From Deinococcales bacterium (lineage in GTDB: Bacteria > Deinococcota > Deinococci > Deinococcales > JAAFIG01): a stretch of DNA of 46,164 nt. Under the pieces are notes generated by a model. That model made no database searches and was not told the origin of the DNA. It worked only from the letters and a program-made list of their open reading frames with translations. A program made the translations under genes and the position numbers. Shown piece after piece: positions 1 through 46,164 of the stretch. The stretch covers positions 1 through 46,164 of the forward strand of contig JANNVX010000039.1 of the NCBI GenBank assembly GCA_031414595.1, in the 5' to 3' direction. Each line of letters starts with the position of its first letter. The first letter of the stretch is position 1.

Positions 1-104
1 GGGGTTCGCCCCTACAAAATACATTTTTATGCCCTTTTTGTAGGGACAGGCGACCATGCCCGTCAGGTGCGTGTTTATGGTCAAGACACCCCTGTGTCTG
101 TCCT
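1..104. repeat. GTAG-type REP-like doublet, truncated by the window edge; related to the element at 16558-16759
   Basis: Reverse complement of 1-15 is GTAGGGGCGAACCCC; GTAGGGACAG at 40; CCCCTGTGTCTGTCCTG at ~88-104 is identical to the copy at ~16687-16703. Confidence 0.6.
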
Positions 105-193
105 GTGCTAACGATAATTTTCCATTCTTTCGGAGGCTCTATTTTCAACTTGATTTCTCGAGCAATTCAAAACGATTTTGCTATACTCAAAGC

Positions 194-619
194 ATGAAAC
201 GCAAACCCTCGAGTCTGACCCCAGATGCTTTTTTAGAAGCGGTGCTGGATGCGGGTGGACTCGAGGATCGGGTTTTGGTGGCGCTAGAAGTTAAACCCAA
301 AGCCTTACACAATTTTCTCGAGAAAAACCCAGATGTACGCCAAGCAGCCTTATCCGAACTCGAGGAACGAGAATTTGACACCTCGGAAATGCACTTTGGT
401 TGGTTGCGCCTAAGTACAAAAGTAAGCCCTGAAAGCGAAGAAGATGCAAATTGGGCGCGGTACAAAGCACTGCTCGAGGAAGAACCACGGCTAGAAGCGC
501 TCGAGAGCTTAGAGAACGCAAAGATGAAAACCGAGAATTTGGTTTCTCAATTGCAAGCCGCTAAACGCGCTAAAATCGAGGCAAAGAAAGTACGCCAAGT
601 ACAAAATTGGGAAGATTGA
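194..619 (+). CDS. Hypothetical protein (141 aa), helical with a coiled-coil C-terminus
   Basis: Start moved to ATG 194 because TATACT (182-187) lies 6 nt upstream (leaderless layout); the upstream part of the track ORF overlaps the REP element. Confidence 0.7.
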   Translation: MKRKPSSLTPDAFLEAVLDAGGLEDRVLVALEVKPKALHNFLEKNPDVRQAALSELEEREFDTSEMHFGWLRLSTKVSPESEEDANWARYKALLEEEPRLEALESLENAKMKTENLVSQLQAAKRAKIEAKKVRQVQNWED

Positions 620-628
620 ATTTTTACC

Positions 629-2662
629 TTATCTTTTTCCCCTCGAGCGTTTCTGTGGTTTACCACCGGGCATATTGATGGTTTTAACTTCTTTGCCAGA
701 TAGCTTGGTCTCGAGTTGCCTGATTTGGTCGCGGAGTCGGGCTGCACCTTCAAAGTCCATCGCTTCGCTGGCTTGCCACATGTCTAGCTCTAAATCGGTG
801 ATGGCACTTAAGATGTCGTCTTTACTTAAGCTAATGTCAGTTGGCTCGAGTGGCGTTTCTGGGGCTTCTTCACCTCGTATGACCTTACGAATGCTTTTGC
901 TGATGGTCGTCGGGGTGATGTTGTGTTCAAGGTTATAGGCTTCTTGGATAGCTCTGCGCCGATTGGTTTCTGAAATGGCAAACTGCATGGCTGGAGTAAT
1001 ACTATCGCCGTACAAAATCACTTCGCCGCCAACATTGCGGGCAGCCCGTCCGATGGTTTGGATTAAACTGCGTTCGGAACGTAAAAATCCGGGTTTATCG
1101 GCATCGAGTATGGCAACTAAGCTGACTTCCGGCAAGTCCAGCCCTTCGCGCAATAAGTTAATCCCAACCAGCACATCAAAATGCCCAAGGCGTAAATCGC
1201 GGATAATCTCTTGGCGTTCCATCGTATCAATCTCGGAGTGCAAGTAGCGGGCTTTGACATTATGCGATAGTAAATACTCGGTTAGGTCTTCGGACATGCG
1301 TTTGGTCAGGGTCGTGACCAGCACCCGCTCATCTCGAGTCGCCCGAACTCGGATACGCCCAAGTAAATCTTCAACTTGCCCCAAAGTCGGACGAATCTCA
1401 ATTTGAGGGTCAACCAAACCCGTTGGACGTATCACTTGGTCAATAATCTGACTCGAGATGCTGCGTTCATACTCGCCGGGTGTGGCAGAAACATAAACCA
1501 CTTGTCCAACTTTTTCGTAGAACTCCTCGGTTTTTAACGGACGGTTATCCATGCAGCTTGGCAACCTAAACCCATAATCAGATAAAGTTTTTTTACGGGC
1601 ATAATCGCCTTTGTACATCCCGCCAATTTGAGAATGCGAAATGTGCGATTCGTCCAAAAAAGTAATAAAGTCGTCTGGAAAATAATCGAGCAAGGTATAC
1701 GGTTTTTCGCCCGGTTGCCGCCCATCTATGTGCCGGCTATAATTCTCGATGCCCGAACAATAGCCAAGTACCCGCATCATCTCGAGGTCATACAAAGTGC
1801 GTTCTTTAATTCGTTGTGCCTCGAGCAGCTTACCAACACTGTTAAAATACTCGAGTTGACTAGCAAGTTCGGCTTCGATTCCAGCGATTCCAGCATCTAT
1901 ATTGCCTTGCTCGGTCACATAATGCTTAGCGGGATAAATGACAGTGCTGCTGAGGTTTTGCAGGATTTCACCAGTCAATAAATTGACCACTTGAATCTGC
2001 TCGAGGTCATCACCCCAGAGTTGAAAGCGCATTGGGTGTTCGTCGTAACTACACCAGATTTCTAAAGTGTCGCCTTTGGCGCGAAAACGCCCCGGCAGCA
2101 GTTCAATGTCGTTGCGTTCATACTGAATCTGCACCAAGCGCTCTAAAATTGCGTCTCGAGCAATTGGTTTACCTTTCTCTAAATACAAATTCATGCGTTT
2201 GTACTCTTCGGGGTTGCCAAGTCCGTAAATACAGGAAACACTGGCAACCACAATCACATCTCGGCGGGTCAGTAAACTGCGGGTGGTGCTGTGGCGCAGT
2301 CGCTCAATTTCTTGATTGACCGCAGAATCTTTTTCGATAAATAAATCCTTACCCGGAACATAAGCCTCTGGTTGGTAATAATCGTAATAAGAAACAAAGA
2401 ATTCCACCGCGTTATTGGGGAAGAACTCACGGAATTCTCCAGCTAATTGGGCGGTTAGGATTTTATTAGGGGCAATAATTAAAGCTGGGCGCTGAAGTTC
2501 TTGGATTGTTTTCGCCACTGAAAAAGTTTTTCCTGTGCCAGTGGCTCCTAATAAAGTCTGAAACCGAAAACCACTTTCTAAACCATCTACCATCTGAGCA
2601 ATGGCTTTAGGCTGATCGCCTTTGGCGCTAAATTCGGATTCGAGCTTGAAACGTTGATCCAC
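629..2662 (-). CDS. uvrB: Excinuclease ABC subunit B
   Basis: Walker [19 protein letters not shown] beta-hairpin, [24 protein letters not shown]-terminal UVR domain; GGAGG RBS before the GTG. Confidence 0.98.
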
Positions 2663-2721
2663 TTTTAACCTCCACCTCGAGTCTCGAGGTTATTTTGTCT
2701 ATTCTCGAGGATAGAGGTGTT

Positions 2722-2738
2722 TTCTGTCAATAGCAGAA
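2722..2738. promoter_or_regulatory. RDRM (DdrO operator) overlapping the TTGACA -35 of uvrB
   Basis: TTCTGTCAATAGCAGAA = TTCTG-N7-CAGAA, 17 bp. The minus strand reads TTCTGCTATTGACAGAA and contains TTGACA. uvrB is an established RDR-regulon member in Deinococcus. Confidence 0.85.
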
Positions 2739-2781
2739 TGGGCTTAGGTGATACAAGCAGGCGTAGCGGCGATTGTCATTC

Positions 2782-5616
2782 TTAAGCTGCCGAAAAAACC
2801 ATCGCTTCGGATGGAAGTTGAACTTGATTGCGCCATGCAAAAACTTGGCTGATGACTTGACTTAAATCCAAACGTTCGGTTTCAAACTCGAGTTGGGCTA
2901 GTTGGGCTGGGCTTAAACCACTCTCTGAATGCCATGCGGTTTTGCGTTTTAACCAACCTTCAGGTGGCGTAATCCGAAATTGGTAACTCAGCGATAGGCT
3001 GGCAGTGGCAAAAATTATCGCATGTTTGAAATCGCCTAGTTTATGGGCAATGATTGAGAAATTGTTGATCGCATAGATAATCGAAAAACGCCTTTCTAAA
3101 CGACAATAAATCTCGAGGGCTTCAGCGTAATTTTCAAGCGCAGCCTCAATGTTTTCTTGGTCAAAAGCATTTCTGCCCAGTTCAAGTAAACCATTGGCAA
3201 TGCCCTGTTGGTCGCCTAGTTCGCGTTTTAAGCGCAGAGATTCTTGTAGCATGACTTTTTCTAAGGCTAAGTCGCCTTGTTGCCCAGCGATTATCCCTAA
3301 GTTGCTGAGTGCATAAGCAATCCCTTGTTTATCGCTCATTTGACGCTTTAAGCGCAGGGATTCGCTAAAATACTCCTTTGCCTTCTCGAGGTCTTGCTGC
3401 ATGGCATAAATAATCCCAAGGTCGTTGATGCAAATAGCGATAGCATTAACATCGTTTAGCTCAGTAAACATCGTCTGGGCTTTTTCTAAGTGGATTTTTC
3501 CAAGGTCGAGATTTCCTTGTTCGCGCTCGAGTAAACCATAAAATTTTTCAGCAATGGCTAAGGCTTGAGCCTCGGATAGCATGAAAGCAAGTTGTTGGTA
3601 TTCTTTTACGCTAGCTCGAGCCAAGTCATATTCCGATAATTCTTTAGCCAAACTGGTTTGAGTCCATAAGGCACGTAGTCGAATTTGATTTGGTTCTGGG
3701 TATAAAGCCAAGTATTGTTTTGCCCATTCGATACCTTCACGGTGATAACCGCGCAAGTACCAAAAGTGTTCTAAATTGCCCACTAGCTGCATTCCATATT
3801 GATGATCATTGTTTAATCCCCAAGTTAGGACAGTACGAATGTTATCAAACTCTTGTTCGATGCGCCGACTCCATTCGGTTTGTTGTTCGCCCTTGGCATG
3901 TAAAAACCATTGTTCGGACAATTTAATTGTCACTGCTGCTAAACCCAACATGGCGTGGGCTTGATTTTCTAAGCTAAGTTGTTGCTGACTGTACTGTCGA
4001 ATCAATTCGTGAATTACAAAACGCTGCTCACGCCTCGAGATTAAGGATTTATTGACCAAGCGCAATAACAAAGGCAAACTTGCCCCTGTGACCTCTATTG
4101 CCATTGCCTTGTCAAAACCGCCACGAAAAACCGAAAGTTTTGCCAGAACATCTTGTTCGGCTTGGCTTAAAAGCGACCAACTAGAATGAAAGACCGCCGC
4201 AAAACTACGATGACGTGCAGGCATATCTGGGGAATCCACGGCGAGGACATCAAGGCTTTGCTCGAGTTCTTCGGCAATTTCGGGCAAAGTCAGGGTTCTA
4301 ACCCAACTGGCAGCCAGTTCTAAACCGAGCGGAATACCAGCCACGGCTTGATAAATTCGGTTAAAGGTTGCAAAATCGTCATTGAGCGAAAAGTCCAGAT
4401 GACTGCGCTGGGCAGCCCTGATAAAAAGTAAAGCCGCATCTTGGGTCTCGAGTGGAAAAACAGTGTCTGGGGCTGGTAGACCACTGAGTTCAATAACTTG
4501 TTCGCGCAAAAGCCCCAGACTTTCTCGGGAAGTCACCAAAAAACGAACCGAGGCGGTGGTTTCTAAAATTTTAGCGACTATTTCTTTGGCAGCCATGACA
4601 TGTTCAAAATTATCTAAAACGATCAACATAGACTTGTTGGCTAATACATGTTGTAAACGAGCCAGAGCCTCTTCTACGGGCTGCTCGCCTAGCGACTCGA
4701 GGATTGCATTTGGGACAAGTGACGGGTCGCTGAGCCTTGCCAAATCAACAAAAACCGCGCCATCTGGCATCATCACCAGATTTGCGACTTCAAGTGACAA
4801 GCGGGTTTTACCAATTCCGCCAACACCAACCAGACTTAGTAAACGACAATTGGGGTCTTTTAGCCGAACTGCAATTTGGTCAAGCTCGGCACGACGACCA
4901 ACAAAGGCACTGCTTGGCACAGGCAATTTGAACTGAGGCGGACTGATTTTAAGCACTCGCGTGTTGCTGCCCAAAGACTGAGCCAGCAGACGTAATTCCT
5001 TGGGAGGCTCGAGTTGTAAAGTCTGCATCAATTCACGTTCAAACCGTTCAAAGGCACGTTGTCCGACTTCGGGATTGTGTTTAGCATAATCCAGCAAGGC
5101 TTTTAGTAATTCTTCATTTAAGGGTTCAACAATTAGGGCTTGCTCGAGTAACAAGGCAGCCTCTGCTCCAGCCAAAATCGAAGCCTGTTCTAAGGCAGCA
5201 AAACGAAACTGGGTGCTTAAAGTGGCGCGTTCCAAAGCAAACCACTCCTCGAGTTCGGCATGTTCAAAGAGCGCACCACGCAGTAAATCACCACGGTAGA
5301 GCTTTATGGCTTGCTCCCAGTTTCTGACTTGAATCGCCAAGCGAAACGACACCACATCGCTGTCCCCTGAATAGCGCAATTGTGTACTGGAGGTTTCTAC
5401 GGCTGTCCCATATGGCATTTGTTTAGCGCGGTAGAGCAATTGACGCAAACGCTGCTTTATTGCGCCGTCATCGCCGTCTTCTGCCCATAAAAGCAGCATT
5501 ATTTCGTCTCGAGTGACCCAATCATTTTGACACGCCAACATTGCCACCATATACAACGTCCGTTCAAGCGTTAGGGGCTTATCTTGGTAGGTTGGTGTTC
5601 CTAAAAGCCGAATCAC
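2782..5616 (-). CDS. AfsR/SARP-type regulator: wHTH-BTAD, NB-ARC-like ATPase, TPR repeats
   Basis: IRLLGTP N-terminus, LYRGDLL (BTAD), GVGGIGKT Walker A, LIVLDNFEH Walker B, GIPLGLELAA, C-terminal TPRs. GTG 5616 lies 6 nt after TATATT. Confidence 0.9.
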   Translation of the reverse strand: MIRLLGTPTYQDKPLTLERTLYMVAMLACQNDWVTRDEIMLLLWAEDGDDGAIKQRLRQLLYRAKQMPYGTAVETSSTQLRYSGDSDVVSFRLAIQVRNWEQAIKLYRGDLLRGALFEHAELEEWFALERATLSTQFRFAALEQASILAGAEAALLLEQALIVEPLNEELLKALLDYAKHNPEVGQRAFERFERELMQTLQLEPPKELRLLAQSLGSNTRVLKISPPQFKLPVPSSAFVGRRAELDQIAVRLKDPNCRLLSLVGVGGIGKTRLSLEVANLVMMPDGAVFVDLARLSDPSLVPNAILESLGEQPVEEALARLQHVLANKSMLIVLDNFEHVMAAKEIVAKILETTASVRFLVTSRESLGLLREQVIELSGLPAPDTVFPLETQDAALLFIRAAQRSHLDFSLNDDFATFNRIYQAVAGIPLGLELAASWVRTLTLPEIAEELEQSLDVLAVDSPDMPARHRSFAAVFHSSWSLLSQAEQDVLAKLSVFRGGFDKAMAIEVTGASLPLLLRLVNKSLISRREQRFVIHELIRQYSQQQLSLENQAHAMLGLAAVTIKLSEQWFLHAKGEQQTEWSRRIEQEFDNIRTVLTWGLNNDHQYGMQLVGNLEHFWYLRGYHREGIEWAKQYLALYPEPNQIRLRALWTQTSLAKELSEYDLARASVKEYQQLAFMLSEAQALAIAEKFYGLLEREQGNLDLGKIHLEKAQTMFTELNDVNAIAICINDLGIIYAMQQDLEKAKEYFSESLRLKRQMSDKQGIAYALSNLGIIAGQQGDLALEKVMLQESLRLKRELGDQQGIANGLLELGRNAFDQENIEAALENYAEALEIYCRLERRFSIIYAINNFSIIAHKLGDFKHAIIFATASLSLSYQFRITPPEGWLKRKTAWHSESGLSPAQLAQLEFETERLDLSQVISQVFAWRNQVQLPSEAMVFSAA

Positions 5617-5713
5617 TTCTTTAATATACGAGATTTTTAATGGGAACAAAAATTTATTTGACCTGAAATCAATTTTCATCAGAACTTGCTGATTTACGGG
5701 TTAGACTGTCGGT

Positions 5714-6253
5714 ATGAAAAAGTCGTTTTGGGTTGTACTGGTCTTGTTTGCATTCTTTGGCTCGAGGGCAACGGCACAGAGTTTTTCGATAGAAGCAGGA
5801 TTAACCAATTTCTTTGGAATGCCCGGAATTGCGGCTGGAGTCTTTTTTCCTACCGAACCAACTGGCATGAGCGGCGGGCGAATCCATGTCTATTTCGCCT
5901 CAGATGCCCTAAACGCCCTTGGCTTTATTGGTGGCACTGGTAAAACGGGTTGGGTCTTCGGAGCGCGTTCCGAGGTGCTAATTGGACAAAGTTTGCTGCC
6001 GCTTCTTGGGGTAAATGCTGATTACTTGGGGGCATACGCTAAACTTGGGGTTGCGCTGATGATAGGGAATATCTCGAGCGCTGGCGGTGGATTACTGAAT
6101 CTCCCTGTCGGACTTGGCATAGAGGCTGGGGCTGGAATCCTGCTGCAAATTCCCAAAGTGATTGGAGCATTTTTTGAAATTGAAGCTGGCTTTTTGCTGC
6201 CCGCCCAATGGTATGCCACCCTTAACTTTGGACTGCGATTACGGATTAGTTAA
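5714..6253 (+). CDS. Secreted, probable small outer-membrane beta-barrel protein
   Basis: Signal peptide ending ATA-Q, Gly/aromatic amphipathic strands, C-terminal LNFGLRLRIS; TAGACT 6 nt before the ATG. Confidence 0.65.
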   Translation: MKKSFWVVLVLFAFFGSRATAQSFSIEAGLTNFFGMPGIAAGVFFPTEPTGMSGGRIHVYFASDALNALGFIGGTGKTGWVFGARSEVLIGQSLLPLLGVNADYLGAYAKLGVALMIGNISSAGGGLLNLPVGLGIEAGAGILLQIPKVIGAFFEIEAGFLLPAQWYATLNFGLRLRIS

Positions 6254-7246
6254 ATGCACAACTTGGCACTGATTGGCTTTGGCAATGTCAACAAAGGTTT
6301 ACTAGAACTGCTCGAGCAGAAAAAAATAGAACTTGAAGCCCTGGGAATAACTTTTCAAATCACTGGGGTGTACTCGAGGCGCTTAGGTTTTATTGTCAAC
6401 CCAAATGGCTTAAACCTGTCGGATTTACTGGGGAATCGCGTTGCCCCAGACCCAAGTATTCAAAGTGTCCCCGAATTCTTAAGTGCGGCACAAGCCACAA
6501 CGCTTTTTGAAGCCTCGAGTTTAGAGCCTTTTAGCGGACAACCTGCCATTGATTACATCCGAGCCGCCCTACAAATCGGCGCTCATGCGATTACCGCCAA
6601 CAAAGGACCCTTGGTTCATGCTGCCGCCGAACTCGAGCATTTAGCCCAAGCCAACAAGGTTAAATTTAGGTACGAAGCCACTTTTATGGGTGGAATCCCA
6701 ATTTATAGTTTGCTGCGCGAATGCTTACCTGTAGCCAAACTGCTGCGCTTTCGTGGTTTACCGAACAGCACCAGCACGGTGATTCTCGAGGCGTGGGAGA
6801 ATGGGCTAAGTTATGAAGAAGGGGTGCGCCGCGCCCAAGAAATGGGGATTGCCGAAACTGACCCAAGCATGGATGTGGATGGCTGGGACAGTGCTGTAAA
6901 AATTGTTGGACTGGCAAACACGGTCATGAACGCTAACCTTAAACTCGAGGATTGCACGGTTGTCGGTATTCGCAGCCTCACCCCAGAGCAAGTGCGAGCC
7001 GCTAAACTCGAGGGACAGCCGTACCGCTTGGTTGCCAGCTTGCGCTTATTTGGTAAAGCAGTCATGGCACGGGTTGCCCCAGAACAGGTCAGTGGTGTGT
7101 TTGCCACGGTAACGGGCAACGATATGTTGGCACGGTTTACTTTTGATGTTTTACCCGCCGTTGAACTTATCTCGAGGGATTCGGGTGCAAAAGAAACGGC
7201 ATACGATATGCTGGCAGATTTTGTCAGTATCGCTAAAGCAAAATAA
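6254..7246 (+). CDS. hom: Homoserine dehydrogenase (no ACT domain)
   Basis: GFGNV Rossmann motif, AITANKGP, YEATFMGGIP, AQEMGIAETDPSMDVDGWDSAVK. Confidence 0.88.
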   Translation: MHNLALIGFGNVNKGLLELLEQKKIELEALGITFQITGVYSRRLGFIVNPNGLNLSDLLGNRVAPDPSIQSVPEFLSAAQATTLFEASSLEPFSGQPAIDYIRAALQIGAHAITANKGPLVHAAAELEHLAQANKVKFRYEATFMGGIPIYSLLRECLPVAKLLRFRGLPNSTSTVILEAWENGLSYEEGVRRAQEMGIAETDPSMDVDGWDSAVKIVGLANTVMNANLKLEDCTVVGIRSLTPEQVRAAKLEGQPYRLVASLRLFGKAVMARVAPEQVSGVFATVTGNDMLARFTFDVLPAVELISRDSGAKETAYDMLADFVSIAKAK

Positions 7247-7249
7247 AAA

Positions 7250-7272
7250 CTCCTCGAGCTAGACTCGAGGAG
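7250..7272. terminator. Hairpin built from two CTCGAG copies between convergent hom and malG
   Basis: CTCCTCGAG-CTAGA-CTCGAGGAG with an A-tract on the left (U-tail on the minus strand). Confidence 0.6.
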
Positions 7273-7292
7273 AGAATAAACAGGGGAGAGGA

Positions 7293-8660
7293 TTAGCCTT
7301 TTTCGCCGCCAGCCGTGTTACCCGAAACAAAGACTTGTTGGAAGCTGTAGTACAAAAGCACAATCGGAATCGCACCAAGTACCGCCGCCGCCGCAAATGT
7401 GCCGTATTCGACACTGAATTGCCCTGTGGCAAATGACCGAAGTCCCACACCGACATTCCAGTTCTGAGCGCCCGTGACCAGCACATTGGCGGTTAAGAAT
7501 TCGGTGTATGTCCCCACAAACTGCATCAAAAAGATAAAAACCATCATTGGACCAGATAGCGGCAGCACAATTTTGGTAAACGCCGTCCAACGTGTGCAAC
7601 CGTCCACCAAAGCAGCTTCCTCGAGACTGGCTGGAAGGCTCTCGACGTACCCCTTGTAAATCCAAGTGCCAAAAGAAACTGCGCCGCCCGTATAAGCAAT
7701 CACCAATCCTGGTAGGCTTTCGGTTAAGCCAAGGCGGTAAATCAGTTCGTACATGGCGACCAAACCAAGTAAAGCTGGGAACATCTGAATAAAAATTAGG
7801 AACATCAAAAATTCAAAACGCCCTGGAAAACGCAGACGGGCTAATCCATAACCCGTGGTGGTACAAAGCAGCACGGTTAGAATTCCAGTTGCCCCAGACA
7901 CCAAAAAGGTATTGCGAATCCAAAGCAGAAACTTGCTCGAGTTGCTAAAACCCGTGAATTGGTCAATGGTCAAAGTAGCAAAGAAGGCAAAAACCCCAAG
8001 AATCGCAAGCCAAGTGCTAACCACTCGAGCGCGAGTGATGTTAGGGTCGGCAAGCCCGCCGCTAGTGCGTTGCACAATCGCCCAAATCACAGCAATACCC
8101 AGTACACCCAGCGCCGAAACACCCAAGAGCAACCATTGCCAAGAAAAGATATTGACCCCATCAAAGAGTTTGGCGTAATTGGCAAAACTCATCCCCTCGA
8201 GACTGGGAAGCACTCGAGACCGAATCAGCAGAGGTTCTTCGCTTGTCCCTAGGGTGGCTTGGGTCAAGCGGTTTAGTGGGTCAAACGAGGCGCTGATCAC
8301 ATAAAAAATCGGATAAAGCGAAAACAGAATCACAATCCAAAAGAACACATGGGTCAGTTGGTCATTTAAGACCGATAAGTAATTGACTTTGCCGTATTTA
8401 CGCTGCCTTTGCCCAATGACTTGACCAATATAACTGGTTAAGCAAACTAAACCGACAATTGCTATAAAACCAAATAAGGTGTTGAGTGCCGCGTTTTCTG
8501 GGTAGAGAATAGCAAAGCTCTTGCCTTTCATTCTCGAGTTTAAGTCCTGCCCTAAAAAGAATAAAGCAATCAGAACACCAGCAAGAATACTCACGTTTAG
8601 TACAATCCGCCATGTTGGGGTTTTTTGTTCATACTGCATTGGGGTGTTGGGGCTACTCAT
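7293..8660 (-). CDS. malG: Sugar ABC transporter permease, MalG type
   Basis: EAA motif LEEAALVDG, multiple TM helices, QMFP, C-terminal AGGEKG; ATGA overlap with the malF stop. Confidence 0.85.
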   Translation of the reverse strand: MSSPNTPMQYEQKTPTWRIVLNVSILAGVLIALFFLGQDLNSRMKGKSFAILYPENAALNTLFGFIAIVGLVCLTSYIGQVIGQRQRKYGKVNYLSVLNDQLTHVFFWIVILFSLYPIFYVISASFDPLNRLTQATLGTSEEPLLIRSRVLPSLEGMSFANYAKLFDGVNIFSWQWLLLGVSALGVLGIAVIWAIVQRTSGGLADPNITRARVVSTWLAILGVFAFFATLTIDQFTGFSNSSKFLLWIRNTFLVSGATGILTVLLCTTTGYGLARLRFPGRFEFLMFLIFIQMFPALLGLVAMYELIYRLGLTESLPGLVIAYTGGAVSFGTWIYKGYVESLPASLEEAALVDGCTRWTAFTKIVLPLSGPMMVFIFLMQFVGTYTEFLTANVLVTGAQNWNVGVGLRSFATGQFSVEYGTFAAAAVLGAIPIVLLYYSFQQVFVSGNTAGGEKG

Positions 8661-10066
8661 TTGCTCGCCTCCTTAAATACGCCAGCTGCACGGAAATTAA
8701 AGTATGAAATAATCACGGTCAGCACACCGACAATCACCGAAACTGCCCCAGCTAAACCGTAAGCCTGAGCGCCCGCCCCAGTAAAGGCGGTGTTAAAACC
8801 CCATGAAAGCAGAATATCGGTGGCTCGAGCCGTGGCTTCGCGTCCTTCTTCGGCAGGTCCGCCACCAGTTAAGAGGTAAATAATTCCAAAGTTATTGAAG
8901 TTATAAGCAAAAGTCGCCAACACAATCGGCGTAAATGCAGCTTGGAGCATTGGTAAGGTAATAAACTGAATTTGTTCGATTTTGGTCGCACCGTCCATCT
9001 CAGCAGCTTCGTAGAGTTCATCTGAAATAGCCGAGAGTGCGCCAAGGGTGGCGGTCATCATGTACGGAAAACCAAGCCAAAGATTGACCAACAGAATGGC
9101 TACTTTCGCCCAAAGTGGGTCGGTCAGCCACGGAATCGGCAGCCCACCGAATAAGCCAAGTAAACGGTTTAAGCCACCAAAGTTTTGGTTCAGTAACGCC
9201 ACCCAAAGTTGAATCGAAATCACACCCGGAACTGCCCAAGGTAGAATCAAAATCGAGCGGTAAAAATTACGAAACTTCAGGCGTTTGTTATTCAGTAAAA
9301 TACCAAGAAGTAGTCCAACAATGACGTTAATAATCGTGGTGGATAAAGCAAAAATAACTGTCCAAATCAGCACTGGATAAAGTTGCACACTGGCTTTAGA
9401 AAAAATATCTTGAAAATTACCCAGCCCAATGTTTGCCACTGGGTTAATTCGCCGCACTCGAGTAATGTCGGTTGGTAAGACACCTTGGTTTGGTGCGAGG
9501 GTGATGGTTTTGGCATCTACTTTCAGGACTTTGTACGTATCGCCCGGTTTACCTGTTTCGGCATCGGAGCGAAGCTCGATAGGTTCGTTTACACAGGCAG
9601 TTTGCCGACAAGCTAAAGTCTCGAGTTTTGATTCACCTGTTAATTCTAAGGTATCTGCGCCAATCACTTTAACCGAAATTTCGGTGGTGCTGTCCGGGCG
9701 GTCATTATTTTGCGAATTAAAATTGGTAAAGGCATATCCAAAAGTCATGATCAGTGGATAAACCGTAAAAGCCAAAATACAAATAATGGCTGGAATCATG
9801 TAGTACCAATTGATTAACCACGGGAAAATCCGTACTGCCACCAGCATTAAAGGAATAAGGGCAAGCACCACAAAAACCAGCAGTAACCACGGTTCGGCAC
9901 TTGGGATTGCTGCCACCACACCACTGGTCACAAGTAGACCAATCAGTAAACCCAAGGCACAAATGCCAAGCACCAAGCCAATTGCAAATGCCACACCGCC
10001 AGTTCCTTCTGGTGGTTTGTTCGAGCCAACCCCAAAAATATCTGGTTTTGCTGTCATCATTGCCAT
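8657..10066 (-). CDS. malF: Sugar ABC transporter permease, MalF type
   Basis: LILPWAVP, VNLWLGFPYMM, LYEAAEMDGA, FAYNFNNF, TDIL motifs. Confidence 0.88.
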   Translation of the reverse strand: MAMMTAKPDIFGVGSNKPPEGTGGVAFAIGLVLGICALGLLIGLLVTSGVVAAIPSAEPWLLLVFVVLALIPLMLVAVRIFPWLINWYYMIPAIICILAFTVYPLIMTFGYAFTNFNSQNNDRPDSTTEISVKVIGADTLELTGESKLETLACRQTACVNEPIELRSDAETGKPGDTYKVLKVDAKTITLAPNQGVLPTDITRVRRINPVANIGLGNFQDIFSKASVQLYPVLIWTVIFALSTTIINVIVGLLLGILLNNKRLKFRNFYRSILILPWAVPGVISIQLWVALLNQNFGGLNRLLGLFGGLPIPWLTDPLWAKVAILLVNLWLGFPYMMTATLGALSAISDELYEAAEMDGATKIEQIQFITLPMLQAAFTPIVLATFAYNFNNFGIIYLLTGGGPAEEGREATARATDILLSWGFNTAFTGAGAQAYGLAGAVSVIVGVLTVIISYFNFRAAGVFKEASK

Positions 10067-10125
10067 GTTTCTCTCCTCTTAAACTGGCGTGTACTCGAGA
10101 ACCGTTAAATAAGACCATTGAACGC

Positions 10126-10156
10126 AAAAACCCCGCCCTTTTCAAGAGCGGGGTTT
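10126..10156 (-). terminator. Stem-loop between malE and malF (terminator or mRNA stabiliser)
   Basis: AAAAACCCCGCCCTT-TTC-AAGAGCGGGGTTT; U-tract on the minus strand. Confidence 0.75.
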
Positions 10157-10216
10157 GGATTGTTAAGTCTCGAGCTTTCTCATATTTTAATTTCCGAAAC
10201 TCGAGTCCTAAAAAGA

Positions 10217-11455
10217 TTATTTCTTGTTAATTGCGGCTTTGATTTGGTCAACACCCTTGCCGAGCAAGCTGGCTGCGTCTGCATTTTGGGTCTTGATAAT
10301 CAGGTTCTGAGCGTCGCCCCAAGGTCCCCAGACTTGACCCATTTCTGGGATGTTTGGCATTGGGATGCCTTTGGCAATGGCTGCGCCGAATCCGGCTGCC
10401 ACTGGGTCTTTGCCGAGTTGACGAACTGCACTCTTAGAAATTGGCAAGCGTCCACCAATTTTGTTGAGGCTGATTTGGTTGGCATTGCTGACGAGAAATT
10501 TGGCAAATTCCGAGGTAACTGGTTTTTGTTTGCTGTAGGCGTTCATCACCAGTCCGCGCACACCGAGGAAAGGTTGGAAGTCTTGGGTTGCACCGGTTGG
10601 GCGTGGTGGCAAACCAATTCCGTAATCAATTTTGGCTTTTTTGATGTCTGCCATTTTCCAAGGTCCGTTGAGCCACATGGCTAAGTTGCCCTTGAGGAAC
10701 AAATCGGTTTGCAGACCATCGTCTTCTGCACCTTCTGGAATCAATTTGTGCTTAAAGCGCAAATCGGCAAGCAGTTGTGCGGCTTTAACAGCCCCAGCGT
10801 TGGCTAAACCAATGTCAGCAGTGTTGTAGCTGCCGTCTTTGTTCTTCCCAAAGACATAACCGCCGAAAGCACGGTAGAAGCCGTGTTGGTGGTATTGAAT
10901 ACCGATTGGGCTTAGGTAGCCAAATTGTTGTTTTTCGGCGTTGGTCAGGTTCTGAGCCACTTTGATGAACTCATCCCAAGTTTTTGGAATACCGCCGGGC
11001 AAGAGTTTTTTGTTGTAAATAATGGCAACTGCTTCGCCCCACATTGGAATACCGAAGGTACGACCTTTGTAGTTAAAGGCATCCAAGCTGCTTTCAGCAA
11101 CATCAGCTTTGAAAGCCACAGATAGGTACTTGTCCATTGGCTCGAGAACACCAGCGCTGGCAAATTGTCCAACTTGGTCGTGTGGAATGGTGGCAATCAG
11201 GTCTGGACCTTCGCCTTTAGGAGCGCTTTGAATAAACTTGTCGCGGTTTTCACCGAGCGGTACAGCCACAATCTCGAGTTTTGCGCCTTTGGCTTGTGGG
11301 GTTTTTTCAAAGGCATCGGCGGCTGCCGAGAACCATTTGAGTTCTTCGGTCGCAAAATCTGTCCAGATAACGAGTTTGCCTTGACCACTGACTGTTGATG
11401 CACCTGCGGCAAGCGCAAGGCTAAGTACGGCTACTGCTGCTGCTACTTTTTTCAT
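10217..11455 (-). CDS. malE: Maltose/maltodextrin-type ABC substrate-binding protein
   Basis: Start ATG 11455 (MKKVAAAV, GGAGG RBS); GEGPDL, NGPW, PFLGV, MPNIPEMGQVW motifs. Confidence 0.85.
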   Translation of the reverse strand: MKKVAAAVAVLSLALAAGASTVSGQGKLVIWTDFATEELKWFSAAADAFEKTPQAKGAKLEIVAVPLGENRDKFIQSAPKGEGPDLIATIPHDQVGQFASAGVLEPMDKYLSVAFKADVAESSLDAFNYKGRTFGIPMWGEAVAIIYNKKLLPGGIPKTWDEFIKVAQNLTNAEKQQFGYLSPIGIQYHQHGFYRAFGGYVFGKNKDGSYNTADIGLANAGAVKAAQLLADLRFKHKLIPEGAEDDGLQTDLFLKGNLAMWLNGPWKMADIKKAKIDYGIGLPPRPTGATQDFQPFLGVRGLVMNAYSKQKPVTSEFAKFLVSNANQISLNKIGGRLPISKSAVRQLGKDPVAAGFGAAIAKGIPMPNIPEMGQVWGPWGDAQNLIIKTQNADAASLLGKGVDQIKAAINKK

Positions 11456-11631
11456 CTTCACTTCCTCCGTGGGCGTGAACCAGTGTACTCGATTTGGTAG
11501 CGCTTCCATGACTGAAAGTACACAAAAACACATCTGATGCGAGAATCTACTGGCTGTTTGCCTAATAAAGATGCTAACACAAGATTTTAAGAAGTGGAAG
11601 AGTTTAATAGCGAATTTTATGAACAAAGTGT

Positions 11632-14600
11632 TTAGAACACCAATCGCAAGGTGACTATCTGAAAAGGTGTAAGGTACAATTTGAGACTTTGACCATCCAC
11701 CTCGAGTTCGGTTTGATTTTCCTCGAGCAGATGACAAATATAAGCAGTTTGAAGCGCAAAAGCTGTCTCCAAATCCACCCAGCCCCGAGAGCGGTTGCAT
11801 TCAAAAAAGCGCACAATAAAGCCATGACTATCGTCGGCTTGCTTAATCGTCTCGAGGATGATGTTGTTGTTGATGCTCGAGACCAAAGACTTGAGTGGTT
11901 TGGCTGCTTGGCTCGAGCCGTGACGAACCAAAATCGGGTCATTCAGTTCATAGGCTGCCCCTGACATTTCCCATTCAGTGGGGTAAGTGCTTGGCACAAG
12001 GGCATAGCAAAAACGCTGTTCCCCTTGGTCGGCTTCAGGGTCTGGCGAAGTTGGCGAACGCAACAACGACAATCTCATCACATTGCCTTCTATATCATGC
12101 CCATACTTGGAATCGTTGACCAGCCCCACGCCATAACCACTTTCTGAAAGCATCACCCATTTTTGAGCGCAAGTTTCAAACCGCGCCCAATCCCAAGAGG
12201 TGTTGCGGTGGGTCGGGCGCTCGACACTGCCCCACTGAATTTCAAAGGTGGCTTTGGGCGACAACACATCGACTGGAAAAGCCACTTTTAAGAGCGTGTG
12301 CCGTTCACGCCAATCCATCACGGTTTCAAAATGCAAGGTTTTGCTCCAACGGGTCAAAGAGATGCGTTGGGTATAACGGCTTCCGAGAATCTGGCGTTCA
12401 ATCTCGAGCATTACCCGCAAAGCCCCAGTCTCGAGAATGCGAATGGTACTGGCTGGCTGTGCTAAAAACATCTTATCGTCATAAAAAATATCAATGTCCC
12501 ACGCATCCCACATTAAAGGACGGTCTTCAAAGGCTTGGAATTGGTTTGCCACAGCCCCATGCGGTAACACTTCGCGCTTTGCCTCTTTATCAAAAATCCG
12601 CATAATGTCGCCAGAGTCGTTCAGTTCAACCCGCAATAAATCGTTCTCAAGCAGATTTTTCTCGATTCGTAACGAGCCGTATGGCGTGTCCGAAACCTCA
12701 TCCGAGAACTGCAAGGCTCGAGCGCTGTAGGGCAGTAGAGCAGACTCGCAAGCAATCAACGTGCCATGCTCGAGTTCTTGGGTGTGAATGTGCTGCCCAA
12801 AGCTCTTGCCATTTGGTAATTTGCCATCCCAGAATGCCAAGCTGCCATGTAAAAACCCAGTAGGATTGACCAGAACCACATCGCCGCCGACTTGGGACTT
12901 GACCACCTCGAGTGCCGATTCGAGAACATTAGACCCCAAGCGCTTAATTTCTTGGTACTGCTCGAGTGATTCTTTGTAAACTGCGCCTATGCTGCTGCCC
13001 GGAATGATGTCGTGAAACTGATTTAAGCACAGCAACCGCCAAGCCTGCTCAAGAATGTCGTGAGGGTACAAAAAACTTGGCTCGAGCAAACTGGCATAGG
13101 TCGCCAGAAATTCGGCATCGTGCAGTAAAAATTCACACCTTCGGTTAGCGAGTTTATTGCGTGCCTGACTGGTGTATGTGCCTCGGTGAATCTCGAGGTA
13201 AAGTTCGGCATTCCAAGTCGGTAATTTGTCACCGCTTTCAGACTCGAGTTTTCTAAAAAAATCAATCACCTTGCCTTGGCGCACTTTTGGCACAGCCGGA
13301 AAGGAGCGCAGCACTTGGGCATTCTCGAGCATTTCGCGGGTTGGTCCACCGCCACCATCGCCGTAACCGTAACTCATCAGCATGGTTTTTTGGACGGCTT
13401 TGTGTTTCAGTTTTGCCCATGAACCCAATGCCCCAAAAGCGTTCAGTTGGGCGTTGTAGGTTGCATAATTTTTCATATCGGGTGTGGTTGGTTCACCACT
13501 CCAAGGGGTATCGGGCGTGGTGCTAAAATGGGTCAAGACCTTTGTGCCGTCCAAGCCCTGCCACCAAAACGAATCAAACGGCAATTGATTGACCTGATTC
13601 CAACCGATTTTGATTGTAAAAAAATACTCGAGACCGGCTTGTTTGATTAACTGCGGTAAATTCCAAGCGTAGCCAAAAACATCTGGCAGCCACAGCACAG
13701 GCGATTCTGTGCCAGCGCCAAAATGTTTGGCAAAAAACTTGCGCCCGAGTTTCAGTTGCCGCGCCAAGGATTCGCCGCCCGAGATGTTGCAATCGGCTTC
13801 GACCCACATCCTACCGATAATTTCCCAGCGCCCTTCTTGCACTTTTTCTTTGATTGCTTTGAATAGTGCGGGGTCATCCTCGAGCGCGTACTGGTAAAGT
13901 TGGGGCTGACTTTGGGTAAATTTATAATCAGGAAACTGCTCCATCAAGCGCAGCACATTCCAAAAAGTGCGCCGTAATTTCTGGCGCGTCTGCCCAAGTG
14001 TCCACAACCAAGCCACATCAATATGGGCATGACCAGCGGCAATCACTTCTAGCTCGAGCGGTGCGCCACAAGCTGCCACCGCCGTTTTGAGTGTTTTGAG
14101 GGCATTTGGCACACTTTGATAGAAATCATCCTCAAACGGCTCTCGAGTCTCTAGTAGCAAAAAAGCCGTATCAAGGGCGTTATAGAGTAAATTTTTAACA
14201 GGGTTGATTTCCTCCAATAAATTCGCGGTTTGCAGTGCAGTCCGTGCCAGTGCCACAAAATTTCTTGTGGCTTGGTCAATTCGCACCAGTGCATACTCGC
14301 CCATAAAAATCTGTCTGCCAGATTCGCCACCCATTGCCCCAAGTGTGCCAGTCCAACCGTGCAGCACTAGCCGATGCGCTGCCCCAGAAGTCAGTTCTCG
14401 GGTCAGCATAACTTCTTGGTGATGCCTGTCGGTGGTGGCAAATGGTTTGCTATCCACATAAACCAGCGCTTCAGCATGACTGAATTCGCCAGCCTCACTT
14501 AGTGGCAAAAAAAGCGCGATTGGTGCGCTCGAGCCAAAGTGCTTTGGCACGGCAAACACACCACGCAGTACAAAATTGATGTCTTGCCCACCCCAATAAG

Positions 14601-14778
14601 AACGCGGCGGAATCGGTGTGCCAAGTGTGTCTGCCTCGAGTATCGGTAACTCGAGTTCAGATTCGAGTTTTTCAAACAACAACGGCTCGAGTGGTTGGCG
14701 CTGACGGTACACCAAGTTGGAGACCAACTCAAGCCGCGCTAAGATTTTCTTGGCGGTCATACGAACGTCGTGATTCAT
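11632..14778 (-). CDS. Alpha-mannosidase, glycoside hydrolase family 38
   Basis: GHAHIDVAWLW, WLPDVFGY, GYGDGGGGPT, ELYLEIHRGTYTSQ, NQFHDIIPGSSI. Confidence 0.95.
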   Translation of the reverse strand: MNHDVRMTAKKILARLELVSNLVYRQRQPLEPLLFEKLESELELPILEADTLGTPIPPRSYWGGQDINFVLRGVFAVPKHFGSSAPIALFLPLSEAGEFSHAEALVYVDSKPFATTDRHHQEVMLTRELTSGAAHRLVLHGWTGTLGAMGGESGRQIFMGEYALVRIDQATRNFVALARTALQTANLLEEINPVKNLLYNALDTAFLLLETREPFEDDFYQSVPNALKTLKTAVAACGAPLELEVIAAGHAHIDVAWLWTLGQTRQKLRRTFWNVLRLMEQFPDYKFTQSQPQLYQYALEDDPALFKAIKEKVQEGRWEIIGRMWVEADCNISGGESLARQLKLGRKFFAKHFGAGTESPVLWLPDVFGYAWNLPQLIKQAGLEYFFTIKIGWNQVNQLPFDSFWWQGLDGTKVLTHFSTTPDTPWSGEPTTPDMKNYATYNAQLNAFGALGSWAKLKHKAVQKTMLMSYGYGDGGGGPTREMLENAQVLRSFPAVPKVRQGKVIDFFRKLESESGDKLPTWNAELYLEIHRGTYTSQARNKLANRRCEFLLHDAEFLATYASLLEPSFLYPHDILEQAWRLLCLNQFHDIIPGSSIGAVYKESLEQYQEIKRLGSNVLESALEVVKSQVGGDVVLVNPTGFLHGSLAFWDGKLPNGKSFGQHIHTQELEHGTLIACESALLPYSARALQFSDEVSDTPYGSLRIEKNLLENDLLRVELNDSGDIMRIFDKEAKREVLPHGAVANQFQAFEDRPLMWDAWDIDIFYDDKMFLAQPASTIRILETGALRVMLEIERQILGSRYTQRISLTRWSKTLHFETVMDWRERHTLLKVAFPVDVLSPKATFEIQWGSVERPTHRNTSWDWARFETCAQKWVMLSESGYGVGLVNDSKYGHDIEGNVMRLSLLRSPTSPDPEADQGEQRFCYALVPSTYPTEWEMSGAAYELNDPILVRHGSSQAAKPLKSLVSSINNNIILETIKQADDSHGFIVRFFECNRSRGWVDLETAFALQTAYICHLLEENQTELEVDGQSLKLYLTPFQIVTLRLVF

Positions 14779-14787
14779 GGATGTAGT

Positions 14788-15609
14788 TTAAGCCAAACTC
14801 GAGTAGACCACAGGATTGATCGGGCTGGCAGCCAAATCGCCAGGTTGTAAACCGGGCAACCATTGGGCGAGGTCGTTCTCGCGGTTTTTATTGTCTGGAA
14901 CAGCTACCCGAGCGTTCTCATCTATATAAATGACGGTCATCACTTTACGGCAAAAGGTTGCCGATGGGTTTGGCGGTGCCATGTGCAGCACCCAACCGCT
15001 ATGAAAGGTGGCATCGCCAGCCTTCATGCCGCCAAAGGTTTTGATGCGCCAATTTCGTTCTGTGACCATTTGGGCAAATTGGGTTTGGGCAGCATCGCCA
15101 ATCGGAATATCGCCCAAGTAGCCTTGATGATGTGAGCCAAGTGCAAAACTCAGTGTGCCAATCTCGGGTGCGACATCTAAGAGTGGCATCCACATGGTGA
15201 TGGTTTTATCGGTCTCAAAGGGCCAATAATGCTGGTCTTGATGCCACGGGGTTAAACCGCCGCCGGGTTCTTTGTACAAGGCTTGGTCATGGTAAATCCG
15301 CACCCCCGATACGCCCATCAGTTCGGCTGCGACTTTGGCAAAACGCTTGGCGAGGCTATAGCGCCGCACGGCTTGGTCTTGCAACCACAGATTCATCGTT
15401 TGCAAAAATGCCATGCCGTAAGTATCGCGGTCTTTTAAGGCTCGAGTCTCGGTGTTAAAACGTGCCACAGCCTCGTTAATCACCAAGCGGTAGGCAGTGA
15501 TTTCATCAAAGCTGGCAAGCCCGCGCACCAATGCCACCGCATCGGCTTGGTAACTCGAGATGGTTTCTAAACTTAAAGTATAAGGGCTGTCAAGGTCGGG
15601 TAAATTCAT
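14788..15609 (-). CDS. Phytanoyl-CoA dioxygenase (PhyH) family 2OG-Fe(II) oxygenase
   Basis: HDQALYKEPGG, TPWHQD, GDATFHSGWVLHMAPPN; start ATG 15609 with AGGAG RBS. Confidence 0.9.
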   Translation of the reverse strand: MNLPDLDSPYTLSLETISSYQADAVALVRGLASFDEITAYRLVINEAVARFNTETRALKDRDTYGMAFLQTMNLWLQDQAVRRYSLAKRFAKVAAELMGVSGVRIYHDQALYKEPGGGLTPWHQDQHYWPFETDKTITMWMPLLDVAPEIGTLSFALGSHHQGYLGDIPIGDAAQTQFAQMVTERNWRIKTFGGMKAGDATFHSGWVLHMAPPNPSATFCRKVMTVIYIDENARVAVPDNKNRENDLAQWLPGLQPGDLAASPINPVVYSSLA

Positions 15610-15697
15610 AGGTTTTCTCCTTTTTGGGTATTCTAAAGACTGGTTACTCGAGAATTCTTCTGTTGTTTTCTTGTTTTTTTCCTGTATCCTAAGAAAA

Positions 15698-16558
15698 GTG
15701 TATCCAAAGAACACGCCAGACCAAGACATCCAAACCGAGCCATCCTCGAGTTTGCTGGGCTGGTATGGGCAACCGTGGGAAGTCAAACAACTGCACCGCC
15801 ACAACGACATCGAACTCAATTTTGTTGCCAAGGGCGAAATCCAGTATTTGTTGGCTGGGCAAATCCAGCGTGTTAGTGCCAATCAATTGCTGATTTTTTG
15901 GGCTGTCACGCCGCATCGTCTTGTGTATTGCAGCCCAGATACCGAACTTGGGGTGGTTCATTTGCCTTTGTTCGAGTTTCTGCGTTGGAACATTGGTAAT
16001 CTTCAACACCAGTTACTACAAACCAAATGGCTGCTCGGACAAGACCCAGACCCCAGTTTTGACCAAAAACTCTTTTGGCGTTGGGCAAAAGAACTGCAAA
16101 CCAGCCAAACCCCGCAAGTCCATCAAGCCCCACTCGAGCAGCACACGATTATTTTGCTCGAACTCGAGGCTCGGTTGCGTCGCCAAGCCCGCACTTTGCA
16201 AACGCCCCTGGTTGAATTGCCGTCATCCAGTCGTACACCAATTTTGGTACAACAACTTGCCCAAATCATTGCAGAACGGCACGACCAACCTTTGCCACTC
16301 AATCGGCTGCTCGAGGGCGTAGAGATACACACCAATTACGCAATGAATCTGTTTCAAAAACACTTTGGTTTGTCCATGCACCAATACCTTGTGCAACACC
16401 GTATTGCCCATGCCCAAAGGCTTTTGATTACCACTCGGCAGAGTATTCTGGATTGCGCCCTCGATTCTGGTTTTGGTAGCCAGAGTCAATTTTACCAAGC
16501 CTTCAAAGAACACACTGGGTATACCCCAAAGCAGTACCGCAAAACTTTTGCACGATAA
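15698..16558 (+). CDS. AraC/MelR-family transcriptional regulator
   Basis: Cupin HRHNDIELN, FWAVTPH, C-terminal ALDSGFGSQSQFYQAFK...TPKQYR; divergent from phyH-GH38. Confidence 0.9.
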   Translation: MYPKNTPDQDIQTEPSSSLLGWYGQPWEVKQLHRHNDIELNFVAKGEIQYLLAGQIQRVSANQLLIFWAVTPHRLVYCSPDTELGVVHLPLFEFLRWNIGNLQHQLLQTKWLLGQDPDPSFDQKLFWRWAKELQTSQTPQVHQAPLEQHTIILLELEARLRRQARTLQTPLVELPSSSRTPILVQQLAQIIAERHDQPLPLNRLLEGVEIHTNYAMNLFQKHFGLSMHQYLVQHRIAHAQRLLITTRQSILDCALDSGFGSQSQFYQAFKEHTGYTPKQYRKTFAR

Positions 16559-16759
16559 GGATTTGGGACTTAATAATTTCCTGATTTCAAATTCAGTTAG
16601 GACACCAAGAATACGCAATTGGTCACAGGGCGGATACGGGGGTCCGCCCCTACCTGACGTATTTTTGTGAATTTTGTAGGGACAGACCCCTGTGTCTGTC
16701 CTGCGTGAAAATGATATTTCATCGTTTTCAAATTAGGAAATTATTGCTTACCAAATCCT
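16558..16759. mobile_element. ~200 bp non-autonomous element: imperfect ~35-bp terminal inverted repeats around a GTAG-REP doublet (REPIN/MITE-like)
   Basis: Left end AGGATTTGGGACTTAATAATTTCCTGATTTCAAA; reverse complement of right end AGGATTTGGTAAGCAATAATTTCCTAATTTGAAA. Inner REP hairpins at 16626-16653 (minus) and 16676-16703 (plus). Confidence 0.65.
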
Positions 16760-16763
16760 CAGT

Positions 16764-17666
16764 CTATTTCTGACCAAGCACCAAACGCCGTGCAGTCTCG
16801 AGAAAACCAGAATCCATCGAATTGTCCTGCATGTCCCACGCAAGCATCAGTAGAACCCGAACTCGTAAATAATTGGTCACTCGAGCCGTGCTGCACGGCA
16901 ATATTTGATTGTACCCACGCAAAAAAATCTCGAGGTGGTTAGCTGCAAATGGCTGGCAATCATCACGCAAACAAGCTCTGGCAATATCGTACTCTGAATG
17001 TGCGAGGGTTGGTTCATCAAAATCTATGATACCGACTTTTTCGCCATCCCAAATCGCATTGGCTGGACGAAAATCTCCATGACAAATAATCAATTCTTTT
17101 TCGGGTAAGGCTGCCAACCAACGGGTTAATTCTTGATAGACGCTAAACAACTCTGCATCTGGCTCGAGGGTGGCTTTGACGTTGCGCCAGAAATTCGCCA
17201 AGTAAAACCGCTCTGGTAAAAAATCTCCATTCGGTGTTTTGGTCATGGCTGGCACGTAACTTGAACTTGCCAAATGCAGTTTGCCTAATGCCACACCCCA
17301 TGCCTCGAGTTGAATAGAGGAGAGGTCATTACCAAGCCCAACGCCTCTGATGCTACGCCACGCGACTGCAAACCAAACTGTGTCAATTTCCTCAATCAAA
17401 AAACCATTTTTAGACTCGAGTGCCGTCGTTACATCTGCGCCATGTGCCGCTAAGTGCCGCGCCCAGTCAATCCCAGATGCCAGTTGAAGCTCGTCGCGCT
17501 GCTCACAATGAATCAAACGCAAAAACACTGTTTCAGAGCCACGCAGACCACGATAAACCGCGTTGGCACTGCGCCCAATCAACTCGAGATTGTTAATATC
17601 CCAACGCTGTGCGGCTCGAGTCGCTAGTGCAGGAGAAATCATTCTTAAGGTACTTGCCCAACTCAT
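16764..17666 (-). CDS. APH / type II homoserine kinase-like phosphotransferase
   Basis: ICHGDFRPAN and IIDFDE motifs; N-terminal SANAVYR. Confidence 0.85.
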   Translation of the reverse strand: MSWASTLRMISPALATRAAQRWDINNLELIGRSANAVYRGLRGSETVFLRLIHCEQRDELQLASGIDWARHLAAHGADVTTALESKNGFLIEEIDTVWFAVAWRSIRGVGLGNDLSSIQLEAWGVALGKLHLASSSYVPAMTKTPNGDFLPERFYLANFWRNVKATLEPDAELFSVYQELTRWLAALPEKELIICHGDFRPANAIWDGEKVGIIDFDEPTLAHSEYDIARACLRDDCQPFAANHLEIFLRGYNQILPCSTARVTNYLRVRVLLMLAWDMQDNSMDSGFLETARRLVLGQK

Positions 17667-17919
17667 GAATACAGAATCTACAGCAAAATCACATTGCAAT
17701 TCAAACTCCGAGTTGTGCGAAATCTATTTTTACAGTTCAGTACAACAAAAACAGTAAAAATCAAACGAATGATGATTTGTGTTAAAACTCGAGAAATCAT
17801 GTTTGGAACACAAGAAAATTGATTGTATAGCCAAAGGGGTTATTCGCAATAAACCTAATCCAAAAACTTGCTACAATGCACGGAACTCGAGAAGTTCTGC
17901 TCGAGACGGAGGACTTAGT

Positions 17920-18618
17920 ATGTCAGGTTTGTTGTTAATGGCAGTGATATTCGGCATGGGGATGCTCGGACAATGGTATTTAAGCAGCACTTTTCGTAAA
18001 TACCAACAGGTTCATAATTCTAAAGACCTCACTGGCGCAGAAGTCGCTCGTGATATTCTCGATGCACACGGACTGCAACACGTCAAAGTTGAAGGCACAC
18101 CGGGGCAACTGACCGACCATTACGACCCAATGTCGAAAACCGTGCGTTTGTCTGAACCCAACTATGCCAGCCCAAGTCTGGCTGCTTTGGCAGTGGCGGC
18201 TCACGAAGTTGGACACGCCATTCAAGATGCAAAAATGTATGCCCCACTGGTGATGCGAGCTAGACTTGCCGCTCCACTTGGCGCAGTGGCTAATCTTGGC
18301 AATATGGCACTGATGGCTGGTGCAATGATGTTCTTTATCGGTGGTGCTGGTGGATTTGGCACAACACTCTTAACCATTGGTGTGATTGGTTTAGCTGCTG
18401 TTCTGATTTTTCATCTGGTCACCTTGCCAGTAGAATTTGATGCCAGCAACCGCGCCTTGGCACTGCTCGAGACCAACGGGTACTTAAGCCGTGAAGAAAA
18501 CGCAGGCGCAAGAAAGGTGCTAAATGCCGCCGCCATGACTTATGTGATTGCGGCTGTGGCGAGCGCCTTGCAACTCTTGTACTACCTAAACATGTTACGT
18601 GGTGGCAGCGACGAATAA
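17920..18618 (+). CDS. Membrane zinc metallopeptidase, YugP-like
   Basis: LTDHYDP, AAHEVGHAIQ, TLPVEFDASNRAL, AAAMTYV; GGAGG RBS before ATG 17920. Confidence 0.92.
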   Translation: MSGLLLMAVIFGMGMLGQWYLSSTFRKYQQVHNSKDLTGAEVARDILDAHGLQHVKVEGTPGQLTDHYDPMSKTVRLSEPNYASPSLAALAVAAHEVGHAIQDAKMYAPLVMRARLAAPLGAVANLGNMALMAGAMMFFIGGAGGFGTTLLTIGVIGLAAVLIFHLVTLPVEFDASNRALALLETNGYLSREENAGARKVLNAAAMTYVIAAVASALQLLYYLNMLRGGSDE

Positions 18619-18636
18619 GTAATTTATTTAATGCAG

Positions 18637-18666
18637 AACGAACCCTATTTGGGGTTCGTTTTTTTT
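18637..18666 (+). terminator. Rho-independent terminator
   Basis: AACGAACCC-TATTTG-GGGTTCGTT followed by a T run. Confidence 0.85.
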
Positions 18667-18845
18667 AGTCTCGAGAACACAGTTTTTTTAGTTCGTGCCT
18701 AATTTAGCTTTGCTTGGTATTCTGGTCTTTCGTTGTCAAAATTGGCTTGGTGATTGCGCTGCTACCCATCTGCTACAGTTGTATTGCCTTTGCTCATGAC
18801 CCAATTGTACACCATGCCCCTCAAAACCCTGTGTTAGATTTGCTT

Positions 18846-19328
18846 ATGACCGATGCCCTCCTTGGTGAACTGACCGATGTTCTAAACGGACTTTATGCAC
18901 CAAATCGTGTTTGGCAGGGTAAAATTCAAACACAAATTCTCAAGCATCCTCTACAGGTGCAATTCAACGGTACAGACAACACAGGTTTAACCCCTGAACT
19001 CGAGGAGAGCCTAAGAACTTTTCTCGAGCAGCAAAAAGAATATAAGCAACTAGCCCTGAGTGCCTTGCTCGAGTATTACCAAACGCAAATTCTTCCTCTG
19101 TGGCGTGAAAATAATTACTTTGGAGTACCAGAACTCGCCCCATATATTGAGAGTATTGTCGAACTCGAGGCGCTGCTGACGTATCCGCGTCTTTGGTTGC
19201 ACAATGCCAATTCTTGGGGTCTCGAGTTTGAATGCACTTGGGATGTTGAACACGGGGCTGGGGTCTTGTTTGTGGATGGTCATGTGGTTAATGCTGGTTT
19301 AGCTGAGGCTGTCGCTGCTATGAGCTAA
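18846..19328 (+). CDS. Hypothetical protein, DUF6985/DUF2004-like
   Basis: C-terminal GLEFECTWDVEHGAGV motif; TAGATT 5 nt before ATG 18846. Confidence 0.65.
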   Translation: MTDALLGELTDVLNGLYAPNRVWQGKIQTQILKHPLQVQFNGTDNTGLTPELEESLRTFLEQQKEYKQLALSALLEYYQTQILPLWRENNYFGVPELAPYIESIVELEALLTYPRLWLHNANSWGLEFECTWDVEHGAGVLFVDGHVVNAGLAEAVAAMS

Positions 19329-19357
19329 ATACTGTTATGTTCCAAGGGTTGTCTAAT

Positions 19358-20449
19358 TCAGAAAAAATTAGCGATTGAATTAATATAAGCGCTCTGAGCC
19401 TTTAAGCACAATTCTTTTTGACTTTTAACTTTGATACTCCTCCTACGAGCATCATCAAAAAAACCTTCCAGTTTTGCAGACATTTCTGATATTGGTTCTC
19501 CACCTATAATTTCGTCGCTCACCATTAAAACATTCGCATAATTTTGTAGGGCGTAAAACAGGTTATCATCCATAGTAAGCGGAATTGATGCAGGAAAATA
19601 ATTGCCGGAACTTTGCATCGAAAATTGAAAACTAGCATTGCAGGTCGAAAAAATATCTACGTCCCCCAAACCTCGCAACTCACCATTTTTCTTCAAGAAC
19701 AAAACTTTACGCAAACTATAATTGTCTGGCGGTTCATATTTTTTGGCGACCTCAAGATTATTATTTGGATTGTTCGCTAATTTAAAAGCTATGTGGTCTC
19801 GAAAAAATAACCTAACAATGGAGGGGTCAAAGTATTTTGTCATTATCGTTTTGTTAAGTAAATACTCGGCAGCAGAGATAGGAGGGGCTTCAAAACTACC
19901 ATCATTTTTTAGCACACCATCTATTCCATTTGGCGATCTAATGAAGTCAAAATCCCACTCCTGCAATGAAATATTTTGGAGTTCACATTTGATTAATTCC
20001 GTATCAAACCGAATAATTTCAAACAAACTCTTAGCTGTTTCAAATTTGGGAATATCTTCATCAAACCGAATTTCTATTTGTAGTTCAGTCTCCAAAAGTA
20101 AAAGCAATTTCTGAAATTGCTTCCAGTGTTCGGACAATGAACCTGACACCTGATTCCGATGAAATTCATAAAAAACTACTGGGCGTATCAATAAATTTGC
20201 ATGGAAATGTTTTTGTGCTTTGAAGTAATCAAAGTAGCAGAGTATTGCAAGAATACCTTCTGAGAAACTACCCCTTGCAATATCTTCCAAACGCATTAGA
20301 ATATTTGAATCTAGCACCATGCGAAAAGGCTCTCTTAAAGAAAGTGCTGAGAATTCTTGATCGAATAGCATTGATAAATTCTTAAAAAAGCGTTGCCGTT
20401 GTTTATCTGGCAGCTTGTGAAATTCTTTTGCGATTTTTTCAATATTCAT
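19358..20449 (-). CDS. AT-rich PIN-like domain protein, probably horizontally acquired
   Basis: PIN-type acidic pattern VLDSNIL / PVVFYEF / GLGDVDI / LTMDDNL; visibly low GC; no CTCGAG found. Confidence 0.6.
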   Translation of the reverse strand: MNIEKIAKEFHKLPDKQRQRFFKNLSMLFDQEFSALSLREPFRMVLDSNILMRLEDIARGSFSEGILAILCYFDYFKAQKHFHANLLIRPVVFYEFHRNQVSGSLSEHWKQFQKLLLLLETELQIEIRFDEDIPKFETAKSLFEIIRFDTELIKCELQNISLQEWDFDFIRSPNGIDGVLKNDGSFEAPPISAAEYLLNKTIMTKYFDPSIVRLFFRDHIAFKLANNPNNNLEVAKKYEPPDNYSLRKVLFLKKNGELRGLGDVDIFSTCNASFQFSMQSSGNYFPASIPLTMDDNLFYALQNYANVLMVSDEIIGGEPISEMSAKLEGFFDDARRRSIKVKSQKELCLKAQSAYINSIANFF

Positions 20450-20475
20450 ACCTAAGCATCCTATTGGTTAAATTT

Positions 20476-20976
20476 TTAGAACGACTTATCTCGAGCCAAT
20501 GAATCCACAGCTTTAAGTAGGGTTGGAATGCGGTGAGCGCCGTGCATTTGCTGTACCCGTAAAGCCGCTTGAATTGTATCACACCCGATGCTCGAGATAA
20601 AAAGCGCTTGCTTGGATGCACCACGCAGAATCGGAAGGCTTGGCGCTCCTATAAAATCAGTTTTTGCTACGCCAATGACTGGAATTTTCTGCTCGAGTGC
20701 CATGTACAACCGTGCGCCTAGCCCATGCTTGAAGCTCGAATCTAAGAACACAAAGCTGTCCACCACAATGTATTCGAGCGGTTCGATAATCGTCCCTAGA
20801 ACTGCAAGCAAACACGGTAATTCGCGTTTGTAAAATGCCCCAGCTTCGTACTCGAGAACATCAGCAATTGGTAGGGTCACGGCTCGAGTGGCGGTGCTGT
20901 CTGACCAATCCTTAAAAAGAAGCGCAGCCGCCAGTGCTTGATTATGGGTGTACTGCACATCGAGACAGACTTTCAT
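20476..20976 (-). CDS. nfi: Endonuclease V-family protein (short type)
   Basis: DVQY, YEAGAFYKRELPCL, VVD, GLGARL, VIGVAKT, HRIPTLLK motifs. Confidence 0.8.
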   Translation of the reverse strand: MKVCLDVQYTHNQALAAALLFKDWSDSTATRAVTLPIADVLEYEAGAFYKRELPCLLAVLGTIIEPLEYIVVDSFVFLDSSFKHGLGARLYMALEQKIPVIGVAKTDFIGAPSLPILRGASKQALFISSIGCDTIQAALRVQQMHGAHRIPTLLKAVDSLARDKSF

Positions 20977-21071
20977 GGTTGGTATTATTGCAGAGCAAAG
21001 AATTTTGTGAATGCGCTGAGTAGCTTAAGTAGGTTCGAGACCAAGTACAAACTCAGTCTCGAGGGAGATAA

Positions 21072-23240
21072 TTATGGATTCATGCGAAGCACAAAAAAAT
21101 CGGTGTCCGTGGCAGATAAAGTTTTGTAACCCGCAATCACAATTTTGCCGCTCGGGTCGGTAGCAATTCCAATGGCTCGGTCTTGTTGAGTAGCCGATTG
21201 TGGAAGGCTGAGAATCCCATTGGCTGGGCTGGTGCTGAATGTGGTGTCGCTTATGCCAGAAGCGCTTAATCTTGCGACAAGCGAATCAAATCCAATGTTG
21301 CTGTTGGATGTGGCGCTGTACCCTGCTACCAGAATTTTTCCGTTGCTGTCTAATGTGGCAGCATCAGCACAGGCGGGGTTAGTGTTTGGGATGTATGAAA
21401 ATTTACCACTTGTGCCAAAACCCGTGTCGAGGGCTGGGGTGGTCATGTTAAAACGAATGATGTTAATTTCGCTTGTGCCAACACAACCTATTAAAATCAC
21501 ATTGCCATTTTGGTAAAGCATGTTGTAGTAATTTGAAAATTGTGGCTGGGCAGTAGAAAAAATTCCGTCGCTGCTAAAGGTTGTGTCTAGTATTCCGTTG
21601 GTGTTGAGGCGAGCTACGCCAACATCATAATTTGAACTTCCACCACCAATAATTATTTTGTTGCTCGAGTCTAGGGCAATCCCTTGGGGCGTGTCGTTTG
21701 GGTCGCCTGTGACCGAAAAAGTGGGATTCCAAACAAAGATGTTCAGTCCAGAGTACGTTCCGCCTGTGTTAAAAGTGGTGTCGAGTGTGCCGCCAGTTAA
21801 ATTCAAGCGAAAGGCAACAATATCAACAAAATCTGTCCCGCCGTAACGGGTTTGGGCGGCTGCCACGACATAAGTATTGCCACTGACGGTTTGTAAAGTC
21901 ATGGCGTTGATTTGGTCAGAATCGCCGCCGACATCTCGGGTATACTTGCCATTGGTGGCAAATGTAGCGTCTAGTGTTCCATTGGTCTCGAGCCGAACAA
22001 TGGCAAAATCGCGGGACGTGATTGTGCCGTACCCTCCAACCAATAATTTGCCATCAGGTTGTTGAATCACCGAAAAAGCAACATCGGCATTTGCATTAAA
22101 GTCTATGGTGATAATGCCATCTGTGCCAAAGGTGCGGTCATACGAGCCATCGGGGTTTAGGCGCACAATAATCCAGTCCCTCGTTGCATTGGCTGCCACG
22201 CCACTCGAGCCAACCAGAACAATTTTTCCATCGGCTTGCACAATCATATCGTTCAGGGTTTCTTGGATGTTACTGACGGGTGCAATGTCTCGTTTACCAC
22301 CAGCGCCAAAACACTGATCCAAAGTGGTTACACTGGTACTTGGTGCAGCCACTAAAAAAGCCGTTGGACTGGCACTCGAGCCGGCGGTGCGAACGCGGCA
22401 AGCATTGGTTACATCTTTGCTGGTGCTTAAAGTTGTGCCAGATAAAACCGCAATTTGACTGGCACTAAAACCTGTGGCTCGAGTGTCTGCGCTACTGCTG
22501 GTTTGTTCTTCGAGGCTTTCGGAGACCCTTGAAACCGTGGGTTGGGTAAAGGCGATAAAGGTCATGCTAAAGCGATTGACTTGGCTGCCGGGTTCGTTGG
22601 TGTTGGGGACTTGTACTCCAACTGTCAGTGTTCCAGAATTGCCAATTGCAAGACTACGACTTGAACTGCTGCCCGTAGCTCGAGCCACATAACCATATGG
22701 GAAGAGGTATTCGCCATTTGGTAATAGGCTGCTGGCTTGGGTTTCTAAGGCTGCCACTTCGGTTTCGGTAAAAAATTGGGTGTCGGCTTCGGAACTTAAA
22801 ACTGTTATGGCGTTGCTCATGGCATGGGCTGGTTTGATGCTTTCGGCATAGGTGGTTAAATTGACACTCTGGAAGTTCTGCACATTCTTTAAGGCAGTTG
22901 CGCCTTGGTTGGTCAGTTGATGCTCGGCAACCAATGTTAGGTCGTTTAAGGCAGCCCCAGAATTATTGGACACATTAAACTTTGCAACTAGGAATTTATT
23001 GCCGCCACTGATGATGGCTTGGAATTGATTACTCGAGAAGGCAACAGAACTTTGATTGCTTAAAAGTGCTTGTGAAGATACTCGAGCAGGCAAAAAAGCG
23101 GCTTTGGCAGTCTTGTTTTGTAAATCAAAAGTCAGTTCAACACTGCCCAGCACCTCGAGTTGATTGGTTTTGAAAGGTTGGTTTTGTTGGCACGCCACAA
23201 TAGTCAGTGCTGCAATAATCGGCAGAAGTGCGCGTTTCAT
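21072..23240 (-). CDS. Lipoprotein with delta-60 (DUF5122-type) beta-propeller repeats, copy A
   Basis: Lipobox IVAC; repeated QxDGKIxxxG and RLxxxGxLDxTFxxxG units. Confidence 0.85.
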   Translation of the reverse strand: MKRALLPIIAALTIVACQQNQPFKTNQLEVLGSVELTFDLQNKTAKAAFLPARVSSQALLSNQSSVAFSSNQFQAIISGGNKFLVAKFNVSNNSGAALNDLTLVAEHQLTNQGATALKNVQNFQSVNLTTYAESIKPAHAMSNAITVLSSEADTQFFTETEVAALETQASSLLPNGEYLFPYGYVARATGSSSSRSLAIGNSGTLTVGVQVPNTNEPGSQVNRFSMTFIAFTQPTVSRVSESLEEQTSSSADTRATGFSASQIAVLSGTTLSTSKDVTNACRVRTAGSSASPTAFLVAAPSTSVTTLDQCFGAGGKRDIAPVSNIQETLNDMIVQADGKIVLVGSSGVAANATRDWIIVRLNPDGSYDRTFGTDGIITIDFNANADVAFSVIQQPDGKLLVGGYGTITSRDFAIVRLETNGTLDATFATNGKYTRDVGGDSDQINAMTLQTVSGNTYVVAAAQTRYGGTDFVDIVAFRLNLTGGTLDTTFNTGGTYSGLNIFVWNPTFSVTGDPNDTPQGIALDSSNKIIIGGGSSNYDVGVARLNTNGILDTTFSSDGIFSTAQPQFSNYYNMLYQNGNVILIGCVGTSEINIIRFNMTTPALDTGFGTSGKFSYIPNTNPACADAATLDSNGKILVAGYSATSNSNIGFDSLVARLSASGISDTTFSTSPANGILSLPQSATQQDRAIGIATDPSGKIVIAGYKTLSATDTDFFVLRMNP

Positions 23241-23392
23241 TGTTCACCATCCATAAAATCCAGCGTCTCGAGTGGGTTGTCTAAGGCATTTGTGCCAATC
23301 GGTAAGCTCACGCCTGTTAATTGCACCCAAGTTGTGTGCTGCTCGAGGTGCGGTGGTGAATACGGTTTTTTTGGCTGGTGCAGGTCATTCAT
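23237..23392 (-). CDS. 51-aa RiPP-leader-like micro-peptide MNDLHQPKKPYSPPHLEQHTTWVQLTGVSLPIGTNALDNPLETLDFMDGEQ
   Basis: AGGAGG RBS before ATG 23392; TGA overlaps the ATG of lipoprotein A; homologous to 25743-25880. Confidence 0.8.
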   Translation of the reverse strand: MNDLHQPKKPYSPPHLEQHTTWVQLTGVSLPIGTNALDNPLETLDFMDGEQ

Positions 23393-23469
23393 AAAAGCCT
23401 CCTGATTGAATTCGTTATGGGTCATTAGAATTTTTCATCCAATGACCCACTCGAAAACTTCGTCTGGTT

Positions 23470-25746
23470 TTAATTCGCGCCAAGGTTGAACTGGGCTAAC
23501 ATTCCCCTACGATTCCCAAGAATATTTGAATCATTAAAAGACCCCGAAACCAGTAATTTGCCATTGCTAGGCGTTCCGAGCAGCAAGGCTGAAGTTACTT
23601 CGGTATCTAATGGTATGCTGCCAGCAGTCAGGGTATAAAACCTGATATGGATTGTGTTGCTAAAAAAGGAATTATCTGGTGCGCCAGTGTCCAAGTACCG
23701 CGCTATAAAAGTACGCTCAATGGTACTACCTGAAAACGAAGTTCCAGCAATCAGAATGCGATTATTGGGCTGAACAATAATTTTGCTGGCTCTGACTCGA
23801 GGAGGATTGGTGTTGGAGTAGGTCAATTCTCCACCTGTCGCAAAGGTTGTATCCAAAGAACCATCGTTATTGATTCGCACCAGTGCAAAACCAGTTTGGG
23901 TTAATGACGGGGTAAAATTACCAGAAAACAGAATTTTTGTGCCTTGCAGGGTAACGCTGGTAGCCGTATCGTCGGTGCTACCAGAAATTCCTTGAAGTTT
24001 ATGCCCAATGCCATTAAAAGTTTGGTCTCGAGCGCCTGTGCTGGTGAACCTCATCAATAAAAACACGCCTGGATTGTTGTGTTTACCCGCCACAACAATG
24101 TTACCGCTTGGGTCTATCAGCAGACTTAAGGCTTGATTGTCTAAACTACCGCCGTCCACATCGTCTATGCGGTAGCCAGTGGTGTTGAATGTGGTGTCAA
24201 GTGTACCATCGGTGTTGTACCGAATCAGTAAGACATCATTATGACCAGCCGTACCATTTTTGACCCGTCCGACCGCTACAATTTTTCCATCCGTTTGCAG
24301 GGCAATATCGTTAATCACATGTTCTGAACCTGTTGCGGAGTAAATCTGGGTGTTGAACGTTTCGACACTCGAGAAGGTCGTGTCGTTACCAAGCGTGGCA
24401 TTGATTAAGCTGCGACCAATGACCAATTGGGTTACACCTGCTAAGGTCACAGAATATCCTGCTCGGATAATACGATTTTGTGAATCAATTGCAAGACTGG
24501 TGTAATGGGTACTGCCTAAAGTGGTTGCCATGGCATTACTGAAGCGCAAAATTTGGCGTGAACCATCTGGTAAAAAGGTTGCGACATACGAACCAGTGGT
24601 GAGATTGGTGTCATCATAGTACGTGCCTACCGTGGCAATCCGACCATCTGATAAAAGTCCAACATCGGTATTGACTGCTCTTTGAGCCGGGAAAACAGTA
24701 TGAACTCCACCACCACCAAAGCAATTACTCAGGTCACTCGAGTTTACACTAGGGGCAATACTTTCTAAGTAGGCTTCTGGTACAGCCGCCGTTCCAGCAA
24801 TTCGCACTTGGCAAGCATTGGCAAATTGTCCGGCTGCATGAATTCCATAATCGGCTAATTCATTCTGACCTGAAGAGTAGAGTGTCACTGCTTCGGCAGG
24901 GGCAAGTCCGCTACGACGTGAAACGACTGCCGTGCTTGATTTTTCTTCTAAACTGGCAGAAACTTGGGTAACCGGGGTTGGATTCTCGAACACCAAAGCG
25001 GTGTAACTAAAACGGTAGGCTGTTGGCACACCGGGTTCGTTGCTGCCATCTACAGCCATTGCCAATGTAGCCGTCCCAGTGTCGGTGCTGTTGTTGGCAG
25101 TAATTGTGCGTTGTGTCGCGGCAGTTGGGGCAACTGAATCTCGCACAGTAAAACCATACGGTAGTAAGTATTCACCACTGGCAAGGGCTGTTCCTGCGGT
25201 TGTGGTCATGGCGCTTAAGTCGTACTCGGTAAAGAGGGCTAAATCTTCTTGTCCTGCTACCACTGCTACCGTGCCGTTGCCACTCATAGTTTGGCTAGGA
25301 CGTACAGTTTGGGCATATGAGGCTACAGTCGCAACCCGCAGCTTACTCGAGGTTGTGGTAATCCCACCAAAATCCGTGACATTTTTTAGAGCAGTATTGC
25401 CAATGTTACCGTTTTTGCGGTACGCGACCAAGGTTAAATTCGACAGACTCGCACCCGTTAAATTACGAACGCTAAATTGTGCATTTAAGAATTTTCTGCT
25501 TGGCGTGGTCTGTGTGGCTGCCGAGTATGTGCCAGCCGTGAAAAGCAATTGGGCTTCGTTGACCAAGGCTTGCCCAGCTATTTTTGAAGGGGTGAACATG
25601 GCTTTGGCTTTACCGTTTTCAGCCCCAAAACTGACCTCGAGTGTGCCAAGTAAACGCTGACCTGTATTGCTCTCGAGTTTCGGGGCGTTCTGGCAAGACA
25701 TAAAAGTTGCTGCTACCAAACCAAATAGAATCATTGTCTTTTTCAT
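23470..25746 (-). CDS. Lipoprotein with delta-60 repeats, copy B
   Basis: Lipobox FMSC; N-domain shared with copy A (NLTLVA, YLLPYGF, NEPG, SLEE, NACQVR); delta-60 repeats. Confidence 0.85.
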   Translation of the reverse strand: MKKTMILFGLVAATFMSCQNAPKLESNTGQRLLGTLEVSFGAENGKAKAMFTPSKIAGQALVNEAQLLFTAGTYSAATQTTPSRKFLNAQFSVRNLTGASLSNLTLVAYRKNGNIGNTALKNVTDFGGITTTSSKLRVATVASYAQTVRPSQTMSGNGTVAVVAGQEDLALFTEYDLSAMTTTAGTALASGEYLLPYGFTVRDSVAPTAATQRTITANNSTDTGTATLAMAVDGSNEPGVPTAYRFSYTALVFENPTPVTQVSASLEEKSSTAVVSRRSGLAPAEAVTLYSSGQNELADYGIHAAGQFANACQVRIAGTAAVPEAYLESIAPSVNSSDLSNCFGGGGVHTVFPAQRAVNTDVGLLSDGRIATVGTYYDDTNLTTGSYVATFLPDGSRQILRFSNAMATTLGSTHYTSLAIDSQNRIIRAGYSVTLAGVTQLVIGRSLINATLGNDTTFSSVETFNTQIYSATGSEHVINDIALQTDGKIVAVGRVKNGTAGHNDVLLIRYNTDGTLDTTFNTTGYRIDDVDGGSLDNQALSLLIDPSGNIVVAGKHNNPGVFLLMRFTSTGARDQTFNGIGHKLQGISGSTDDTATSVTLQGTKILFSGNFTPSLTQTGFALVRINNDGSLDTTFATGGELTYSNTNPPRVRASKIIVQPNNRILIAGTSFSGSTIERTFIARYLDTGAPDNSFFSNTIHIRFYTLTAGSIPLDTEVTSALLLGTPSNGKLLVSGSFNDSNILGNRRGMLAQFNLGAN

Positions 25747-25880
25747 TTGCCATCACCTTCTTGTCCTAAAACCGTGCCAAATGGGAAAGATGCCCCTGTG
25801 AGGCTAATAAATTGCGGTTGTTGCTCGAGTTTTGGGGCTTGGTACTCGAGTTTTTTGGGTACTTCTATGATTTCGTTCAT
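25743..25880 (-). CDS. 45-aa RiPP-leader-like micro-peptide MNEIIEVPKKLEYQAPKLEQQPQFISLTGASFPFGTVLGQEGDGK (not in the ORF track)
   Basis: Hand translation; AAGGA RBS; ATGA overlap with lipoprotein B; shares YxxPxLEQ...LTGxSxPxGT with 23237-23392. Confidence 0.8.
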   Translation of the reverse strand: MNEIIEVPKKLEYQAPKLEQQPQFISLTGASFPFGTVLGQEGDGK

Positions 25881-26063
25881 TATTTTTTCCTTTCCCAAAT
25901 CTTGGGTTTGCGATTTACACGGACTCCCGTTTGAACCGTGACAGAAGCGTATAAATTGGCTCTCTCGCAGCTTCCGCTTGGGCGAAAATCTTCAAAAGCA
26001 ACCCGAAAATATGTAAATAGCAAAACAGTAAAAGTCAAAAAAACCTGTACAATGAGCGTTCTG

Positions 26064-29000
26064 ATGCGCTTACACTTGCTTGGGCAACCTCATTTGGAAT
26101 TGGGCGACAAAGTTTTGCCACTGTCCAAGAACCACAGTCAAATTCTGGCTTGGCTGACGATGCACCAAAAAACGGGGCTACCAATGCCCCGAGTACGCTT
26201 GGCTCGAGCCATCTGGACGGACTGCACCGACGAACAAGGACGCAAACGCCTAGCCAACAGTTTGTACCGATTACGCCAAGAAATTCCAGAAATAGAAGAA
26301 TTTATGATTGGCGATGCCACATCCTTAGCGCTGCAACCAATGCCCACCGATGCGCTCGAGTTCCAAAAACTAATGCAGAGCCAAACCCCACAAGATTGGT
26401 TTCAGGCTCTTGAAATGTACCAAGGCGATTTACTCGAGGGCGAAGATGTACCTTGGTTAGACACATGGCGCGTAGAACTGCATCAAACCCTGTTGCAAGG
26501 TCTACGCCAAGCCATCCAGCAAGCCGACTCGAGCAGGGCAATACTCTTATCGCAACGCCTGATTCAACTCGAGCCGTGGAACGAAGAGGCACACACACAC
26601 TTGATACGCCTGTACGCCGACAATCAGCGCTTACCCGAAGCCATCAGTGCTTATGAAAAACTTGCAGACACCTTAAAACAAGAATTCTCGAGCCAACCAC
26701 GCCCAGAAACCCAAGTGTTTGTTAAAGACCTTGAACGCCAACTTGAACAGCAAAACAGTCAAACCCACCAAATCATGGTTGGGCGGAGTCTGGAATGGCG
26801 TTCTTTAACCAATGCCCTGAATGCCGTAAAAATCGGACAAGGTGGAATTATTTTAGTCGAGGGCGAACCCGGATTGGGCAAAACCCGTTTACTGCTCGAG
26901 TTAAAGTCATTATCGGCTTGGCACAATGTTTCTGCACTCTACGGAGCAGCCGCCAACAGCACACCCGCTTATGCCCCACTCGAACAATCCCTGCGCGGTG
27001 CGGCGGTACTACTCGAGCAAGCCACGCCCTTAATTCAAAAAAACCTCGAGCCACTGCTAAAAACTGCTCTGGATAACGAAGCCCAAGCCAATCCGCAATT
27101 GGTCAGTGCCGCCCTAGAACGCTGGTTGCGTCACCTCGAGCAACCGACGGTTTGGTTACTTGACGACCTGCACTGGGCAGGGGATTTATTCTGGAATGTG
27201 CTAAAAATGTTGGCTCGGGTCAGTCAACAACGCCCTGTGCTGCTGGTCATCTGCACCCGCAGCCAAGAATTGCGCGAAAATCAAAAAGCTTTTGAAACCC
27301 TGCTCGAGATTCGCCAGAACCAACAAGCCATGCACCATGCCCTCGGCGGACTGAGCTTAGAAGAATGTACACAATTGGCTCGAGGGCAAGGCAAGAACCT
27401 TGGCAATAAAGAACTCGAGCAGATGCACCGCATCAGTGCTGGTAATCCACTGGTTTTTCAGGAATTGGTACTGGGAAATTCTGCCGATAACCACCTAAGC
27501 GACGCTTTCCAAAGTCGGTTTTCCAAATTGGATAAAATGGCTCGAGAAGCGCTCGAAGCCGCATCGGTACTGGGTAAGCACCTAGACTTAAACACTTGGG
27601 AAGCGATGTTGGGTGTACAACCACCAATTACACAACTCCTCGAGACTCGGTTTTTGCATAAAGAACCCGAACTTGGTTTCCAACACGATTTAACACGGGT
27701 TTTTGTGTATGAACAAATGAAACTCGAGACACGGCAGAAATGGCATGGGCTGGCTTTTGAAGTCTTAAAAACACAGCAGACTCGAGCGGCTGTTTTAGCG
27801 CACCATGCCGAGGAAGCGGGGTTATTGGCGGAAAGTGTGGAACATTACCGTAATGCCGTATCAGAAGCCCTTAATCTAAATGCGTTTCAAGAAGCCAGTC
27901 GTTTATTAAAACTTGGTTTTTTATACAATCAACAATACCCAAATCAACTCGAGACAATGCACTTAAAGTTACTGCAATTGCAATTAGCTCAAGTCCAAAC
28001 TGCCAGTTTACCGGAAATTGAGGATTTAGAATCTTTAGAACAATCTGCTCGAAAACTTCAAGTTCATGATTTGGTATTCAAGTCACTGCAAATGCAATTC
28101 GATGTTTATGGTCTCAATGGAAATCATGAAAAGGCAGAACTGGCAGCTAATACTTTAATAAAATTTACTCAAGAAACTAATAATCAAGAAAAAGAAATAA
28201 CAGCCTTAACAAAAATCGCACTGCTGTTTGCTAAAACGCATTTTGAAGCTGGCAAAGGTCTAGGCTTTGCGTTAAGGGCTTACAATCTCTGTCAGAATAC
28301 CCCTATTTCAACTCAATTGCAGTTGCAAGTTTTGATTGCAGTAATTAATACACGTATGCGTACCAAAGAGTACGAACTTGCTTGGGAAATTCTCGTAGAA
28401 GCTGAAGAATTGGTTGTCAGTCATCCAGATTTAGTTGGATCAGAATTTTTGTTACTTAACACAAAAGGGAATCTAGCCAACACCTTAGAACACTATGAAC
28501 TTGCAGTGACAGTATTTCAAAAGCAACATAAATTGTCTTATTCCCTCGGAGATAACCGCGCTGTAGAAGTAACTTTAGCAAACTTAGCTGACGTACTTAA
28601 AAAATTAGGACGATTTGAAGAAGCCTTAGTGTGGGCAGAAGAATTTTCGCAAATGATGCCAGCCGCAAAAAACTGGCAGGAAGAAAGTAAAATTGCTTAT
28701 TATTTTTCCGAAATAACAGAAATTCTTGTTCGCATGGGGCGGCTAAATGAAGCTAAACAAATACTTCAACCGTTAGAAAAATGGATTAAAGAAGGTGCAA
28801 CTTCAATAGGTTCAAAACAAATTCTCCATATTTTCTTACAAGTACATCGTACCCAAGGAACATATCAAGAAGGATTAGAATTTCTAAAAGCTGTTCCTGA
28901 AACGATGTATACAAAACTGATTGCTGCCGAACTGTATTACTTAGCAGGATTCAGATACGAAGCTGAACTTAGAATCAGTCAAGCCCTTGCAGAACCAAAC

Positions 29001-29495
29001 CACTTTTCAAAAAATTTTGGGACACTCAGTCTGTTTTACACTGCTTATGTCATTTATCAACAAGCAATTGATCTTGAAAAAGCACGTTTTGCTTTACTTA
29101 GATTCACTAGCCATATCGAAACCCTCGAGAATCGGCAAATCATGCTTAAAAATGTGTACTACGCCAAAGCCATCGAAGCCGCTTGGCAACAACAAACCCT
29201 CGAGACAACTGTTATTGAACTCCCCGCTTTAACTGGCGAAGGCACGATTACAATCACTTGGACACTGAGTAGCGGTGCGTCGGACAAAGCACATCTCGAG
29301 CAACACGGCAAGGTTGCCCTGCGTAATCACCGCTTAAAGCGCCTAATGCTAGAAGCCCAAGCCCAAGGTGCGAAAGCCTTGCAAAGAGAATTGGCAACCG
29401 TGCTAGGTGTAACAGTCCGAACGATTGAAGCTGACATAGCCCAATTAAAGACAGAAGCATCTGTGCCACACGCTAAACCGCAAGCAAATCCATAG
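26064..29495 (+). CDS. Large regulator 1: wHTH-BTAD, AAA ATPase, TPR-like region, C-terminal DUF1670-like HTH
   Basis: MRLHLLGQP, YQGDLLEG, LEPWNEEAH, GEPGLGKTRL, LLDDLHWA, SAGNPL, FQHDL, QRELATVLGVTVRTIEADI. Confidence 0.88.
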   Translation: MRLHLLGQPHLELGDKVLPLSKNHSQILAWLTMHQKTGLPMPRVRLARAIWTDCTDEQGRKRLANSLYRLRQEIPEIEEFMIGDATSLALQPMPTDALEFQKLMQSQTPQDWFQALEMYQGDLLEGEDVPWLDTWRVELHQTLLQGLRQAIQQADSSRAILLSQRLIQLEPWNEEAHTHLIRLYADNQRLPEAISAYEKLADTLKQEFSSQPRPETQVFVKDLERQLEQQNSQTHQIMVGRSLEWRSLTNALNAVKIGQGGIILVEGEPGLGKTRLLLELKSLSAWHNVSALYGAAANSTPAYAPLEQSLRGAAVLLEQATPLIQKNLEPLLKTALDNEAQANPQLVSAALERWLRHLEQPTVWLLDDLHWAGDLFWNVLKMLARVSQQRPVLLVICTRSQELRENQKAFETLLEIRQNQQAMHHALGGLSLEECTQLARGQGKNLGNKELEQMHRISAGNPLVFQELVLGNSADNHLSDAFQSRFSKLDKMAREALEAASVLGKHLDLNTWEAMLGVQPPITQLLETRFLHKEPELGFQHDLTRVFVYEQMKLETRQKWHGLAFEVLKTQQTRAAVLAHHAEEAGLLAESVEHYRNAVSEALNLNAFQEASRLLKLGFLYNQQYPNQLETMHLKLLQLQLAQVQTASLPEIEDLESLEQSARKLQVHDLVFKSLQMQFDVYGLNGNHEKAELAANTLIKFTQETNNQEKEITALTKIALLFAKTHFEAGKGLGFALRAYNLCQNTPISTQLQLQVLIAVINTRMRTKEYELAWEILVEAEELVVSHPDLVGSEFLLLNTKGNLANTLEHYELAVTVFQKQHKLSYSLGDNRAVEVTLANLADVLKKLGRFEEALVWAEEFSQMMPAAKNWQEESKIAYYFSEITEILVRMGRLNEAKQILQPLEKWIKEGATSIGSKQILHIFLQVHRTQGTYQEGLEFLKAVPETMYTKLIAAELYYLAGFRYEAELRISQALAEPNHFSKNFGTLSLFYTAYVIYQQAIDLEKARFALLRFTSHIETLENRQIMLKNVYYAKAIEAAWQQQTLETTVIELPALTGEGTITITWTLSSGASDKAHLEQHGKVALRNHRLKRLMLEAQAQGAKALQRELATVLGVTVRTIEADIAQLKTEASVPHAKPQANP

Positions 29496-29562
29496 AATTT
29501 AGTAAGGCTGTGATACACTGAAACCACCCTGAAGATTGATGGGTGAAATTCAAGGAGAACAT

Positions 29563-29694
29563 ATGTTGAAAAAGTTAATTGCTTTGTTTTTGGTAGTTGG
29601 TCTATTTGCAATGAGTAACAACGCGTCTGCCGGTTGTATCACTATCTCTCTATTGGATGAAACGGGAGCCGTTGTTGGCGTAAGATGTAATTAA
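29563..29694 (+). CDS. 43-aa secreted peptide MLKKLIALFLVVGLFAMSNNASA|GCITISLLDETGAVVGVRCN (not in the ORF track)
   Basis: Hand translation; AAGGAG RBS, TGaTACACT extended -10 at 29511-29519, Sec signal with ASA site, downstream terminator, two paralogues in the window. Confidence 0.85.
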   Translation: MLKKLIALFLVVGLFAMSNNASAGCITISLLDETGAVVGVRCN

Positions 29695-29735
29695 ATTGAG
29701 TCGTTGATATTTTAATAAAAAACGTTTAGCTCGAG

Positions 29736-29769
29736 ACCGAGATAGCAATTATCTTAGTCTCGGTTTTTT
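29736..29769 (+). terminator. Rho-independent terminator after the peptide gene
   Basis: ACCGAGA...TCTCGGT stem followed by TTTTT. Confidence 0.7.
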
Positions 29770-29827
29770 AGTGTTGGCTATCACTCAAAGAAAATATTAA
29801 AATTGCTTTATAGTCACTTCTCGAGAA

Positions 29828-30235
29828 TCAGACTAAAAAAATACTTGGCGGAACTTGAAAACGCGCCGCGAATCGCTTGGCTAAAACCTTGCCAATGCCA
29901 CGTTCTCCGCGCAGAATTTTAGACAATGCCGATTGGTTCACCACGCCTTCTTGTGCCAATTTGTACTGCGTTAAACCGTGTGCATCCATCAGTGTTTGTA
30001 GTAATTCAAATGGCTTAGACTCGAGCGGCTTGGGTTCATTGTGCTTTTCCCACTCGAGGGCGTAACCAGCCAGCACACGCCATAAACTGCGGTATGGTTC
30101 GGCGTTGGTGTCGTACTTCTCGATTAAATTGGTGGTGAATTCTAGTAACTCGAGGTAATCAGCTTCGGATTGTGGGGCTTTGATCTGTTGCTGAAAAGTT
30201 TGCCAAGTTTTGATAACACTGTTCATGCTGGTCAT
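29828..30235 (-). CDS. higA: HigA-type HTH antitoxin
   Basis: PQSEADY, LQTLMDAHGLTQYKLA...QSALSKILRGERGI...FQVPPSIF; ATGA overlap with higB. Confidence 0.85.
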   Translation of the reverse strand: MTSMNSVIKTWQTFQQQIKAPQSEADYLELLEFTTNLIEKYDTNAEPYRSLWRVLAGYALEWEKHNEPKPLESKPFELLQTLMDAHGLTQYKLAQEGVVNQSALSKILRGERGIGKVLAKRFAARFQVPPSIFLV

Positions 30236-30543
30236 GATGGTCTGCCTCCTTTGTTCCATTTGTCATAGTCTTTGTGGTTCAGCACGTAAAGTATAAACAC
30301 AGCACGAAATTCAAAATCTATTCGGGTAATCACACGGTATTTGTTGCCGCCAATATCAAAAATAAAAACCAGTGTTCCATCTTTGGCTTTTGCAGTGTCC
30401 ACCGCAGGAAAAAAGGCTTTGAGTTGGGCAAAATTTTCTGGCTCGAGTTTGCAAAGTAAATTGTACCAACCGCGTAAGACAGGTTCGGCTTCTGGCTGAT
30501 GTTCGCAAAACGCTCGTATGGTGCGGTAAGCGATAACATTCAC
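30232..30543 (-). CDS. higB: HigB-type mRNA interferase toxin
   Basis: MNVIAYRTIR, IFDIGGNKYRVI, LNHKDYDK; promoter TTGCAA-17-TATACT ends 6 nt before GTG 30543. Confidence 0.9.
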   Translation of the reverse strand: MNVIAYRTIRAFCEHQPEAEPVLRGWYNLLCKLEPENFAQLKAFFPAVDTAKAKDGTLVFIFDIGGNKYRVITRIDFEFRAVFILYVLNHKDYDKWNKGGRPS

Positions 30544-30649
30544 ATCTCGAGTATAGGTCATTTTGGACTGTATTGCAAGTTCTGTGAAACGACTGAGGTT
30601 GGGACAGCAAAAAGCCTGTGCAAGACTGCACAGGCTCGAGAATATAGAT

Positions 30650-32125
30650 TTAATTCGCACCGAGTTTGATTTTACTAAGCATTCCGTACTGACTACCGGC
30701 GGTGCTGTCTGGAACGAGCCAGCCACCAATCACGAGCCGACCATCGGTTGATGTACCGCCAATCAGAGCCGATAACGCCGTGGTTTTGAAGGTGTTATTG
30801 CCAAAATTATAGATTCGCCGATTCGATGCCACTGGGTTACTAATACTGGTGTCGGGGTTAAAGGTCGTGTCGGCAGCCCCATTTAACAAGTACCGAAAGG
30901 CAAAGACCTGAGATGCACCGCCAGTGTTTTCTTCTGCTCCAATCACAATGATTTTATCATCCGACTGTACCAAGACTTTTTTGGCGCGTAAGGCTTGGGC
31001 AAAAGCACTGGCAGCAATCACTGTTCCACCACTGCCAAAAGTTGTATCGAGCGTCCCATCAGAATTTAAGCGAATCATGGCAAGGACGGTGGCTGTGGTG
31101 GTGGCTGTTCCAACCACAATAATTTTTTGGTTTTGCAGTGCCACACTGCTGGCAGCGTCACCAGAACTACCAGGAATGCTTTGTATGACATGCCCGACCG
31201 TGTTAAAACTGGTGTCTCGAGCGCCAGAACTGGTAAAACGCATGATTAAAAAAGAACCTGTTGTGCCGTGTTTACCGACCACAATGATATTGCCACTTGC
31301 ATCTAGCATCACGCTCGAGGCTTCGTTGTCGCTGTTTGTGCCGTCCACATCGTCTATGCGGATACCTGTACCGTTAAAACTGGTATCGAGTGCGCCAGTG
31401 GTGGTGTAACGCATCACAAAAACATTTTTATCGCCAGTTGTACCGTTTCTGACGTAACCAACAGCCACAATTTGATTATTGGGTTGTACCACAAGGTCAG
31501 TCATGACGTGTTCTGAACCTGCGGCGCTATGAATTGTCGTATTGACGGTTTGGTTGCTCGAGAAGGTAGTGTCGTTGCTGATGTTTGAACCGACTACACT
31601 GCGTCCCATAATCAACTGAGTCCCAGTGGCTGTGGTGATATGACCACCGCGAACAATACGGTTTAGCGAGTCAACCCCAACACTGGTGTAATAGGTGTTG
31701 GTGGCAGATGTTCCGTTGCTAAAAACAGCCCGAATATGGTCTCCGTTTGGGTAATAAAGACCAAGCCAACCCCCTGTGCTGCTGGGCATAACTTGTCCAA
31801 CACTGGCAATTCGACCATCAGAAAACTGGGCTATATCTTCGATACTGCTTGTTCCACCCGGGCGGATGACCCGAAACCCACCAGATGCAAAACACGGATC
31901 CATCCTGCCGACCACACTGGTAGGTGCAATACTTTCTAAGAAGGCTTCTGGGGCGGCGGCACTGCCAGCAATCCGAACCTGACAAGCATTGGCGTAGTCG
32001 CCTAGTGCATGAAGTGCATAATCGGAGGCGGTGTTCTGTGCCGAAGAGTAAATCGTGGTTACTTCTTCGTTGCTGTTACGTCTGGTTTCGATGTCGGTGC
32101 TGGCTTTTTCGTCTAAACTGCCAGC
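30650..32125 (-). pseudogene. 5'-truncated delta-60 lipoprotein gene, copy C
   Basis: The frame stays open upstream of the track start and matches copy B back to GSLDEKAST (~32122), then loses homology and hits a stop with no start codon. About 260 N-terminal aa, including the lipobox, are missing. Ends in LGAN like copy B. Confidence 0.8.
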
Positions 32126-32201
32126 GTAACGAAATTCAACAAAATCCAGAACAGCACGAAGATTTGTATTTTAATGCGCGAGAAAAGTACCAAAAAGTAA
32201 A

Positions 32202-32222
32202 TCTCGAGTAGTTTACTCGAGA
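32202..32222 (-). terminator. CTCGAG-pair hairpin terminating the peptide genes
   Basis: TCTCGAGTA-GTT-TACTCGAGA, followed on the minus strand by TTTACTTTTT. Confidence 0.6.
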
Positions 32223-32249
32223 CTACATGATATTTACAGGTAATTACCT

Positions 32250-32387
32250 TTAGCGGCTTTCATTTACAGTTATAACTGCCTCGCCATGTTCATCTAATAG
32301 CTCGACCAGAATATCTTTAGCTTGAGAAACTCCACTAAACGCAAATACGCTAATAATGAGGAAAACAGCAATCAACTTTTTTAACAT
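32250..32387 (-). CDS. 45-aa secreted peptide MLKKLIAVFLIISVFAFSGVSQA|KDILVELLDEHGEAVITVNESR
   Basis: AAGGAG RBS, TGcTATACT extended -10 (32431-32439), Sec signal ending SQA. Confidence 0.85.
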   Translation of the reverse strand: MLKKLIAVFLIISVFAFSGVSQAKDILVELLDEHGEAVITVNESR

Positions 32388-32541
32388 AACTACTCCTTTG
32401 TTCCTAATGTGTCGCAAAGCAGAATAAGATAGTATAGCAGGTAAAACAATTGGATTCATTGTGCGTACTGTGATTAAAACGAGGGCTAAAAGTCTTAATA
32501 TATGCTCTTACTTCACTTTAGTGAAATAAGAGCATGGTTAA

Positions 32542-32685
32542 TTATTCACCATGCTCATCTAAAAGCTCAACTAGAATATCGGTGCCGCAATTGGATGATG
32601 TATCTTCGGTATCTATAGCCAGAGAAAATCCACTAAATGTGAATGCTCCAATGGCAAGGAAAACAGCAATTAACTTTTTTAACAT
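32542..32685 (-). CDS. 47-aa secreted peptide MLKKLIAVFLAIGAFTFSGFSLA|IDTEDTSSNCGTDILVELLDEHGE (not in the ORF track)
   Basis: Hand translation; AAGGAG RBS, TGgTAAACT extended -10 (32724-32732); start region duplicated with the 32387 gene. Confidence 0.82.
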   Translation of the reverse strand: MLKKLIAVFLAIGAFTFSGFSLAIDTEDTSSNCGTDILVELLDEHGE

Positions 32686-32841
32686 AACTACTCCTTTATT
32701 TCTACGGCATCCTAGAGTCAATTAGTTTACCAGATAAAACAAGAAAAATCTAAAAACAGAAAAAAAAGCCGTTCTGAACCATATGAAATAAGAATTAATT
32801 AGTATGTAAACTTTAATTGCTCGGCAAATCACAGCCAGATT

Positions 32842-35800
32842 TTGGCGTTCCTAACGATGCAGCAAAACCCTAATTTGCCGATGCCCCGAGTGCGTTTGGC
32901 TCGAGCCATCTGGACAGACTGCACCGACGAACAAGGACGCAAACGCCTGACCAATAGCCTGTACCGGCTGCGCCAAGAACACCCAGAATTCGAGGAATGT
33001 ATTGTGGCTGATGCCACCACTTTGACCCTTCAACCGATTTGGACAGACACCAACCAATTTATGCGCTTAATTCATAGCCAAAAAGCCCAAGATTGGTTTA
33101 CGGCACTCGAGCATTACCAAGGTGATTTACTCGAAGACCAAGACATCCCTTGGTTAGAAATATGGCGTGTAGAACTACACCAAACGATGCTGCAAGGGTT
33201 ACGCCAAGCCATAGCACAAGCTGACTCGAGCCGAGGCATTGTCTTATCGCAACGCCTGATTCAACTCGAGCCTTGGAACGAAGCGGCACATACCCACTTA
33301 ATTCGGTTGTATGCCAAGTTAGGACAACGACCAGAAGCGATTGCGGTATTTGAAAAACTTGAACAGACCCTCACCCAAGAATTCTCGAGTCAACCACACC
33401 CAGAAACACGGGCATTTATTGCTGATTTACAACGCCAACTCGAGCAACCACACAACAAACCAAACCAAGCCTTGGTTGGACGCGACCAAGAATGGCGTGT
33501 ACTGACCAATGCCTTAAATGCGCTGCGGGTCGAACAGGGCGGTGTGATTATACTCGAAGGAGAAGCTGGACAAGGCAAAACCCGTTTACTGCTCGAATTA
33601 CAATCCCTTGCCAAATGGCACCAAATCCCAACTTTAGCTGGCATGACTTTTGGTGCAAAACTGCCTTATGCCCCACTCGAACAAGCCCTACAAAGTGCCA
33701 CTGTTCTACTCGAGCAGAGCAGTACCTTAATTCAAAAGAATCTCGAGCCGCTCCTAAAAACCAGTGTAGAGATTGAATCTTCGCCACAAGTCATCAGTGC
33801 GACTTTAGAACGTTGGATACGCCATCTTGAACAACCCACGCTATGGTTACTCGACGACTTACACTGGGCTGGCGATTTATTCTGGACAGTCCTAAAAATG
33901 TTGACCCGAATGGCACAACAACGTCCGGTCTTGCTGGTTCTAGCGGCTCGTTCCGAAGAACTGCTTGGCAATCCAAAAGCCTTCGAGACCCTAACCGAAA
34001 TTCGTCAAACCCCACAAGTGCAACATTATCGGCTTGGAGGACTAAGCCTAGAAGCCTGTGCTGTTTTAGCTCGAGGACTCGGTAAAACCATCAATTCAAT
34101 CGAACTCGAGCAACTGCACCGCGTCAGCGCTGGCAACCCCTTGGTTTTTGGAGAATTGGTACTCGGGCAACCCGCCGAACAACACCTCGAGAATGCTTTT
34201 CAGGGCAGATTCGCAAAACTGGATCAAAAACTTCAAAATGCCCTCGAAGCCGCTTCGGTACTCGGCAAACAATTTGATTTACAAGTTTGGACAGCCATGC
34301 TTGATACCCCCGCCCCGATAGCCCAACTATTAGAAACACGCTTTATCCTCGAGTCACCGACTTTGGCTTTTCAACACGACTTAACACGGGTTTTTGTGTA
34401 CGAACAAATGAGTCTTGAGACACGGCAAAAATGGCACGAACGCGCTTTTGAAGTCTGCAAAAATTTTCAAACCCGAGCCATTTTGCTTGCCCACCACGCC
34501 CAAGAAGCCAATTTGTTAAGCCAAAGTGTGACTTATTACCGCCGAGCCGCCGAAGAAGCCCTAGGATTTTGTGCCTACCAAGATGCCCAAAATTACATCC
34601 AGCAAGCAACGATAAATAATCAATCCCTTCAAGCTAATGTACTCGAGGCACTACATTTGCAACTGATGCAGATGCGAATTTCATTTATTCAAGAGCCGGG
34701 GAATCAATCGGTGTTGGACTTAGAAACTTTGGAAACTCAGACCCGCCAATATCAAGACAAAGACCTAATGTATCACACCTTCGTTCTTAAATTGGGAATT
34801 CTAGCGACTCAAGGAAAAAGCCAAGCAACTTTACAAACCGCTGAGTCACTATGGTTCTGGACTCGAGAAATAAGAGACTCTGTACTAGAAGTCCGTGCAT
34901 TAACGATTAGTTCAGTCACCATCGCTCGGTCTTTTCTCGAGTCAGATAAAGCCCTTCTGTATGCCCAAAAAGCCCACGAGTTATGTCAAGTACACGAAAT
35001 TCCTGCCAGAGAACAATTTCGTACACTGATTGCCCTGACTAATTCGTATATCCGTGCTTCCAATTTTGAATCGGCGTGGCAAACACTTGCCGAAGTCGAA
35101 CAGATATTTCATGACAACCCATCACTGGTTATCCATGCTGTACAGCTTTTTAACATTAAAGGCGCATTAGCTCTTTATGGTGAACATTTTGAATTAGCAG
35201 TAAACGTTTTTCAAAAGCAACTTGACGATTGTTACACCCTAGGTGATGGTCGGCAAATCAATACCACCTTGGGCAATTTAGCCAGTTCGTTAATTAGACT
35301 AGGACGTTTTGAAGAAGCGCTTATTTGGGCAGAGGAACGCGCCGAACGAGCGCCAAAAGCAAAGCACTTACTGAGTGAAAGTCAAGTTGCCTATTATTTT
35401 ACCAATCTCGCCGAAGTTTTACTTTGTTTAGGACGAATTGACGAAGCCAATTCTTTACTCGACCCAATAAAATCATGGGCAATTGCAGAAGGTGCTTCTT
35501 TTTATGCCACAAAAACCAGAGAGGTTTTAGCCCTCATTTTACGGGCTAAAAAACAATTTGTGGCAGCCTTAGAAATTTTGTCGAATACCGAACAAGATTT
35601 AACGTTTCAATCTGAACTGGCATGTTTAGCGGGTTTGCAAGAAAAAGCCAAACCACTTCTTGGTCTGGCTTTGACAGCTACTTCGCCACTCGAGAATAAC
35701 CACTCGGCAATGTGCTACCACTACACAAAGTACCTGATTTATCAAAATCCAACCGTCCTTGAATTGGCTCGTTTTTCACTGCTCAGATTCGCTTGTCAAA

Positions 35801-36177
35801 TCGAAACCCTCGAGAATCGGCGGGTGATGCTTAAAAACGAGTATTACGCCAAAGCCGTAGAAGCCGCTTGGCAACAACAAGCCCTCGAGACAAGCGTTGT
35901 AGAACTCCCTGCTTTAACTGGCGAAGGCACAATTACAATCACTTGGACACTGAGTAGTGGCGCTTCGGACAAAGCCATTCTCGAGCAGCAAGACAAAGTG
36001 GCACTTCGTAATCACCGCTTAAAACGCCTGATGCTTGAAGCCCAAGCCCAAGGCGCAAAAGCCTTGCAGCGTCACCTTGCTACTGCCCTAGGGGTGGCAG
36101 TACGCACCATCGAAACCGATTTTTCTCAATTTAAGACTACAGCACAGGAAAAATCTCTGAACTCGAGTTCAGATTAA
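32842..36177 (+). CDS. Large regulator 2, paralogue of 26064-29495, lacking the first ~20 aa (possibly impaired)
   Basis: Same architecture (GEAGQGKTRL, LLDDLHWA, C-terminal HTH). Homology starts at NHSQI (~32827), with an in-frame stop at ~32800 and no RLHLLG strand. Confidence 0.8.
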   Translation: MAFLTMQQNPNLPMPRVRLARAIWTDCTDEQGRKRLTNSLYRLRQEHPEFEECIVADATTLTLQPIWTDTNQFMRLIHSQKAQDWFTALEHYQGDLLEDQDIPWLEIWRVELHQTMLQGLRQAIAQADSSRGIVLSQRLIQLEPWNEAAHTHLIRLYAKLGQRPEAIAVFEKLEQTLTQEFSSQPHPETRAFIADLQRQLEQPHNKPNQALVGRDQEWRVLTNALNALRVEQGGVIILEGEAGQGKTRLLLELQSLAKWHQIPTLAGMTFGAKLPYAPLEQALQSATVLLEQSSTLIQKNLEPLLKTSVEIESSPQVISATLERWIRHLEQPTLWLLDDLHWAGDLFWTVLKMLTRMAQQRPVLLVLAARSEELLGNPKAFETLTEIRQTPQVQHYRLGGLSLEACAVLARGLGKTINSIELEQLHRVSAGNPLVFGELVLGQPAEQHLENAFQGRFAKLDQKLQNALEAASVLGKQFDLQVWTAMLDTPAPIAQLLETRFILESPTLAFQHDLTRVFVYEQMSLETRQKWHERAFEVCKNFQTRAILLAHHAQEANLLSQSVTYYRRAAEEALGFCAYQDAQNYIQQATINNQSLQANVLEALHLQLMQMRISFIQEPGNQSVLDLETLETQTRQYQDKDLMYHTFVLKLGILATQGKSQATLQTAESLWFWTREIRDSVLEVRALTISSVTIARSFLESDKALLYAQKAHELCQVHEIPAREQFRTLIALTNSYIRASNFESAWQTLAEVEQIFHDNPSLVIHAVQLFNIKGALALYGEHFELAVNVFQKQLDDCYTLGDGRQINTTLGNLASSLIRLGRFEEALIWAEERAERAPKAKHLLSESQVAYYFTNLAEVLLCLGRIDEANSLLDPIKSWAIAEGASFYATKTREVLALILRAKKQFVAALEILSNTEQDLTFQSELACLAGLQEKAKPLLGLALTATSPLENNHSAMCYHYTKYLIYQNPTVLELARFSLLRFACQIETLENRRVMLKNEYYAKAVEAAWQQQALETSVVELPALTGEGTITITWTLSSGASDKAILEQQDKVALRNHRLKRLMLEAQAQGAKALQRHLATALGVAVRTIETDFSQFKTTAQEKSLNSSSD

Positions 36178-36257
36178 ACAATCTGTAATTTTCGGGATGT
36201 AGATGTTTAGCTCGCCGCAAGTGATACCTGTGCGATTAGGTTCTTGTATTCTTGGTT

Positions 36258-36650
36258 ATGAATTTTTTGCGATCTCGAGGCTGGGTTTTACTTGTACTGT
36301 TGCCAATAGCGGCGTTTGTCGCGTGGTTGCTACTGCCCAAAGCATTACATATGAACATTGTCGAAGCCAAAACCGAACACTTTTTTCGGATCGGTCAGCA
36401 TGATATTCGGATTGTCCTCAGTCCCTTGGCAAAAGGTGATAACGGCACGGCTGAAGTTCAGATTTACAATGGTACAATCCTGCTCGAGTCTCGAGAATCG
36501 CTGTTTAACTACGACACGCTGCAAAATAATCCTCCTGCCTTTGTGCGTTATGCGTGGCTGGATGGGGATTTAATACCAGATTTACTGCTCGAGTTGCAAT
36601 CTGAATCCTTGTACCTCAGCAGCCAAAGCGGAAAGGTCGTGGCTTTATGA
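36258..36650 (+). CDS. Hypothetical membrane-anchored protein
   Basis: N-terminal TM helix; TATTCT 5 nt before ATG 36258; ATGA overlap with the next gene. Confidence 0.65.
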   Translation: MNFLRSRGWVLLVLLPIAAFVAWLLLPKALHMNIVEAKTEHFFRIGQHDIRIVLSPLAKGDNGTAEVQIYNGTILLESRESLFNYDTLQNNPPAFVRYAWLDGDLIPDLLLELQSESLYLSSQSGKVVAL

Positions 36651-37015
36651 ATAACTTTGTGTACTTACCCGCCGAGGGCATCTGGCGAAGTATCCCAAAC
36701 CCAGACTCGAGTTTTGAGATTCTAATAGCGGGTGACAGCACTGAACCCAACTCGGCGCATTTGGCATTTCTGGGGGATTTACTACCGCATCTCGAGGCGG
36801 TGCGGCTTAGGGCAATTGGCTACTTAACGGTTTTTGTGAATCCAGCCCTTAAGCTAGATTGGTTTTTTGAAGCACTGCACATCACAGGTGATTTTGCCAC
36901 CGAATTTGAATTATCTTTTTCGCTCGAGTCAGATGTTTACGGCGATTGGCGGGTTGGTTTTTACACCATCAATCAGCATTTTGAACCTGATTCGTTCTCG
37001 AGGACGCAGAGATGA
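36647..37015 (+). CDS. Hypothetical protein
   Basis: 122-aa ORF translationally coupled to the upstream gene. Confidence 0.6.
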   Translation: MNNFVYLPAEGIWRSIPNPDSSFEILIAGDSTEPNSAHLAFLGDLLPHLEAVRLRAIGYLTVFVNPALKLDWFFEALHITGDFATEFELSFSLESDVYGDWRVGFYTINQHFEPDSFSRTQR

Positions 37016-37123
37016 ACTTTTAGCAATTGTTACCTAGACGAATACCTGATTAACTACATTTTTCCTGTACAGGATTATACTTATTGCAAGAAATCAGCTA
37101 ACATGAGGTTCTTAGGAGATTCC

Positions 37124-37729
37124 ATGAAAATACGTGCTGGTTTTGTTATCCACAATCCATTGACCAATTCAAAGACCGTAGTTCTCAAAACAGAGGTTGA
37201 AACCCAAGGCAGAGGTTGGTTGCTTGAAGTCGAAAGTGTGCCTAATAATTTGCCTGATATTGCTGAGCATCTTCATACCACTTGGACAGAAACTTTTGAA
37301 ATTATTTCTGGTGAAGCGAATTACAAAATTGATGGGATTCAAAAAACGGCTCGAGTAGGCGATGTATTTGTGGTACATCCACGCCAAACCCATATTCATC
37401 CTTGGGCAGTTGGAAATTCCAATATGGTTTATCGGCAAAGCAATGTTTTTGCACAACCTAACCTAGAAGCCGTACAGGAGGTGCTAGGGGTATTTGCGAG
37501 TACCGCAGGTTTGGCTCGAGAAGGTAAAGTTCATCCAGATGGCAAACCGAAAAATCCACTACAGCTTGCGGTCTCGCTTGCAACTTTGGTTCGACATGGG
37601 GGATATGATGCCAGTTTACCCATACCTTTGCAGAATTTTGTGGTGGCAACATTGGGAAGGCTTGCGTTTGCCATGGGATACCGCGCAGTTTACCCTGAGT
37701 ATTTAAGTAACCAGCCACCAAATTCCTAA
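37124..37729 (+). CDS. Cupin-domain protein
   Basis: EHLHTTWTETFEIISG and VGDVFVVHPRQTHIHPW cupin motifs; AGGAG RBS. Confidence 0.85.
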   Translation: MKIRAGFVIHNPLTNSKTVVLKTEVETQGRGWLLEVESVPNNLPDIAEHLHTTWTETFEIISGEANYKIDGIQKTARVGDVFVVHPRQTHIHPWAVGNSNMVYRQSNVFAQPNLEAVQEVLGVFASTAGLAREGKVHPDGKPKNPLQLAVSLATLVRHGGYDASLPIPLQNFVVATLGRLAFAMGYRAVYPEYLSNQPPNS

Positions 37730-37870
37730 AAACGGTGCGGGCAATCGGGTATTTAACGGTTTTTTACACTGTACTGAATCTACTCGAGACGAGAAGACTT
37801 GATGAGGGAGTCCGTTTTAATGTGGGCTTGCCTTGCAGAGAATACTTTTGCTTTTTGGTATCTTCACTCC

Positions 37871-38344
37871 ATGAGTTTAATAATTGGTCAAGCCGCCCCA
37901 GAATTTAATGCAGCAGACGACACTGGCAAAGCAATTTCCCTGGCAGCACTGAGTGGGCGTTGGGTGGTGCTTTATTTTTATCCAAAGGATAACACTGCGG
38001 GTTGTAGTATTGAAGCCGCTAAGTTTGAGCAAATTCTGCCAGAATTGAATCAGTTAGGGGCGGAAGTCATTGGCGTTTCGACGGATTCAAGTGCTTCACA
38101 TGCGAGTTTTAGGCAAAAATGTAATTTAACCTTTCCTTTGCTTCCAGATACCGATAAAAAAATCTCGCAGGCGTTTGGCGTGGTCGGTGGTTTACTTGGG
38201 GCGATTGGTTTTGCGCGACAAAGTTTTTTGATTGACCCCCAAGGTATATTGGTTAAGCATTGGAAGTTGGTCGTAAATCCAATGACCCATGCCATAGAAG
38301 TCAAACAAGAACTCGAGGCGCAACAAAAAAGCCGCCAGTCATAG
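37871..38344 (+). CDS. bcp: Peroxiredoxin, BCP/PrxQ family
   Basis: VVLYFYPKDNTAGCSIEA, VIGVSTD, FPLLPD, RQSFLIDPQG; TATCTT 6 nt before the ATG. Confidence 0.9.
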   Translation: MSLIIGQAAPEFNAADDTGKAISLAALSGRWVVLYFYPKDNTAGCSIEAAKFEQILPELNQLGAEVIGVSTDSSASHASFRQKCNLTFPLLPDTDKKISQAFGVVGGLLGAIGFARQSFLIDPQGILVKHWKLVVNPMTHAIEVKQELEAQQKSRQS

Positions 38345-38354
38345 GCGGCTTTTT
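38325..38354. terminator. Bidirectional terminator between bcp and ddrO
   Basis: AAAAAAGCCGCC-AGTCATA-GGCGGCTTTTT. Confidence 0.85.
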
Positions 38355-38369
38355 GAAGGTTAGAATTCT

Positions 38370-38759
38370 TTACTCGAGAATTCGTTTTAAGTTGCGGTAA
38401 ATGTCGTACCAGTCTTCTTTGGTTTGTGGACGTTTGCCGCGCAATTCAATACGGGCAAGGCTCGAGACCCAATCTGGGGTGATTTGTCCGCCAAGCACGG
38501 GGTCAGAGACCAGTTCGGCAAGTCCTTTTGGCAATGCCTGAGCGCTGACTTCGCCGTAGAATTCGACTGGGCTTAGTAGGTCGTGGACGGTGATGTTGTA
38601 AGAGGCTGCCAAAGTTTGCAAGGTTTCCAAACTTGGGTTGGTGCGTCCGCGTTCAAGGTCGGATAGGTACGGGATGCTGATTCCAGCAATTTCGCTGACA
38701 TCTTTGAGGCGTTGTCCGCGTTCGGAACGGAGTTCGCGCAGGCGTTCGTGGAGTTTCAT
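38370..38759 (-). CDS. ddrO: DdrO, XRE-family repressor of the radiation/desiccation response
   Basis: [15 protein letters not shown]...[25 protein letters not shown]...ITVHDLL...LPKGL...RIELRGKRP; 129 aa, recognisable Deinococcus DdrO signature. Confidence 0.93.
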
Positions 38760-38897
38760 GGGTGTTCCTCCTTGTTCTCAAAGGGTGCTTGGTTTGCTCG
38801 GGCAGGGGCTTTGAGCGCATCGGCTCGTGCTTTGTTGAGCGCACCGTCTTGAGTTTTGTCGCTGGGTAAATTCCTTGCGACTATTCTGCTTGTGACG

Positions 38898-38933
38898 AGG
38901 TTAGCACAAAGTTTGGTTTCGGTCAAGACGTAA
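38898..38933 (-). promoter_or_regulatory. ddrO promoter with an RDRM over the -35
   Basis: Minus strand TTGACC-17 nt-TAACCT (TG-extended); RDRM-like TTACGTCTTGACCGAAA at 38917-38933. Confidence 0.75.
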
Positions 38934-38946
38934 TCTAGGCTTGGAC

Positions 38947-38980
38947 TTGATGAAATCACGAAATTATGCTAGAATCATAA
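38947..38980 (+). promoter_or_regulatory. Divergent promoter with an RDRM over the -10
   Basis: TTGATG-17 nt-TAGAAT (TG-extended); TTATGCTAGAATCATAA (38964-38980) = TTATG-N7-CATAA. Confidence 0.8.
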
Positions 38981-38996
38981 AAGTTAGGTCAGTTAC

Positions 38997-39042
38997 GACC
39001 ATACATGCTAGGACTGTTAGACCATACATGCTAGGACTGTTA
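38997..39042 (+). repeat. Perfect 2 x 23 bp tandem repeat
   Basis: GACCATACATGCTAGGACTGTTA twice, with no spacer. Confidence 0.95.
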
Positions 39043-39053
39043 CGGAGGACACC

Positions 39054-39407
39054 ATGCGAATACTCGAGACCATTGCCAAAAGCCTAAGAAGCCAATCTAT
39101 TCATCCCACAGTTGTCTATAACGCTCTGATAGACCTCGAGAACAACGCTGGTATTGGGGCGATTGCCGACCTCGAGTATCGTCTTGCTCGTTTGGTTCGT
39201 GCCATGAAAGAGCGCGACGACCTTGCCACGGGCATTGCTGCCGCATGGCTTTCCAGCACCCGAGCTTACCTAGAACAATTTGGCACAGTCGAACCGATTT
39301 CGCAGCCAATAAACCCTTTGCACAGCACAGTTTTACGGCTGGTGCAACCCAAATTAAAGTCAATGCCGTTTTCATTCGGCACAAACTTAATTCCTCAAGG
39401 AGTGTAG
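39054..39407 (+). CDS. Hypothetical protein divergent from ddrO (putative RDR-regulon member)
   Basis: GGAGG RBS, helical 117-aa ORF, RDRM-containing promoter. Confidence 0.75.
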   Translation: MRILETIAKSLRSQSIHPTVVYNALIDLENNAGIGAIADLEYRLARLVRAMKERDDLATGIAAAWLSSTRAYLEQFGTVEPISQPINPLHSTVLRLVQPKLKSMPFSFGTNLIPQGV

Positions 39408-39410
39408 CTT

Positions 39411-40331
39411 ATGCCAGACCAAACTTGCGCTCATCTTTCGCCAATTGGGAATTGGTGTCGCTTGAAGAACAATTTCAAATGCCCCGCCCAAGCCGGACGA
39501 ATCGGTTGCCCATTTCCTAAAATCCCTAGCCTCAACGACCGTGCCGAAGACCGCCGTGACCGCATTGCTAAAGCCATTGCCTTAGAGACCATCGAAGTAT
39601 CTGCCCCAAGCATTATTCCAAGCCCACTCGAGCAAGTGCGAATTCTACACCTCGAGCGCCAAATGCTTGAACGCCAAACCGCTTTTGAGCGCCTGACCGA
39701 ATTATTTCCACAAGAGTTAATAGAGTGGCGATTCGAGAGCCGTTCACGCGACCAACGCCGTGCTTTGGTACGCCCTGTGCTAAGTGCTAAAACCGTAACA
39801 GACCGTCTCGAGACAGTGGTTGGAACAGCCAATTGGAGCGATTTTTACACCAACCTGCCCGGCTCACGGGTGGCTTGCCGTTTAACGGTGCTGGGTGTGA
39901 CCAAAGAAGCCATTTCTGCTGCCCTCGAGCCAGAACTGGCTTACAACGACGCACTGGTACGGGCGGCGGCTAAATTTGGGGTCGGACGTGCCTTAGAACG
40001 GATTGTTGGCACTTGGGTAGACTGGGATGACAACCGCAGCCAACCGCTCGAGCCGCCAGTCTTACCAGATTGGGCAGTGGCAACACCAGCCCCACAAATT
40101 GTGCAAATCCTGCCAAGCCAGCAAGTAGCGGAGGCTCGCGCAGGCGAAAAACTGATTACCGATTTAATCAAAGCGGTGCGTCAATTGCCTGGCGGTGAAA
40201 TCGAACTGCGCCGTTTGATGCGTCGTCGTAACCGTTGGCATACCAGCACCGATACCGATAAACGCGCTTTGTACAGCGAACTGCGTAAAGCCTACCGTCA
40301 ATTGTCTGGTGGTGCAATGCAGAGTGTTTGA
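39411..40331 (+). CDS. Rad52/DdrA-like ssDNA-binding/annealing protein with a Cys-rich N-terminal extension
   Basis: VTDRLETVVG..NW, CRLTVLGVTKE, DALVRAAAKFGVGR, WVDWD..R...PPVLPDWA, LYSELR match the DdrA/Rad52 pattern; AGGAG RBS. Confidence 0.82.
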   Translation: MPDQTCAHLSPIGNWCRLKNNFKCPAQAGRIGCPFPKIPSLNDRAEDRRDRIAKAIALETIEVSAPSIIPSPLEQVRILHLERQMLERQTAFERLTELFPQELIEWRFESRSRDQRRALVRPVLSAKTVTDRLETVVGTANWSDFYTNLPGSRVACRLTVLGVTKEAISAALEPELAYNDALVRAAAKFGVGRALERIVGTWVDWDDNRSQPLEPPVLPDWAVATPAPQIVQILPSQQVAEARAGEKLITDLIKAVRQLPGGEIELRRLMRRRNRWHTSTDTDKRALYSELRKAYRQLSGGAMQSV

Positions 40332-40363
40332 AAGGCTATGAGCTATGGGCTTTGAGCTTTGAG

Positions 40364-41026
40364 TTAAGGACTGCCAAATTTATTAAACGGAAGTAGCCGC
40401 CATGTGGCTCTACCCGCCACATCTTCGGCTTTGACCAGCCCAAATGCCCTCGAGTCTAGGCTTGCTCCCAAACGCCGATTATCGCCCATCACATAGTAGC
40501 TACCTTGGCGCACGACGGTTTTCATGGCGTTGTCCGAGCCTTGATTTTCAGAAATATAGTATTCACGCAAGCGTTCGCCGTTTAATAAAACCGTGCCGTC
40601 TTTGACTTGGATGGTGTCGCCCGGTACACCAATAATGCGTTTAATCAGATACGGACGAAAAGTCCAGTCAGATGGGATTTTCCAAGCCAGTAAATTTAGT
40701 ACAGGCAGCCCCTCGAGAAAGACCGACATCGGCTCAAAACTGTTGGGATTGTCCTGTGGGGGTTTAACCACAATTAAATCTCCGCGTTGCAAATAATTCG
40801 GACGAATTCCCCAAGCCGCAAACCAGCGCTCGAGTTTATAGACCAGTAAATAATCACCAGATTCAAGCGTCGGACTCATGCTTTCACCACGCACACCAAC
40901 TGGAATGACCAAAAAAGTCACGACCAACCAAGCGGGTAAAAGGGTTTCGAGAACGACTTCTTTAAGGATTCGTTTCCACCACGGCATTGGTGCTTTTTTG
41001 TCTGGTAGTGCAGGTAATTCTGGCAT
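40364..41026 (-). CDS. lepB: Signal peptidase I
   Basis: GESMSPTL (catalytic Ser), YLIKRIIGVPGD (catalytic Lys), YVMGDNR...SLDSR. Confidence 0.93.
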   Translation of the reverse strand: MPELPALPDKKAPMPWWKRILKEVVLETLLPAWLVVTFLVIPVGVRGESMSPTLESGDYLLVYKLERWFAAWGIRPNYLQRGDLIVVKPPQDNPNSFEPMSVFLEGLPVLNLLAWKIPSDWTFRPYLIKRIIGVPGDTIQVKDGTVLLNGERLREYYISENQGSDNAMKTVVRQGSYYVMGDNRRLGASLDSRAFGLVKAEDVAGRATWRLLPFNKFGSP

Positions 41027-41057
41027 TTAACCAGAGTGTACGATGACCCAGATGAGC

Positions 41058-41246
41058 TTAATGACGTTTTTTGGCTTTCCAAGTTCCGCCGTACCGATAA
41101 CCAGCAAACTCGAGTTCGGCTTTTGTTCGACATTTTGGACATAAGTAAACCCAAGGTTGATTCACCCCAAGTTGCACACGGTACAAGATCAGCCCAAGGG
41201 CAGTACAGTGGTCACAGGTTTTTTGGCGAATTCGAGTGGCTTTCAT
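41058..41246 (-). CDS. Small putative zinc-binding protein
   Basis: CDHC and CPKC pairs, C-terminal YRYGGTWKAKKRH; fills the gap in a co-oriented gene run. Confidence 0.7.
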   Translation of the reverse strand: MKATRIRQKTCDHCTALGLILYRVQLGVNQPWVYLCPKCRTKAELEFAGYRYGGTWKAKKRH

Positions 41247-41257
41247 TTAGATGGTTG

Positions 41258-42190
41258 TCAGGTTACGGCTGCTTTGGCGCTGCGTTTGCGACTATACATC
41301 TGAGCATCGGCACGCTCGAGAATCGCATCTACTTCGTCTTGGCGGTTGACTGGAATACTGCCAACATCGCCTTTGACAATTAAGATTCCTTTGGAGGTTT
41401 TGATAGGGGCAGTAAAAATTTGCTCTAATCGAGCCTGTAAATCTGGGTGCTGCGAAGCGATTAAAAATTCGTCACCACCAATTCGAGCCACCAAATCGTT
41501 TGGGCGAACACTGGCAATTAAACGCTTGGCAACTTCATGCAGCACTTCGTCACCAGTTTTATGCCCGAGTTTGTCATTAAATCCCTTAAAGTCGGTCAGG
41601 TCAACATAGGCTACCGAAACGGCTTCGCCGCTTTTACACATTTCCTCGAGCCGCTCTAAACCTGCTGAACGGTTATACAACAAACTCAAAAGAGGGTCGC
41701 GGCGGGCAGCCCGACGCTCGAGCGATAAGGTCATGGCGGCTGCACCCATTGAGGAAAGCGCCACAAAAAACATTGAACCAGTGAGTAAGTCAAAATTCTG
41801 CCATGTCCCAGCAATACCGCACCCCGCTCCCATCAGCAACATCCACGGAATTGGTTTGGTTTCTCCATCTACCAGATTGGCGAGGGCAACGCCAAAAAAC
41901 CAGACTGGGATAATCATTAAAAAAGGACTGTTTTTACCGCCCGTAGATAAAATCATCAGGCTTAAGGTAATCGTGTCGGTAAACGCCAAAGCCCAGCGAA
42001 CCCATGGTGGACTGCTCGAGAATGCCGCCAGCAAATAAAGCACAAAAGAACCTACTTGGGCAGTTAAAACAATCGTGCTGAACGGTAAAATGTTGGTAAA
42101 GTGCAAAATTAGATAAAAAGCAAATGACCCCAGACCGCCATAAACCCGTTGTCGCCAAATGGCGCTGCTCGAAGCTCCCACAAACTTCAT
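41258..42190 (-). CDS. Membrane diguanylate cyclase
   Basis: N-terminal TM helices, DLTDFKGFNDKLGHKTGD, RPND I-site, ARIGGDEF; TAGACT 5 nt before ATG 42190. Confidence 0.92.
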   Translation of the reverse strand: MKFVGASSSAIWRQRVYGGLGSFAFYLILHFTNILPFSTIVLTAQVGSFVLYLLAAFSSSPPWVRWALAFTDTITLSLMILSTGGKNSPFLMIIPVWFFGVALANLVDGETKPIPWMLLMGAGCGIAGTWQNFDLLTGSMFFVALSSMGAAAMTLSLERRAARRDPLLSLLYNRSAGLERLEEMCKSGEAVSVAYVDLTDFKGFNDKLGHKTGDEVLHEVAKRLIASVRPNDLVARIGGDEFLIASQHPDLQARLEQIFTAPIKTSKGILIVKGDVGSIPVNRQDEVDAILERADAQMYSRKRSAKAAVT

Positions 42191-42232
42191 ACGGTAGTCT
42201 AATCCTCTAGCGTCACACAACCATCAAAAAGC

Positions 42233-42835
42233 CTAATGGCTGTACCGTTCTTCACGCCACGGGTCGCCCCGCTTATGGTAGCCATTTTTTTCCCAGAAAC
42301 CAAGGCGGTCGCCAGTCATAAACTCGAGACCAGAAATCCATTTTGGGCTTTTCCAAAAAAATAGGTGCGGCACAACAATTCGCATTGGACCACCGTGTTC
42401 GGCGCTTAATGGCTGGTCATCATAAATGTGCGAAAAAAGATTTTCGGGGCGCACAAAATCCTCGAGTGGCAAATTGGTGGTGTAGCCACCGTAACAGTGC
42501 ATCATCACATGGGTGGCACTGGGTTTAAGTTTAATCAGCTTCATGATTTCTGGAACACTTACACCCGTCCAGCGCATATCGAGCTTGGTCCAATGGGTCA
42601 CACAATGAATATCATGGGTTTGGGTTGACATTGGCATTTGCATTAGCTCCGCCCAAGGAATCTGCACTTCGCTCTCCACTTCGCCAAAGACCCGAATAGA
42701 AACCTGTTCGGCTTCGACTCGAGGTACAGGACCGTAAGTCAGCACTGGAAAGCGCTCGGTTAGGCTTTGCCCGGGAGGGGTGCGTTTAGCGAGTTCCGAA
42801 TTGGCGGCGGGTTTTTGGAAGAGTTTAGAAAACAT
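42233..42835 (-). CDS. Sulfite oxidase-like molybdopterin oxidoreductase (YuiH type)
   Basis: PPGQ, FPVL, DIHCVTHW, YTTNLPL, EHGGPMR, WKSPKW, GFWEKNGYH. Confidence 0.9.
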   Translation of the reverse strand: MFSKLFQKPAANSELAKRTPPGQSLTERFPVLTYGPVPRVEAEQVSIRVFGEVESEVQIPWAELMQMPMSTQTHDIHCVTHWTKLDMRWTGVSVPEIMKLIKLKPSATHVMMHCYGGYTTNLPLEDFVRPENLFSHIYDDQPLSAEHGGPMRIVVPHLFFWKSPKWISGLEFMTGDRLGFWEKNGYHKRGDPWREERYSH

Positions 42836-42983
42836 AGTCATAGTCTAGTACGTTCCTCGAGTCAATTTGGTTCGGTAGCCCACCAAATTAAACCCTCGAG
42901 AGGAATGTCATCTCGAGGGCTGGGTTTAGGAGGTCATGCAACAAAGAGGAAGCTAGAGGCTAAAAACGAGAAGCTATTAGCTT

Positions 42984-44474
42984 CTAAGCGTTGCGAATTG
43001 GTATCTCGAGCGTAAAGGTACTGCCTTCGCCTTCGCCAGCGCTCTCTGCCCAGACACGCCCGCCGTGGGCTTCAATGATGCTCTTAACGATGACTAAGCC
43101 TAAACCGGTGCCTGTGCTGCGGCGTTGCTCACCGGGTAAACGTTGGTATTTTTTGAATAATCGCGGTAAGTGGTCTGGTGCGATGCCATTGCCTGTATCG
43201 GCAATTGAAATTCTAAAAAGTGCGCCTGTCGTGGTTAGGTGTACATCTATTAAACCATCGTCTGGGGTGTACTTGATGGCGTTGCCAATCAGATTGTCTA
43301 TGACTTGTTTCAAGCGTGGTTCATCGGCAATACTCGCTAAGGTATCGGGCGAAGTTAAATTTAGGCGCTGCCCTTTGCTGGTGGCAATCACACGGGCTTG
43401 TTCGGCGCTTGACCGAATAATTGCAGCAATATCGCTTGGGTTTGGTTCTAAAGTAAAGTAACCCGCGTCTATTTTGGCGTAATCTAAATAATCCACCACC
43501 AAACGTTGCAGTTTTTCGGCGGCATCCTGCCCGACCCGAACGGCTTTAAGTTGTTCTTCGGTCAGGTTAGAAATGTCGTTTTCGAGCAGATGCTCCAAAC
43601 TAAGTCCAATCACATTGGCAGGGTTTTTCAGGTCGTGTGTGACCATGCTGTATAAATCGGCTTTCATGCTTTCTAACTGCTGACGGGCAATAATCCCAGC
43701 GCGGTACTCTTTGGCTTGCTCTAAAGCATAATAAAATTCGCTTCTATCGCCCTCGAGTGGCAAATCTTGTTTAGCCAAAAAGCCGTCCGCCCCAATTCGC
43801 ATTGCTTCGATGGCGGTTTTGACATCCCCTGCGGCGGTCAGCATGACAATCACCACATCTTGAGAGGCTTTACGAATATGCGGTAGCAACTCGAGACCGG
43901 TATAGTCGGGCATTTGTAAATCGAGCAGAATTAAATCGAATTTACCAATTTCTTTGAGGCGATCCAGCAATTCTGTGCCATTGCGGGCTTCTTCGACCCC
44001 AGCCCCAGATTCACTAAAAATACGGCGGATGGCACTGCGAACCAAACCAGAATCGTCTACTGATAAAATACGCCGCAAACCACCAGCCGCTTCATCAGAT
44101 TGTGGTTCGACCACCGGGGTTGGGTCTAAGTTCAGTGCGCCCATTGGTGGGGCATACAAAAAGGCTTCTTCTTCAAGGCTCTCGAGTTCGTTCTCAAGCC
44201 GCGCAAGGTTTTCAGATGGGTCGGCGCGTTCTAAGGCTTTGAAAGTCGTGTCCAGCACCGATAAAGACACAGGAAAATTCATTTCCACGGCAGTTTTTGC
44301 CAGTCCAGCCAAGCGATTGGCGACTCGAGCCAAATGCACTGCGCTGCTGGCTTGGGCAATTTTCTCTAGGGTTTTAGCGCCAGACTCGAGTTCCCCGAGC
44401 GGTACGGCTTTTACATTTGCCGAGAGACGAGAGATGAGCGCACTGACTTCTTGCTTAAATGGTTCAAGGGTCAC
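42984..44474 (-). CDS. Hybrid sensor kinase (N-terminal helical domain, REC, HisKA, HATPase)
   Basis: ILSVDD / LILLDLQMP / FLAK receiver; THDLKNP; NLIGNAIKYT; DTGNGI; GTGLGL. Confidence 0.92.
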   Translation of the reverse strand: MTLEPFKQEVSALISRLSANVKAVPLGELESGAKTLEKIAQASSAVHLARVANRLAGLAKTAVEMNFPVSLSVLDTTFKALERADPSENLARLENELESLEEEAFLYAPPMGALNLDPTPVVEPQSDEAAGGLRRILSVDDSGLVRSAIRRIFSESGAGVEEARNGTELLDRLKEIGKFDLILLDLQMPDYTGLELLPHIRKASQDVVIVMLTAAGDVKTAIEAMRIGADGFLAKQDLPLEGDRSEFYYALEQAKEYRAGIIARQQLESMKADLYSMVTHDLKNPANVIGLSLEHLLENDISNLTEEQLKAVRVGQDAAEKLQRLVVDYLDYAKIDAGYFTLEPNPSDIAAIIRSSAEQARVIATSKGQRLNLTSPDTLASIADEPRLKQVIDNLIGNAIKYTPDDGLIDVHLTTTGALFRISIADTGNGIAPDHLPRLFKKYQRLPGEQRRSTGTGLGLVIVKSIIEAHGGRVWAESAGEGEGSTFTLEIPIRNA

Positions 44475-44545
44475 AATCGGGAAACCTCGCTTTCTGATTC
44501 ATTCTACTGATAAAGTATCACACAAGCGTCACAGAATAGCGAGAC

Positions 44546-44576
44546 AAAAAAACCACAGCCACTTTGGCTGTGGTTT
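44546..44576 (-). terminator. Rho-independent terminator of the VOC gene
   Basis: AAAAAAACCACAGCCA-CTT-TGGCTGTGGTTT. Confidence 0.85.
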
Positions 44577-44590
44577 AGCTAGATTTTTGA

Positions 44591-44992
44591 TTATGCGTGT
44601 GGTTGCACCACATAGACTTCATCGCCAAATGGGTCTTTGAAGGTTAAATCTCGTCCCCAAGGCATTTCTCCTATCGGGCGAACGATGCTTAAGTTGTTCT
44701 GCTCGAGTTTGGTAACCAAGCCATCAAGGTCATCTGAACCCAATACCAGTAAAGCCTGATGACCAATTTGGGCAAGGGCGATTTCTTGGGCTTGACCCTC
44801 GAGCCAATTGTGTGGGTTATACAACACCACTTCAAAATTCTTTTGGTTTGCAGTGCAGACAGTAAGCCATCGTTTTTTTTCGTCCATCATTGTGTCTGTA
44901 TGAACCTCAAAGCCTAGAATATCGTGGTAAAATGCTAAGGCTTCGTCTTCGTTGCGGACATAGCGGGTGATGTGGGTAACACTTGTAATCAT
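44591..44992 (-). CDS. VOC/glyoxalase family protein
   Basis: VTHITRYV...ALAFYHDILGF, RWLTV, MPWG...FKDPFG; AAGGAG RBS. Confidence 0.9.
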   Translation of the reverse strand: MITSVTHITRYVRNEDEALAFYHDILGFEVHTDTMMDEKKRWLTVCTANQKNFEVVLYNPHNWLEGQAQEIALAQIGHQALLVLGSDDLDGLVTKLEQNNLSIVRPIGEMPWGRDLTFKDPFGDEVYVVQPHA

Positions 44993-45131
44993 AGTTGCTC
45001 CTTTTCTTGATTATTATAAATCAATAAACTTAAATTTGTCAAAAACAGAAAAAAATTCTCCTATGAAGCCTAGTGGTGTTTTGTCGGCCCACCATTTTGA
45101 GGGCTTTACATTCAGTAAAATCTATCAGGTC

Positions 45132-45179
45132 TTGACAATACGACTGGTTAGGGCTACTATTTCGGTGTTTGGCGAAATA
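45132..45179 (+). promoter_or_regulatory. Sigma-A promoter with a palindromic ArsR-type operator
   Basis: TTGACA-17 nt-TACTAT; inverted repeat TATTTCG-N8-CGAAATA (45158-45179) overlapping the -10. Confidence 0.8.
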
Positions 45180-45195
45180 CCAAAATAAGGAGACC

Positions 45196-45483
45196 ATGAA
45201 TGAAATCTTCAAAGCACTGGCTGACCCAACGAGGCGCGAAATCCTACGTGTGCTGCGAGAACGTGAACGCAGTGCGGGTGAAATCTCGGAACTTTTCCCA
45301 TTGGCAAAAAGTACCTTGTCGGGACACTTTAATGTCCTCAAAGCGGCTGACTTAATCGAACAAGATAGACGAGGCACAACCATCACCTACCGACTCAACA
45401 CCAGTATTTTTGAAGAGGTTGTTACCCATTTATTTGACTTTTTTGGCACTCAACAACCAATTGCCCAAAGGAAGGAATCATGA
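45196..45483 (+). CDS. ArsR/SdpR-family autorepressor
   Basis: MNEIFKALADPTRREIL...AKSTLSGHFNVLKAADLI...YRLNTSIFEE; AAGGAG RBS. Confidence 0.9.
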   Translation: MNEIFKALADPTRREILRVLRERERSAGEISELFPLAKSTLSGHFNVLKAADLIEQDRRGTTITYRLNTSIFEEVVTHLFDFFGTQQPIAQRKES

Positions 45484-46046
45484 AAAGTGTAATCGTAAAA
45501 AGCATCAATCTAGCTGGAATCATTTGGGGGTTCGCTTATGGGTTACTGCTGTACTTACCGCTTCCTGAACGAGTCCCAGTCCATTTTGGAATAGATGGTA
45601 CTCCAGACCGGTATGGCACAAAACTCGAGGCAGGATTTGGCATTTTGCTGCTTCCGGTACTGCTGCTTGGTTTGTACACTTTGTTTTGGTGGATGACAAA
45701 AAATGAAACTCGAGTGGCACAGAAAAAAATCCTCGAGACCACCCAAATAGGCATGACTTTTTTGCTGCTGTTGGTACAGTTTTCGATTATACAAGCCATG
45801 CAGCAAGGGCAATTTAAGGATATTCGTTTAATCGCACTCGGCATTGGTGTGTTGTTGATGCTGCTTGGTAATCTTATGCCCAAAATTGTGCCAAATGCTC
45901 TTATTGGTGTACGAATTCCTTGGACTTTTGCTTCTGATCGTGCTTGGTATGCAGCCAATCGACTTGGGGCTTGGATACTGGTGGGTATTGGCGGGGGGTT
46001 GATTTTGTGCAGTCTGTTTTTACCAATAGTCTGGAACGTTTTTTAA
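45480..46046 (+). CDS. SdpI-family immunity membrane protein (DUF1648 + SdpI)
   Basis: LPERVPVHFGIDGTPDRYG, GNLMPKIVPNALIGVRIPWT...W..ANRLG. Confidence 0.88.
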   Translation: MKSVIVKSINLAGIIWGFAYGLLLYLPLPERVPVHFGIDGTPDRYGTKLEAGFGILLLPVLLLGLYTLFWWMTKNETRVAQKKILETTQIGMTFLLLLVQFSIIQAMQQGQFKDIRLIALGIGVLLMLLGNLMPKIVPNALIGVRIPWTFASDRAWYAANRLGAWILVGIGGGLILCSLFLPIVWNVF

Positions 46047-46164
46047 ATTTAAGAAATTAAAAGTGGAAGCCCTACTGTAAGCTGTGAGTGTCTAAACCAA
46101 CGCTCCAAAAAGGCTTCCATGACTATCTTAAACCAAATTCTGACCTTAGCGGGTATTCGCAAAA

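Follow-up and report, generated by a model that had tools for sequence, protein, structure and literature searches.

How has the hexamer CTCGAG come to be scattered so densely over the DNA of a Deinococcales bacterium? The stretch analysed here (46,164 bases, hereafter the window) carries 235 copies over its whole length (1..46164), i.e. 5.09 per kb or roughly one every 196 bases, both within coding sequences (all frames) and between genes; no strand is assigned to this palindrome. The preliminary description of this DNA had counted about 57 copies near the start of the window and reported a similar density beyond. Its count is exact (57 copies start by base 10,200) and the density holds throughout the window. 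We found no paper on a hyper-abundance of CTCGAG in this Deinococcales family.

Excess of CTCGAG over codon and composition expectation

From 100 dinucleotide-preserving shuffles of the window, we obtained 5.73 ± 2.55 copies of CTCGAG (maximum 16), and none of the 100 reached 235. The whole genome contains 23,235 copies in 4,488,778 bases (one per 193 bases), 24 times the 971 predicted by a zero-order model. CTCGAG ranks first among the hexamers of the genome, threefold ahead in count, and is present on all 120 contigs of the assembly, at 2.3–8.6 per kb. A maximal-order Markov expectation (observed/expected 1.16) was rejected as an artefact, because the sub-words on which it relies are dominated by CTCGAG itself.

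Codon usage, dipeptide content or base composition might produce such a word as a by-product. In this sense, 59% of the coding copies are read in the CTC-GAG frame and, in GC-rich sister families, the common CTC and GAG codons supply much of the raw count. Outside the motif, CTC and GAG are rare codons here (7.9% and 20%, respectively), which argues against this reading. Moreover, with proteins and per-gene codon counts held constant (gene calls throughout are crude ORFs of at least 120 aa), the coding DNA of the genome carries 19,976 copies versus 1,939 ± 29 expected (10.3-fold). In the coding sequences of the window, 206 copies are observed versus 19.3 under synonymous shuffling (10.7-fold), and CTCGAG is the first of 529 hexamers under the protein- and codon-preserving null. 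The excess, which the preliminary description held to be inexplicable by codon usage and which it had expected to vanish under such a null if it were wrong, thus remains tenfold. Its statement that the word occurs in all frames and between genes is also borne out, since the copies in window ORFs are split 127/37/42 between frames and 29 others fall outside ORFs of at least 120 aa. Two copies lie in the spacer of the ORFs ending at 29495 and 29828 (29730..29825, no strand assigned) and two in the ORF-free stretch 31916–32841 (32203..32221, no strand assigned). Genome-wide, coding and non-coding densities are equal or nearly so (5.15 and 5.32 per kb); the density is flat over gene starts and stops, and intergenic classes range from 4.6 to 6.8 per kb, with a slight enrichment in convergent-gene spacers (6.8 vs. 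5.2 per kb). The by-product reading is refuted by these null models.

CTCGAG is also a property of the family. It reaches 4.3–6.8 per kb in 18 out of 18 sampled family genomes. Among the sister families, two display a mild excess in which the word still ranks near the top, one displays little, and in a fourth (f3) CTCGAG is about 14-fold below the codon null. These results establish CTCGAG as a true highly iterated palindrome of the whole family, at levels well beyond those predicted from codons, dipeptides and composition.

Pressure on the whole word and its effect on proteins

The pressure acts on the DNA word as a whole. Relative to composition, all nine classes of one-off neighbours are at least about 19-fold disfavoured, so that CTCGAG is favoured over every one of them and not over a single mismatch type. 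Its flanks are almost unbiased, with base frequencies of 0.17–0.30 at each position from −10 to +10. The pressure is alike in all reading frames, promoters, terminators and CRISPR repeats. Copies are spaced near-geometrically (CV 0.99) except at short range, where they repel each other: spacings of 8–20 are depleted, 1,748 spacings below 30 bases are observed versus 3,356 expected, and the variance/mean ratio in 500-base bins is 0.83–0.89. The doublet CTCGAG-N-CTCGAG (spacing 7), found twice in the window (2676..2688 and 36483..36495, no strand assigned), occurs 101 times genome-wide versus about 121 expected at random.

A short word could also be multiplied by a small mobile repeat (REP or MITE) or arise as an artefact of assembly or linkers, and the genome does possess short multi-copy repeats (window positions 1–141 and 16556–16763). 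This reading is already refuted: the consensus ends at six bases, without the extended conservation of a REP or MITE, CTCGAG is found at orthologous codons in 15 genomes, and the trait is seen in 19 assemblies.

We then compared the positions of the copies between relatives. With three congeners, 108 of 122, 143 of 161 and 89 of 105 copies are shared, versus 70, 60 and 57% of background hexamers. When amino acids are held equal, CTC-GAG is identical in 56 of 61, 78 of 84 and 52 of 59 cases, versus 65–77% for all codon pairs. Synonymous change is about 3–5 times slower within CTC-GAG than elsewhere, although sites nonetheless turn over. For comparisons between genera, we used uvrB (629..2662, minus strand; UvrB Pfam domains; 10 CTCGAG) and three ABC-transporter genes identified by Pfam, encoding two permeases and one solute-binding protein (7293..11800, minus strand; 13 CTCGAG). 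At these loci, 25–67% of the CTCGAG copies of the genome are kept at the same position, versus 10–16% of background hexamers. Existing copies are protected even at synonymous positions, and the pressure is old, predating five genera. Such conservation of position would be expected equally from selection for any function and from a whole-site repair bias. Multi-base 'writing' of sites was considered and set aside: polymorphic CTCGAG sites with 1, 2 or 3 differences number 44/25/14, versus about 65/24/8% in the background, a weak excess pooled over three non-independent relatives.

The word leaves its mark on proteins. No dipeptide of the genome is more over-represented than Leu-Glu (observed/expected 2.22), and 60% of Leu-Glu pairs are encoded by CTC-GAG versus about 1.6% by context-free codon use. 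Over the whole proteome, the surplus amounts to about 10,900 Leu-Glu pairs. Comparison of the window's uvrB product with 80 outgroup UvrBs reveals sites that exploit Leu-Glu and sites that create it. The copies at 1781–1786 and 1820–1825 are on a universally conserved L-E. The copy at 2000–2005 stands in place of I/V-E/D, and the one at 710–715 is present in 13 out of 13 aligned family genomes at a position where outgroups have L then R/K. New sites thus arise at the price of amino-acid replacements.

Known iterated words and the methylase question

Highly iterated palindromes (HIPs) are, to our knowledge, described only in cyanobacteria, and their function has been debated for thirty years. 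CTCGAG would represent an independent example from a second phylum, using another word and producing a stronger effect. The parallel with HIP1 (GCGATCGC) drawn in the preliminary description holds in several respects: CTCGAG is hyper-abundant relative to composition and codons, scattered over every reading frame and the DNA between genes without belonging to a longer repeat, shared by a clade and conserved in position. HIP1 and the alternate cyanobacterial HIPs are likewise described, in the available parts of PMC5861425, PMC4390886 and PMC6604393, as short GC-rich palindromes, spread over whole clades and in great excess both inside and outside coding DNA, with sites conserved between genomes beyond background and present in CRISPR repeats. 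Unlike HIP1, CTCGAG is a hexamer and not an octamer, belongs to another phylum, is denser, and demonstrably inflates one dipeptide 2.2-fold.

The HIP1 model of Elhai would here imply that the sites are marked by a methyltransferase specific for CTCGAG, probably an orphan, and that they are then maintained and generated anew through a bias of methyl-directed repair or through an epigenetic function. According to the available part of PMC4390886, each cyanobacterial HIP co-occurs with a cognate methylase. Methylation of CTCGAG exists in nature: it is described as m5C in Halorubrum (PMC8112702, available part), and is also described for Fimbriimonadia and a host-phage group (bioRxiv 10.64898/2026.06.24.734251, available part). 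In addition, among one-off variants, those with an intact TCGA core are the most numerous (5,263 vs. 3,181 and 3,548), and a methyl-directed whole-site repair bias would likewise protect all six positions. The genome is also rich in methylases (10 N6_Mtase, 9 N6_N4, 5 C5 and 1 D12 matches), two of them TaqI-like gamma enzymes with a TaqI_C domain.

None of the candidates stands out as the agent. The two TaqI-like enzymes (C89 and C4) are sporadic, in 3 and 2 out of 18 relatives, respectively. A 489-aa N6 methylase (C32) is type I, since it adjoins an HsdS gene. Three relatives (G013, G010 and G006) have D12 methylases, but these share 24% identity or do not match each other at all and are therefore not orthologs; one D12 methylase adjoins a NotI-like nuclease. 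No PF00145 match was found in the family genomes G010 (91% complete) and G002. For PF01555 (E ≤ 1e-20), matches were missing from the single-contig G013 and from G012, G014 and G002, and for PF02384 (E ≤ 1e-10) from G002 and G012. Among the 18 relatives, no methylase class or ortholog was found to be common to the whole family, and the cognate orphan methyltransferase that accompanies an abundant HIP was not found across it. Different family genomes could nevertheless carry non-orthologous methylases of the same specificity, and MAGs are incomplete. We consider a methylation-linked origin doubtful. Since no conserved methylase was found in the CTCGAG clade, the main clue provided by HIP1 is removed, which argues that the phenomenon is more general.

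A Vsr-type repair bias was also considered. Enterobacterial CCWGG, the Dcm/Vsr target, is a methylase-type palindrome above expectation, like CTCGAG; its excess is small and at the expense of one T:G-derived neighbour. Here, in contrast, all nine neighbour classes are disfavoured, and Vsr was not found in the genome. The signature of Vsr-type repair, i.e. Vsr with one depleted transition neighbour, was not detected, nor was a C-to-T hot spot in the neighbour counts of the genome, because transition neighbours differ less than 1.4-fold. CTCGAG is also the target of XhoI/PaeR7I. Genomes avoid restriction targets, and f3 does so with CTCGAG, whereas the word is enriched here. An XhoI-family nuclease was not found in the genome, although this search is uninformative because its control also returned no match. 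The methyltransferase/repair ratchet put forward in the preliminary description is therefore unsupported, as no XhoI-type nuclease, Vsr or family-shared methyltransferase was found.

Mobile DNA and a possible role in DNA exchange or self-recognition

Low CTCGAG content marks 16 islands of the genome (4–15 kb, mostly low GC, about 1.3 sites per kb), with annotated genes including polysaccharide, RHS, transposase and pilin genes. A GH25 region on C75, considered as a prophage, was rejected and is a 4-kb island. The S-layer gene is also CTCGAG-poor; it matches SlpA_C, a domain associated with Deinococcus-Thermus. Within this analysis, the Deinococcales label is supported by that match alone: no 16S gene was found in the assembly, and the UvrB matches listed were relatives at 52–61% from many phyla.

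Invading DNA presents another picture. Besides the copies inside CRISPR repeats, the 59 spacers of the genome contain 9 CTCGAG in 2,178 bases, near the host density, versus about 0.44 by composition; 8 of the 9 come from one array, and the other two arrays have 1 site in 32 spacers. No spacer of the 59 matches the host assembly. Protospacers were found neither in 50,697 phage records nor in the 18 family genomes, nor in exact IMG/VR scans with 3 of the 59 spacers, and plasmids gave one match at chance level (E 4e-3). A triple-motif scan of IMG/VR gave at least 128 loci, mostly GC-rich; four of the 5 lowest-GC dense loci were searched, and one is a motif-rich phage. On this bona fide phage contig, CTCGAG is the top hexamer, with 160 copies in coding sequences versus 64 ± 8 expected. 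The phage has its own replisome, and its palindrome profile correlates at 0.10 with the genome and at 0.33 with a relative (G019). The motif-rich spacers and this one phage tilt the balance towards CTCGAG as a self-tag or as a word used in exchanging DNA, and suggest that it matters for DNA traffic between cells.

Taken as a whole, the data are tentatively best read as the effect of a predicted reader protein that favours CTCGAG-bearing DNA when DNA is exchanged or recognised as self. CTCGAG would be kept in place by a pressure of moderate size, acting on the hexamer as a unit of DNA, with a per-site strength of roughly S = 3–4 under mutation-selection-drift. Such a pressure would suffice to change at most about 1.7% of residues, yet be weak enough to leave recently acquired islands and the S-layer gene poor in the motif. 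The putative protein would read the word and favour DNA carrying it, most likely during uptake or recombination of kin DNA, like uptake sequences as molecular drive. A role of this kind is the one currently proposed for HIP1, and it would involve neither a Vsr-type repair ratchet nor a conserved orphan methylase.

Known uptake sequences are non-palindromic words of 9–12 bases, found about once per kb, often as inverted pairs in terminators. Like USS of Pasteurellaceae and DUS of Neisseriaceae, whose general properties serve as background here, CTCGAG is over-represented genome-wide in genes and spacers, reshapes proteins at tolerant positions and is rare in recent islands, and its host group is naturally transformable. 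Unlike them, it is palindromic, has only six bases, is about five times denser and gains little in density in convergent-gene spacers. Thermus is not known to prefer particular sequences when it takes up DNA. ComEC, present in 17 of 18 family genomes and 40 of 41 overall, is equally present in the CTCGAG-depleted sister family, and competence genes therefore do not discriminate. The available parts of PMC13756078 and bioRxiv 10.1101/2024.09.10.611283 link HIP1 to transformation. Against the reader-protein reading, a 6-mer discriminates poorly, and uptake bias does not explain a motif-rich phage with its own replisome. It is possible, in a more specific form, that CTCGAG is a lineage-wide 'self' word, that the putative protein governs which DNA is taken up, recombined or spared, and that resident phages and other mobile DNA copy the word. 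If so, the principle behind HIPs and uptake sequences would have been invented a second time, independently and in a much denser form.

Alternatively, an architectural (nucleoid) or other abundant DNA-binding protein may bind CTCGAG, with selection on genome-wide density. For HIP1, the available part of Xu et al. 2018 (PMC5861425) proposes such a binding site and reports a periodic distribution at 10–90 kb, and the conservation of CTCGAG resembles that of HIP1 described there. Near-equal densities across very differently constrained compartments are consistent with this alternative, and the short-range repulsion is compatible with a bound dimer that makes a second site close by superfluous. 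For CTCGAG, no convincing periodicity at 4–100 kb was detected in the six largest contigs (112–305 kb; permutation p 0.03–0.46, none surviving correction), a comparison of low power. Spacing is otherwise near-geometric, no candidate protein was found, the genome tolerates the motif-poor islands, and binding alone leaves the motif-rich spacers and phage unexplained. We regard this alternative as unlikely.

CTCGAG could also act as a Chi-like protective self-marker, i.e. a host nuclease would spare CTCGAG-dense DNA, so that copies build up in the host as well as in mobile DNA that stays with it for long. A palindrome would serve in either orientation, and the invader-derived spacers and the phage with its own replisome are indeed motif-rich. 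Known Chi sites show far smaller excesses, and motif-poor islands persist. An AddAB/RecBCD-type helicase-nuclease was not found, the sole PDDEXK_1 protein of the genome being 256 aa. PDDEXK_1 has no match in 8 of the 18 family genomes, whereas the other four families mostly have large ones; large AddAB/RecB-type PDDEXK_1 proteins were not found at E ≤ 1e-5 in G003, G005, G007, G009, G010, G013 and G014. Such a marker is very improbable.

The sister families in which CTCGAG has a mild, top-ranked excess include complete, probably cultured genomes, which provide an experimental entry point. If the 'self' word reading is true, its weak form in cultivable Thermus-like and Truepera-like relatives would open the HIP puzzle to genetics.

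Abundance of CTCGAG and codon usage

The 46,164 bases of the window contain 235 CTCGAG sites, against 5.73 ± 2.55 in dinucleotide-preserving shuffles, and none of the 100 shuffles reached 235. The preliminary description had counted 57 copies in the first stretch, a number that proved exact (57 starts at or before base 10,200). In the whole assembly (G000; 4,488,778 bases in 120 contigs, 94% complete, the window being contig C39), 23,235 copies were found, i.e. one per 193 bases and 24 times the zero-order expectation (971). The hexamers that follow it in abundance overlap CTCGAG itself and reach a third of its count.

The motif is found at 5.15 per kb in coding DNA versus 5.32 per kb in the remainder, and its coding copies are distributed over the three frames as 11,878, 3,905 and 4,193. 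We shuffled synonymous codons within each of 3,610 crude ORFs (at least 120 amino acids), which preserves all proteins, hence all dipeptides, and the codon counts of each gene. Under this null, 1,939 ± 29 coding copies are expected and 19,976 were observed (10.3-fold); in the window, the coding DNA carries 206 versus about 19. CTCGAG ranks first among the 529 testable hexamers. As the preliminary description had argued, codon usage is therefore unable to explain the motif, whose excess persists with proteins, dipeptides and codon counts all held.

Outside the motif, both codons are rare (CTC is 7.9% of Leu and GAG 20% of Glu), and CTC-GAG encodes 60% of the 19,766 Leu-Glu pairs. Relative to context-free codon use, CTCGAG is shifted 50-fold over CTCGAA and 32-fold over CTTGAG, which would equate to S of about 3.4-3.9 under a mutation-selection-drift model. 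Leu-Glu is also the most over-represented dipeptide (O/E of 2.22, and 0.98 for Glu-Leu). By arithmetic from these figures, the surplus is about 10,900 Leu-Glu pairs, i.e. up to 1.7% of residues.

Anatomy, placement and turnover of the sites

Between positions -10 and +10 in the G000 assembly, the flanks are near background, with C somewhat low at -1/-2 and G at +1/+2, and no consensus longer than six bases was found. The nine classes of one-off neighbours are each far rarer than CTCGAG (11,992 positions in total vs. 23,235). Their O/E is 1.07-1.23 for transitions and 0.17-0.70 for transversions, as if mutations were passing into and out of an abundant word. This is not the loss of a single repair substrate.

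Spacing is near-geometric (CV of 0.99) with a frame-driven 3-base ripple, and spacings below 30 bases are in deficit (1,748 vs. 3,356 expected). The variance/mean ratio of counts is 0.83-0.89 in 500-base bins (slight under-dispersion) and 1.4-1.5 at 5 kb (over-dispersion). Density is level across gene starts and stops, and reaches 4.6 per kb in divergent versus 6.8 per kb in convergent intergenic gaps. No convincing periodicity between 4 and 100 kb was detected in the six largest contigs of the assembly. Use of CTCGAG as an architectural binding site ranks third among the agents considered.

Sixteen regions, about 95 kb in total, hold no more than 1.8 sites per kb, and their GC is mostly low (0.35-0.43). 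Among the twelve inspected, several carry genes of commonly variable types (a polysaccharide cluster, RHS/SUKH and SIR2, a transposase, PIN, pilins, GH25) and several have no Pfam match. One of the few native-looking poor genes encodes an S-layer SlpA-like protein (C86:23001-27000, L285; GC 0.54, 1.5 sites per kb), in which other constraints appear to outweigh the motif pressure. CTCGAG content would thus rise with residence time in the lineage, and a strong opposing constraint could keep it low.

We aligned the window with three congeners (18-30 kb, 89-93% identity). Of the CTCGAG sites of G000, 108/122, 143/161 and 89/105 are common to the congener, the corresponding figures for identical background hexamers being 70%, 60% and 57%. 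Turnover goes both ways, with 14, 18 and 16 sites only in G000 and 8, 16 and 11 only in the relative. When both amino acids are held equal, 56/61, 78/84 and 52/59 CTC-GAG pairs are unchanged, for 71-74% of other Leu-Glu pairs and 65-77% of all codon pairs. Leu CTN keeps its fourfold site in 89-95% of cases within the motif versus 65-74% elsewhere. Between genera (four genes, 64-70% identity; a small sample, with 9-21 sites compared in each genome), 25-67% of sites coincide versus 10-16% for background. The UvrB gene has a site at window 710-715 that all 13 family genomes aligned there carry as CTCGAG (2 of 15 are unaligned). In 80 outgroup UvrBs, the L at this position precedes R (29), K (21) or E (8). 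At 2000-2005, CTCGAG stands in place of I/V-E/D, and two other UvrB sites fall on a universal L-E. A whole-word pressure at the DNA level, old and still acting, keeps and makes CTCGAG everywhere.

Distribution in the order and in mobile DNA

We counted CTCGAG in the whole genomes of 40 relatives, which are MAGs (57-94% complete) and not independent of each other. All 18 genomes of the family of G000 (f1), from five genera, carry 4.3-6.8 sites per kb. The sister families of the same order carry 0.6-2.0 (f2), 1.7-2.9 (f4), 0.9-2.3 (f5) and 0.03-0.27 (f3). The codon null was also applied to 100 kb of each of eight outgroup genomes, with ranks by (O-E)/sqrt(E). O/E is 1.7-2.1 in f2 (G019 and G031, ranks 4 and 5) and 1.8-1.9 in f4 (G021 and G025, ranks 3 and 1), each among about 1,700-2,300 hexamers, and 1.3-1.4 in f5 (G026 and G034, ranks 236 and 185 of about 1,850). 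The out-of-frame excess in f2 and f4, two families with probably cultured members, is about 2-9-fold. In the Deinococcus-like f3 (G040 and G020), the motif is depleted (O/E of 0.07; 1 site vs. about 15 expected per 100 kb). The trait is therefore extreme in f1, faint but real in f2 and f4, marginal in f5 and inverted in f3. This roughly 14-fold deficit under the codon null (L337-L346), the opposite of f1 inside one order, would fit an XhoI-type restriction system in f3.

Three CRISPR arrays were found in G000 (C11:14152-16123, C82:70753-71699 and C101:44-1415; L330-L332). Their two related 35-base repeat variants both contain CTCGAG, each at a different position, which recalls HIP1 inside the Synechocystis CRISPR repeat. 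The 59 spacers (2,178 bases, GC 0.49) carry 9 CTCGAG at varying positions versus about 0.44 by composition (Poisson P of about 1e-9, again on small numbers): 8 in the 27 spacers of the C11 array and 1 in the 32 spacers of the other two. Some spacers of these two arrays carry CTGCAG, GTTAAC or AAGCTT, which the host avoids. No spacer matches the remainder of the assembly, and no protospacer was found in 50,697 phage records, the 18 f1 genomes or, for 3 of the 59 spacers, IMG/VR; plasmids gave one match, at chance level (E of 4e-3).

Searching IMG/VR for CTCGAG in three copies close together gave at least 128 loci, of which five with lower GC were examined further. One of them (L228) lies in a tailed-phage contig (G041, L326-L329; 72,862 bases, GC 0.593). 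It encodes a DNA polymerase with its processivity factor, a primase, helicases, an SSB, a UvsX-like recombinase and SbcCD, as well as a portal, a large terminase, a tape measure protein and a pair of small methylases. Its most frequent hexamer is CTCGAG (186 copies, 2.55 per kb, evenly spread), with 160 in CDS versus 64 ± 8 expected; 17 palindromic hexamers, GAGCTC among them, are absent.

Candidate agents and other features of the window

Our first-ranked candidate is a reader protein for CTCGAG that, much as with uptake sequences, would serve in DNA exchange or in self-recognition. It agrees with the cost to the proteome, with the scarcity of the motif in young islands and its density in spacers, and with how HIP1 is now viewed; for HIP1 and T4SS, motif abundance and gene content have been compared across genomes. 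The G041 phage fits poorly with it. ComEC, found in 40 of 41 genomes, does not discriminate CTCGAG-rich genomes from the others. A Chi-like marker ranks last; AddAB-like nucleases have no match in G000 and are patchy in f1.

Maintenance linked to methylation ranks second. Many six-base palindromes are near-absent from G000 (TGCGCA, 2 copies; GGCGCC, CGATCG and GACGTC, 3 each; GAGCTC and GTGCAC, 6 each) and all those containing GGCC are strongly avoided. Along with some 25 genes for DNA methyltransferases (10 N6_Mtase, 9 N6_N4_Mtase, 5 C5 and 1 D12), this implies heavy restriction-modification pressure. Two of these methylases have a TaqI-like specificity domain, presumably directed to a site with a TCGA core, and we take them as the best a priori candidates; they are present in just 3 and 2 of the 18 f1 genomes. 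No methyltransferase class is universal in f1: no match was found for C5 enzymes in G010 and G002 or for N6_N4 enzymes in the single-contig G013 or in G012, G014 and G002 (threshold 1e-20), nor for N6_Mtase in G002 and G012 (1e-10). D12 enzymes match in 5 of 5 genomes tested yet are not orthologous. A shared enzyme was thus not found across f1, although differing genomes could use non-orthologous ones. In G010 (C6:30000-32500, L358), a NotI-like restriction endonuclease gene adjoins a D12-class methyltransferase gene. No match to Vsr was found, and none to XhoI-family nucleases, a weak test since the control was also silent in all 14 genomes.

Our literature searches found nothing linking CTCGAG with highly iterated palindromes or with over-representation in Thermus. 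In the material covered, work on iterated palindromes that mentions deinococci concerned cyanobacteria, and two papers on the CTCGAG motif concerned methylation in other taxa.

The short sequences at window 1-141 and 16556-16763 have many copies (81-100% identity) in G000, both where contigs end and at other places, as well as in its relative G001; they look like MITE-like repeats breaking the assembly. At 29828-30729 (minus strand), a toxin-antitoxin pair is made up of a HigB-like toxin gene and the HTH_3 antitoxin-like gene that it overlaps. Three DUF5122 beta-propeller proteins are interleaved with two large BTAD-AAA-TPR regulators (21072-25746 and 30650-31915, minus strand; 25938-29495 and 32842-36177, plus strand), and this set may be a paralogous regulated module.

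Follow-up and report, generated by a model that had tools for sequence, protein, structure and literature searches.

We examined a 46,164-nt stretch of DNA from a Deinococcales bacterium (hereafter the window), and the analysis suggests that AfsR-like regulators encoded in it probably control operons consisting of a micro-protein gene (mic) and a lipoprotein gene, and that the small LLDExG peptide genes beside the regulators constitute an accessory, strain-variable cassette with an extracellular role. The conserved unit would be an AfsR-like transcription factor (SARP DNA-binding/BTAD part, STAND P-loop NTPase, TPR sensor, plus a further HTH-like domain at the C-terminus) divergent from a mic and surface lipoprotein operon, the latter predicted to specify a non-secreted mic of 45-51 aa coupled to a lipoprotein with a beta-rich N-terminal domain and a delta-60 propeller. 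If the AfsR analogy applies, the NTPase/TPR part would keep the regulator inactive until nucleotide and some ligand release it, and the released regulator would then activate the mic-lipoprotein promoter in the common intergenic region.

The first regulator gene, regA (26064–29495, plus strand), encodes 1,143 aa with SARP (BTAD), a STAND P-loop NTPase and TPR repeats, and with an HTH-like domain at the C-terminus; its open reading frame spans 25938–29495, and position 26064 was chosen as the likely start from the called form P0005 and the orthologues. Its paralogue regB (32842–36177, plus strand), with an open reading frame of 1,111 aa, shared 57.5% identity with regA across 1,116 aa. Pfam matches were BTAD (4.4e-14), AAA_16 (3.5e-22), TPR_12 and DUF1670 (4e-6) for regA and BTAD (6.6e-15), AAA_16 (1.4e-17), TPR and a C-terminal DUF1670-like stretch for regB, the TPR matches of the two being to TPR_12, TPR_4 and TPR_10. 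These matches bear out the SARP-STAND-TPR make-up put forward in the original prediction, and the P-loop NTPase and TPR follow the order seen in SARP/AfsR-type STAND regulators. Residues G240, G243, G245, K246 and T247 of the P-loop (G-x-G-K-T) were invariant among 10 homologues. An OmpR-type winged helix (Trans_reg_C) was not reported by Pfam for regA or regB at E-values up to 0.01; PF00486 was present in several of their homologues, and regB itself is without its first 21 codons. The solved AfsR chain gave no sequence match to the regulator at E-values up to 0.01, and the best solved-structure match was the TPR sensor PH0952 (6mfv, 1e-05).

In common with AfsR of Streptomyces, regA and regB have the order BTAD, P-loop STAND NTPase and TPR, and in both systems a small-protein gene is the adjacent, here putative, target. 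One paper describes NOD and TPR as inhibiting the SARP module of AfsR until ATP binds (PMC10936776), and another describes the small protein AfsS as binding AfsR (PMC10832544). In contrast to AfsR, regA and regB come from Deinococcota, possess the additional C-terminal HTH-like (DUF1670-like) domain, and have as their candidate target a micro-ORF and surface lipoprotein operon instead of antibiotic genes. The lineage-specific, uncharacterised module of STAND regulator, micro-protein and polymorphic surface lipoprotein, together with the peptide cassette, offers openings onto the action of AfsR-like regulators outside actinomycetes.

Two mic-lipoprotein pairs are located on the minus strand upstream of regA. 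The distal one consists of d60_1 (21072–23240), encoding a 722-aa lipoprotein that has a lipobox Cys and combines the shared N-terminal domain (~270 aa) with a delta-60 beta-propeller (DUF5122, 2.5e-40), and mic1 (23237–23392), encoding a 51-aa micro-protein with no signal peptide, the stop codon of which overlaps the d60_1 ATG (ATGA). mic1 is one of 15 paralogues in the genome, and CAGGAGG precedes its ATG (alignment A3). In the proximal pair, mic2 (25743–25880, 45 aa) is translationally coupled to d60_2 (23470–25746), which encodes a 758-aa delta-60 lipoprotein. Orthologues of d60_2 in genomes G129-G132 were 74-97% identical and those of mic2, located upstream of them, 80-96% identical. A third gene, d60_3 (30650–32139, minus strand), is a 5′-truncated delta-60 fragment lacking the signal peptide and the N-terminal domain; it matched d60_2 residues ~263-758 at 44.5% identity (tblastn) and was 95.6% identical at the DNA level to a full-length gene of G129, the similarity stopping sharply at 32139. 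TIGR02608 scores for d60_1, d60_2 and d60_3 were 214.9, 153.9 and 161.4 bits, respectively, all above the curated cut-off of 76.5 bits. The N-terminal domain of d60_1 could be aligned with 12 paralogues, and the lipobox Cys was invariant in d60_1, d60_2 and 11 paralogues; d60_1 and d60_2 have both traits of delta-60 lipoproteins, namely repeats above the cut-off and a lipoprotein signal. The earlier view that each regulator points away from delta-60 lipoprotein genes holds, with the caveat that the delta-60 neighbour of regB is the truncated d60_3 with no lipoprotein signal.

The divergent regA/mic2 control region (25881–26063) contained blocks conserved over four regA-type loci and one regB-type locus, with a mean column identity of 78% and invariant ACCGTG..AGAAGC.TATAAA and ACCC..A..TATGT (alignment A6). 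SARP/AfsR-type regulators bind direct repeats overlapping the -35 element of the target promoter. At all six of the orthologous regulator 5′ ends that were intact and inside a contig (L031, L032, L033, L034, L035 and L038), mic and the lipoprotein gene were divergent from the regulator, so that the proposed link between regulator and divergent operon is conserved. Other STAND regulators are divergent from mic operons on contigs C49 and C88 of the same genome, and the same arrangement recurred in 5-6 of the 30 mic loci that were sampled from relatives. The module of regulator, mic and lipoprotein gene occurs in 15 copies in this genome and was found in 7/7 genomes of the genus. By eye, it was also noticed that a C-x-A-A-A-A unit recurs at ~11-bp spacing in the control region.

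An AfsR/AfsS-like loop, in which the cytoplasmic mic would bind the STAND regulator or the lipoprotein precursor and tune its activity, the LLDExG peptides being irrelevant, appears unlikely. In line with such a loop, mic lacks a signal peptide, its gene is strictly coupled to that of the lipoprotein at the 15 paralogous loci, and it recurrently adjoins STAND regulators of at least three subfamilies; a precedent is found in the AfsS paper, according to which AfsR activates afsS, and AfsS enhances promoter binding by AfsR (PMC10832544). However, a neighbouring regulator is missing from most of the genome's mic-lipoprotein loci (on 5 contigs, C60, C75, C86, C15 and C6, some other gene lies upstream, and 3 loci lie at contig ends), mic has no sequence similarity to AfsS, and its resemblance to RiPP leader peptides points elsewhere. 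As regards this resemblance, mic contains Y-x-x-P-x-L and then T at +10 from L, which is the spacing of lasso leaders (alignment A3), and its nearest Pfam-bearing Atlas clusters were the Subterisin and lasso-leader families (0.81-0.83, rated as a lead only). A role for mic as a lasso RiPP precursor was nevertheless rejected, for positions 7-9 of the mic core hold neither Asp nor Glu to form the ring, and no cyclase, peptidase or RRE gene for maturation adjoined mic in the 12 loci scanned, the Transglut_core3 and PqqD genes of the genome lying away from the mic loci.

Three peptide genes accompany the regulators, and the two paralogous proteins of ~1,100 aa with adjacent secreted-peptide genes sharing a core, as originally described, were all present. 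pepA (29563–29694, plus strand) encodes a 43-aa precursor with a predicted mature peptide of 20 aa that starts at Gly-24 and ends in Asn (core SLLDETG), pepB (32250–32387, minus strand) a 45-aa precursor with a predicted mature peptide of 22 aa that starts at Lys-24 and ends in Arg (core ELLDEHG), and pepC (32542–32685, minus strand) a 47-aa precursor with a predicted mature peptide of 24 aa that starts at Ile-24 and ends in Glu, its last residues being ELLDEHGE. All three precursors share an MLKKLIA start, a hydrophobic core and an AxA-type site, the n-, h- and c-regions and the site having been read directly from the sequence; the predicted cleavage sites are ASA|G, SQA|K and SLA|I, respectively, and the mature parts have the common core I-x-[VI]-x-L-L-D-E-x-G. 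The A-S-A-G-C of pepA also fits what we take to be a lipobox-like pattern. AAGGAG, a Shine-Dalgarno sequence, is located 6-7 nt upstream of each ATG, and a hairpin of -16 to -21 kcal/mol lies 3′ of each stop codon; that of pepB is at 32200-32224, and that of pepA (29731–29769, plus strand; RNAfold, -16.2 kcal/mol) is terminator-like, being followed by TTTTTT. pepC duplicates the pepB unit in tandem (82% over 95 nt, D1), and both pepC and protein P0127 end directly after the conserved core. Among pepB-type copies, pS was 0.36-0.64 (near saturation) and pN 0.08-0.16, and the pairwise pN/pS of 0.12-0.28 indicates purifying selection. Since the synonymous sites are near saturation while pN is low, the pep genes are more than chance reading frames, and selection, export signals, Shine-Dalgarno sequences and hairpins together argue, at the sequence level, that they are genuine, as had been proposed. 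They would thus be real genes, with translation products that are acidic, 20-24 aa long and exported through Sec, although probably not the conserved partner of the regulators.

This tiny new family is rare. Only 3 copies were found in the 4.49-Mb genome, all in the window; full-length matches were present in 2 of 364 Deinococcota genomes, the one under study (G000) and G131; and among 5.8 billion proteins there were 7 members, of which 4 are forms of the genes in the window itself. A motif-independent search for small signal-peptide ORFs was positive in 1 of 9 regulator loci of relatives (L063 only) and in 0 of 3 loci of paralogous STAND regulators. Close regulators were found in four sister genomes only, which are fragmented MAGs (57-89% complete) and kin instead of independent samples; within this set, pepA followed none of the 3 regA orthologues with an assessable 3′ end (G129, G131 and G132), the pepB/pepC cassette was present at neither of the 2 intact regB orthologues (G129 and G130), and regB was 5′-truncated in both cassette-bearing genomes. 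The original prediction had expected regulator and peptide genes to be linked across Deinococcota; orthologous regulators were mostly without peptides, the outcome that it had named beforehand as speaking against it. As the sister genomes retain the regulators without the peptides, a peptide-sensing circuit at regA and regB is judged unlikely from these comparisons.

The peptide genes instead seem to belong to a rare strain-variable cassette family placed in indels of the locus. The pepB/pepC cassette (32140–32820, minus strand) is a discrete segment of 681 bp with sharp junctions at 32139 and 32821, and it stands where G129 has 1162 bp comprising the 5′ part of the d60 gene, mic, the region of the promoter and the first 21 codons of regB; at regB, it has thus taken the place of the control region, along with the beginning of regB on one side and the 5′ end of the divergent mic-lipoprotein operon on the other. 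The cassette was 70-80% identical in DNA to G131 (L063, 175-692), where the flanks differ, its ends joining ~residue 150 of d60_3 and ~residue 258 of regB. The junctions are not an assembly artefact, because contigs of 6401 bp assembled per run (2 runs) span 28800-32946 with 0 differences. pepA sits in a segment (~29456-29819) missing from G129, G131 and G132: in G129 the regA 3′ end and d60_3 are within about 90 bp of each other, and in G132 and G131 regA is joined directly to higA. The higA-like HTH antitoxin gene (29828–30259, minus strand; HTH_3, 1.3e-07), present after regA in G132 and G131 and absent in G129, forms a toxin-antitoxin pair with a higB-like gene for a RelE-family toxin (30232–30561, minus strand, ATG at 30561; HigB_toxin, 6.9e-18).

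Comparison of the junctions revealed that the native start and promoter of regB are gone in G000: homology to the orthologues begins at 32821, corresponding to codon 22, and the orthologue P0001 (1139 aa, 97% identical) has 28 extra N-terminal residues. No internal stops were found, and the lineage-specific synonymous to non-synonymous changes (32:11 in G000, 29:13 in G130 and 103:42 in G129) indicate that constraint is not relaxed. Judging from this retained constraint and intact frame, regB of G000 may still be functional from an internal start. In G131, regB begins at ~residue 258 (about 257 codons lost), and therefore the P-loop at 245-247 is lost.

That pepA, pepB and pepC are secreted, processed and re-imported pro-peptides, the core of which binds the TPR of the adjacent regulator (pepA with regA, pepB/C with regB) and switches the mic-lipoprotein operons, would amount to a quorum circuit resembling RRNPP systems and built on an AfsR-like scaffold; we consider it quite unlikely. 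The likeness to Rap/Phr, PlcR/PapR and AimR/AimP lies in a cytoplasmic TPR protein beside a tiny signal-peptide gene with a C-proximal core, and pepA, pepB and pepC have the export signal and short mature peptide of RRNPP pro-peptides, with a pro-region that varies and a core that is conserved and lies at, or close to, the C-terminus. RRNPP receptors have an HTH or phosphatase module and a TPR domain of ~300-450 aa that binds the peptide, whereas the receptor here would be a STAND NTPase of ~1,100 aa without the RRNPP fold, Pfam giving no match to RRNPP-specific families in the 1111-1143-aa regulators. The two core types do adjoin the two paralogous regulators, pepA-type by regA and pepB-type by regB, the peptides are under purifying selection, and the constraint on regB persists. 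In docking, pepB residues 16-45 on regB residues 540-1111 scored 0.35 vs 0.01 for the best of 3 controls (runs agreeing in at least 52% of contacts, partner pLDDT at least 39), a weak support, since the mark was passed by 58/80 solved complexes and 2/110 mismatched pairs, but at scores up to 0.60 by only 7/80 solved complexes and both of those mismatched pairs, and the docked fragment contained 8 signal-peptide residues, such a pass being rated more often wrong than right. Against the peptides as cognate ligands stand the unconserved adjacency among orthologues (0/3 regA and 0/2 intact regB), the destruction by the cassette in G000 of the supposed output operon, its control region and the regB start, and the situation in G131, where the cassette abuts a regB without its DNA-binding, BTAD and P-loop parts and yet the peptides are conserved. 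Direct peptide sensing of this kind, if true, would extend quorum sensing by peptides to another phylum and add NLR-like proteins to its receptors, which the evidence makes unlikely.

It is rather improbable that pepA and pepB/pepC represent two exported pherotypes sensed by the neighbouring STAND TPR, the peptide-less sisters carrying eavesdropping 'solo' receptors. Paralogous pherotypes are usually diversified in the core, but the pepB-type cores are identical. RRNPP systems have been described from Firmicutes and their phages, and a literature search retrieved no publication on the combination of RRNPP, SARP and peptide; the pherotype reading, if true, would be the first case beyond Firmicutes of a peptide quorum circuit in the RRNPP style, on an NLR-like scaffold. 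We return to the peptides as an accessory cassette: they most likely act outside the cytoplasm and independently of regA and regB, and this is the weakest part of the explanation. It should be noted that the location of all 5 genomic copies (G000 and G131) in this one regulator locus, the pairing of core types with regulators, the constraint on regB and the weak docking count against the accessory reading.

Finally, an origin of the peptide ORFs by exaptation from a contractile-tail tube gene (PF06841), the resulting fragments being either functionless or exported as mimics of the tube beta-hairpin, is very unlikely: the mature part of P0124 agreed at 16/17 positions with a PF06841 protein encoded on metagenome contig L059 (its residues 96-112; BLASTP), with a profile-profile probability of 93% over 19 columns, and the L059 and L062 proteins matched PF06841 at 2e-33 and 3e-32, but the L059 match came from a pattern scan seeded with 9 of the matched residues, so that its pairwise E-values are post hoc, the likeness is confined to 17-19 residues of a domain of ~134 residues, the 5 peptides scanned with hmmscan had no PF06841 match even at E-values up to 10, no PF06841 gene was found in the genome (control genomes gave none either), no match was found in viral contigs, L059 and L062 lack the host's CTCGAG excess (0 sites), and the purifying selection, signal peptide, Shine-Dalgarno sequence and terminator of the peptide genes argue for function.

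The host MAG (G000) is a Deinococcota genome of 4.49 Mb (120 contigs, GC 0.47), of which the window is contig C39, and the locus is flanked by ordinary chromosomal genes (uvrB, homoserine dehydrogenase, a sugar ABC transporter, GH38 and signal peptidase I). The delta-60 lipoprotein genes d60_1 (21072–23240) and d60_2 (23470–25746) and the micro-ORFs coupled to them, mic1 (23237–23392) and mic2 (25743–25880), all lie on the minus strand and are followed by a 183-bp control region (25881–26063), regA (26064–29495, plus strand) and pepA (29563–29694, plus strand). Next on the minus strand are higA (29828–30259), higB (30232–30561), the d60_3 fragment (30650–32139), pepB (32250–32387) and pepC (32542–32685), after which regB (32842–36177) is again on the plus strand. 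Searching Rfam at E up to 0.1 gave 0 matches within 20000–37000.

The two regulators were 57.5% identical and had in common BTAD, AAA_16 and TPR regions plus a C-terminal DUF1670-like HTH-type stretch, with a P-loop (G-x-G-K-T) invariant across 10 homologues. Close relatives (E 0 down to 1e-224) were found only in four genomes of the same genus (G129–G132) and in G191, and the homologues of RegB carried the names of Deinococcota and Meiothermus MAGs as their source. The RegB orthologue of G130 (P0001) was 97% identical, with a full N-terminus and a mic upstream. Since the split from G130, regB has undergone 32 synonymous and 11 non-synonymous changes (29:13 for G130 and 103:42 for G129), and judged from these counts it is under no relaxed constraint. 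In the TPR-encoding part of regA (28000–29000), GC fell to 0.37 and the orthologues were least alike, and 27839–28600 had no blastn match to G132; by these comparisons, the sensor region of regA is hypervariable. It was also noticed that a third STAND regulator (2782–5679, minus strand; 964 aa, NB-ARC/AAA_22/TPR), located 20 kb upstream, was about 22–26% identical to RegA and RegB, and that the genome contains many such paralogues.

At all 6 of the 6 intact regulator 5′ ends situated inside contigs, a mic and a delta-60 lipoprotein gene were divergent from the regulator, and the intergenic sequence between regulator and mic was also conserved. Assignment of the delta-60 proteins to TIGR02608 is firm (154–215 bits versus a cut-off of 76.5), and no paper mentioning delta-60 repeats was found in the literature searched. 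RegA and RegB represent a variant of the AfsR-type SARP-STAND-TPR proteins, differing from them by the extra C-terminal HTH-like domain. In AfsR, the SARP module is inhibited by the NOD and TPR parts until ATP binds (PMC10936776), and the small protein encoded by the target gene afsS in turn binds AfsR (PMC10832544). By analogy, the regulators probably control the mic-lipoprotein operons, and RegA would activate the mic2-d60_2-mic1-d60_1 unit. The same analogy allows a rival reading of the micro-ORF, in which its product would be an AfsS-like co-factor of the regulator.

The mic family has 15 paralogues in G000, all at the 5′ end of a gene for a large protein; in 13 of these, an ATG lies in frame ahead of the motif and directly follows a Shine-Dalgarno-like sequence (GGAG/AAGG-type). 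The copies on C22 and C6 have no such ATG. Of the 364 Deinococcota genomes, 19 had members, among them 7/7 of the genus of G000 and 6/6 of a sister genus. Wider searches gave 155 proteins in a 5.8-billion-protein set and 181 clusters at 50% identity, all unnamed and almost all of 38–89 aa; neither NCBIfam nor Pfam had a family for the two mic proteins. The lipoproteins downstream have in common an N-terminal domain (~270 residues; lipobox Cys invariant) and differ at the C-terminus (delta-60, FG-GAP, SBBP, RCC1, subtilase, cadherin-like and nuclease-like). The N-terminal domain was modelled as mainly beta strands with three short helices (mean pLDDT 68.5, pTM 0.74), for which Foldseek found no match in the PDB at E up to 0.001 (best, 0.022). 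On C49 and on C88, mic was divergent from a STAND regulator of another subfamily, and one such regulator was close by on C18; among the relatives, 5–6 of 30 sampled mic loci showed the same, and five of the G000 loci had an unrelated upstream neighbour.

Examination of mic1, mic2 and 13 further G000 loci (L064–L075) revealed a lasso-leader-like Y-x-x-P-x-L-E with T-G ten residues on; next come an S-L-P-I-G-T block rich in invariant residues and an acidic tail. The nearest annotated Atlas clusters were lasso-peptide families (0.81–0.83, a lead only). Unlike in lasso peptides, however, the mic core has no ring-forming acidic residue at positions 7–9, and no maturation genes are adjacent at the 12 loci scanned. 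Elsewhere in the genome, a segment of C58 (L106, 13054–16293) encoding a Transglut_core3 peptidase of 117 aa, an 89-aa ORF and an ABC transporter is a probable lasso-type cluster, and a PqqD gene is located on C75 ~4 kb from one mic locus.

Each of the three peptide genes has AAGGAG 6–7 nt upstream of its ATG and a hairpin 3′ of its stop codon, and each precursor has MLKK in its n-region, a hydrophobic core ~13 residues long and an AxA-type site, the mature PepA, PepB and PepC being predicted to have 20, 22 and 24 aa and net charges of −1, −4 and −8, respectively. Pairwise comparison of pepB, pepC and two copies from G131 gave pS of 0.36–0.64, pN of 0.08–0.16 and ratios of 0.12–0.37 (0.12–0.28 where the pair includes pepB or pepC); against pepA, with pS near-saturated, pN/pS was 0.41–0.62. 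Taken together, the Shine-Dalgarno sites, signal peptides, hairpins and pN/pS values indicate, at the level of sequence, that these are real, old and selected coding genes, confirming the original prediction in its observation of paired regulators accompanied by tiny genes for secreted LLDExG peptides.

These genes are rare. Tblastn of the G000 genome detected the three window copies only, and of 364 Deinococcota genomes searched with a profile of the three peptides, two gave full-length matches, G000 and G131 (two tandem copies in the latter), the next best match (G132, E 9.8e-5) covering the signal peptide alone. Seven matching proteins were present in the 5.8-billion-protein collection, 4 of them forms of the window's own genes. 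There was no family for the three peptides in NCBIfam or Pfam, no usable match for PepB in the Protein Atlas and no peptide relative among viral contigs. A tiny gene of G132 (L041:1387–1611, contig C15) encodes a signal peptide much like that of PepB (FAFSGVASA vs FAFSGVSQA in the h-/c-region), with an unrelated, Cys-containing mature part of 14 aa and no adjoining regulator; further small secreted peptides with a common signal peptide may exist in the genus.

DNA alignment of relatives' regulator contigs with the window gave sharp breakpoints. In G129, a full-length d60_3 lies within about 90 bp of the regA 3′ end, and in G132 and G131 regA runs directly into higA; these joints identify the pepA segment (about 29456–29819), absent from 3/3 assessable orthologous sites, as an indel. 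The higBA-like toxin-antitoxin pair (29828–30561) between regA and d60_3 was present in G131 and G132 and absent from G129, and is therefore another indel of this variable locus. In the window, pepB and pepC occupy 681 bp between sharp breakpoints at 32139 and 32821, where G129 has 1162 bp comprising the N-terminal part of d60_3, its mic, the control region and regB codons 1–21. In G131 the ends of the cassette are the same (L063 about 175–692 = window 32805–32150, 70–80% identity), but it joins d60_3 near residue 150 and RegB near residue 258, past the P-loop. The cassette was thus found in 2/2 genomes with a truncated regB and in none of 2/2 with an intact one; neither terminal inverted repeats nor target duplications were seen at its ends. 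Contigs of 6401 bp assembled per run from two runs, which may stem from the source study, matched the window junctions with 0 differences. Two runs of related populations taken from other studies (X5 and X9) gave no contig covering 29570–29723 or 32188–32803; one X9 contig joining 29383 to 29819 is a hint only, as one side has 26 letters, below the trust limit.

Six-frame search of 8 relatives' loci revealed no LLDExG-type motif, and tblastn of the relatives' regulator loci gave no peptide match. A motif-free finder, selecting small ORFs that have a Shine-Dalgarno site and an N-terminus resembling a signal peptide, picked out exactly the three window genes and two in L063 of G131; the remaining 8 loci of relatives and 3 paralogous STAND loci yielded none. 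The tandem regulators of G191 (38–40% identical) likewise had no LLDExG motif, mic or small signal-peptide ORF close by. The linkage of peptide and regulator genes expected across Deinococcota was consequently not borne out, with the pepA segment missing at 3/3 sites and the cassette missing beside intact regB in 2/2 genomes.

This bears on the proposal that the exported peptides are sensed by the adjacent STAND regulators in an RRNPP-like circuit, which we consider improbable. In its favor, all genomic peptide copies are located in this locus, two core types adjoin the two paralogous regulators, and regB (32:11) is without relaxed constraint. One docking job, RegB 540–1111 with PepB 16–45, added weak support (0.35 versus 0.01 for the best of 3 controls), its runs agreeing in at least 52% of contacts with a partner pLDDT of at least 39. 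Of 80 solved complexes 58 reached the docking mark, as did 2 of 110 mismatches, but only 7 of those 80 and both mismatches did so at ≤0.60; a pass of this grade is rated oftener wrong than right unless binding was likely beforehand, and the genomics make RegB-PepB binding unlikely beforehand. The RRNPP systems do not include this locus, as its receptor has another fold and architecture and adjacency is not conserved among orthologues; its regulators are an AfsR-type variant instead. No paper joining RRNPP with SARP was found in the literature searched, and among titles on STAND, BTAD or TPR and signalling peptides nothing was relevant to BTAD receptors. Of the circuit originally predicted, then, the peptides themselves and the link between regulator and mic-lipoprotein output stand while the receptor-ligand pairing falls away.

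A metagenome scan for the peptides passed 4 loci (L059–L062). L060 and L061 (GC 0.30) were dropped as unrelated, as the signal-peptide part alone matches, whereas L059 and L062 matched the mature part only, within tail tube genes (L059:1966–2418 and L062:1–351, compared with window 32262–32318). The PepB-type mature part was identical at 16 of 17 positions to a beta-hairpin segment of a PF06841 (T4 gp19-like) tail tube protein from an unrelated organism, and hhalign gave 93% probability over 19 columns. No tube gene was detectable in G000 by tblastn with two tube proteins, on which this absence rests, since a PF06841 search had no match in G000 but none in the control genomes either.

The palindrome CTCGAG was ~21-fold over-represented, with 235 sites in the window versus 11 expected and 23,235 versus 1,096 in the genome; sites were found in terminator hairpins and at one indel junction (29820). 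No literature on it in Deinococcus-Thermus was found. It occurred at 4–7 per kb in the relatives' loci examined (L031, L033, L063, L037, L012 and L023), including the GC-0.65 genome G191, and at 0.4 per kb in one locus (L007, GC 0.73) of g8, the largest genus of the phylum, and may be a lineage-specific highly iterated palindrome.

Follow-up and report, generated by a model that had tools for sequence, protein, structure and literature searches.

The two micro-ORFs of the window, by which we mean the whole 46,164-nucleotide stretch of an uncultured Deinococcales genome from freshwater sediment analysed here, probably encode the precursors for a RiPP pathway that derives from the lasso type but has no cyclase, resembles that of the linear polyphosphorylated peptides (LPPs) and has its enzymes encoded elsewhere in the genome. 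The initial annotation had proposed a new RiPP class matured in trans or, as an alternative that the present reading does not need, a peptide that acts as chaperone, targeting or translation-control factor of the lipoprotein. The PqqD-type RRE, B2 protease and nucleotidyltransferase that we found in trans bear out one part of the first proposal, while the gene set and leader motif match those given for the LPPs in the text of PMC13381572 and argue against a new class. The closest known kind is the LPPs (lppA-K-B-S-D-N) of Bacillota (Popov et al. 2026, PMC13381572), and the present system is best described as an LPP variant.

Two precursor-lipoprotein pairs in the window

Precursor A (23240..23392, reverse strand; 51 aa) is the top-scoring member of the peptide family under an HMM that we built for it (E 2.9e-24), and its ATG is preceded by a Shine-Dalgarno sequence of its own, AGGAGG. 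It has the leader K-K-P-Y-S-P-P-H-L-E-Q-H...L-T-G, a core that starts V-S-L-P-I-G-T and an acidic tail ending in G-E-Q. Precursor B (25746..25880, reverse strand; 45 aa), identified by ORF translation, the family HMM (E 1.4e-12) and a match to profile A1, is the more divergent of the window's two copies, with a Y-x-x-P-x-L-E leader followed by T-G-A-S-F-P-F-G-T and a short acidic tail. The results showed 18 of 41 aligned residues to be identical between A and B (E 1e-9), and both stop codons overlap the ATG of the following lipoprotein gene as ATGA. The two related micro-ORFs and their ATGA junctions, as reported in the initial annotation, are thus real features of the locus. Lipoprotein A (21072..23240, reverse strand; 722 aa) and lipoprotein B (23470..25746, reverse strand; 758 aa) each consist of a lipobox signal peptide, an N-terminal domain (N-domain; about 22416-23240 and 24871-25746, with matches at E 8.8e-99 and 4.2e-87, respectively) and delta-60/DUF5122 repeats, in B of the beta-propeller type. 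The two proteins share 29% identity (E 1e-66).

Lipoprotein B ends 77 nt before precursor A begins, and this spacer contains a 13-bp hairpin (23417..23450, reverse strand) with an RNA fold of -26.4 kcal/mol (z -4.4; 0 of 200 shuffles equally good). Its stem is kept in two related MAG loci, in one of which the loop differs, and no T-run lies downstream; the hairpin is a candidate RNA end, processing site or stabiliser. A promoter and terminator scan of 20300-26300 gave counts not above those of shuffles. The divergent neighbour, given here as context, is a BTAD + AAA_16 + TPR + DUF1670 STAND-type regulator by Pfam (25938..29495, forward strand); judged by N-terminal sequence only, similar large regulators adjoin precursor-lipoprotein cassettes on contigs C49 and C18 and lie 5 kb from the cassette on contig C75.

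A conserved peptide family and its lipoprotein partner

The family HMM recovered 16 frames in the genome, which therefore holds at least 16 peptide copies, and a profile search of a collection of 5.8 billion proteins returned 157 proteins at E<=1e-3, all of them unnamed or 'hypothetical' and without Pfam assignment. A related-locus search with a single peptide as the query found no loci. In an alignment of 50 peptides, the residues Y, P, L, G, S and P were invariant and E, T, L, I, G and T were conserved in at least 90%. The distances of the leader's Tyr, Pro and Leu/Val to a conserved Thr are fixed (Y(-17), P(-14), L(-12) and T(-2) in lasso numbering), and among the 49 peptides in which spacing and acidic residues were counted, one of the 50 having been missed by the regular expression, the Tyr-to-Thr distance was 15 in 39, 14 in 9 and 12 in 1. 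The YxxPxL motif with a Thr at -2 is the leader pattern described for lasso peptides in PMC6784204, and the earlier identification of it as an RRE-binding leader pattern of the lasso type is strengthened by this conservation at lasso/LPP spacing. Downstream of the leader lies an invariant Gly-x-Ser-x-Pro stretch and then a variable acidic tail. The Ser stands four residues past the Thr, not three, in Deinococcus-type loci, which leaves some uncertainty about where the leader is cut and how the acceptor Ser should be numbered. The peptides carry no signal peptide; their last residue is Gln, Pro, Lys or Leu, and the Ser is retained at its internal position.

Synonymous codons are mixed at the conserved residues of the genome copies (Tyr: TAC 8, TAT 7; Pro: CCA 6, CCG 7, CCT 2; all four Gly and all six Ser codons), which indicates that selection acts at the protein level. 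The junction with the lipoprotein start is ATGA in 14 of 15 genome copies and TAATG in the other, and in these 15 copies the lipoprotein Shine-Dalgarno sequence sits within the last 4-5 peptide codons, which accounts for the Gly/Glu-rich peptide C-terminus. The C-terminal 'GEQ' was considered as a Pup/UBact-like ligation end and rejected, since its codons serve the lipoprotein gene, as Shine-Dalgarno sequence (GGTGA/GGAGG) and ATGA junction. A DNA-level signal in the CTC-GAG used for Leu-Glu in 13 of 15 copies was likewise discarded, as CTCGAG is hyper-abundant genome-wide.

A lipoprotein gene follows directly in all 14 peptide copies of the genome that were examined and in 13 of 13 loci from relatives, although two pairs of the latter look like the same DNA fetched twice, leaving 11 distinct loci. 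The pairing spans three families, with 10-25 copies per genome in this lineage. Conversely, a peptide frame lies just upstream of 15 of the 21 N-domain lipoproteins of the genome. The initial annotation had described the coupling as one to a delta-60 lipoprotein. Both window proteins do pass the delta-60 model TIGR02608 (A 214.9 bits, B 153.9 bits; cut-off 76.5), but this payload is found only in some family members and is one of many at the C-terminus, the others including subtilase, nuclease/phosphatase-type EEP domains and cadherin-like repeats beside the beta-propellers; the constant partner of the peptide is instead the N-domain of about 280 aa. The lipobox reads IVAC and FMSC in the window's two lipoproteins, and its Cys is invariant at the aligned position in 25 sequences. 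N-domains of paralogues are 26-43% identical. No Pfam family was assigned to the N-domain in 14 members, and no Foldseek match was obtained at E<=1e-3; the best VIA-align hits (Z 6.5 to WSSV VP37; Z 5.3 to the SadB lipoprotein) are within the common beta-sandwich range. An AlphaFold2 model of lipoprotein A residues 1-290 predicts a beta-sandwich (pLDDT 72, pTM 0.75). The N-domain so defined is large, is filed under no family and is joined to a wide variety of extracellular payloads. Co-folding residues 18-272 of the N-domain (alignment of 25 rows) with the peptide (alignment of 50 rows) gave a score of 0.00 (mark 0.32), which speaks neither for nor against binding. The lipoprotein is not dependent on the peptide, because no peptide accompanies 6 of the 21 N-domain lipoproteins of this genome or 14 of the 15 in the related genome G007.

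Enzyme genes elsewhere in the genome and across Deinococcota

Profile searches of the window contig, C39, gave no RRE, B2 or cyclase match, as the initial annotation had stated for the window. The partner search that it had suggested, carried out genome-wide, recovered a PqqD RRE, a B2 protease of the transglutaminase-like type and a nucleotidyltransferase. All three are found in company with the peptides and, in other genomes, at loci linked to them. On contig C75 (68077-69257), a PqqD-type RRE gene overlaps a gene for a P-loop kinase-like protein of the PEPCK/HprK fold, with one of each in the genome. The RRE scores 58.4 bits against PF05402 (cut-off 23.4), and a profile of it hits TbiB1 (2.2e-10) and TfuB1 (1.3e-9), both of them lasso RREs. 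The second protein has an invariant GxSGxGKT motif, an AlphaFold2 model with pLDDT 92.6 and PEPCK 1oen as its top Foldseek match (E 5.5e-9); weak HprK_rel_A and ScmC matches fall below their cut-offs and no curated family cut-off was passed, so that its putative kinase-like assignment draws on the fold, the Walker A motif and sub-threshold family matches. On contig C46 (about 20759-23292), a single gene encodes an NTP_transf_5 nucleotidyltransferase fused to a lasso-B2-type peptidase (PF14907 96.4 bits; PF13471 53.4 bits; lasso_biosyn_B2 NF033537 47.7 bits, cut-off 33), followed by the gene for an MFS_3 pump (158 bits). Of 12 fusion loci, 4 have MFS_3 next to the fusion gene; in 1 case the pump adjoins the RRE-kinase pair, and no ABC gene was seen there. 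The RRE-kinase pair on C75 lies 2.6 kb from the cassette on that contig, a proximity that is not kept within the genus.

Across 18 relatives in the bacterial family, peptides were found in 15, the RRE in 14, the kinase-like gene in 12, the fusion in 13 and the N-domain in 16. Three relatives (G009, G010 and G012; 87-91% complete) are without peptides and without all three enzyme genes, and none of the 18 has the enzymes without peptides. G007 (94% complete) has 15 N-domain lipoproteins, one peptide and no enzyme genes; six of its lipoprotein upstream regions that were inspected contained no peptide, and a seventh, serving as the positive control, contained the genome's sole copy. In three peptide-bearing relatives, G004 (57% complete), G017 (82%) and G002 (82%), the assembly misses at least one enzyme gene. 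As the relatives are not independent, perhaps only three or four separate losses underlie the co-occurrence.

Physical linkage of the RRE and kinase-like genes to the peptides was seen only outside the bacterial family. In other Deinococcota families, these genes stand beside a peptide and an N-domain lipoprotein in 10 of 13 loci (4 of 5, then 6 of 8), and there the enzyme genes adjoin a single peptide-lipoprotein pair. For the second set, 8 genomes were examined out of 63 others from outside the family that have a kinase-like match, and three of its peptide frames were weak by profile (E 0.01-0.22) and recognised by their motif. The fusion gene belongs to the same cluster at loci L102, L104, L105, L121 and L122. 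In the phylum sample, the kinase-like family was detected in 75 of 301 genomes, 68 of them outside the bacterial family, against 13 of 301 for the peptide profile.

With LppB/LppK and the paeninodin-type kinases as models, the RRE would bind the leader, the kinase would add one or more phosphates to the invariant Ser, the nucleotidyltransferase may extend the Ser phosphate, the B2 domain would remove the leader next to the conserved Thr, and the MFS pump would export the linear product. The precursor-lipoprotein module is copied 10-25 times while the enzymes are single-copy, which argues that the enzymes act in trans on many precursors. Because peptide and lipoprotein are kept side by side across the phylum, we infer a joint role at the cell envelope. 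It is possible, though rather doubtful at present, that the two are halves of one envelope device, in which the exported linear phospho- or phosphoglycosyl-peptide is a ligand, anchor or substrate of the N-domain and the RiPP machinery 'arms' or tethers a family of surface lipoproteins whose payloads are interchangeable; if true, this would give LPP-type peptides their first biological role and surface proteins a new mode of construction. On this view the ancestral partner was likely a large lipoprotein with a lamin-tail domain, in some loci with EEP, inside the gene cluster, and this protein could even be the one by which the phosphorylated peptide is processed extracellularly, as an enzyme.

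Alternative explanations and relation to known systems

A lasso-type RRE of the B1 kind (PF05402) and a B2 leader peptidase (NF033537) accompany a leader in which Y, P and L are invariant at lasso spacing, and the genome holds a canonical lasso cluster with cyclase, B2, B1 and ABC exporter (C58:12927-16953). The peptides could then be true lasso peptides, extra substrates of that cluster that are cyclised in trans. The ESM Atlas offers a lead in the same direction, in that the only clusters at 0.90-0.91 are unnamed and the nearest named ones, at 0.80-0.83, are lasso families. We consider this very unlikely, because none of 49 peptides has an Asp or Glu at core positions 7-9 past Thr-Gly, as had already been noted for the window's two copies, with the first acidic residue at 10-17, and because the C58 cyclase, the only lasso-type cyclase of the genome, is present in 2 of the 18 relatives within the family and in none of 22 others, compared to 15 of 18 for the peptides. 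Maturation by the C58 cluster was rejected on the same two grounds. The 13 loci outside the family showed no cyclase among the components searched for there, the search set being RRE, kinase-like, fusion, MFS, peptide and N-domain.

Strict adjacency and translational coupling in 15 of 15 genome copies, which extend to relatives and other families, would also fit two other explanations. An unmodified peptide might serve as chaperone, plug or targeting aid by binding either the N-domain or the lipoprotein while it is being made, and the RRE-kinase genes would then be unrelated. This appears unlikely, since the peptide has no signal peptide whereas the lipoprotein is exported via a Sec-type lipoprotein signal, and since a near-invariant peptide motif facing N-domains of such low identity is more easily reconciled with a single common partner than with many that co-evolve; nor would it account for the RRE, kinase-like and B2 genes being linked to the peptides and co-occurring with them, or for the 15 lipoproteins with one peptide in G007. 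Alternatively, the micro-ORF may drive or gate lipoprotein translation by coupling or nascent-chain stalling, with a peptide that is itself functionless, as the ATGA/TAATG overlaps and the position of the lipoprotein Shine-Dalgarno sequence would suggest. We regard this as improbable to a similar degree: the conserved residues lie 20-40 codons upstream of the stop, are kept as amino acids with mixed codons and form a known RRE-binding motif, and G007 has lost the ORFs along with the enzyme genes while its lipoprotein genes remain. Arrest peptides known to monitor secretion have a signal or membrane segment, which the present peptides lack. Chance open frames without a product, for which small size alone speaks, are refuted by conservation and retain a negligible probability, given 16 paralogues, 157 database relatives, synonymous variation beneath amino-acid conservation, and a Shine-Dalgarno sequence of their own.

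The preferred reading, a cyclase-less pathway of the LPP kind, has its closest parallel in the LPP consensus YxxPxVLxHQxIxFETxxS, in which the Ser three residues past the cleavage-site Thr is the polyphosphorylated residue according to the text of PMC13381572. The Tyr-to-Thr distance (15), the Thr-to-Ser distance (3) and a His at +8 are the same here as in that consensus, and both systems have a separate RRE, a kinase like HprK and an NTP transferase with no macrolactam cyclase. Compared with that description, however, the leader would here be cut by a lasso-B2-type domain that shares one protein with the NTP transferase, in place of a SipW-like signal peptidase, and the pump is MFS_3 in place of an MsbA-like ABC exporter. 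The enzymes are also split over two loci and serve about 16 dispersed precursors in trans, each precursor is coupled to a lipoprotein gene, and the phylum is Deinococcota. LPPs are said in PMC13381572 to be restricted to Bacillota, so LPP logic would now extend to Deinococcota with another leader peptidase and pump. The words lipoprotein and Deinococc are absent from the text of that paper, whose supplementary taxa and cluster tables could hold non-Bacillota or lipoprotein-linked cases. The fixed precursor-lipoprotein pairing, which has no counterpart in that text, is new and gives a first clue to the purpose of such peptides. Literature searches (YxxPxL; HPr kinase + PqqD/RRE; PqqD/lipoprotein/Deinococcus/RiPP) found no paper on the present system.

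The phosphorylated or phosphoglycosylated lasso peptides paeninodin and pseudomycoidin, as described in PMC8498205, share with the present system a B1-type RRE, a B2-type peptidase, an HPr-kinase homologue, a nucleotidyltransferase and a lasso-type leader. They differ in that the present system has no cyclase and no ring-closing Asp/Glu, and their kinases act on a C-terminal Ser (PMC8498205), whereas the Ser here is internal. A functional handle on the Deinococcota system is provided by a defined protein partner, the natural 'knock-out' G007 and cultured Deinococcus-type carriers with a single-copy cluster. In prochlorosin-type lanthipeptide systems, one enzyme serves many dispersed precursors with hypervariable cores. 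Single-copy modifying machinery and precursor genes scattered genome-wide are common to both, but the chemistry and recognition are other ones, the beginning of the core hardly varies here, and a lipoprotein goes with every gene. Searches of the 13 linked loci for the component set named above turned up no SipW-like signal peptidase I, which is a weak negative. An S26 signal peptidase gene lies in the window at 40367-41026, 14 kb off the precursor-lipoprotein pairs, and is unlinked elsewhere.

Peptide-lipoprotein cassettes in the window and its genome

The window contains two peptide-lipoprotein units arranged in tandem on the minus strand. Unit B begins with a 45-aa peptide ORF (25746-25880), followed by a 758-aa lipoprotein gene (23470-25746), while unit A begins with a 51-aa peptide ORF (23240-23392), its ATG preceded by AGGAGG, followed by a 722-aa lipoprotein gene (21072-23240). 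Peptides A and B had 18 of 41 aligned residues in common (E 1e-9), the two lipoproteins were 29% identical (E 1e-66) and matched both the delta-60 repeat model and DUF5122, and in each unit the peptide stop overlapped the lipoprotein ATG as ATGA. These alignments, model matches and junctions confirm two related micro-ORFs, each coupled to a delta-60 lipoprotein, as proposed in the initial annotation. A strong 13-bp hairpin without a T-run (23417-23450, minus strand; z -4.4) lies between units B and A and was kept in two related MAG loci.

The flanking region held several further features. A third delta-60 gene (30650-32010, minus strand; 421 aa) had neither signal peptide nor N-domain, the N-terminal domain shared by the peptide-coupled lipoproteins. 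The frame upstream of it still resembled the lipoprotein B linker, and the gene is apparently a paralogue truncated at its 5' end that has no precursor ORF. A HigB-like toxin gene paired with an HTH antitoxin gene resembling HigA (29828-30729, minus strand) lies between a regulator and this truncated gene. Three paralogous small ORFs with the signal-peptide-like start MLKKLIA[V/L]FL (29536-29694, plus strand; 32250-32459 and 32542-32721, minus strand) each adjoin a BTAD-AAA_16-TPR-DUF1670 regulator (25938-29495, 32842-36177), and may form secreted-peptide/regulator pairs with them.

One peptide query matched 14 places in the 4.49-Mb genome of the window, and all 14 were followed by a same-strand lipoprotein of 468-1279 aa. 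An HMM built from these matches retrieved 16 frames, 15 of them full and one, on contig C102, truncated. The coupled lipoproteins shared an N-domain of ~280 aa, beyond which their sequences diverged. The C-terminal payloads, surveyed in 20 of the 21 lipoproteins with this domain in the genome, included FG-GAP, delta-60/DUF5122, SBBP, RCC1, S8 subtilase, Exo_endo_phos with lamin-tail and Big_2, cadherin-like repeats, CarboxypepD_reg, and PKD with a non-specific endonuclease domain. The constant partner of the peptide is therefore the N-domain, and the delta-60 assignment stands for both window copies and not for the family, in which delta-60 is one payload among many. A peptide frame lay just upstream of 15 of the 21 N-domain frames, and no motif was seen in the upstream regions of the other six. 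The N-domain matched no Pfam family; its model was a beta-sandwich (pLDDT 72, pTM 0.75), for which structure comparison gave no convincing solved relative.

Of 15 peptide/lipoprotein junctions, 14 read ATGA and the remaining one TAATG. The lipoprotein Shine-Dalgarno sequence sits within the last 4-5 codons of the peptide, which explains its Gly/Glu-rich "GEQ" ending. The conserved residues were encoded by mixed synonymous codons and are therefore under selection as protein; the sole exception was Leu-Glu, for which 13 of 15 copies use CTCGAG because this hexamer is in genome-wide excess. With 23,235 copies, or 5.2 per kb, CTCGAG was by far the commonest hexamer of the genome; the window alone had 235. 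It was ~3 times as frequent as the next hexamers, which are its own overlaps. Several GC-rich palindromes were nearly absent (GGGCCC 0, TGCGCA 2, GGCGCC 3, GTGCAC 6, CGCGCG 3), a pattern suggestive of a hyper-abundant palindrome of the HIP1 type combined with avoidance of restriction sites.

Leader motif and trans-encoded enzymes

Fifty aligned peptides gave the consensus K-x-P-Y-x-x-P-x-L-E-x-H-x6-T-G-[VI]-S-L-P-I-G-T, in which Y, P, L, G, S and P were invariant and E, T, L, I, G and T were kept in at least 90%. The Tyr-to-Thr distance was 15 in 39 of 49 peptides, the same spacing as in the lasso leader motif Y(-17), P(-14), L(-12), T(-2) described in PMC6784204. The lasso/RRE-type leader pattern recognized in the initial annotation was thus borne out, as was its remark that Asp/Glu is lacking at putative core positions 7-9 (0/49 after Thr-Gly). 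Both defining tests of lasso peptides, the cyclase and the ring-forming acid, failed for these peptides.

No RRE (RiPP recognition element), B2 or cyclase was found on the window's contig, in agreement with the earlier reading of the window. The genome-wide check suggested there for an RRE, a transglutaminase-like protease or a nucleotidyltransferase located all three on contigs C75 and C46. Profile search identified an 83-aa PqqD-type RRE overlapping a 310-aa kinase-like protein gene (C75:68077-69257), and the RRE profile matched the solved lasso RREs TbiB1 and TfuB1. GxSGxGKT is invariant in the family of the 310-aa protein, and the confident model of this protein (pLDDT 92.6) resembled PEP carboxykinase, which shares a fold class with HPr kinase; its HprK_rel_A and ScmC matches were below cut-offs. 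Domain matches on C46 identified a 442-aa NTP_transf_5 and lasso-B2-type fusion, its B2 domain above the NCBIfam lasso_biosyn_B2 cut-off, followed by an MFS_3 pump.

Two other RRE systems occur in the genome. A canonical lasso cluster (C58:12927-16953, minus strand) encodes a cyclase (545 aa), B2 (118 aa), B1 (90 aa), a 492-aa putative ABC exporter ORF and a candidate precursor. The leader of this candidate has Val at the position of the RRE-motif Tyr, which may bear on substrate separation of two RRE systems in one cell. A separate RRE-kinase system (C85:5460-9792, minus strand) comprises a second PqqD-like gene with an HprK_rel_A-like protein, three ORFs with glycosyltransferase-like N-termini and a putative nucleotidyltransferase; no precursor was seen at this locus.

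Distribution and linkage of peptides, lipoproteins and enzymes

The peptide profile matched 157 unnamed proteins in a large protein collection. Within the window's family, 15 of 18 genomes gave matches, each with at most 15 copies. The 22 genomes of the four other families sampled gave one weak match, and in a sample spanning the phylum 13 of 301 genomes were positive (f1 7/9, f3 3/112, f5 2/62, f2 0/103, f4 0/14). An N-domain lipoprotein followed the peptide in all 13 relatives' loci (11 distinct).

Among the 18 family relatives, peptides were found in 15, the N-domain in 16, the RRE in 14, the kinase-like gene in 12, the fusion in 13 and the C58-type lasso cyclase in 2; because related genomes are not independent, this co-occurrence represents a few separate events, not 18. 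Three genomes (G009, G010, G012; 87-91% complete) lacked peptides and all three enzyme genes, and no relative had the enzymes without peptides. In G004 (57% complete), G017 (82%) and G002 (82%), peptides were present and one or two enzyme genes were missing from the assembly. G007 (94% complete) retained 15 N-domain lipoprotein genes but had a single peptide and lacked every enzyme gene; six lipoprotein upstream regions read there contained no peptide, and the seventh, the positive control, held the genome's one copy.

We fetched five phylum peptide matches outside the family. In G090, the RRE, kinase-like, peptide and lipoprotein genes run in one direction. In G181, the RRE and kinase-like genes are followed by the fusion gene on the opposite strand and then by peptide and lipoprotein, and in G104 and G161 the RRE-kinase pair is divergent from peptide, lipoprotein and fusion genes. 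Only the peptide-lipoprotein pair was in view in G253, with a kinase-like gene on another contig. The kinase-like family, whose homologues' source names include Deinococcus species, ranged far wider than the peptide profile (75/301 phylum genomes, including 49/100 of genus g7). We examined 8 of 63 further non-family genomes with a kinase-like match, chosen across genera and scores. In six, the RRE and kinase-like genes adjoined a peptide frame and a lipoprotein of 1200-1340 aa that matched the N-domain weakly, the peptide lying after the lipoprotein in one of them; the other two were interrupted by contig ends. Three of the six peptides were weak by profile (E 0.01-0.22) and were identified via the motif P-Y-x-x-P-x-hydrophobic-x-P-hydrophobic-G-x-W-x3-T-L-x-x-S-hydrophobic-P. 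Five of the six lipoproteins had a lamin-tail domain, one additionally Exo_endo_phos (EEP), and this combination of EEP and lamin-tail domains was also that of the G104 lipoprotein and of the window genome's C6 copy. Outside the family, the RRE-kinase pair was linked to the peptide-lipoprotein pair in 10 of 13 loci. The C86 cassette and the single-copy loci of G090 and G181 have a downstream neighbourhood in common, made up of three genes with phage-tail-collar domains and one resembling periplasmic binding proteins (C86:38621-41655, minus strand; L101 6072-8655; L102 8942-11512).

Comparison with linear polyphosphorylated peptides and role of the lipoprotein

According to PMC13381572, clusters for linear polyphosphorylated peptides (LPPs) in Bacillota, to which LPPs are stated to be restricted, with unknown role, encode a precursor, an HprK-like kinase, a discrete RRE, an NTP transferase, a SipW-like (signal-peptidase-like) leader peptidase and an MsbA-like pump, without a cyclase. 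The LPP precursor consensus is YxxPxVLxHQxIxFETxxS; the leader is cleaved after Thr, and the Ser three residues further carries 1-4 phosphates, absent in the Ser-to-Ala mutant. Compared with this description, the peptides here have the same spacing from Tyr to Thr and from Thr to Ser and likewise a His at +8, and the gene set is of the same type; in contrast, the peptidase is B2-type and fused to the transferase, the pump is MFS, and a lipoprotein partner is present. Given the LPP-like spacing and gene set and the failed lasso tests, we class the system as a variant within the LPP kind that differs in peptidase, pump and lipoprotein, and the suggestion of a new RiPP class was not upheld. By analogy with LPP and paeninodin-type tailoring, the pathway would comprise recognition, phosphorylation, leader removal and export. 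The window also carries a signal peptidase I (Peptidase_S26) gene (40367-41026, minus strand), 14 kb from the cassettes, with no linkage seen elsewhere.

The lipoprotein link is the new part of the system; the words "lipoprotein" and "Deinococc" are absent from the text of PMC13381572. The peptide motif is nearly invariant where the adjoining N-domains diverge, which suggests that its conserved residues serve one shared partner, the enzymes. The lipoprotein can do without the peptide, since G007 and the six peptide-less paralogues keep it alone. Peptide-lipoprotein adjacency was kept across three families, within the gene cluster. In a bolder reading, which we consider rather unlikely, the peptide would after modification and export serve the N-domain lipoprotein as ligand, anchor or substrate.

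Follow-up and report, generated by a model that had tools for sequence, protein, structure and literature searches.

Peptide signalling through cytoplasmic TPR receptors has, to our knowledge, been described almost exclusively from Bacillota and the mobile elements of this phylum. In these RRNPP systems (Rap-Phr, NprR-NprX, PlcR-PapR, Rgg-SHP and AimR-AimP), the signals are short C-terminal 5-10-mers. The signals that activate the large SARP/STAND regulators, for example AfsR, are as far as we know poorly understood. The small gene afsS is adjacent to afsR, and its product AfsS is a cytoplasmic protein of 63 aa without a signal peptide.

In the part of PMC10075063 used here, an RRNPP pair is characterized by a Sec-secreted propeptide of 10-100 aa adjoining a TPR receptor of 250-500 aa, and the reference pairs have intergenic distances ranging from -50 to 191 bp. 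In the corresponding part of PMC10936776, SARP activators are described as acting on promoters with poor -35 elements, with AfsR driving afsS, and the SARP direct repeats are given a spacing of 11 or 22 bp, the last repeat lying 8 bp from the -10 element. Keyword searches of the open-access literature yielded no publication on peptide signals in Deinococcota or on peptides as ligands of SARP/STAND regulators, which is not proof of absence.

The window, that is, the whole stretch of 46,164 nt analysed here, carries three copies of a small gene (P1, P2 and P3) close to two large AfsR-like regulators with TPRs (Table 1). The reading we favour is that P1 may be exported and may act as a signal with a functional link to these neighbouring regulators, and we put its probability at roughly one in three (0.35). 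If this reading is true, peptide quorum sensing would be extended to another phylum, one with an outer membrane, and a concrete ligand class would be available for a STAND transcription factor. If it is not true, P1 would represent a well-supported but ordinary lineage-specific family of small secreted proteins, and the cassettes would illustrate small-gene movement and damage to neighbours.

Table 1. Coordinates of the P1 gene, its paralogues, the cassettes and the two regulators in the window.
Feature	Position	Strand	Remarks
Regulator 1	25938..29495	+	1185-codon frame; likely start at codon 43 (26064), giving 1143 aa
P1 cassette, indel	29496..29819	+	blastn breakpoints, junction alignment, bridging contig, GC
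P1 promoter, extended -10 TGATACACT	29511-29519	+	from sequence; no good -35
P1 RBS, AAGGAG	29552-29557	+	5 nt 5' of ATG at 29563
P1 ORF, 43 codons and stop	29563-29694	+	product MLKKLIALFLVVGLFAMSNNASAGCITISLLDETGAVVGVRCN
P1 signal peptide, codons 1-23, ending in ASA	29563-29631	+	Sec-type by rule
P1 mature part, codons 24-43, GCITISLLDETGAVVGVRCN		+	putative cleavage site from the -3/-1 rule
P1 intrinsic terminator	29732-29769	+	hairpin 29732-29762 on CTCGAG word; T6 at 29764-29769
P2/P3 cassette block	32140..32820	.	by comparison with G005 (L038)
P3 terminator	32224-32200	-	
P3, 45 aa, signal peptide then KDILVELLDEHGEAVITVNESR	32387..32250	-	match to P1, E 5.7e-6
P3 extended -10	32439-32431	-	
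P2 hairpin, 15 bp	32535-32502	-	without T run
P2, 47 aa, signal peptide then IDTEDTSSNCGTDILVELLDEHGE	32685..32542	-	ends just past the turn
P2 extended -10	32732-32724	-	
Regulator 2	32842..36177	+	1,111 aa; 58% identical to regulator 1, same domains; 5' end truncated here

The P1 gene and its family

The original prediction described P1 as a complete mini transcription unit, and all of its parts (extended -10 element, RBS, ORF, and hairpin followed by six T residues) were found in the sequence. The ORF starts 67 nt 3' of the stop codon of regulator 1, counted from the frame 25938..29495. Since the promoter has no -35 element, it was missed by the consensus promoter scan, and the terminator was not picked up by a simple terminator scan. 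The fold of the terminator had an energy of -17.7 kcal/mol (z -2.18), and an equally good fold was obtained in 3 of 200 shuffled sequences. This terminator possibly also serves the convergent higA gene in a bidirectional manner. The gene had also been called unannotated. This is probably not so: a 43-aa protein identical to P1 is recorded with NCBI as its source, on a contig of 46,164 nt, and the P1 gene appears to be annotated in NCBI already.

A family profile was built from P1, P2 and P3 and searched in the genome that carries the window (G000) and in 60 relatives. Full-length matches were found in two of the 61 genomes, namely G000 and G001, a MAG of the same genus with two copies designated Pa and Pb. 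Word-index and exhaustive protein searches yielded only singletons from metagenomes, P0002 (51 aa), P0006 (44 aa) and P0012 (42 aa), the last being a divergent member of the family; P0027, found on three contigs, is P1 with a longer start. No further members were detected in two JGI metagenome scans and one viral scan, and the scan of species-representative genomes returned only the G001 contig and one match limited to the signal peptide. The peptides matched nothing from Pfam, NCBIfam or PADLOC, and no match of at least 0.9 was found in the Atlas, where the best was 0.82. The P1 family is tiny and lineage-specific, with three copies in the window.

Pairwise dN/dS ranged from 0.04 to 0.4 in all of the comparisons with estimable dS (18 of 30 pair/region comparisons), and the values for P1 against its paralogues were 0.23-0.38 in the pairs for which dS could be estimated. 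The 36-nt core encoding DILVELLDEHGE in P2, P3, Pa and Pb contains 8 variable sites, 8 of them synonymous and none non-synonymous, and the conserved core has the pattern D/x-I-L/T-V/I-E/S-L-L/F-D-E-H/T-G. The RBS was located at a spacing of 5 nt, as AAGGAG in four of the five cassettes and as AAGGGG in the fifth, and an extended -10 element of the form TGnTAnAcT was present 43 or 38 nt 5' of the ATG in four of the five. The claim that P1 is a real, self-contained 43-aa gene was borne out, because it has paralogues, is under purifying selection and keeps the position of its promoter and RBS; by these comparisons the small gene is genuine and is probably transcribed on its own. Between P1 and P3 dS was saturated. 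To judge from their divergence, P1 and P2/P3 are old paralogues and not fresh copies.

Regulators and cassette insertions

Both regulators contain a BTAD domain, an AAA_16 (NOD) module, TPRs and a C-terminal DUF1670-like HTH in Pfam; for the neighbour gene of the peptide, the scores were 53.5 bits for BTAD (cut-off 22.1) and 80.1 bits for AAA_16, alongside TPR_19, TPR_12 and other TPR matches. In the PDB profile search, the STAND sensor PH0952 was matched, as were LGN/Pins-type TPRs at positions 798-880. Trans_reg_C was not matched in Pfam, and the first ~100 residues of the regulator look wHTH-like by eye. Among the homologues, P0028 has 1143 aa, which matches a start of regulator 1 at 26064, and P0030 has been named 'SARP family' by JGI. 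The placement of P1 had been likened to that of phr genes 3' of rap. The positional part of this comparison stands, for P1 follows a regulator with TPRs and is preceded by a promoter of its own, but the neighbour is not a Rap protein. Rap was rejected on the domains, which are those of an AfsR-like BTAD-AAA-TPR STAND regulator. A higBA-like pair and a delta-60/DUF5122 propeller gene lie between regulators 1 and 2, and P2 is divergent from regulator 2 at a distance of 156 nt.

The GC content was 0.37 for the P1 cassette (29456-29819) and 0.34 for the P2/P3 block, compared with 0.467 for the window. In G001 (L037) and G003 (L035), regulator 1 is followed directly by higA, with 14-20 nt in place of 29456-29819. 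A different gene lies 3' of regulator 1 in G004 (L036), and in G005 (L038) the tail of the regulator is homologous up to its stop, while positions 29496 to 30608, including higBA, are absent. A metagenome contig from run X7 joins 29449 to 29820 through 20 other letters and represents an empty P1 site. The right junction of the P1 cassette falls on CTCGAG, a word that the empty site contains as well and that occurs 235 times in the window.

The P2/P3 block replaces about 1,160 nt of G005 comprising the 5' part of the propeller gene, the spacer and about the first 21 codons of regulator 2; in G005, an intact gene for a 764-aa lipoprotein is separated by a spacer of 290 nt from regulator 2, which has its full length there. 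At 32821, a loose end of an X7 contig matched the 5' end of regulator 2 in the intact form seen in L038, which shows that this end is intact in a related population. The loose ends of contigs from runs X9 and X10 at 32139 continue with letters unlike those of the window. In G001 the edges of the block are other deletions, such that the propeller gene keeps 603 codons and regulator 2 is without about 267 codons, among them those for the Walker A region. Despite this truncation, the G001 peptides Pa and Pb are still under purifying selection. Read cover across the P1 region (29536-29803) was zero in runs X5, X7, X9 and X10, and across the P2/P3 region (32216-32751) it was zero in X5, X7 and X9 and 0.17 in one bin in X10; the evidence taken from the run mapping was limited to the loose ends and the contig that bridges the P1 site. 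No donor copy of either cassette was found in the whole genome by blastn, and the repeat search detected no terminal inverted repeats or target duplications. On the evidence of these alignments, the peptide cassettes are recent low-GC insertions, one of which cut regulator 2 short. No family member was found in G003, G004 and G005, either at the orthologous loci or in whole-genome profile searches. As three relatives have retained the regulator but lack the cassette, P1 is not an obligate partner of this regulator.

Such insertions could also be explained without any link to the regulators. In that case, foreign or shuffled cassettes would have entered a recombination-prone locus, the function of the peptide would be unrelated to the regulators, and the adjacency would be the outcome of local duplication and chance. 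This agrees with the low GC of both cassettes, the promoter and terminator that each cassette brings with it, the flanking-gene deletions that end differently in G000 and G001, the very narrow distribution of the family, and a right junction of the P1 cassette on so frequent a word as CTCGAG. However, the old paralogues P1 and P2/P3 both have a member of a single regulator pair as neighbour, TPR genes across the genome are flanked by small signal-peptide ORFs more often than expected, P0012 and P0030 probably share a contig (both described below), and the donor copy, terminal inverted repeats and target duplications that were looked for did not turn up. We consider an unlinked passenger doubtful.

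Export, cysteines and shape of the peptide

The signal-peptide-like N-terminus ascribed to P1 was recovered as rule-based features in all eight family sequences. Each starts with M-L/K-K-K, followed by a hydrophobic run of 12-13 residues with a central Gly or Ser and then by a polar stretch, and each has A, S or G at -3 and an invariant Ala at -1. Under the -3/-1 rule, A-x-A at these positions is the signal for signal peptidase I. By this rule every member of the family consists of a Sec-type signal peptide and an acidic peptide of 20-24 residues, and export of the family is plausible. A lipoprotein cytochrome c encoded in the same genome has an N-terminus similar to the signal part.

Given cleavage after ASA, cysteines are present at mature positions 2 and 19 of P1, as had been stated. 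The original prediction had proposed conservation of this pair among homologues as a check, and here it failed: the pair occurs in P1 and its identical copies only, and the other seven sequences have none or one. P1 and P0027 carry the pair, P2 and P0006 have one Cys each, and P3, Pa, Pb, P0002 and P0012 have none. A disulfide-stapled hairpin was rejected as a family trait, the Cys pair being private to P1 and P0027. Cys2-Cys19 could staple a hairpin in the P1 copy alone, which would not be how the family works; a disulfide in P1 is possible because DsbA-like proteins are present in the genome (four matches).

P1 is also alone in the family in having a Cys directly after the predicted cleavage site, and its sequence ...NASAG-C, with S-A-G-C, fits the PROSITE lipobox rule. 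A lipidated 19-mer would be an alternative fate of P1, in which use of the lipobox would compete with the disulfide. More generally, P1 might remain bound to the membrane, either as a lipidated peptide of 19 residues, produced by signal peptidase II cleavage ahead of Cys25, or as an uncleaved signal anchor resembling type I toxins. Besides the presumed lipobox, such a fate is favoured by the LspA encoded in the genome and by a setting typical of small toxins, that is, a small, hydrophobic, tandemly duplicated and narrowly distributed gene beside higBA. In contrast, the Cys is missing at the lipobox position in the other seven family sequences, the invariant Ala at -1 points to signal peptidase I, and a hydrophobic run of 12-13 residues is short for a membrane span. 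Moreover, selection is strongest on the polar core and not on the hydrophobic part, and no antisense promoter was found in the consensus scan. Taken together, a membrane-bound P1 seems very unlikely.

AlphaFold2, run with an alignment of eight rows, predicted for P1 a helix at residues 2-19 and strands at 28-31 and 37-40 around a D-E-T-G turn, with a pLDDT of only 58-67 in the mature part. Of the beta-hairpin closed by a disulfide that had been proposed, the strand, D-x-x-G turn and second strand are plausible according to this model, but closure by Cys is not a family-wide property. The second strand is not universally retained, since P2 and P0002 end just past the turn; P0002 is perhaps cut by the end of its contig.

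The family profile (positions ~13-41) also matched repeats in 19 large proteins of 602-7871 aa with E <= 0.001, at 3-14 stretches in each protein. All five of the large proteins that were scanned carry SdrD_B, CarboxypepD_reg or SpaA repeats of the prealbumin fold. These SdrD_B/prealbumin-fold repeats and the P1 family have in common a hydrophobic strand, an L-L-D-x-x-G turn and a second hydrophobic strand; the match, with the pattern VTV-x-LLD-x-x-G-x-V, corresponds to the first hairpin of the repeat. This similarity supports a common strand-turn-strand habit and does not imply descent. A complete SdrD_B-like domain was rejected for P1 on size: the domain has 80-110 residues compared with about 20 in P1, which makes the fold impossible for P1 alone, and there was no Pfam match. 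The peptides are anionic as calculated from sequence, with net charges of about -1 for P1 and about -4 for P3, and a cationic antimicrobial hairpin peptide was rejected for this reason.

Relation to the TPR regulators and to known systems

If P1 is a signal, its precursor would be exported and cut after the A-x-A site, and the freed peptide, or a fragment of it that includes the core, would then serve as a signal connected with the AfsR-like regulators. In the most likely loop, the SARP-type DNA-binding part of the regulator would drive the -35-less promoters of the peptide genes, and the re-imported peptide would be read by the TPR sensor of the regulator. The whole would amount to a STAND switch combined with a circuit of the Phr/PapR/SHP kind, in which the two peptide types, P1 and P2/P3, would pair with the two paralogous regulators. 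Peptide uptake is feasible since Opp-type binding proteins are encoded in the genome (15 matches).

A link to the regulators is hinted at by the gaps of 67 nt and 156 nt, because both fall within the range of the reference RRNPP pairs and both neighbours carry TPRs. It is also hinted at by the anciently diverged P1 and P3, which are each adjacent to one member of the paralogous regulator pair. The family member P0012 and P0030, a regulator homologue, were each recorded on one JGI contig with a length of 31,307 nt; they probably lie on the same contig, and this is a further hint of the same kind.

The genome was also searched for small signal-peptide-like ORFs. With a loose rule, which was our own heuristic and was refined after the candidates had been seen, 121 such ORFs were found, 18 of them intergenic, and four of these 18 (at three loci, C18, C29 and the P1 locus) were less than 300 bp from one of 58 TPR_12/BTAD frames. 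About 0.14 would be expected from the genome fraction, or about 0.5 when the intergenic regions flanking such genes are counted using our own estimate of about 4,000 genes. This enrichment of small ORFs beside TPR genes is suggestive and provides another hint of a link. A small signal-peptide ORF also abuts a 653-aa TPR protein at C78, and at C67 a small ORF lies 3' of a 971-aa protein with a sub-threshold TPR match. The partners at C18, C29 and C78 are TPR(-wHTH) proteins of 550-670 aa that have no AAA module. The mature parts of these peptides are unrelated to those of the P1 family, whereas the signal peptides are alike (G003 match, E 9.8e-5).

The other eight BTAD-AAA regulators of G000 had no such ORF within 1.5 kb (for C86, at the 5' end only), and among 24 distant regulator loci there were seven heuristic matches, none of them convincing. 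The pairing is thus not general. Further results argue against a link: orthologous regulators exist without the peptides in G003, G004 and G005; the family was found in only two of 61 genomes; the empty P1 site is bridged by a metagenome contig; the second cassette damaged its supposed partner, regulator 2; by eye, no SARP-style 11-bp direct repeats were seen 5' of the P1 -10 element; and the receptor would be more than twice the size of an RRNPP receptor and lacks a Rap, NprR, PlcR or Rgg signature. When residues 430-1060 of regulator 1 were modelled in complex with residues 14-43 of P1, the score was 0.01 and the mark 0.32, and this prediction was given no weight in either direction.

Upstream of the -10 elements, inspection by eye revealed no convincing SARP-style 11-bp direct repeats. 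T-rich direct repeats about 16-19 bp apart were seen for P2 and Pa, and none was clear for P1. The promoters bear on a further explanation, in which the peptide genes are targets of the SARP regulator and the peptide acts in the envelope or outside the cell, as an inhibitor, in adhesion or matrix, or antagonistically, and is not sensed by the regulator. The extended -10 element without a -35 in four of the five cassettes is the type of promoter served by SARP activators, as far as PMC10936776 is drawn on here. A small ORF beside a large SARP-NOD-TPR protein recalls AfsR-afsS, and the mature part is like the beta-hairpin of cell-surface SdrD_B/prealbumin-fold repeats. Against a role as output only, SARP-type repeats were not recognised, the indels show regulators kept without cassettes in relatives, the cassettes contain no immunity or partner gene, and the peptides, being anionic, are unlike typical membrane-active ones. 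We regard this explanation as unlikely.

The signalling reading can be carried further, to a diderm outside Bacillota in which Sec-exported peptides serve as ligands of STAND (SARP-NOD-TPR) proteins, so that peptide quorum sensing would be joined to an NTPase switch; regulator 1 and P1 would form one pherotype and regulator 2 and P2/P3 the other, and the pairs would spread between strains as small cassettes by recombination. This extended form would be distinctly unlikely.

Compared with AfsR of Streptomyces, the regulators at this locus have the same BTAD-NOD-arm-TPR architecture, as it is described in the part of PMC10936776 cited here. The likeness extends to the arrangement, since a regulator adjoins a small gene whose promoter is without a good -35. 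Unlike AfsR, both regulators have an extra C-terminal DUF1670-like HTH, and no direct repeats of 11 bp placed 8 bp from the -10, as for AfsR-afsS, were recognised. AfsR chains were not matched by sequence when the PDB was searched with the regulators.

The comparison with RRNPP systems is likewise mixed. The propeptides P1, P3 and P2 (43, 45 and 47 aa) are within the RRNPP size range, and they adjoin their putative receptors, P1 downstream on the same strand (67 nt) and P2 divergently (156 nt). Regulators 1 and 2 carry TPRs, as RRNPP receptors do, and P1 has its own promoter. In contrast, the regulators have 1,143-1,185 and 1,111 aa instead of 250-500 aa, and they possess a STAND NTPase module and a BTAD domain that RRNPP receptors do not have; no Rap, NprR, PlcR, Rgg, PrgX or AimR family was found among their Pfam or NCBIfam matches. 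RRNPP hosts are Bacillota, whereas the host here is a diderm member of Deinococcota. The P1 family also differs from RRNPP peptides in that a part of about 12 residues directly after the signal peptide is conserved, and in that, in relatives, the regulator does without the peptide. The P1-regulator pair may work like an RRNPP pair, yet it is not a member of the RRNPP family.

The regulators and the sequences upstream of P2

Regulators 1 and 2, the paralogous BTAD-AAA-TPR proteins, were each found to carry a C-terminal DUF1670-like HTH, with Pfam E-values of 4e-6 and 7.5e-5, respectively, both near the cut-off. Since this HTH adds to the N-terminal BTAD part, each regulator may have two DNA-binding modules. 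Regulator 2 has lost its start, approximately the first 21 codons in the window and approximately 267 codons in the same-genus MAG G001. Despite this 5' loss the remaining frame is open in both; regulator 2 is a pseudogene of recent origin or else a protein with a shortened N-terminus. Inspection by eye detected T-rich direct repeats (TTTTCTGTTTT.. / TTTTCTTGTTTT..) directly upstream of the -10 element of the small peptide gene P2 and of Pa, its counterpart in G001. These repeats could be an operator or a UP-like element.

Coordinates of the features (contigs C18, C29, C67 and C78 belong to G000, the genome of the window; L066 is the G001 sequence with Pa)
Feature	Position	Strand	Basis or context
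HigB-toxin-domain gene and HTH (HigA-like) gene	29828-30561	-	between regulator 1 and propeller gene
delta-60/DUF5122 beta-propeller gene, 5'-truncated	30650-31915	-	comparison with G005 and G001
DUF1670-like HTH, C-terminal, regulators 1 and 2	29247-29456; 35932-36138		Pfam
T-rich direct repeats	window 32741-32770; L066:210-245	- (window)	by eye
Regulator 2 5' end, shortened	window 32803-32842; G001:C273:1-111 and G001:C267		comparison with relatives
CTCGAG copies singled out	29730, 29820, 32203, 32216		window
Mini ORF C18	G000:C18:189695-189829		adjoins TPR-match protein
Mini ORF C29	G000:C29:7174-7058		adjoins TPR-match protein
Mini ORF C78	G000:C78:9930-10055		adjoins TPR-match protein
Mini ORF C67	G000:C67:58509-58637		adjoins TPR-match protein

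Neighboring genes and the CTCGAG word

G005 lacks the HigB/HigA-like pair, which G000, G001 and G003 all have. The G005 orthologue of the propeller gene (L038 530..2824) encodes a 764-aa lipoprotein; in G001, 603 codons are left, without a signal peptide. The word CTCGAG was counted 235 times in the 46,164-nt window, and the terminator stems of both P1 and P3 are built around it. The P1 cassette has its right junction on a CTCGAG copy that, by junction alignment, also occurs at the empty site of G001 and G003.

Further mini ORFs beside TPR proteins

Four further mini ORFs of 38-44 aa with strong predicted signal peptides were identified in G000, each adjoining a 550-971-aa protein with TPR matches. 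The C29 peptide ends in ...IFPPTVCTRC, and its relative in G003, which ends in ...NIPPEVCSKC, also adjoins a TPR protein, the C-terminal stretch of which appears winged-helix-like by eye only.
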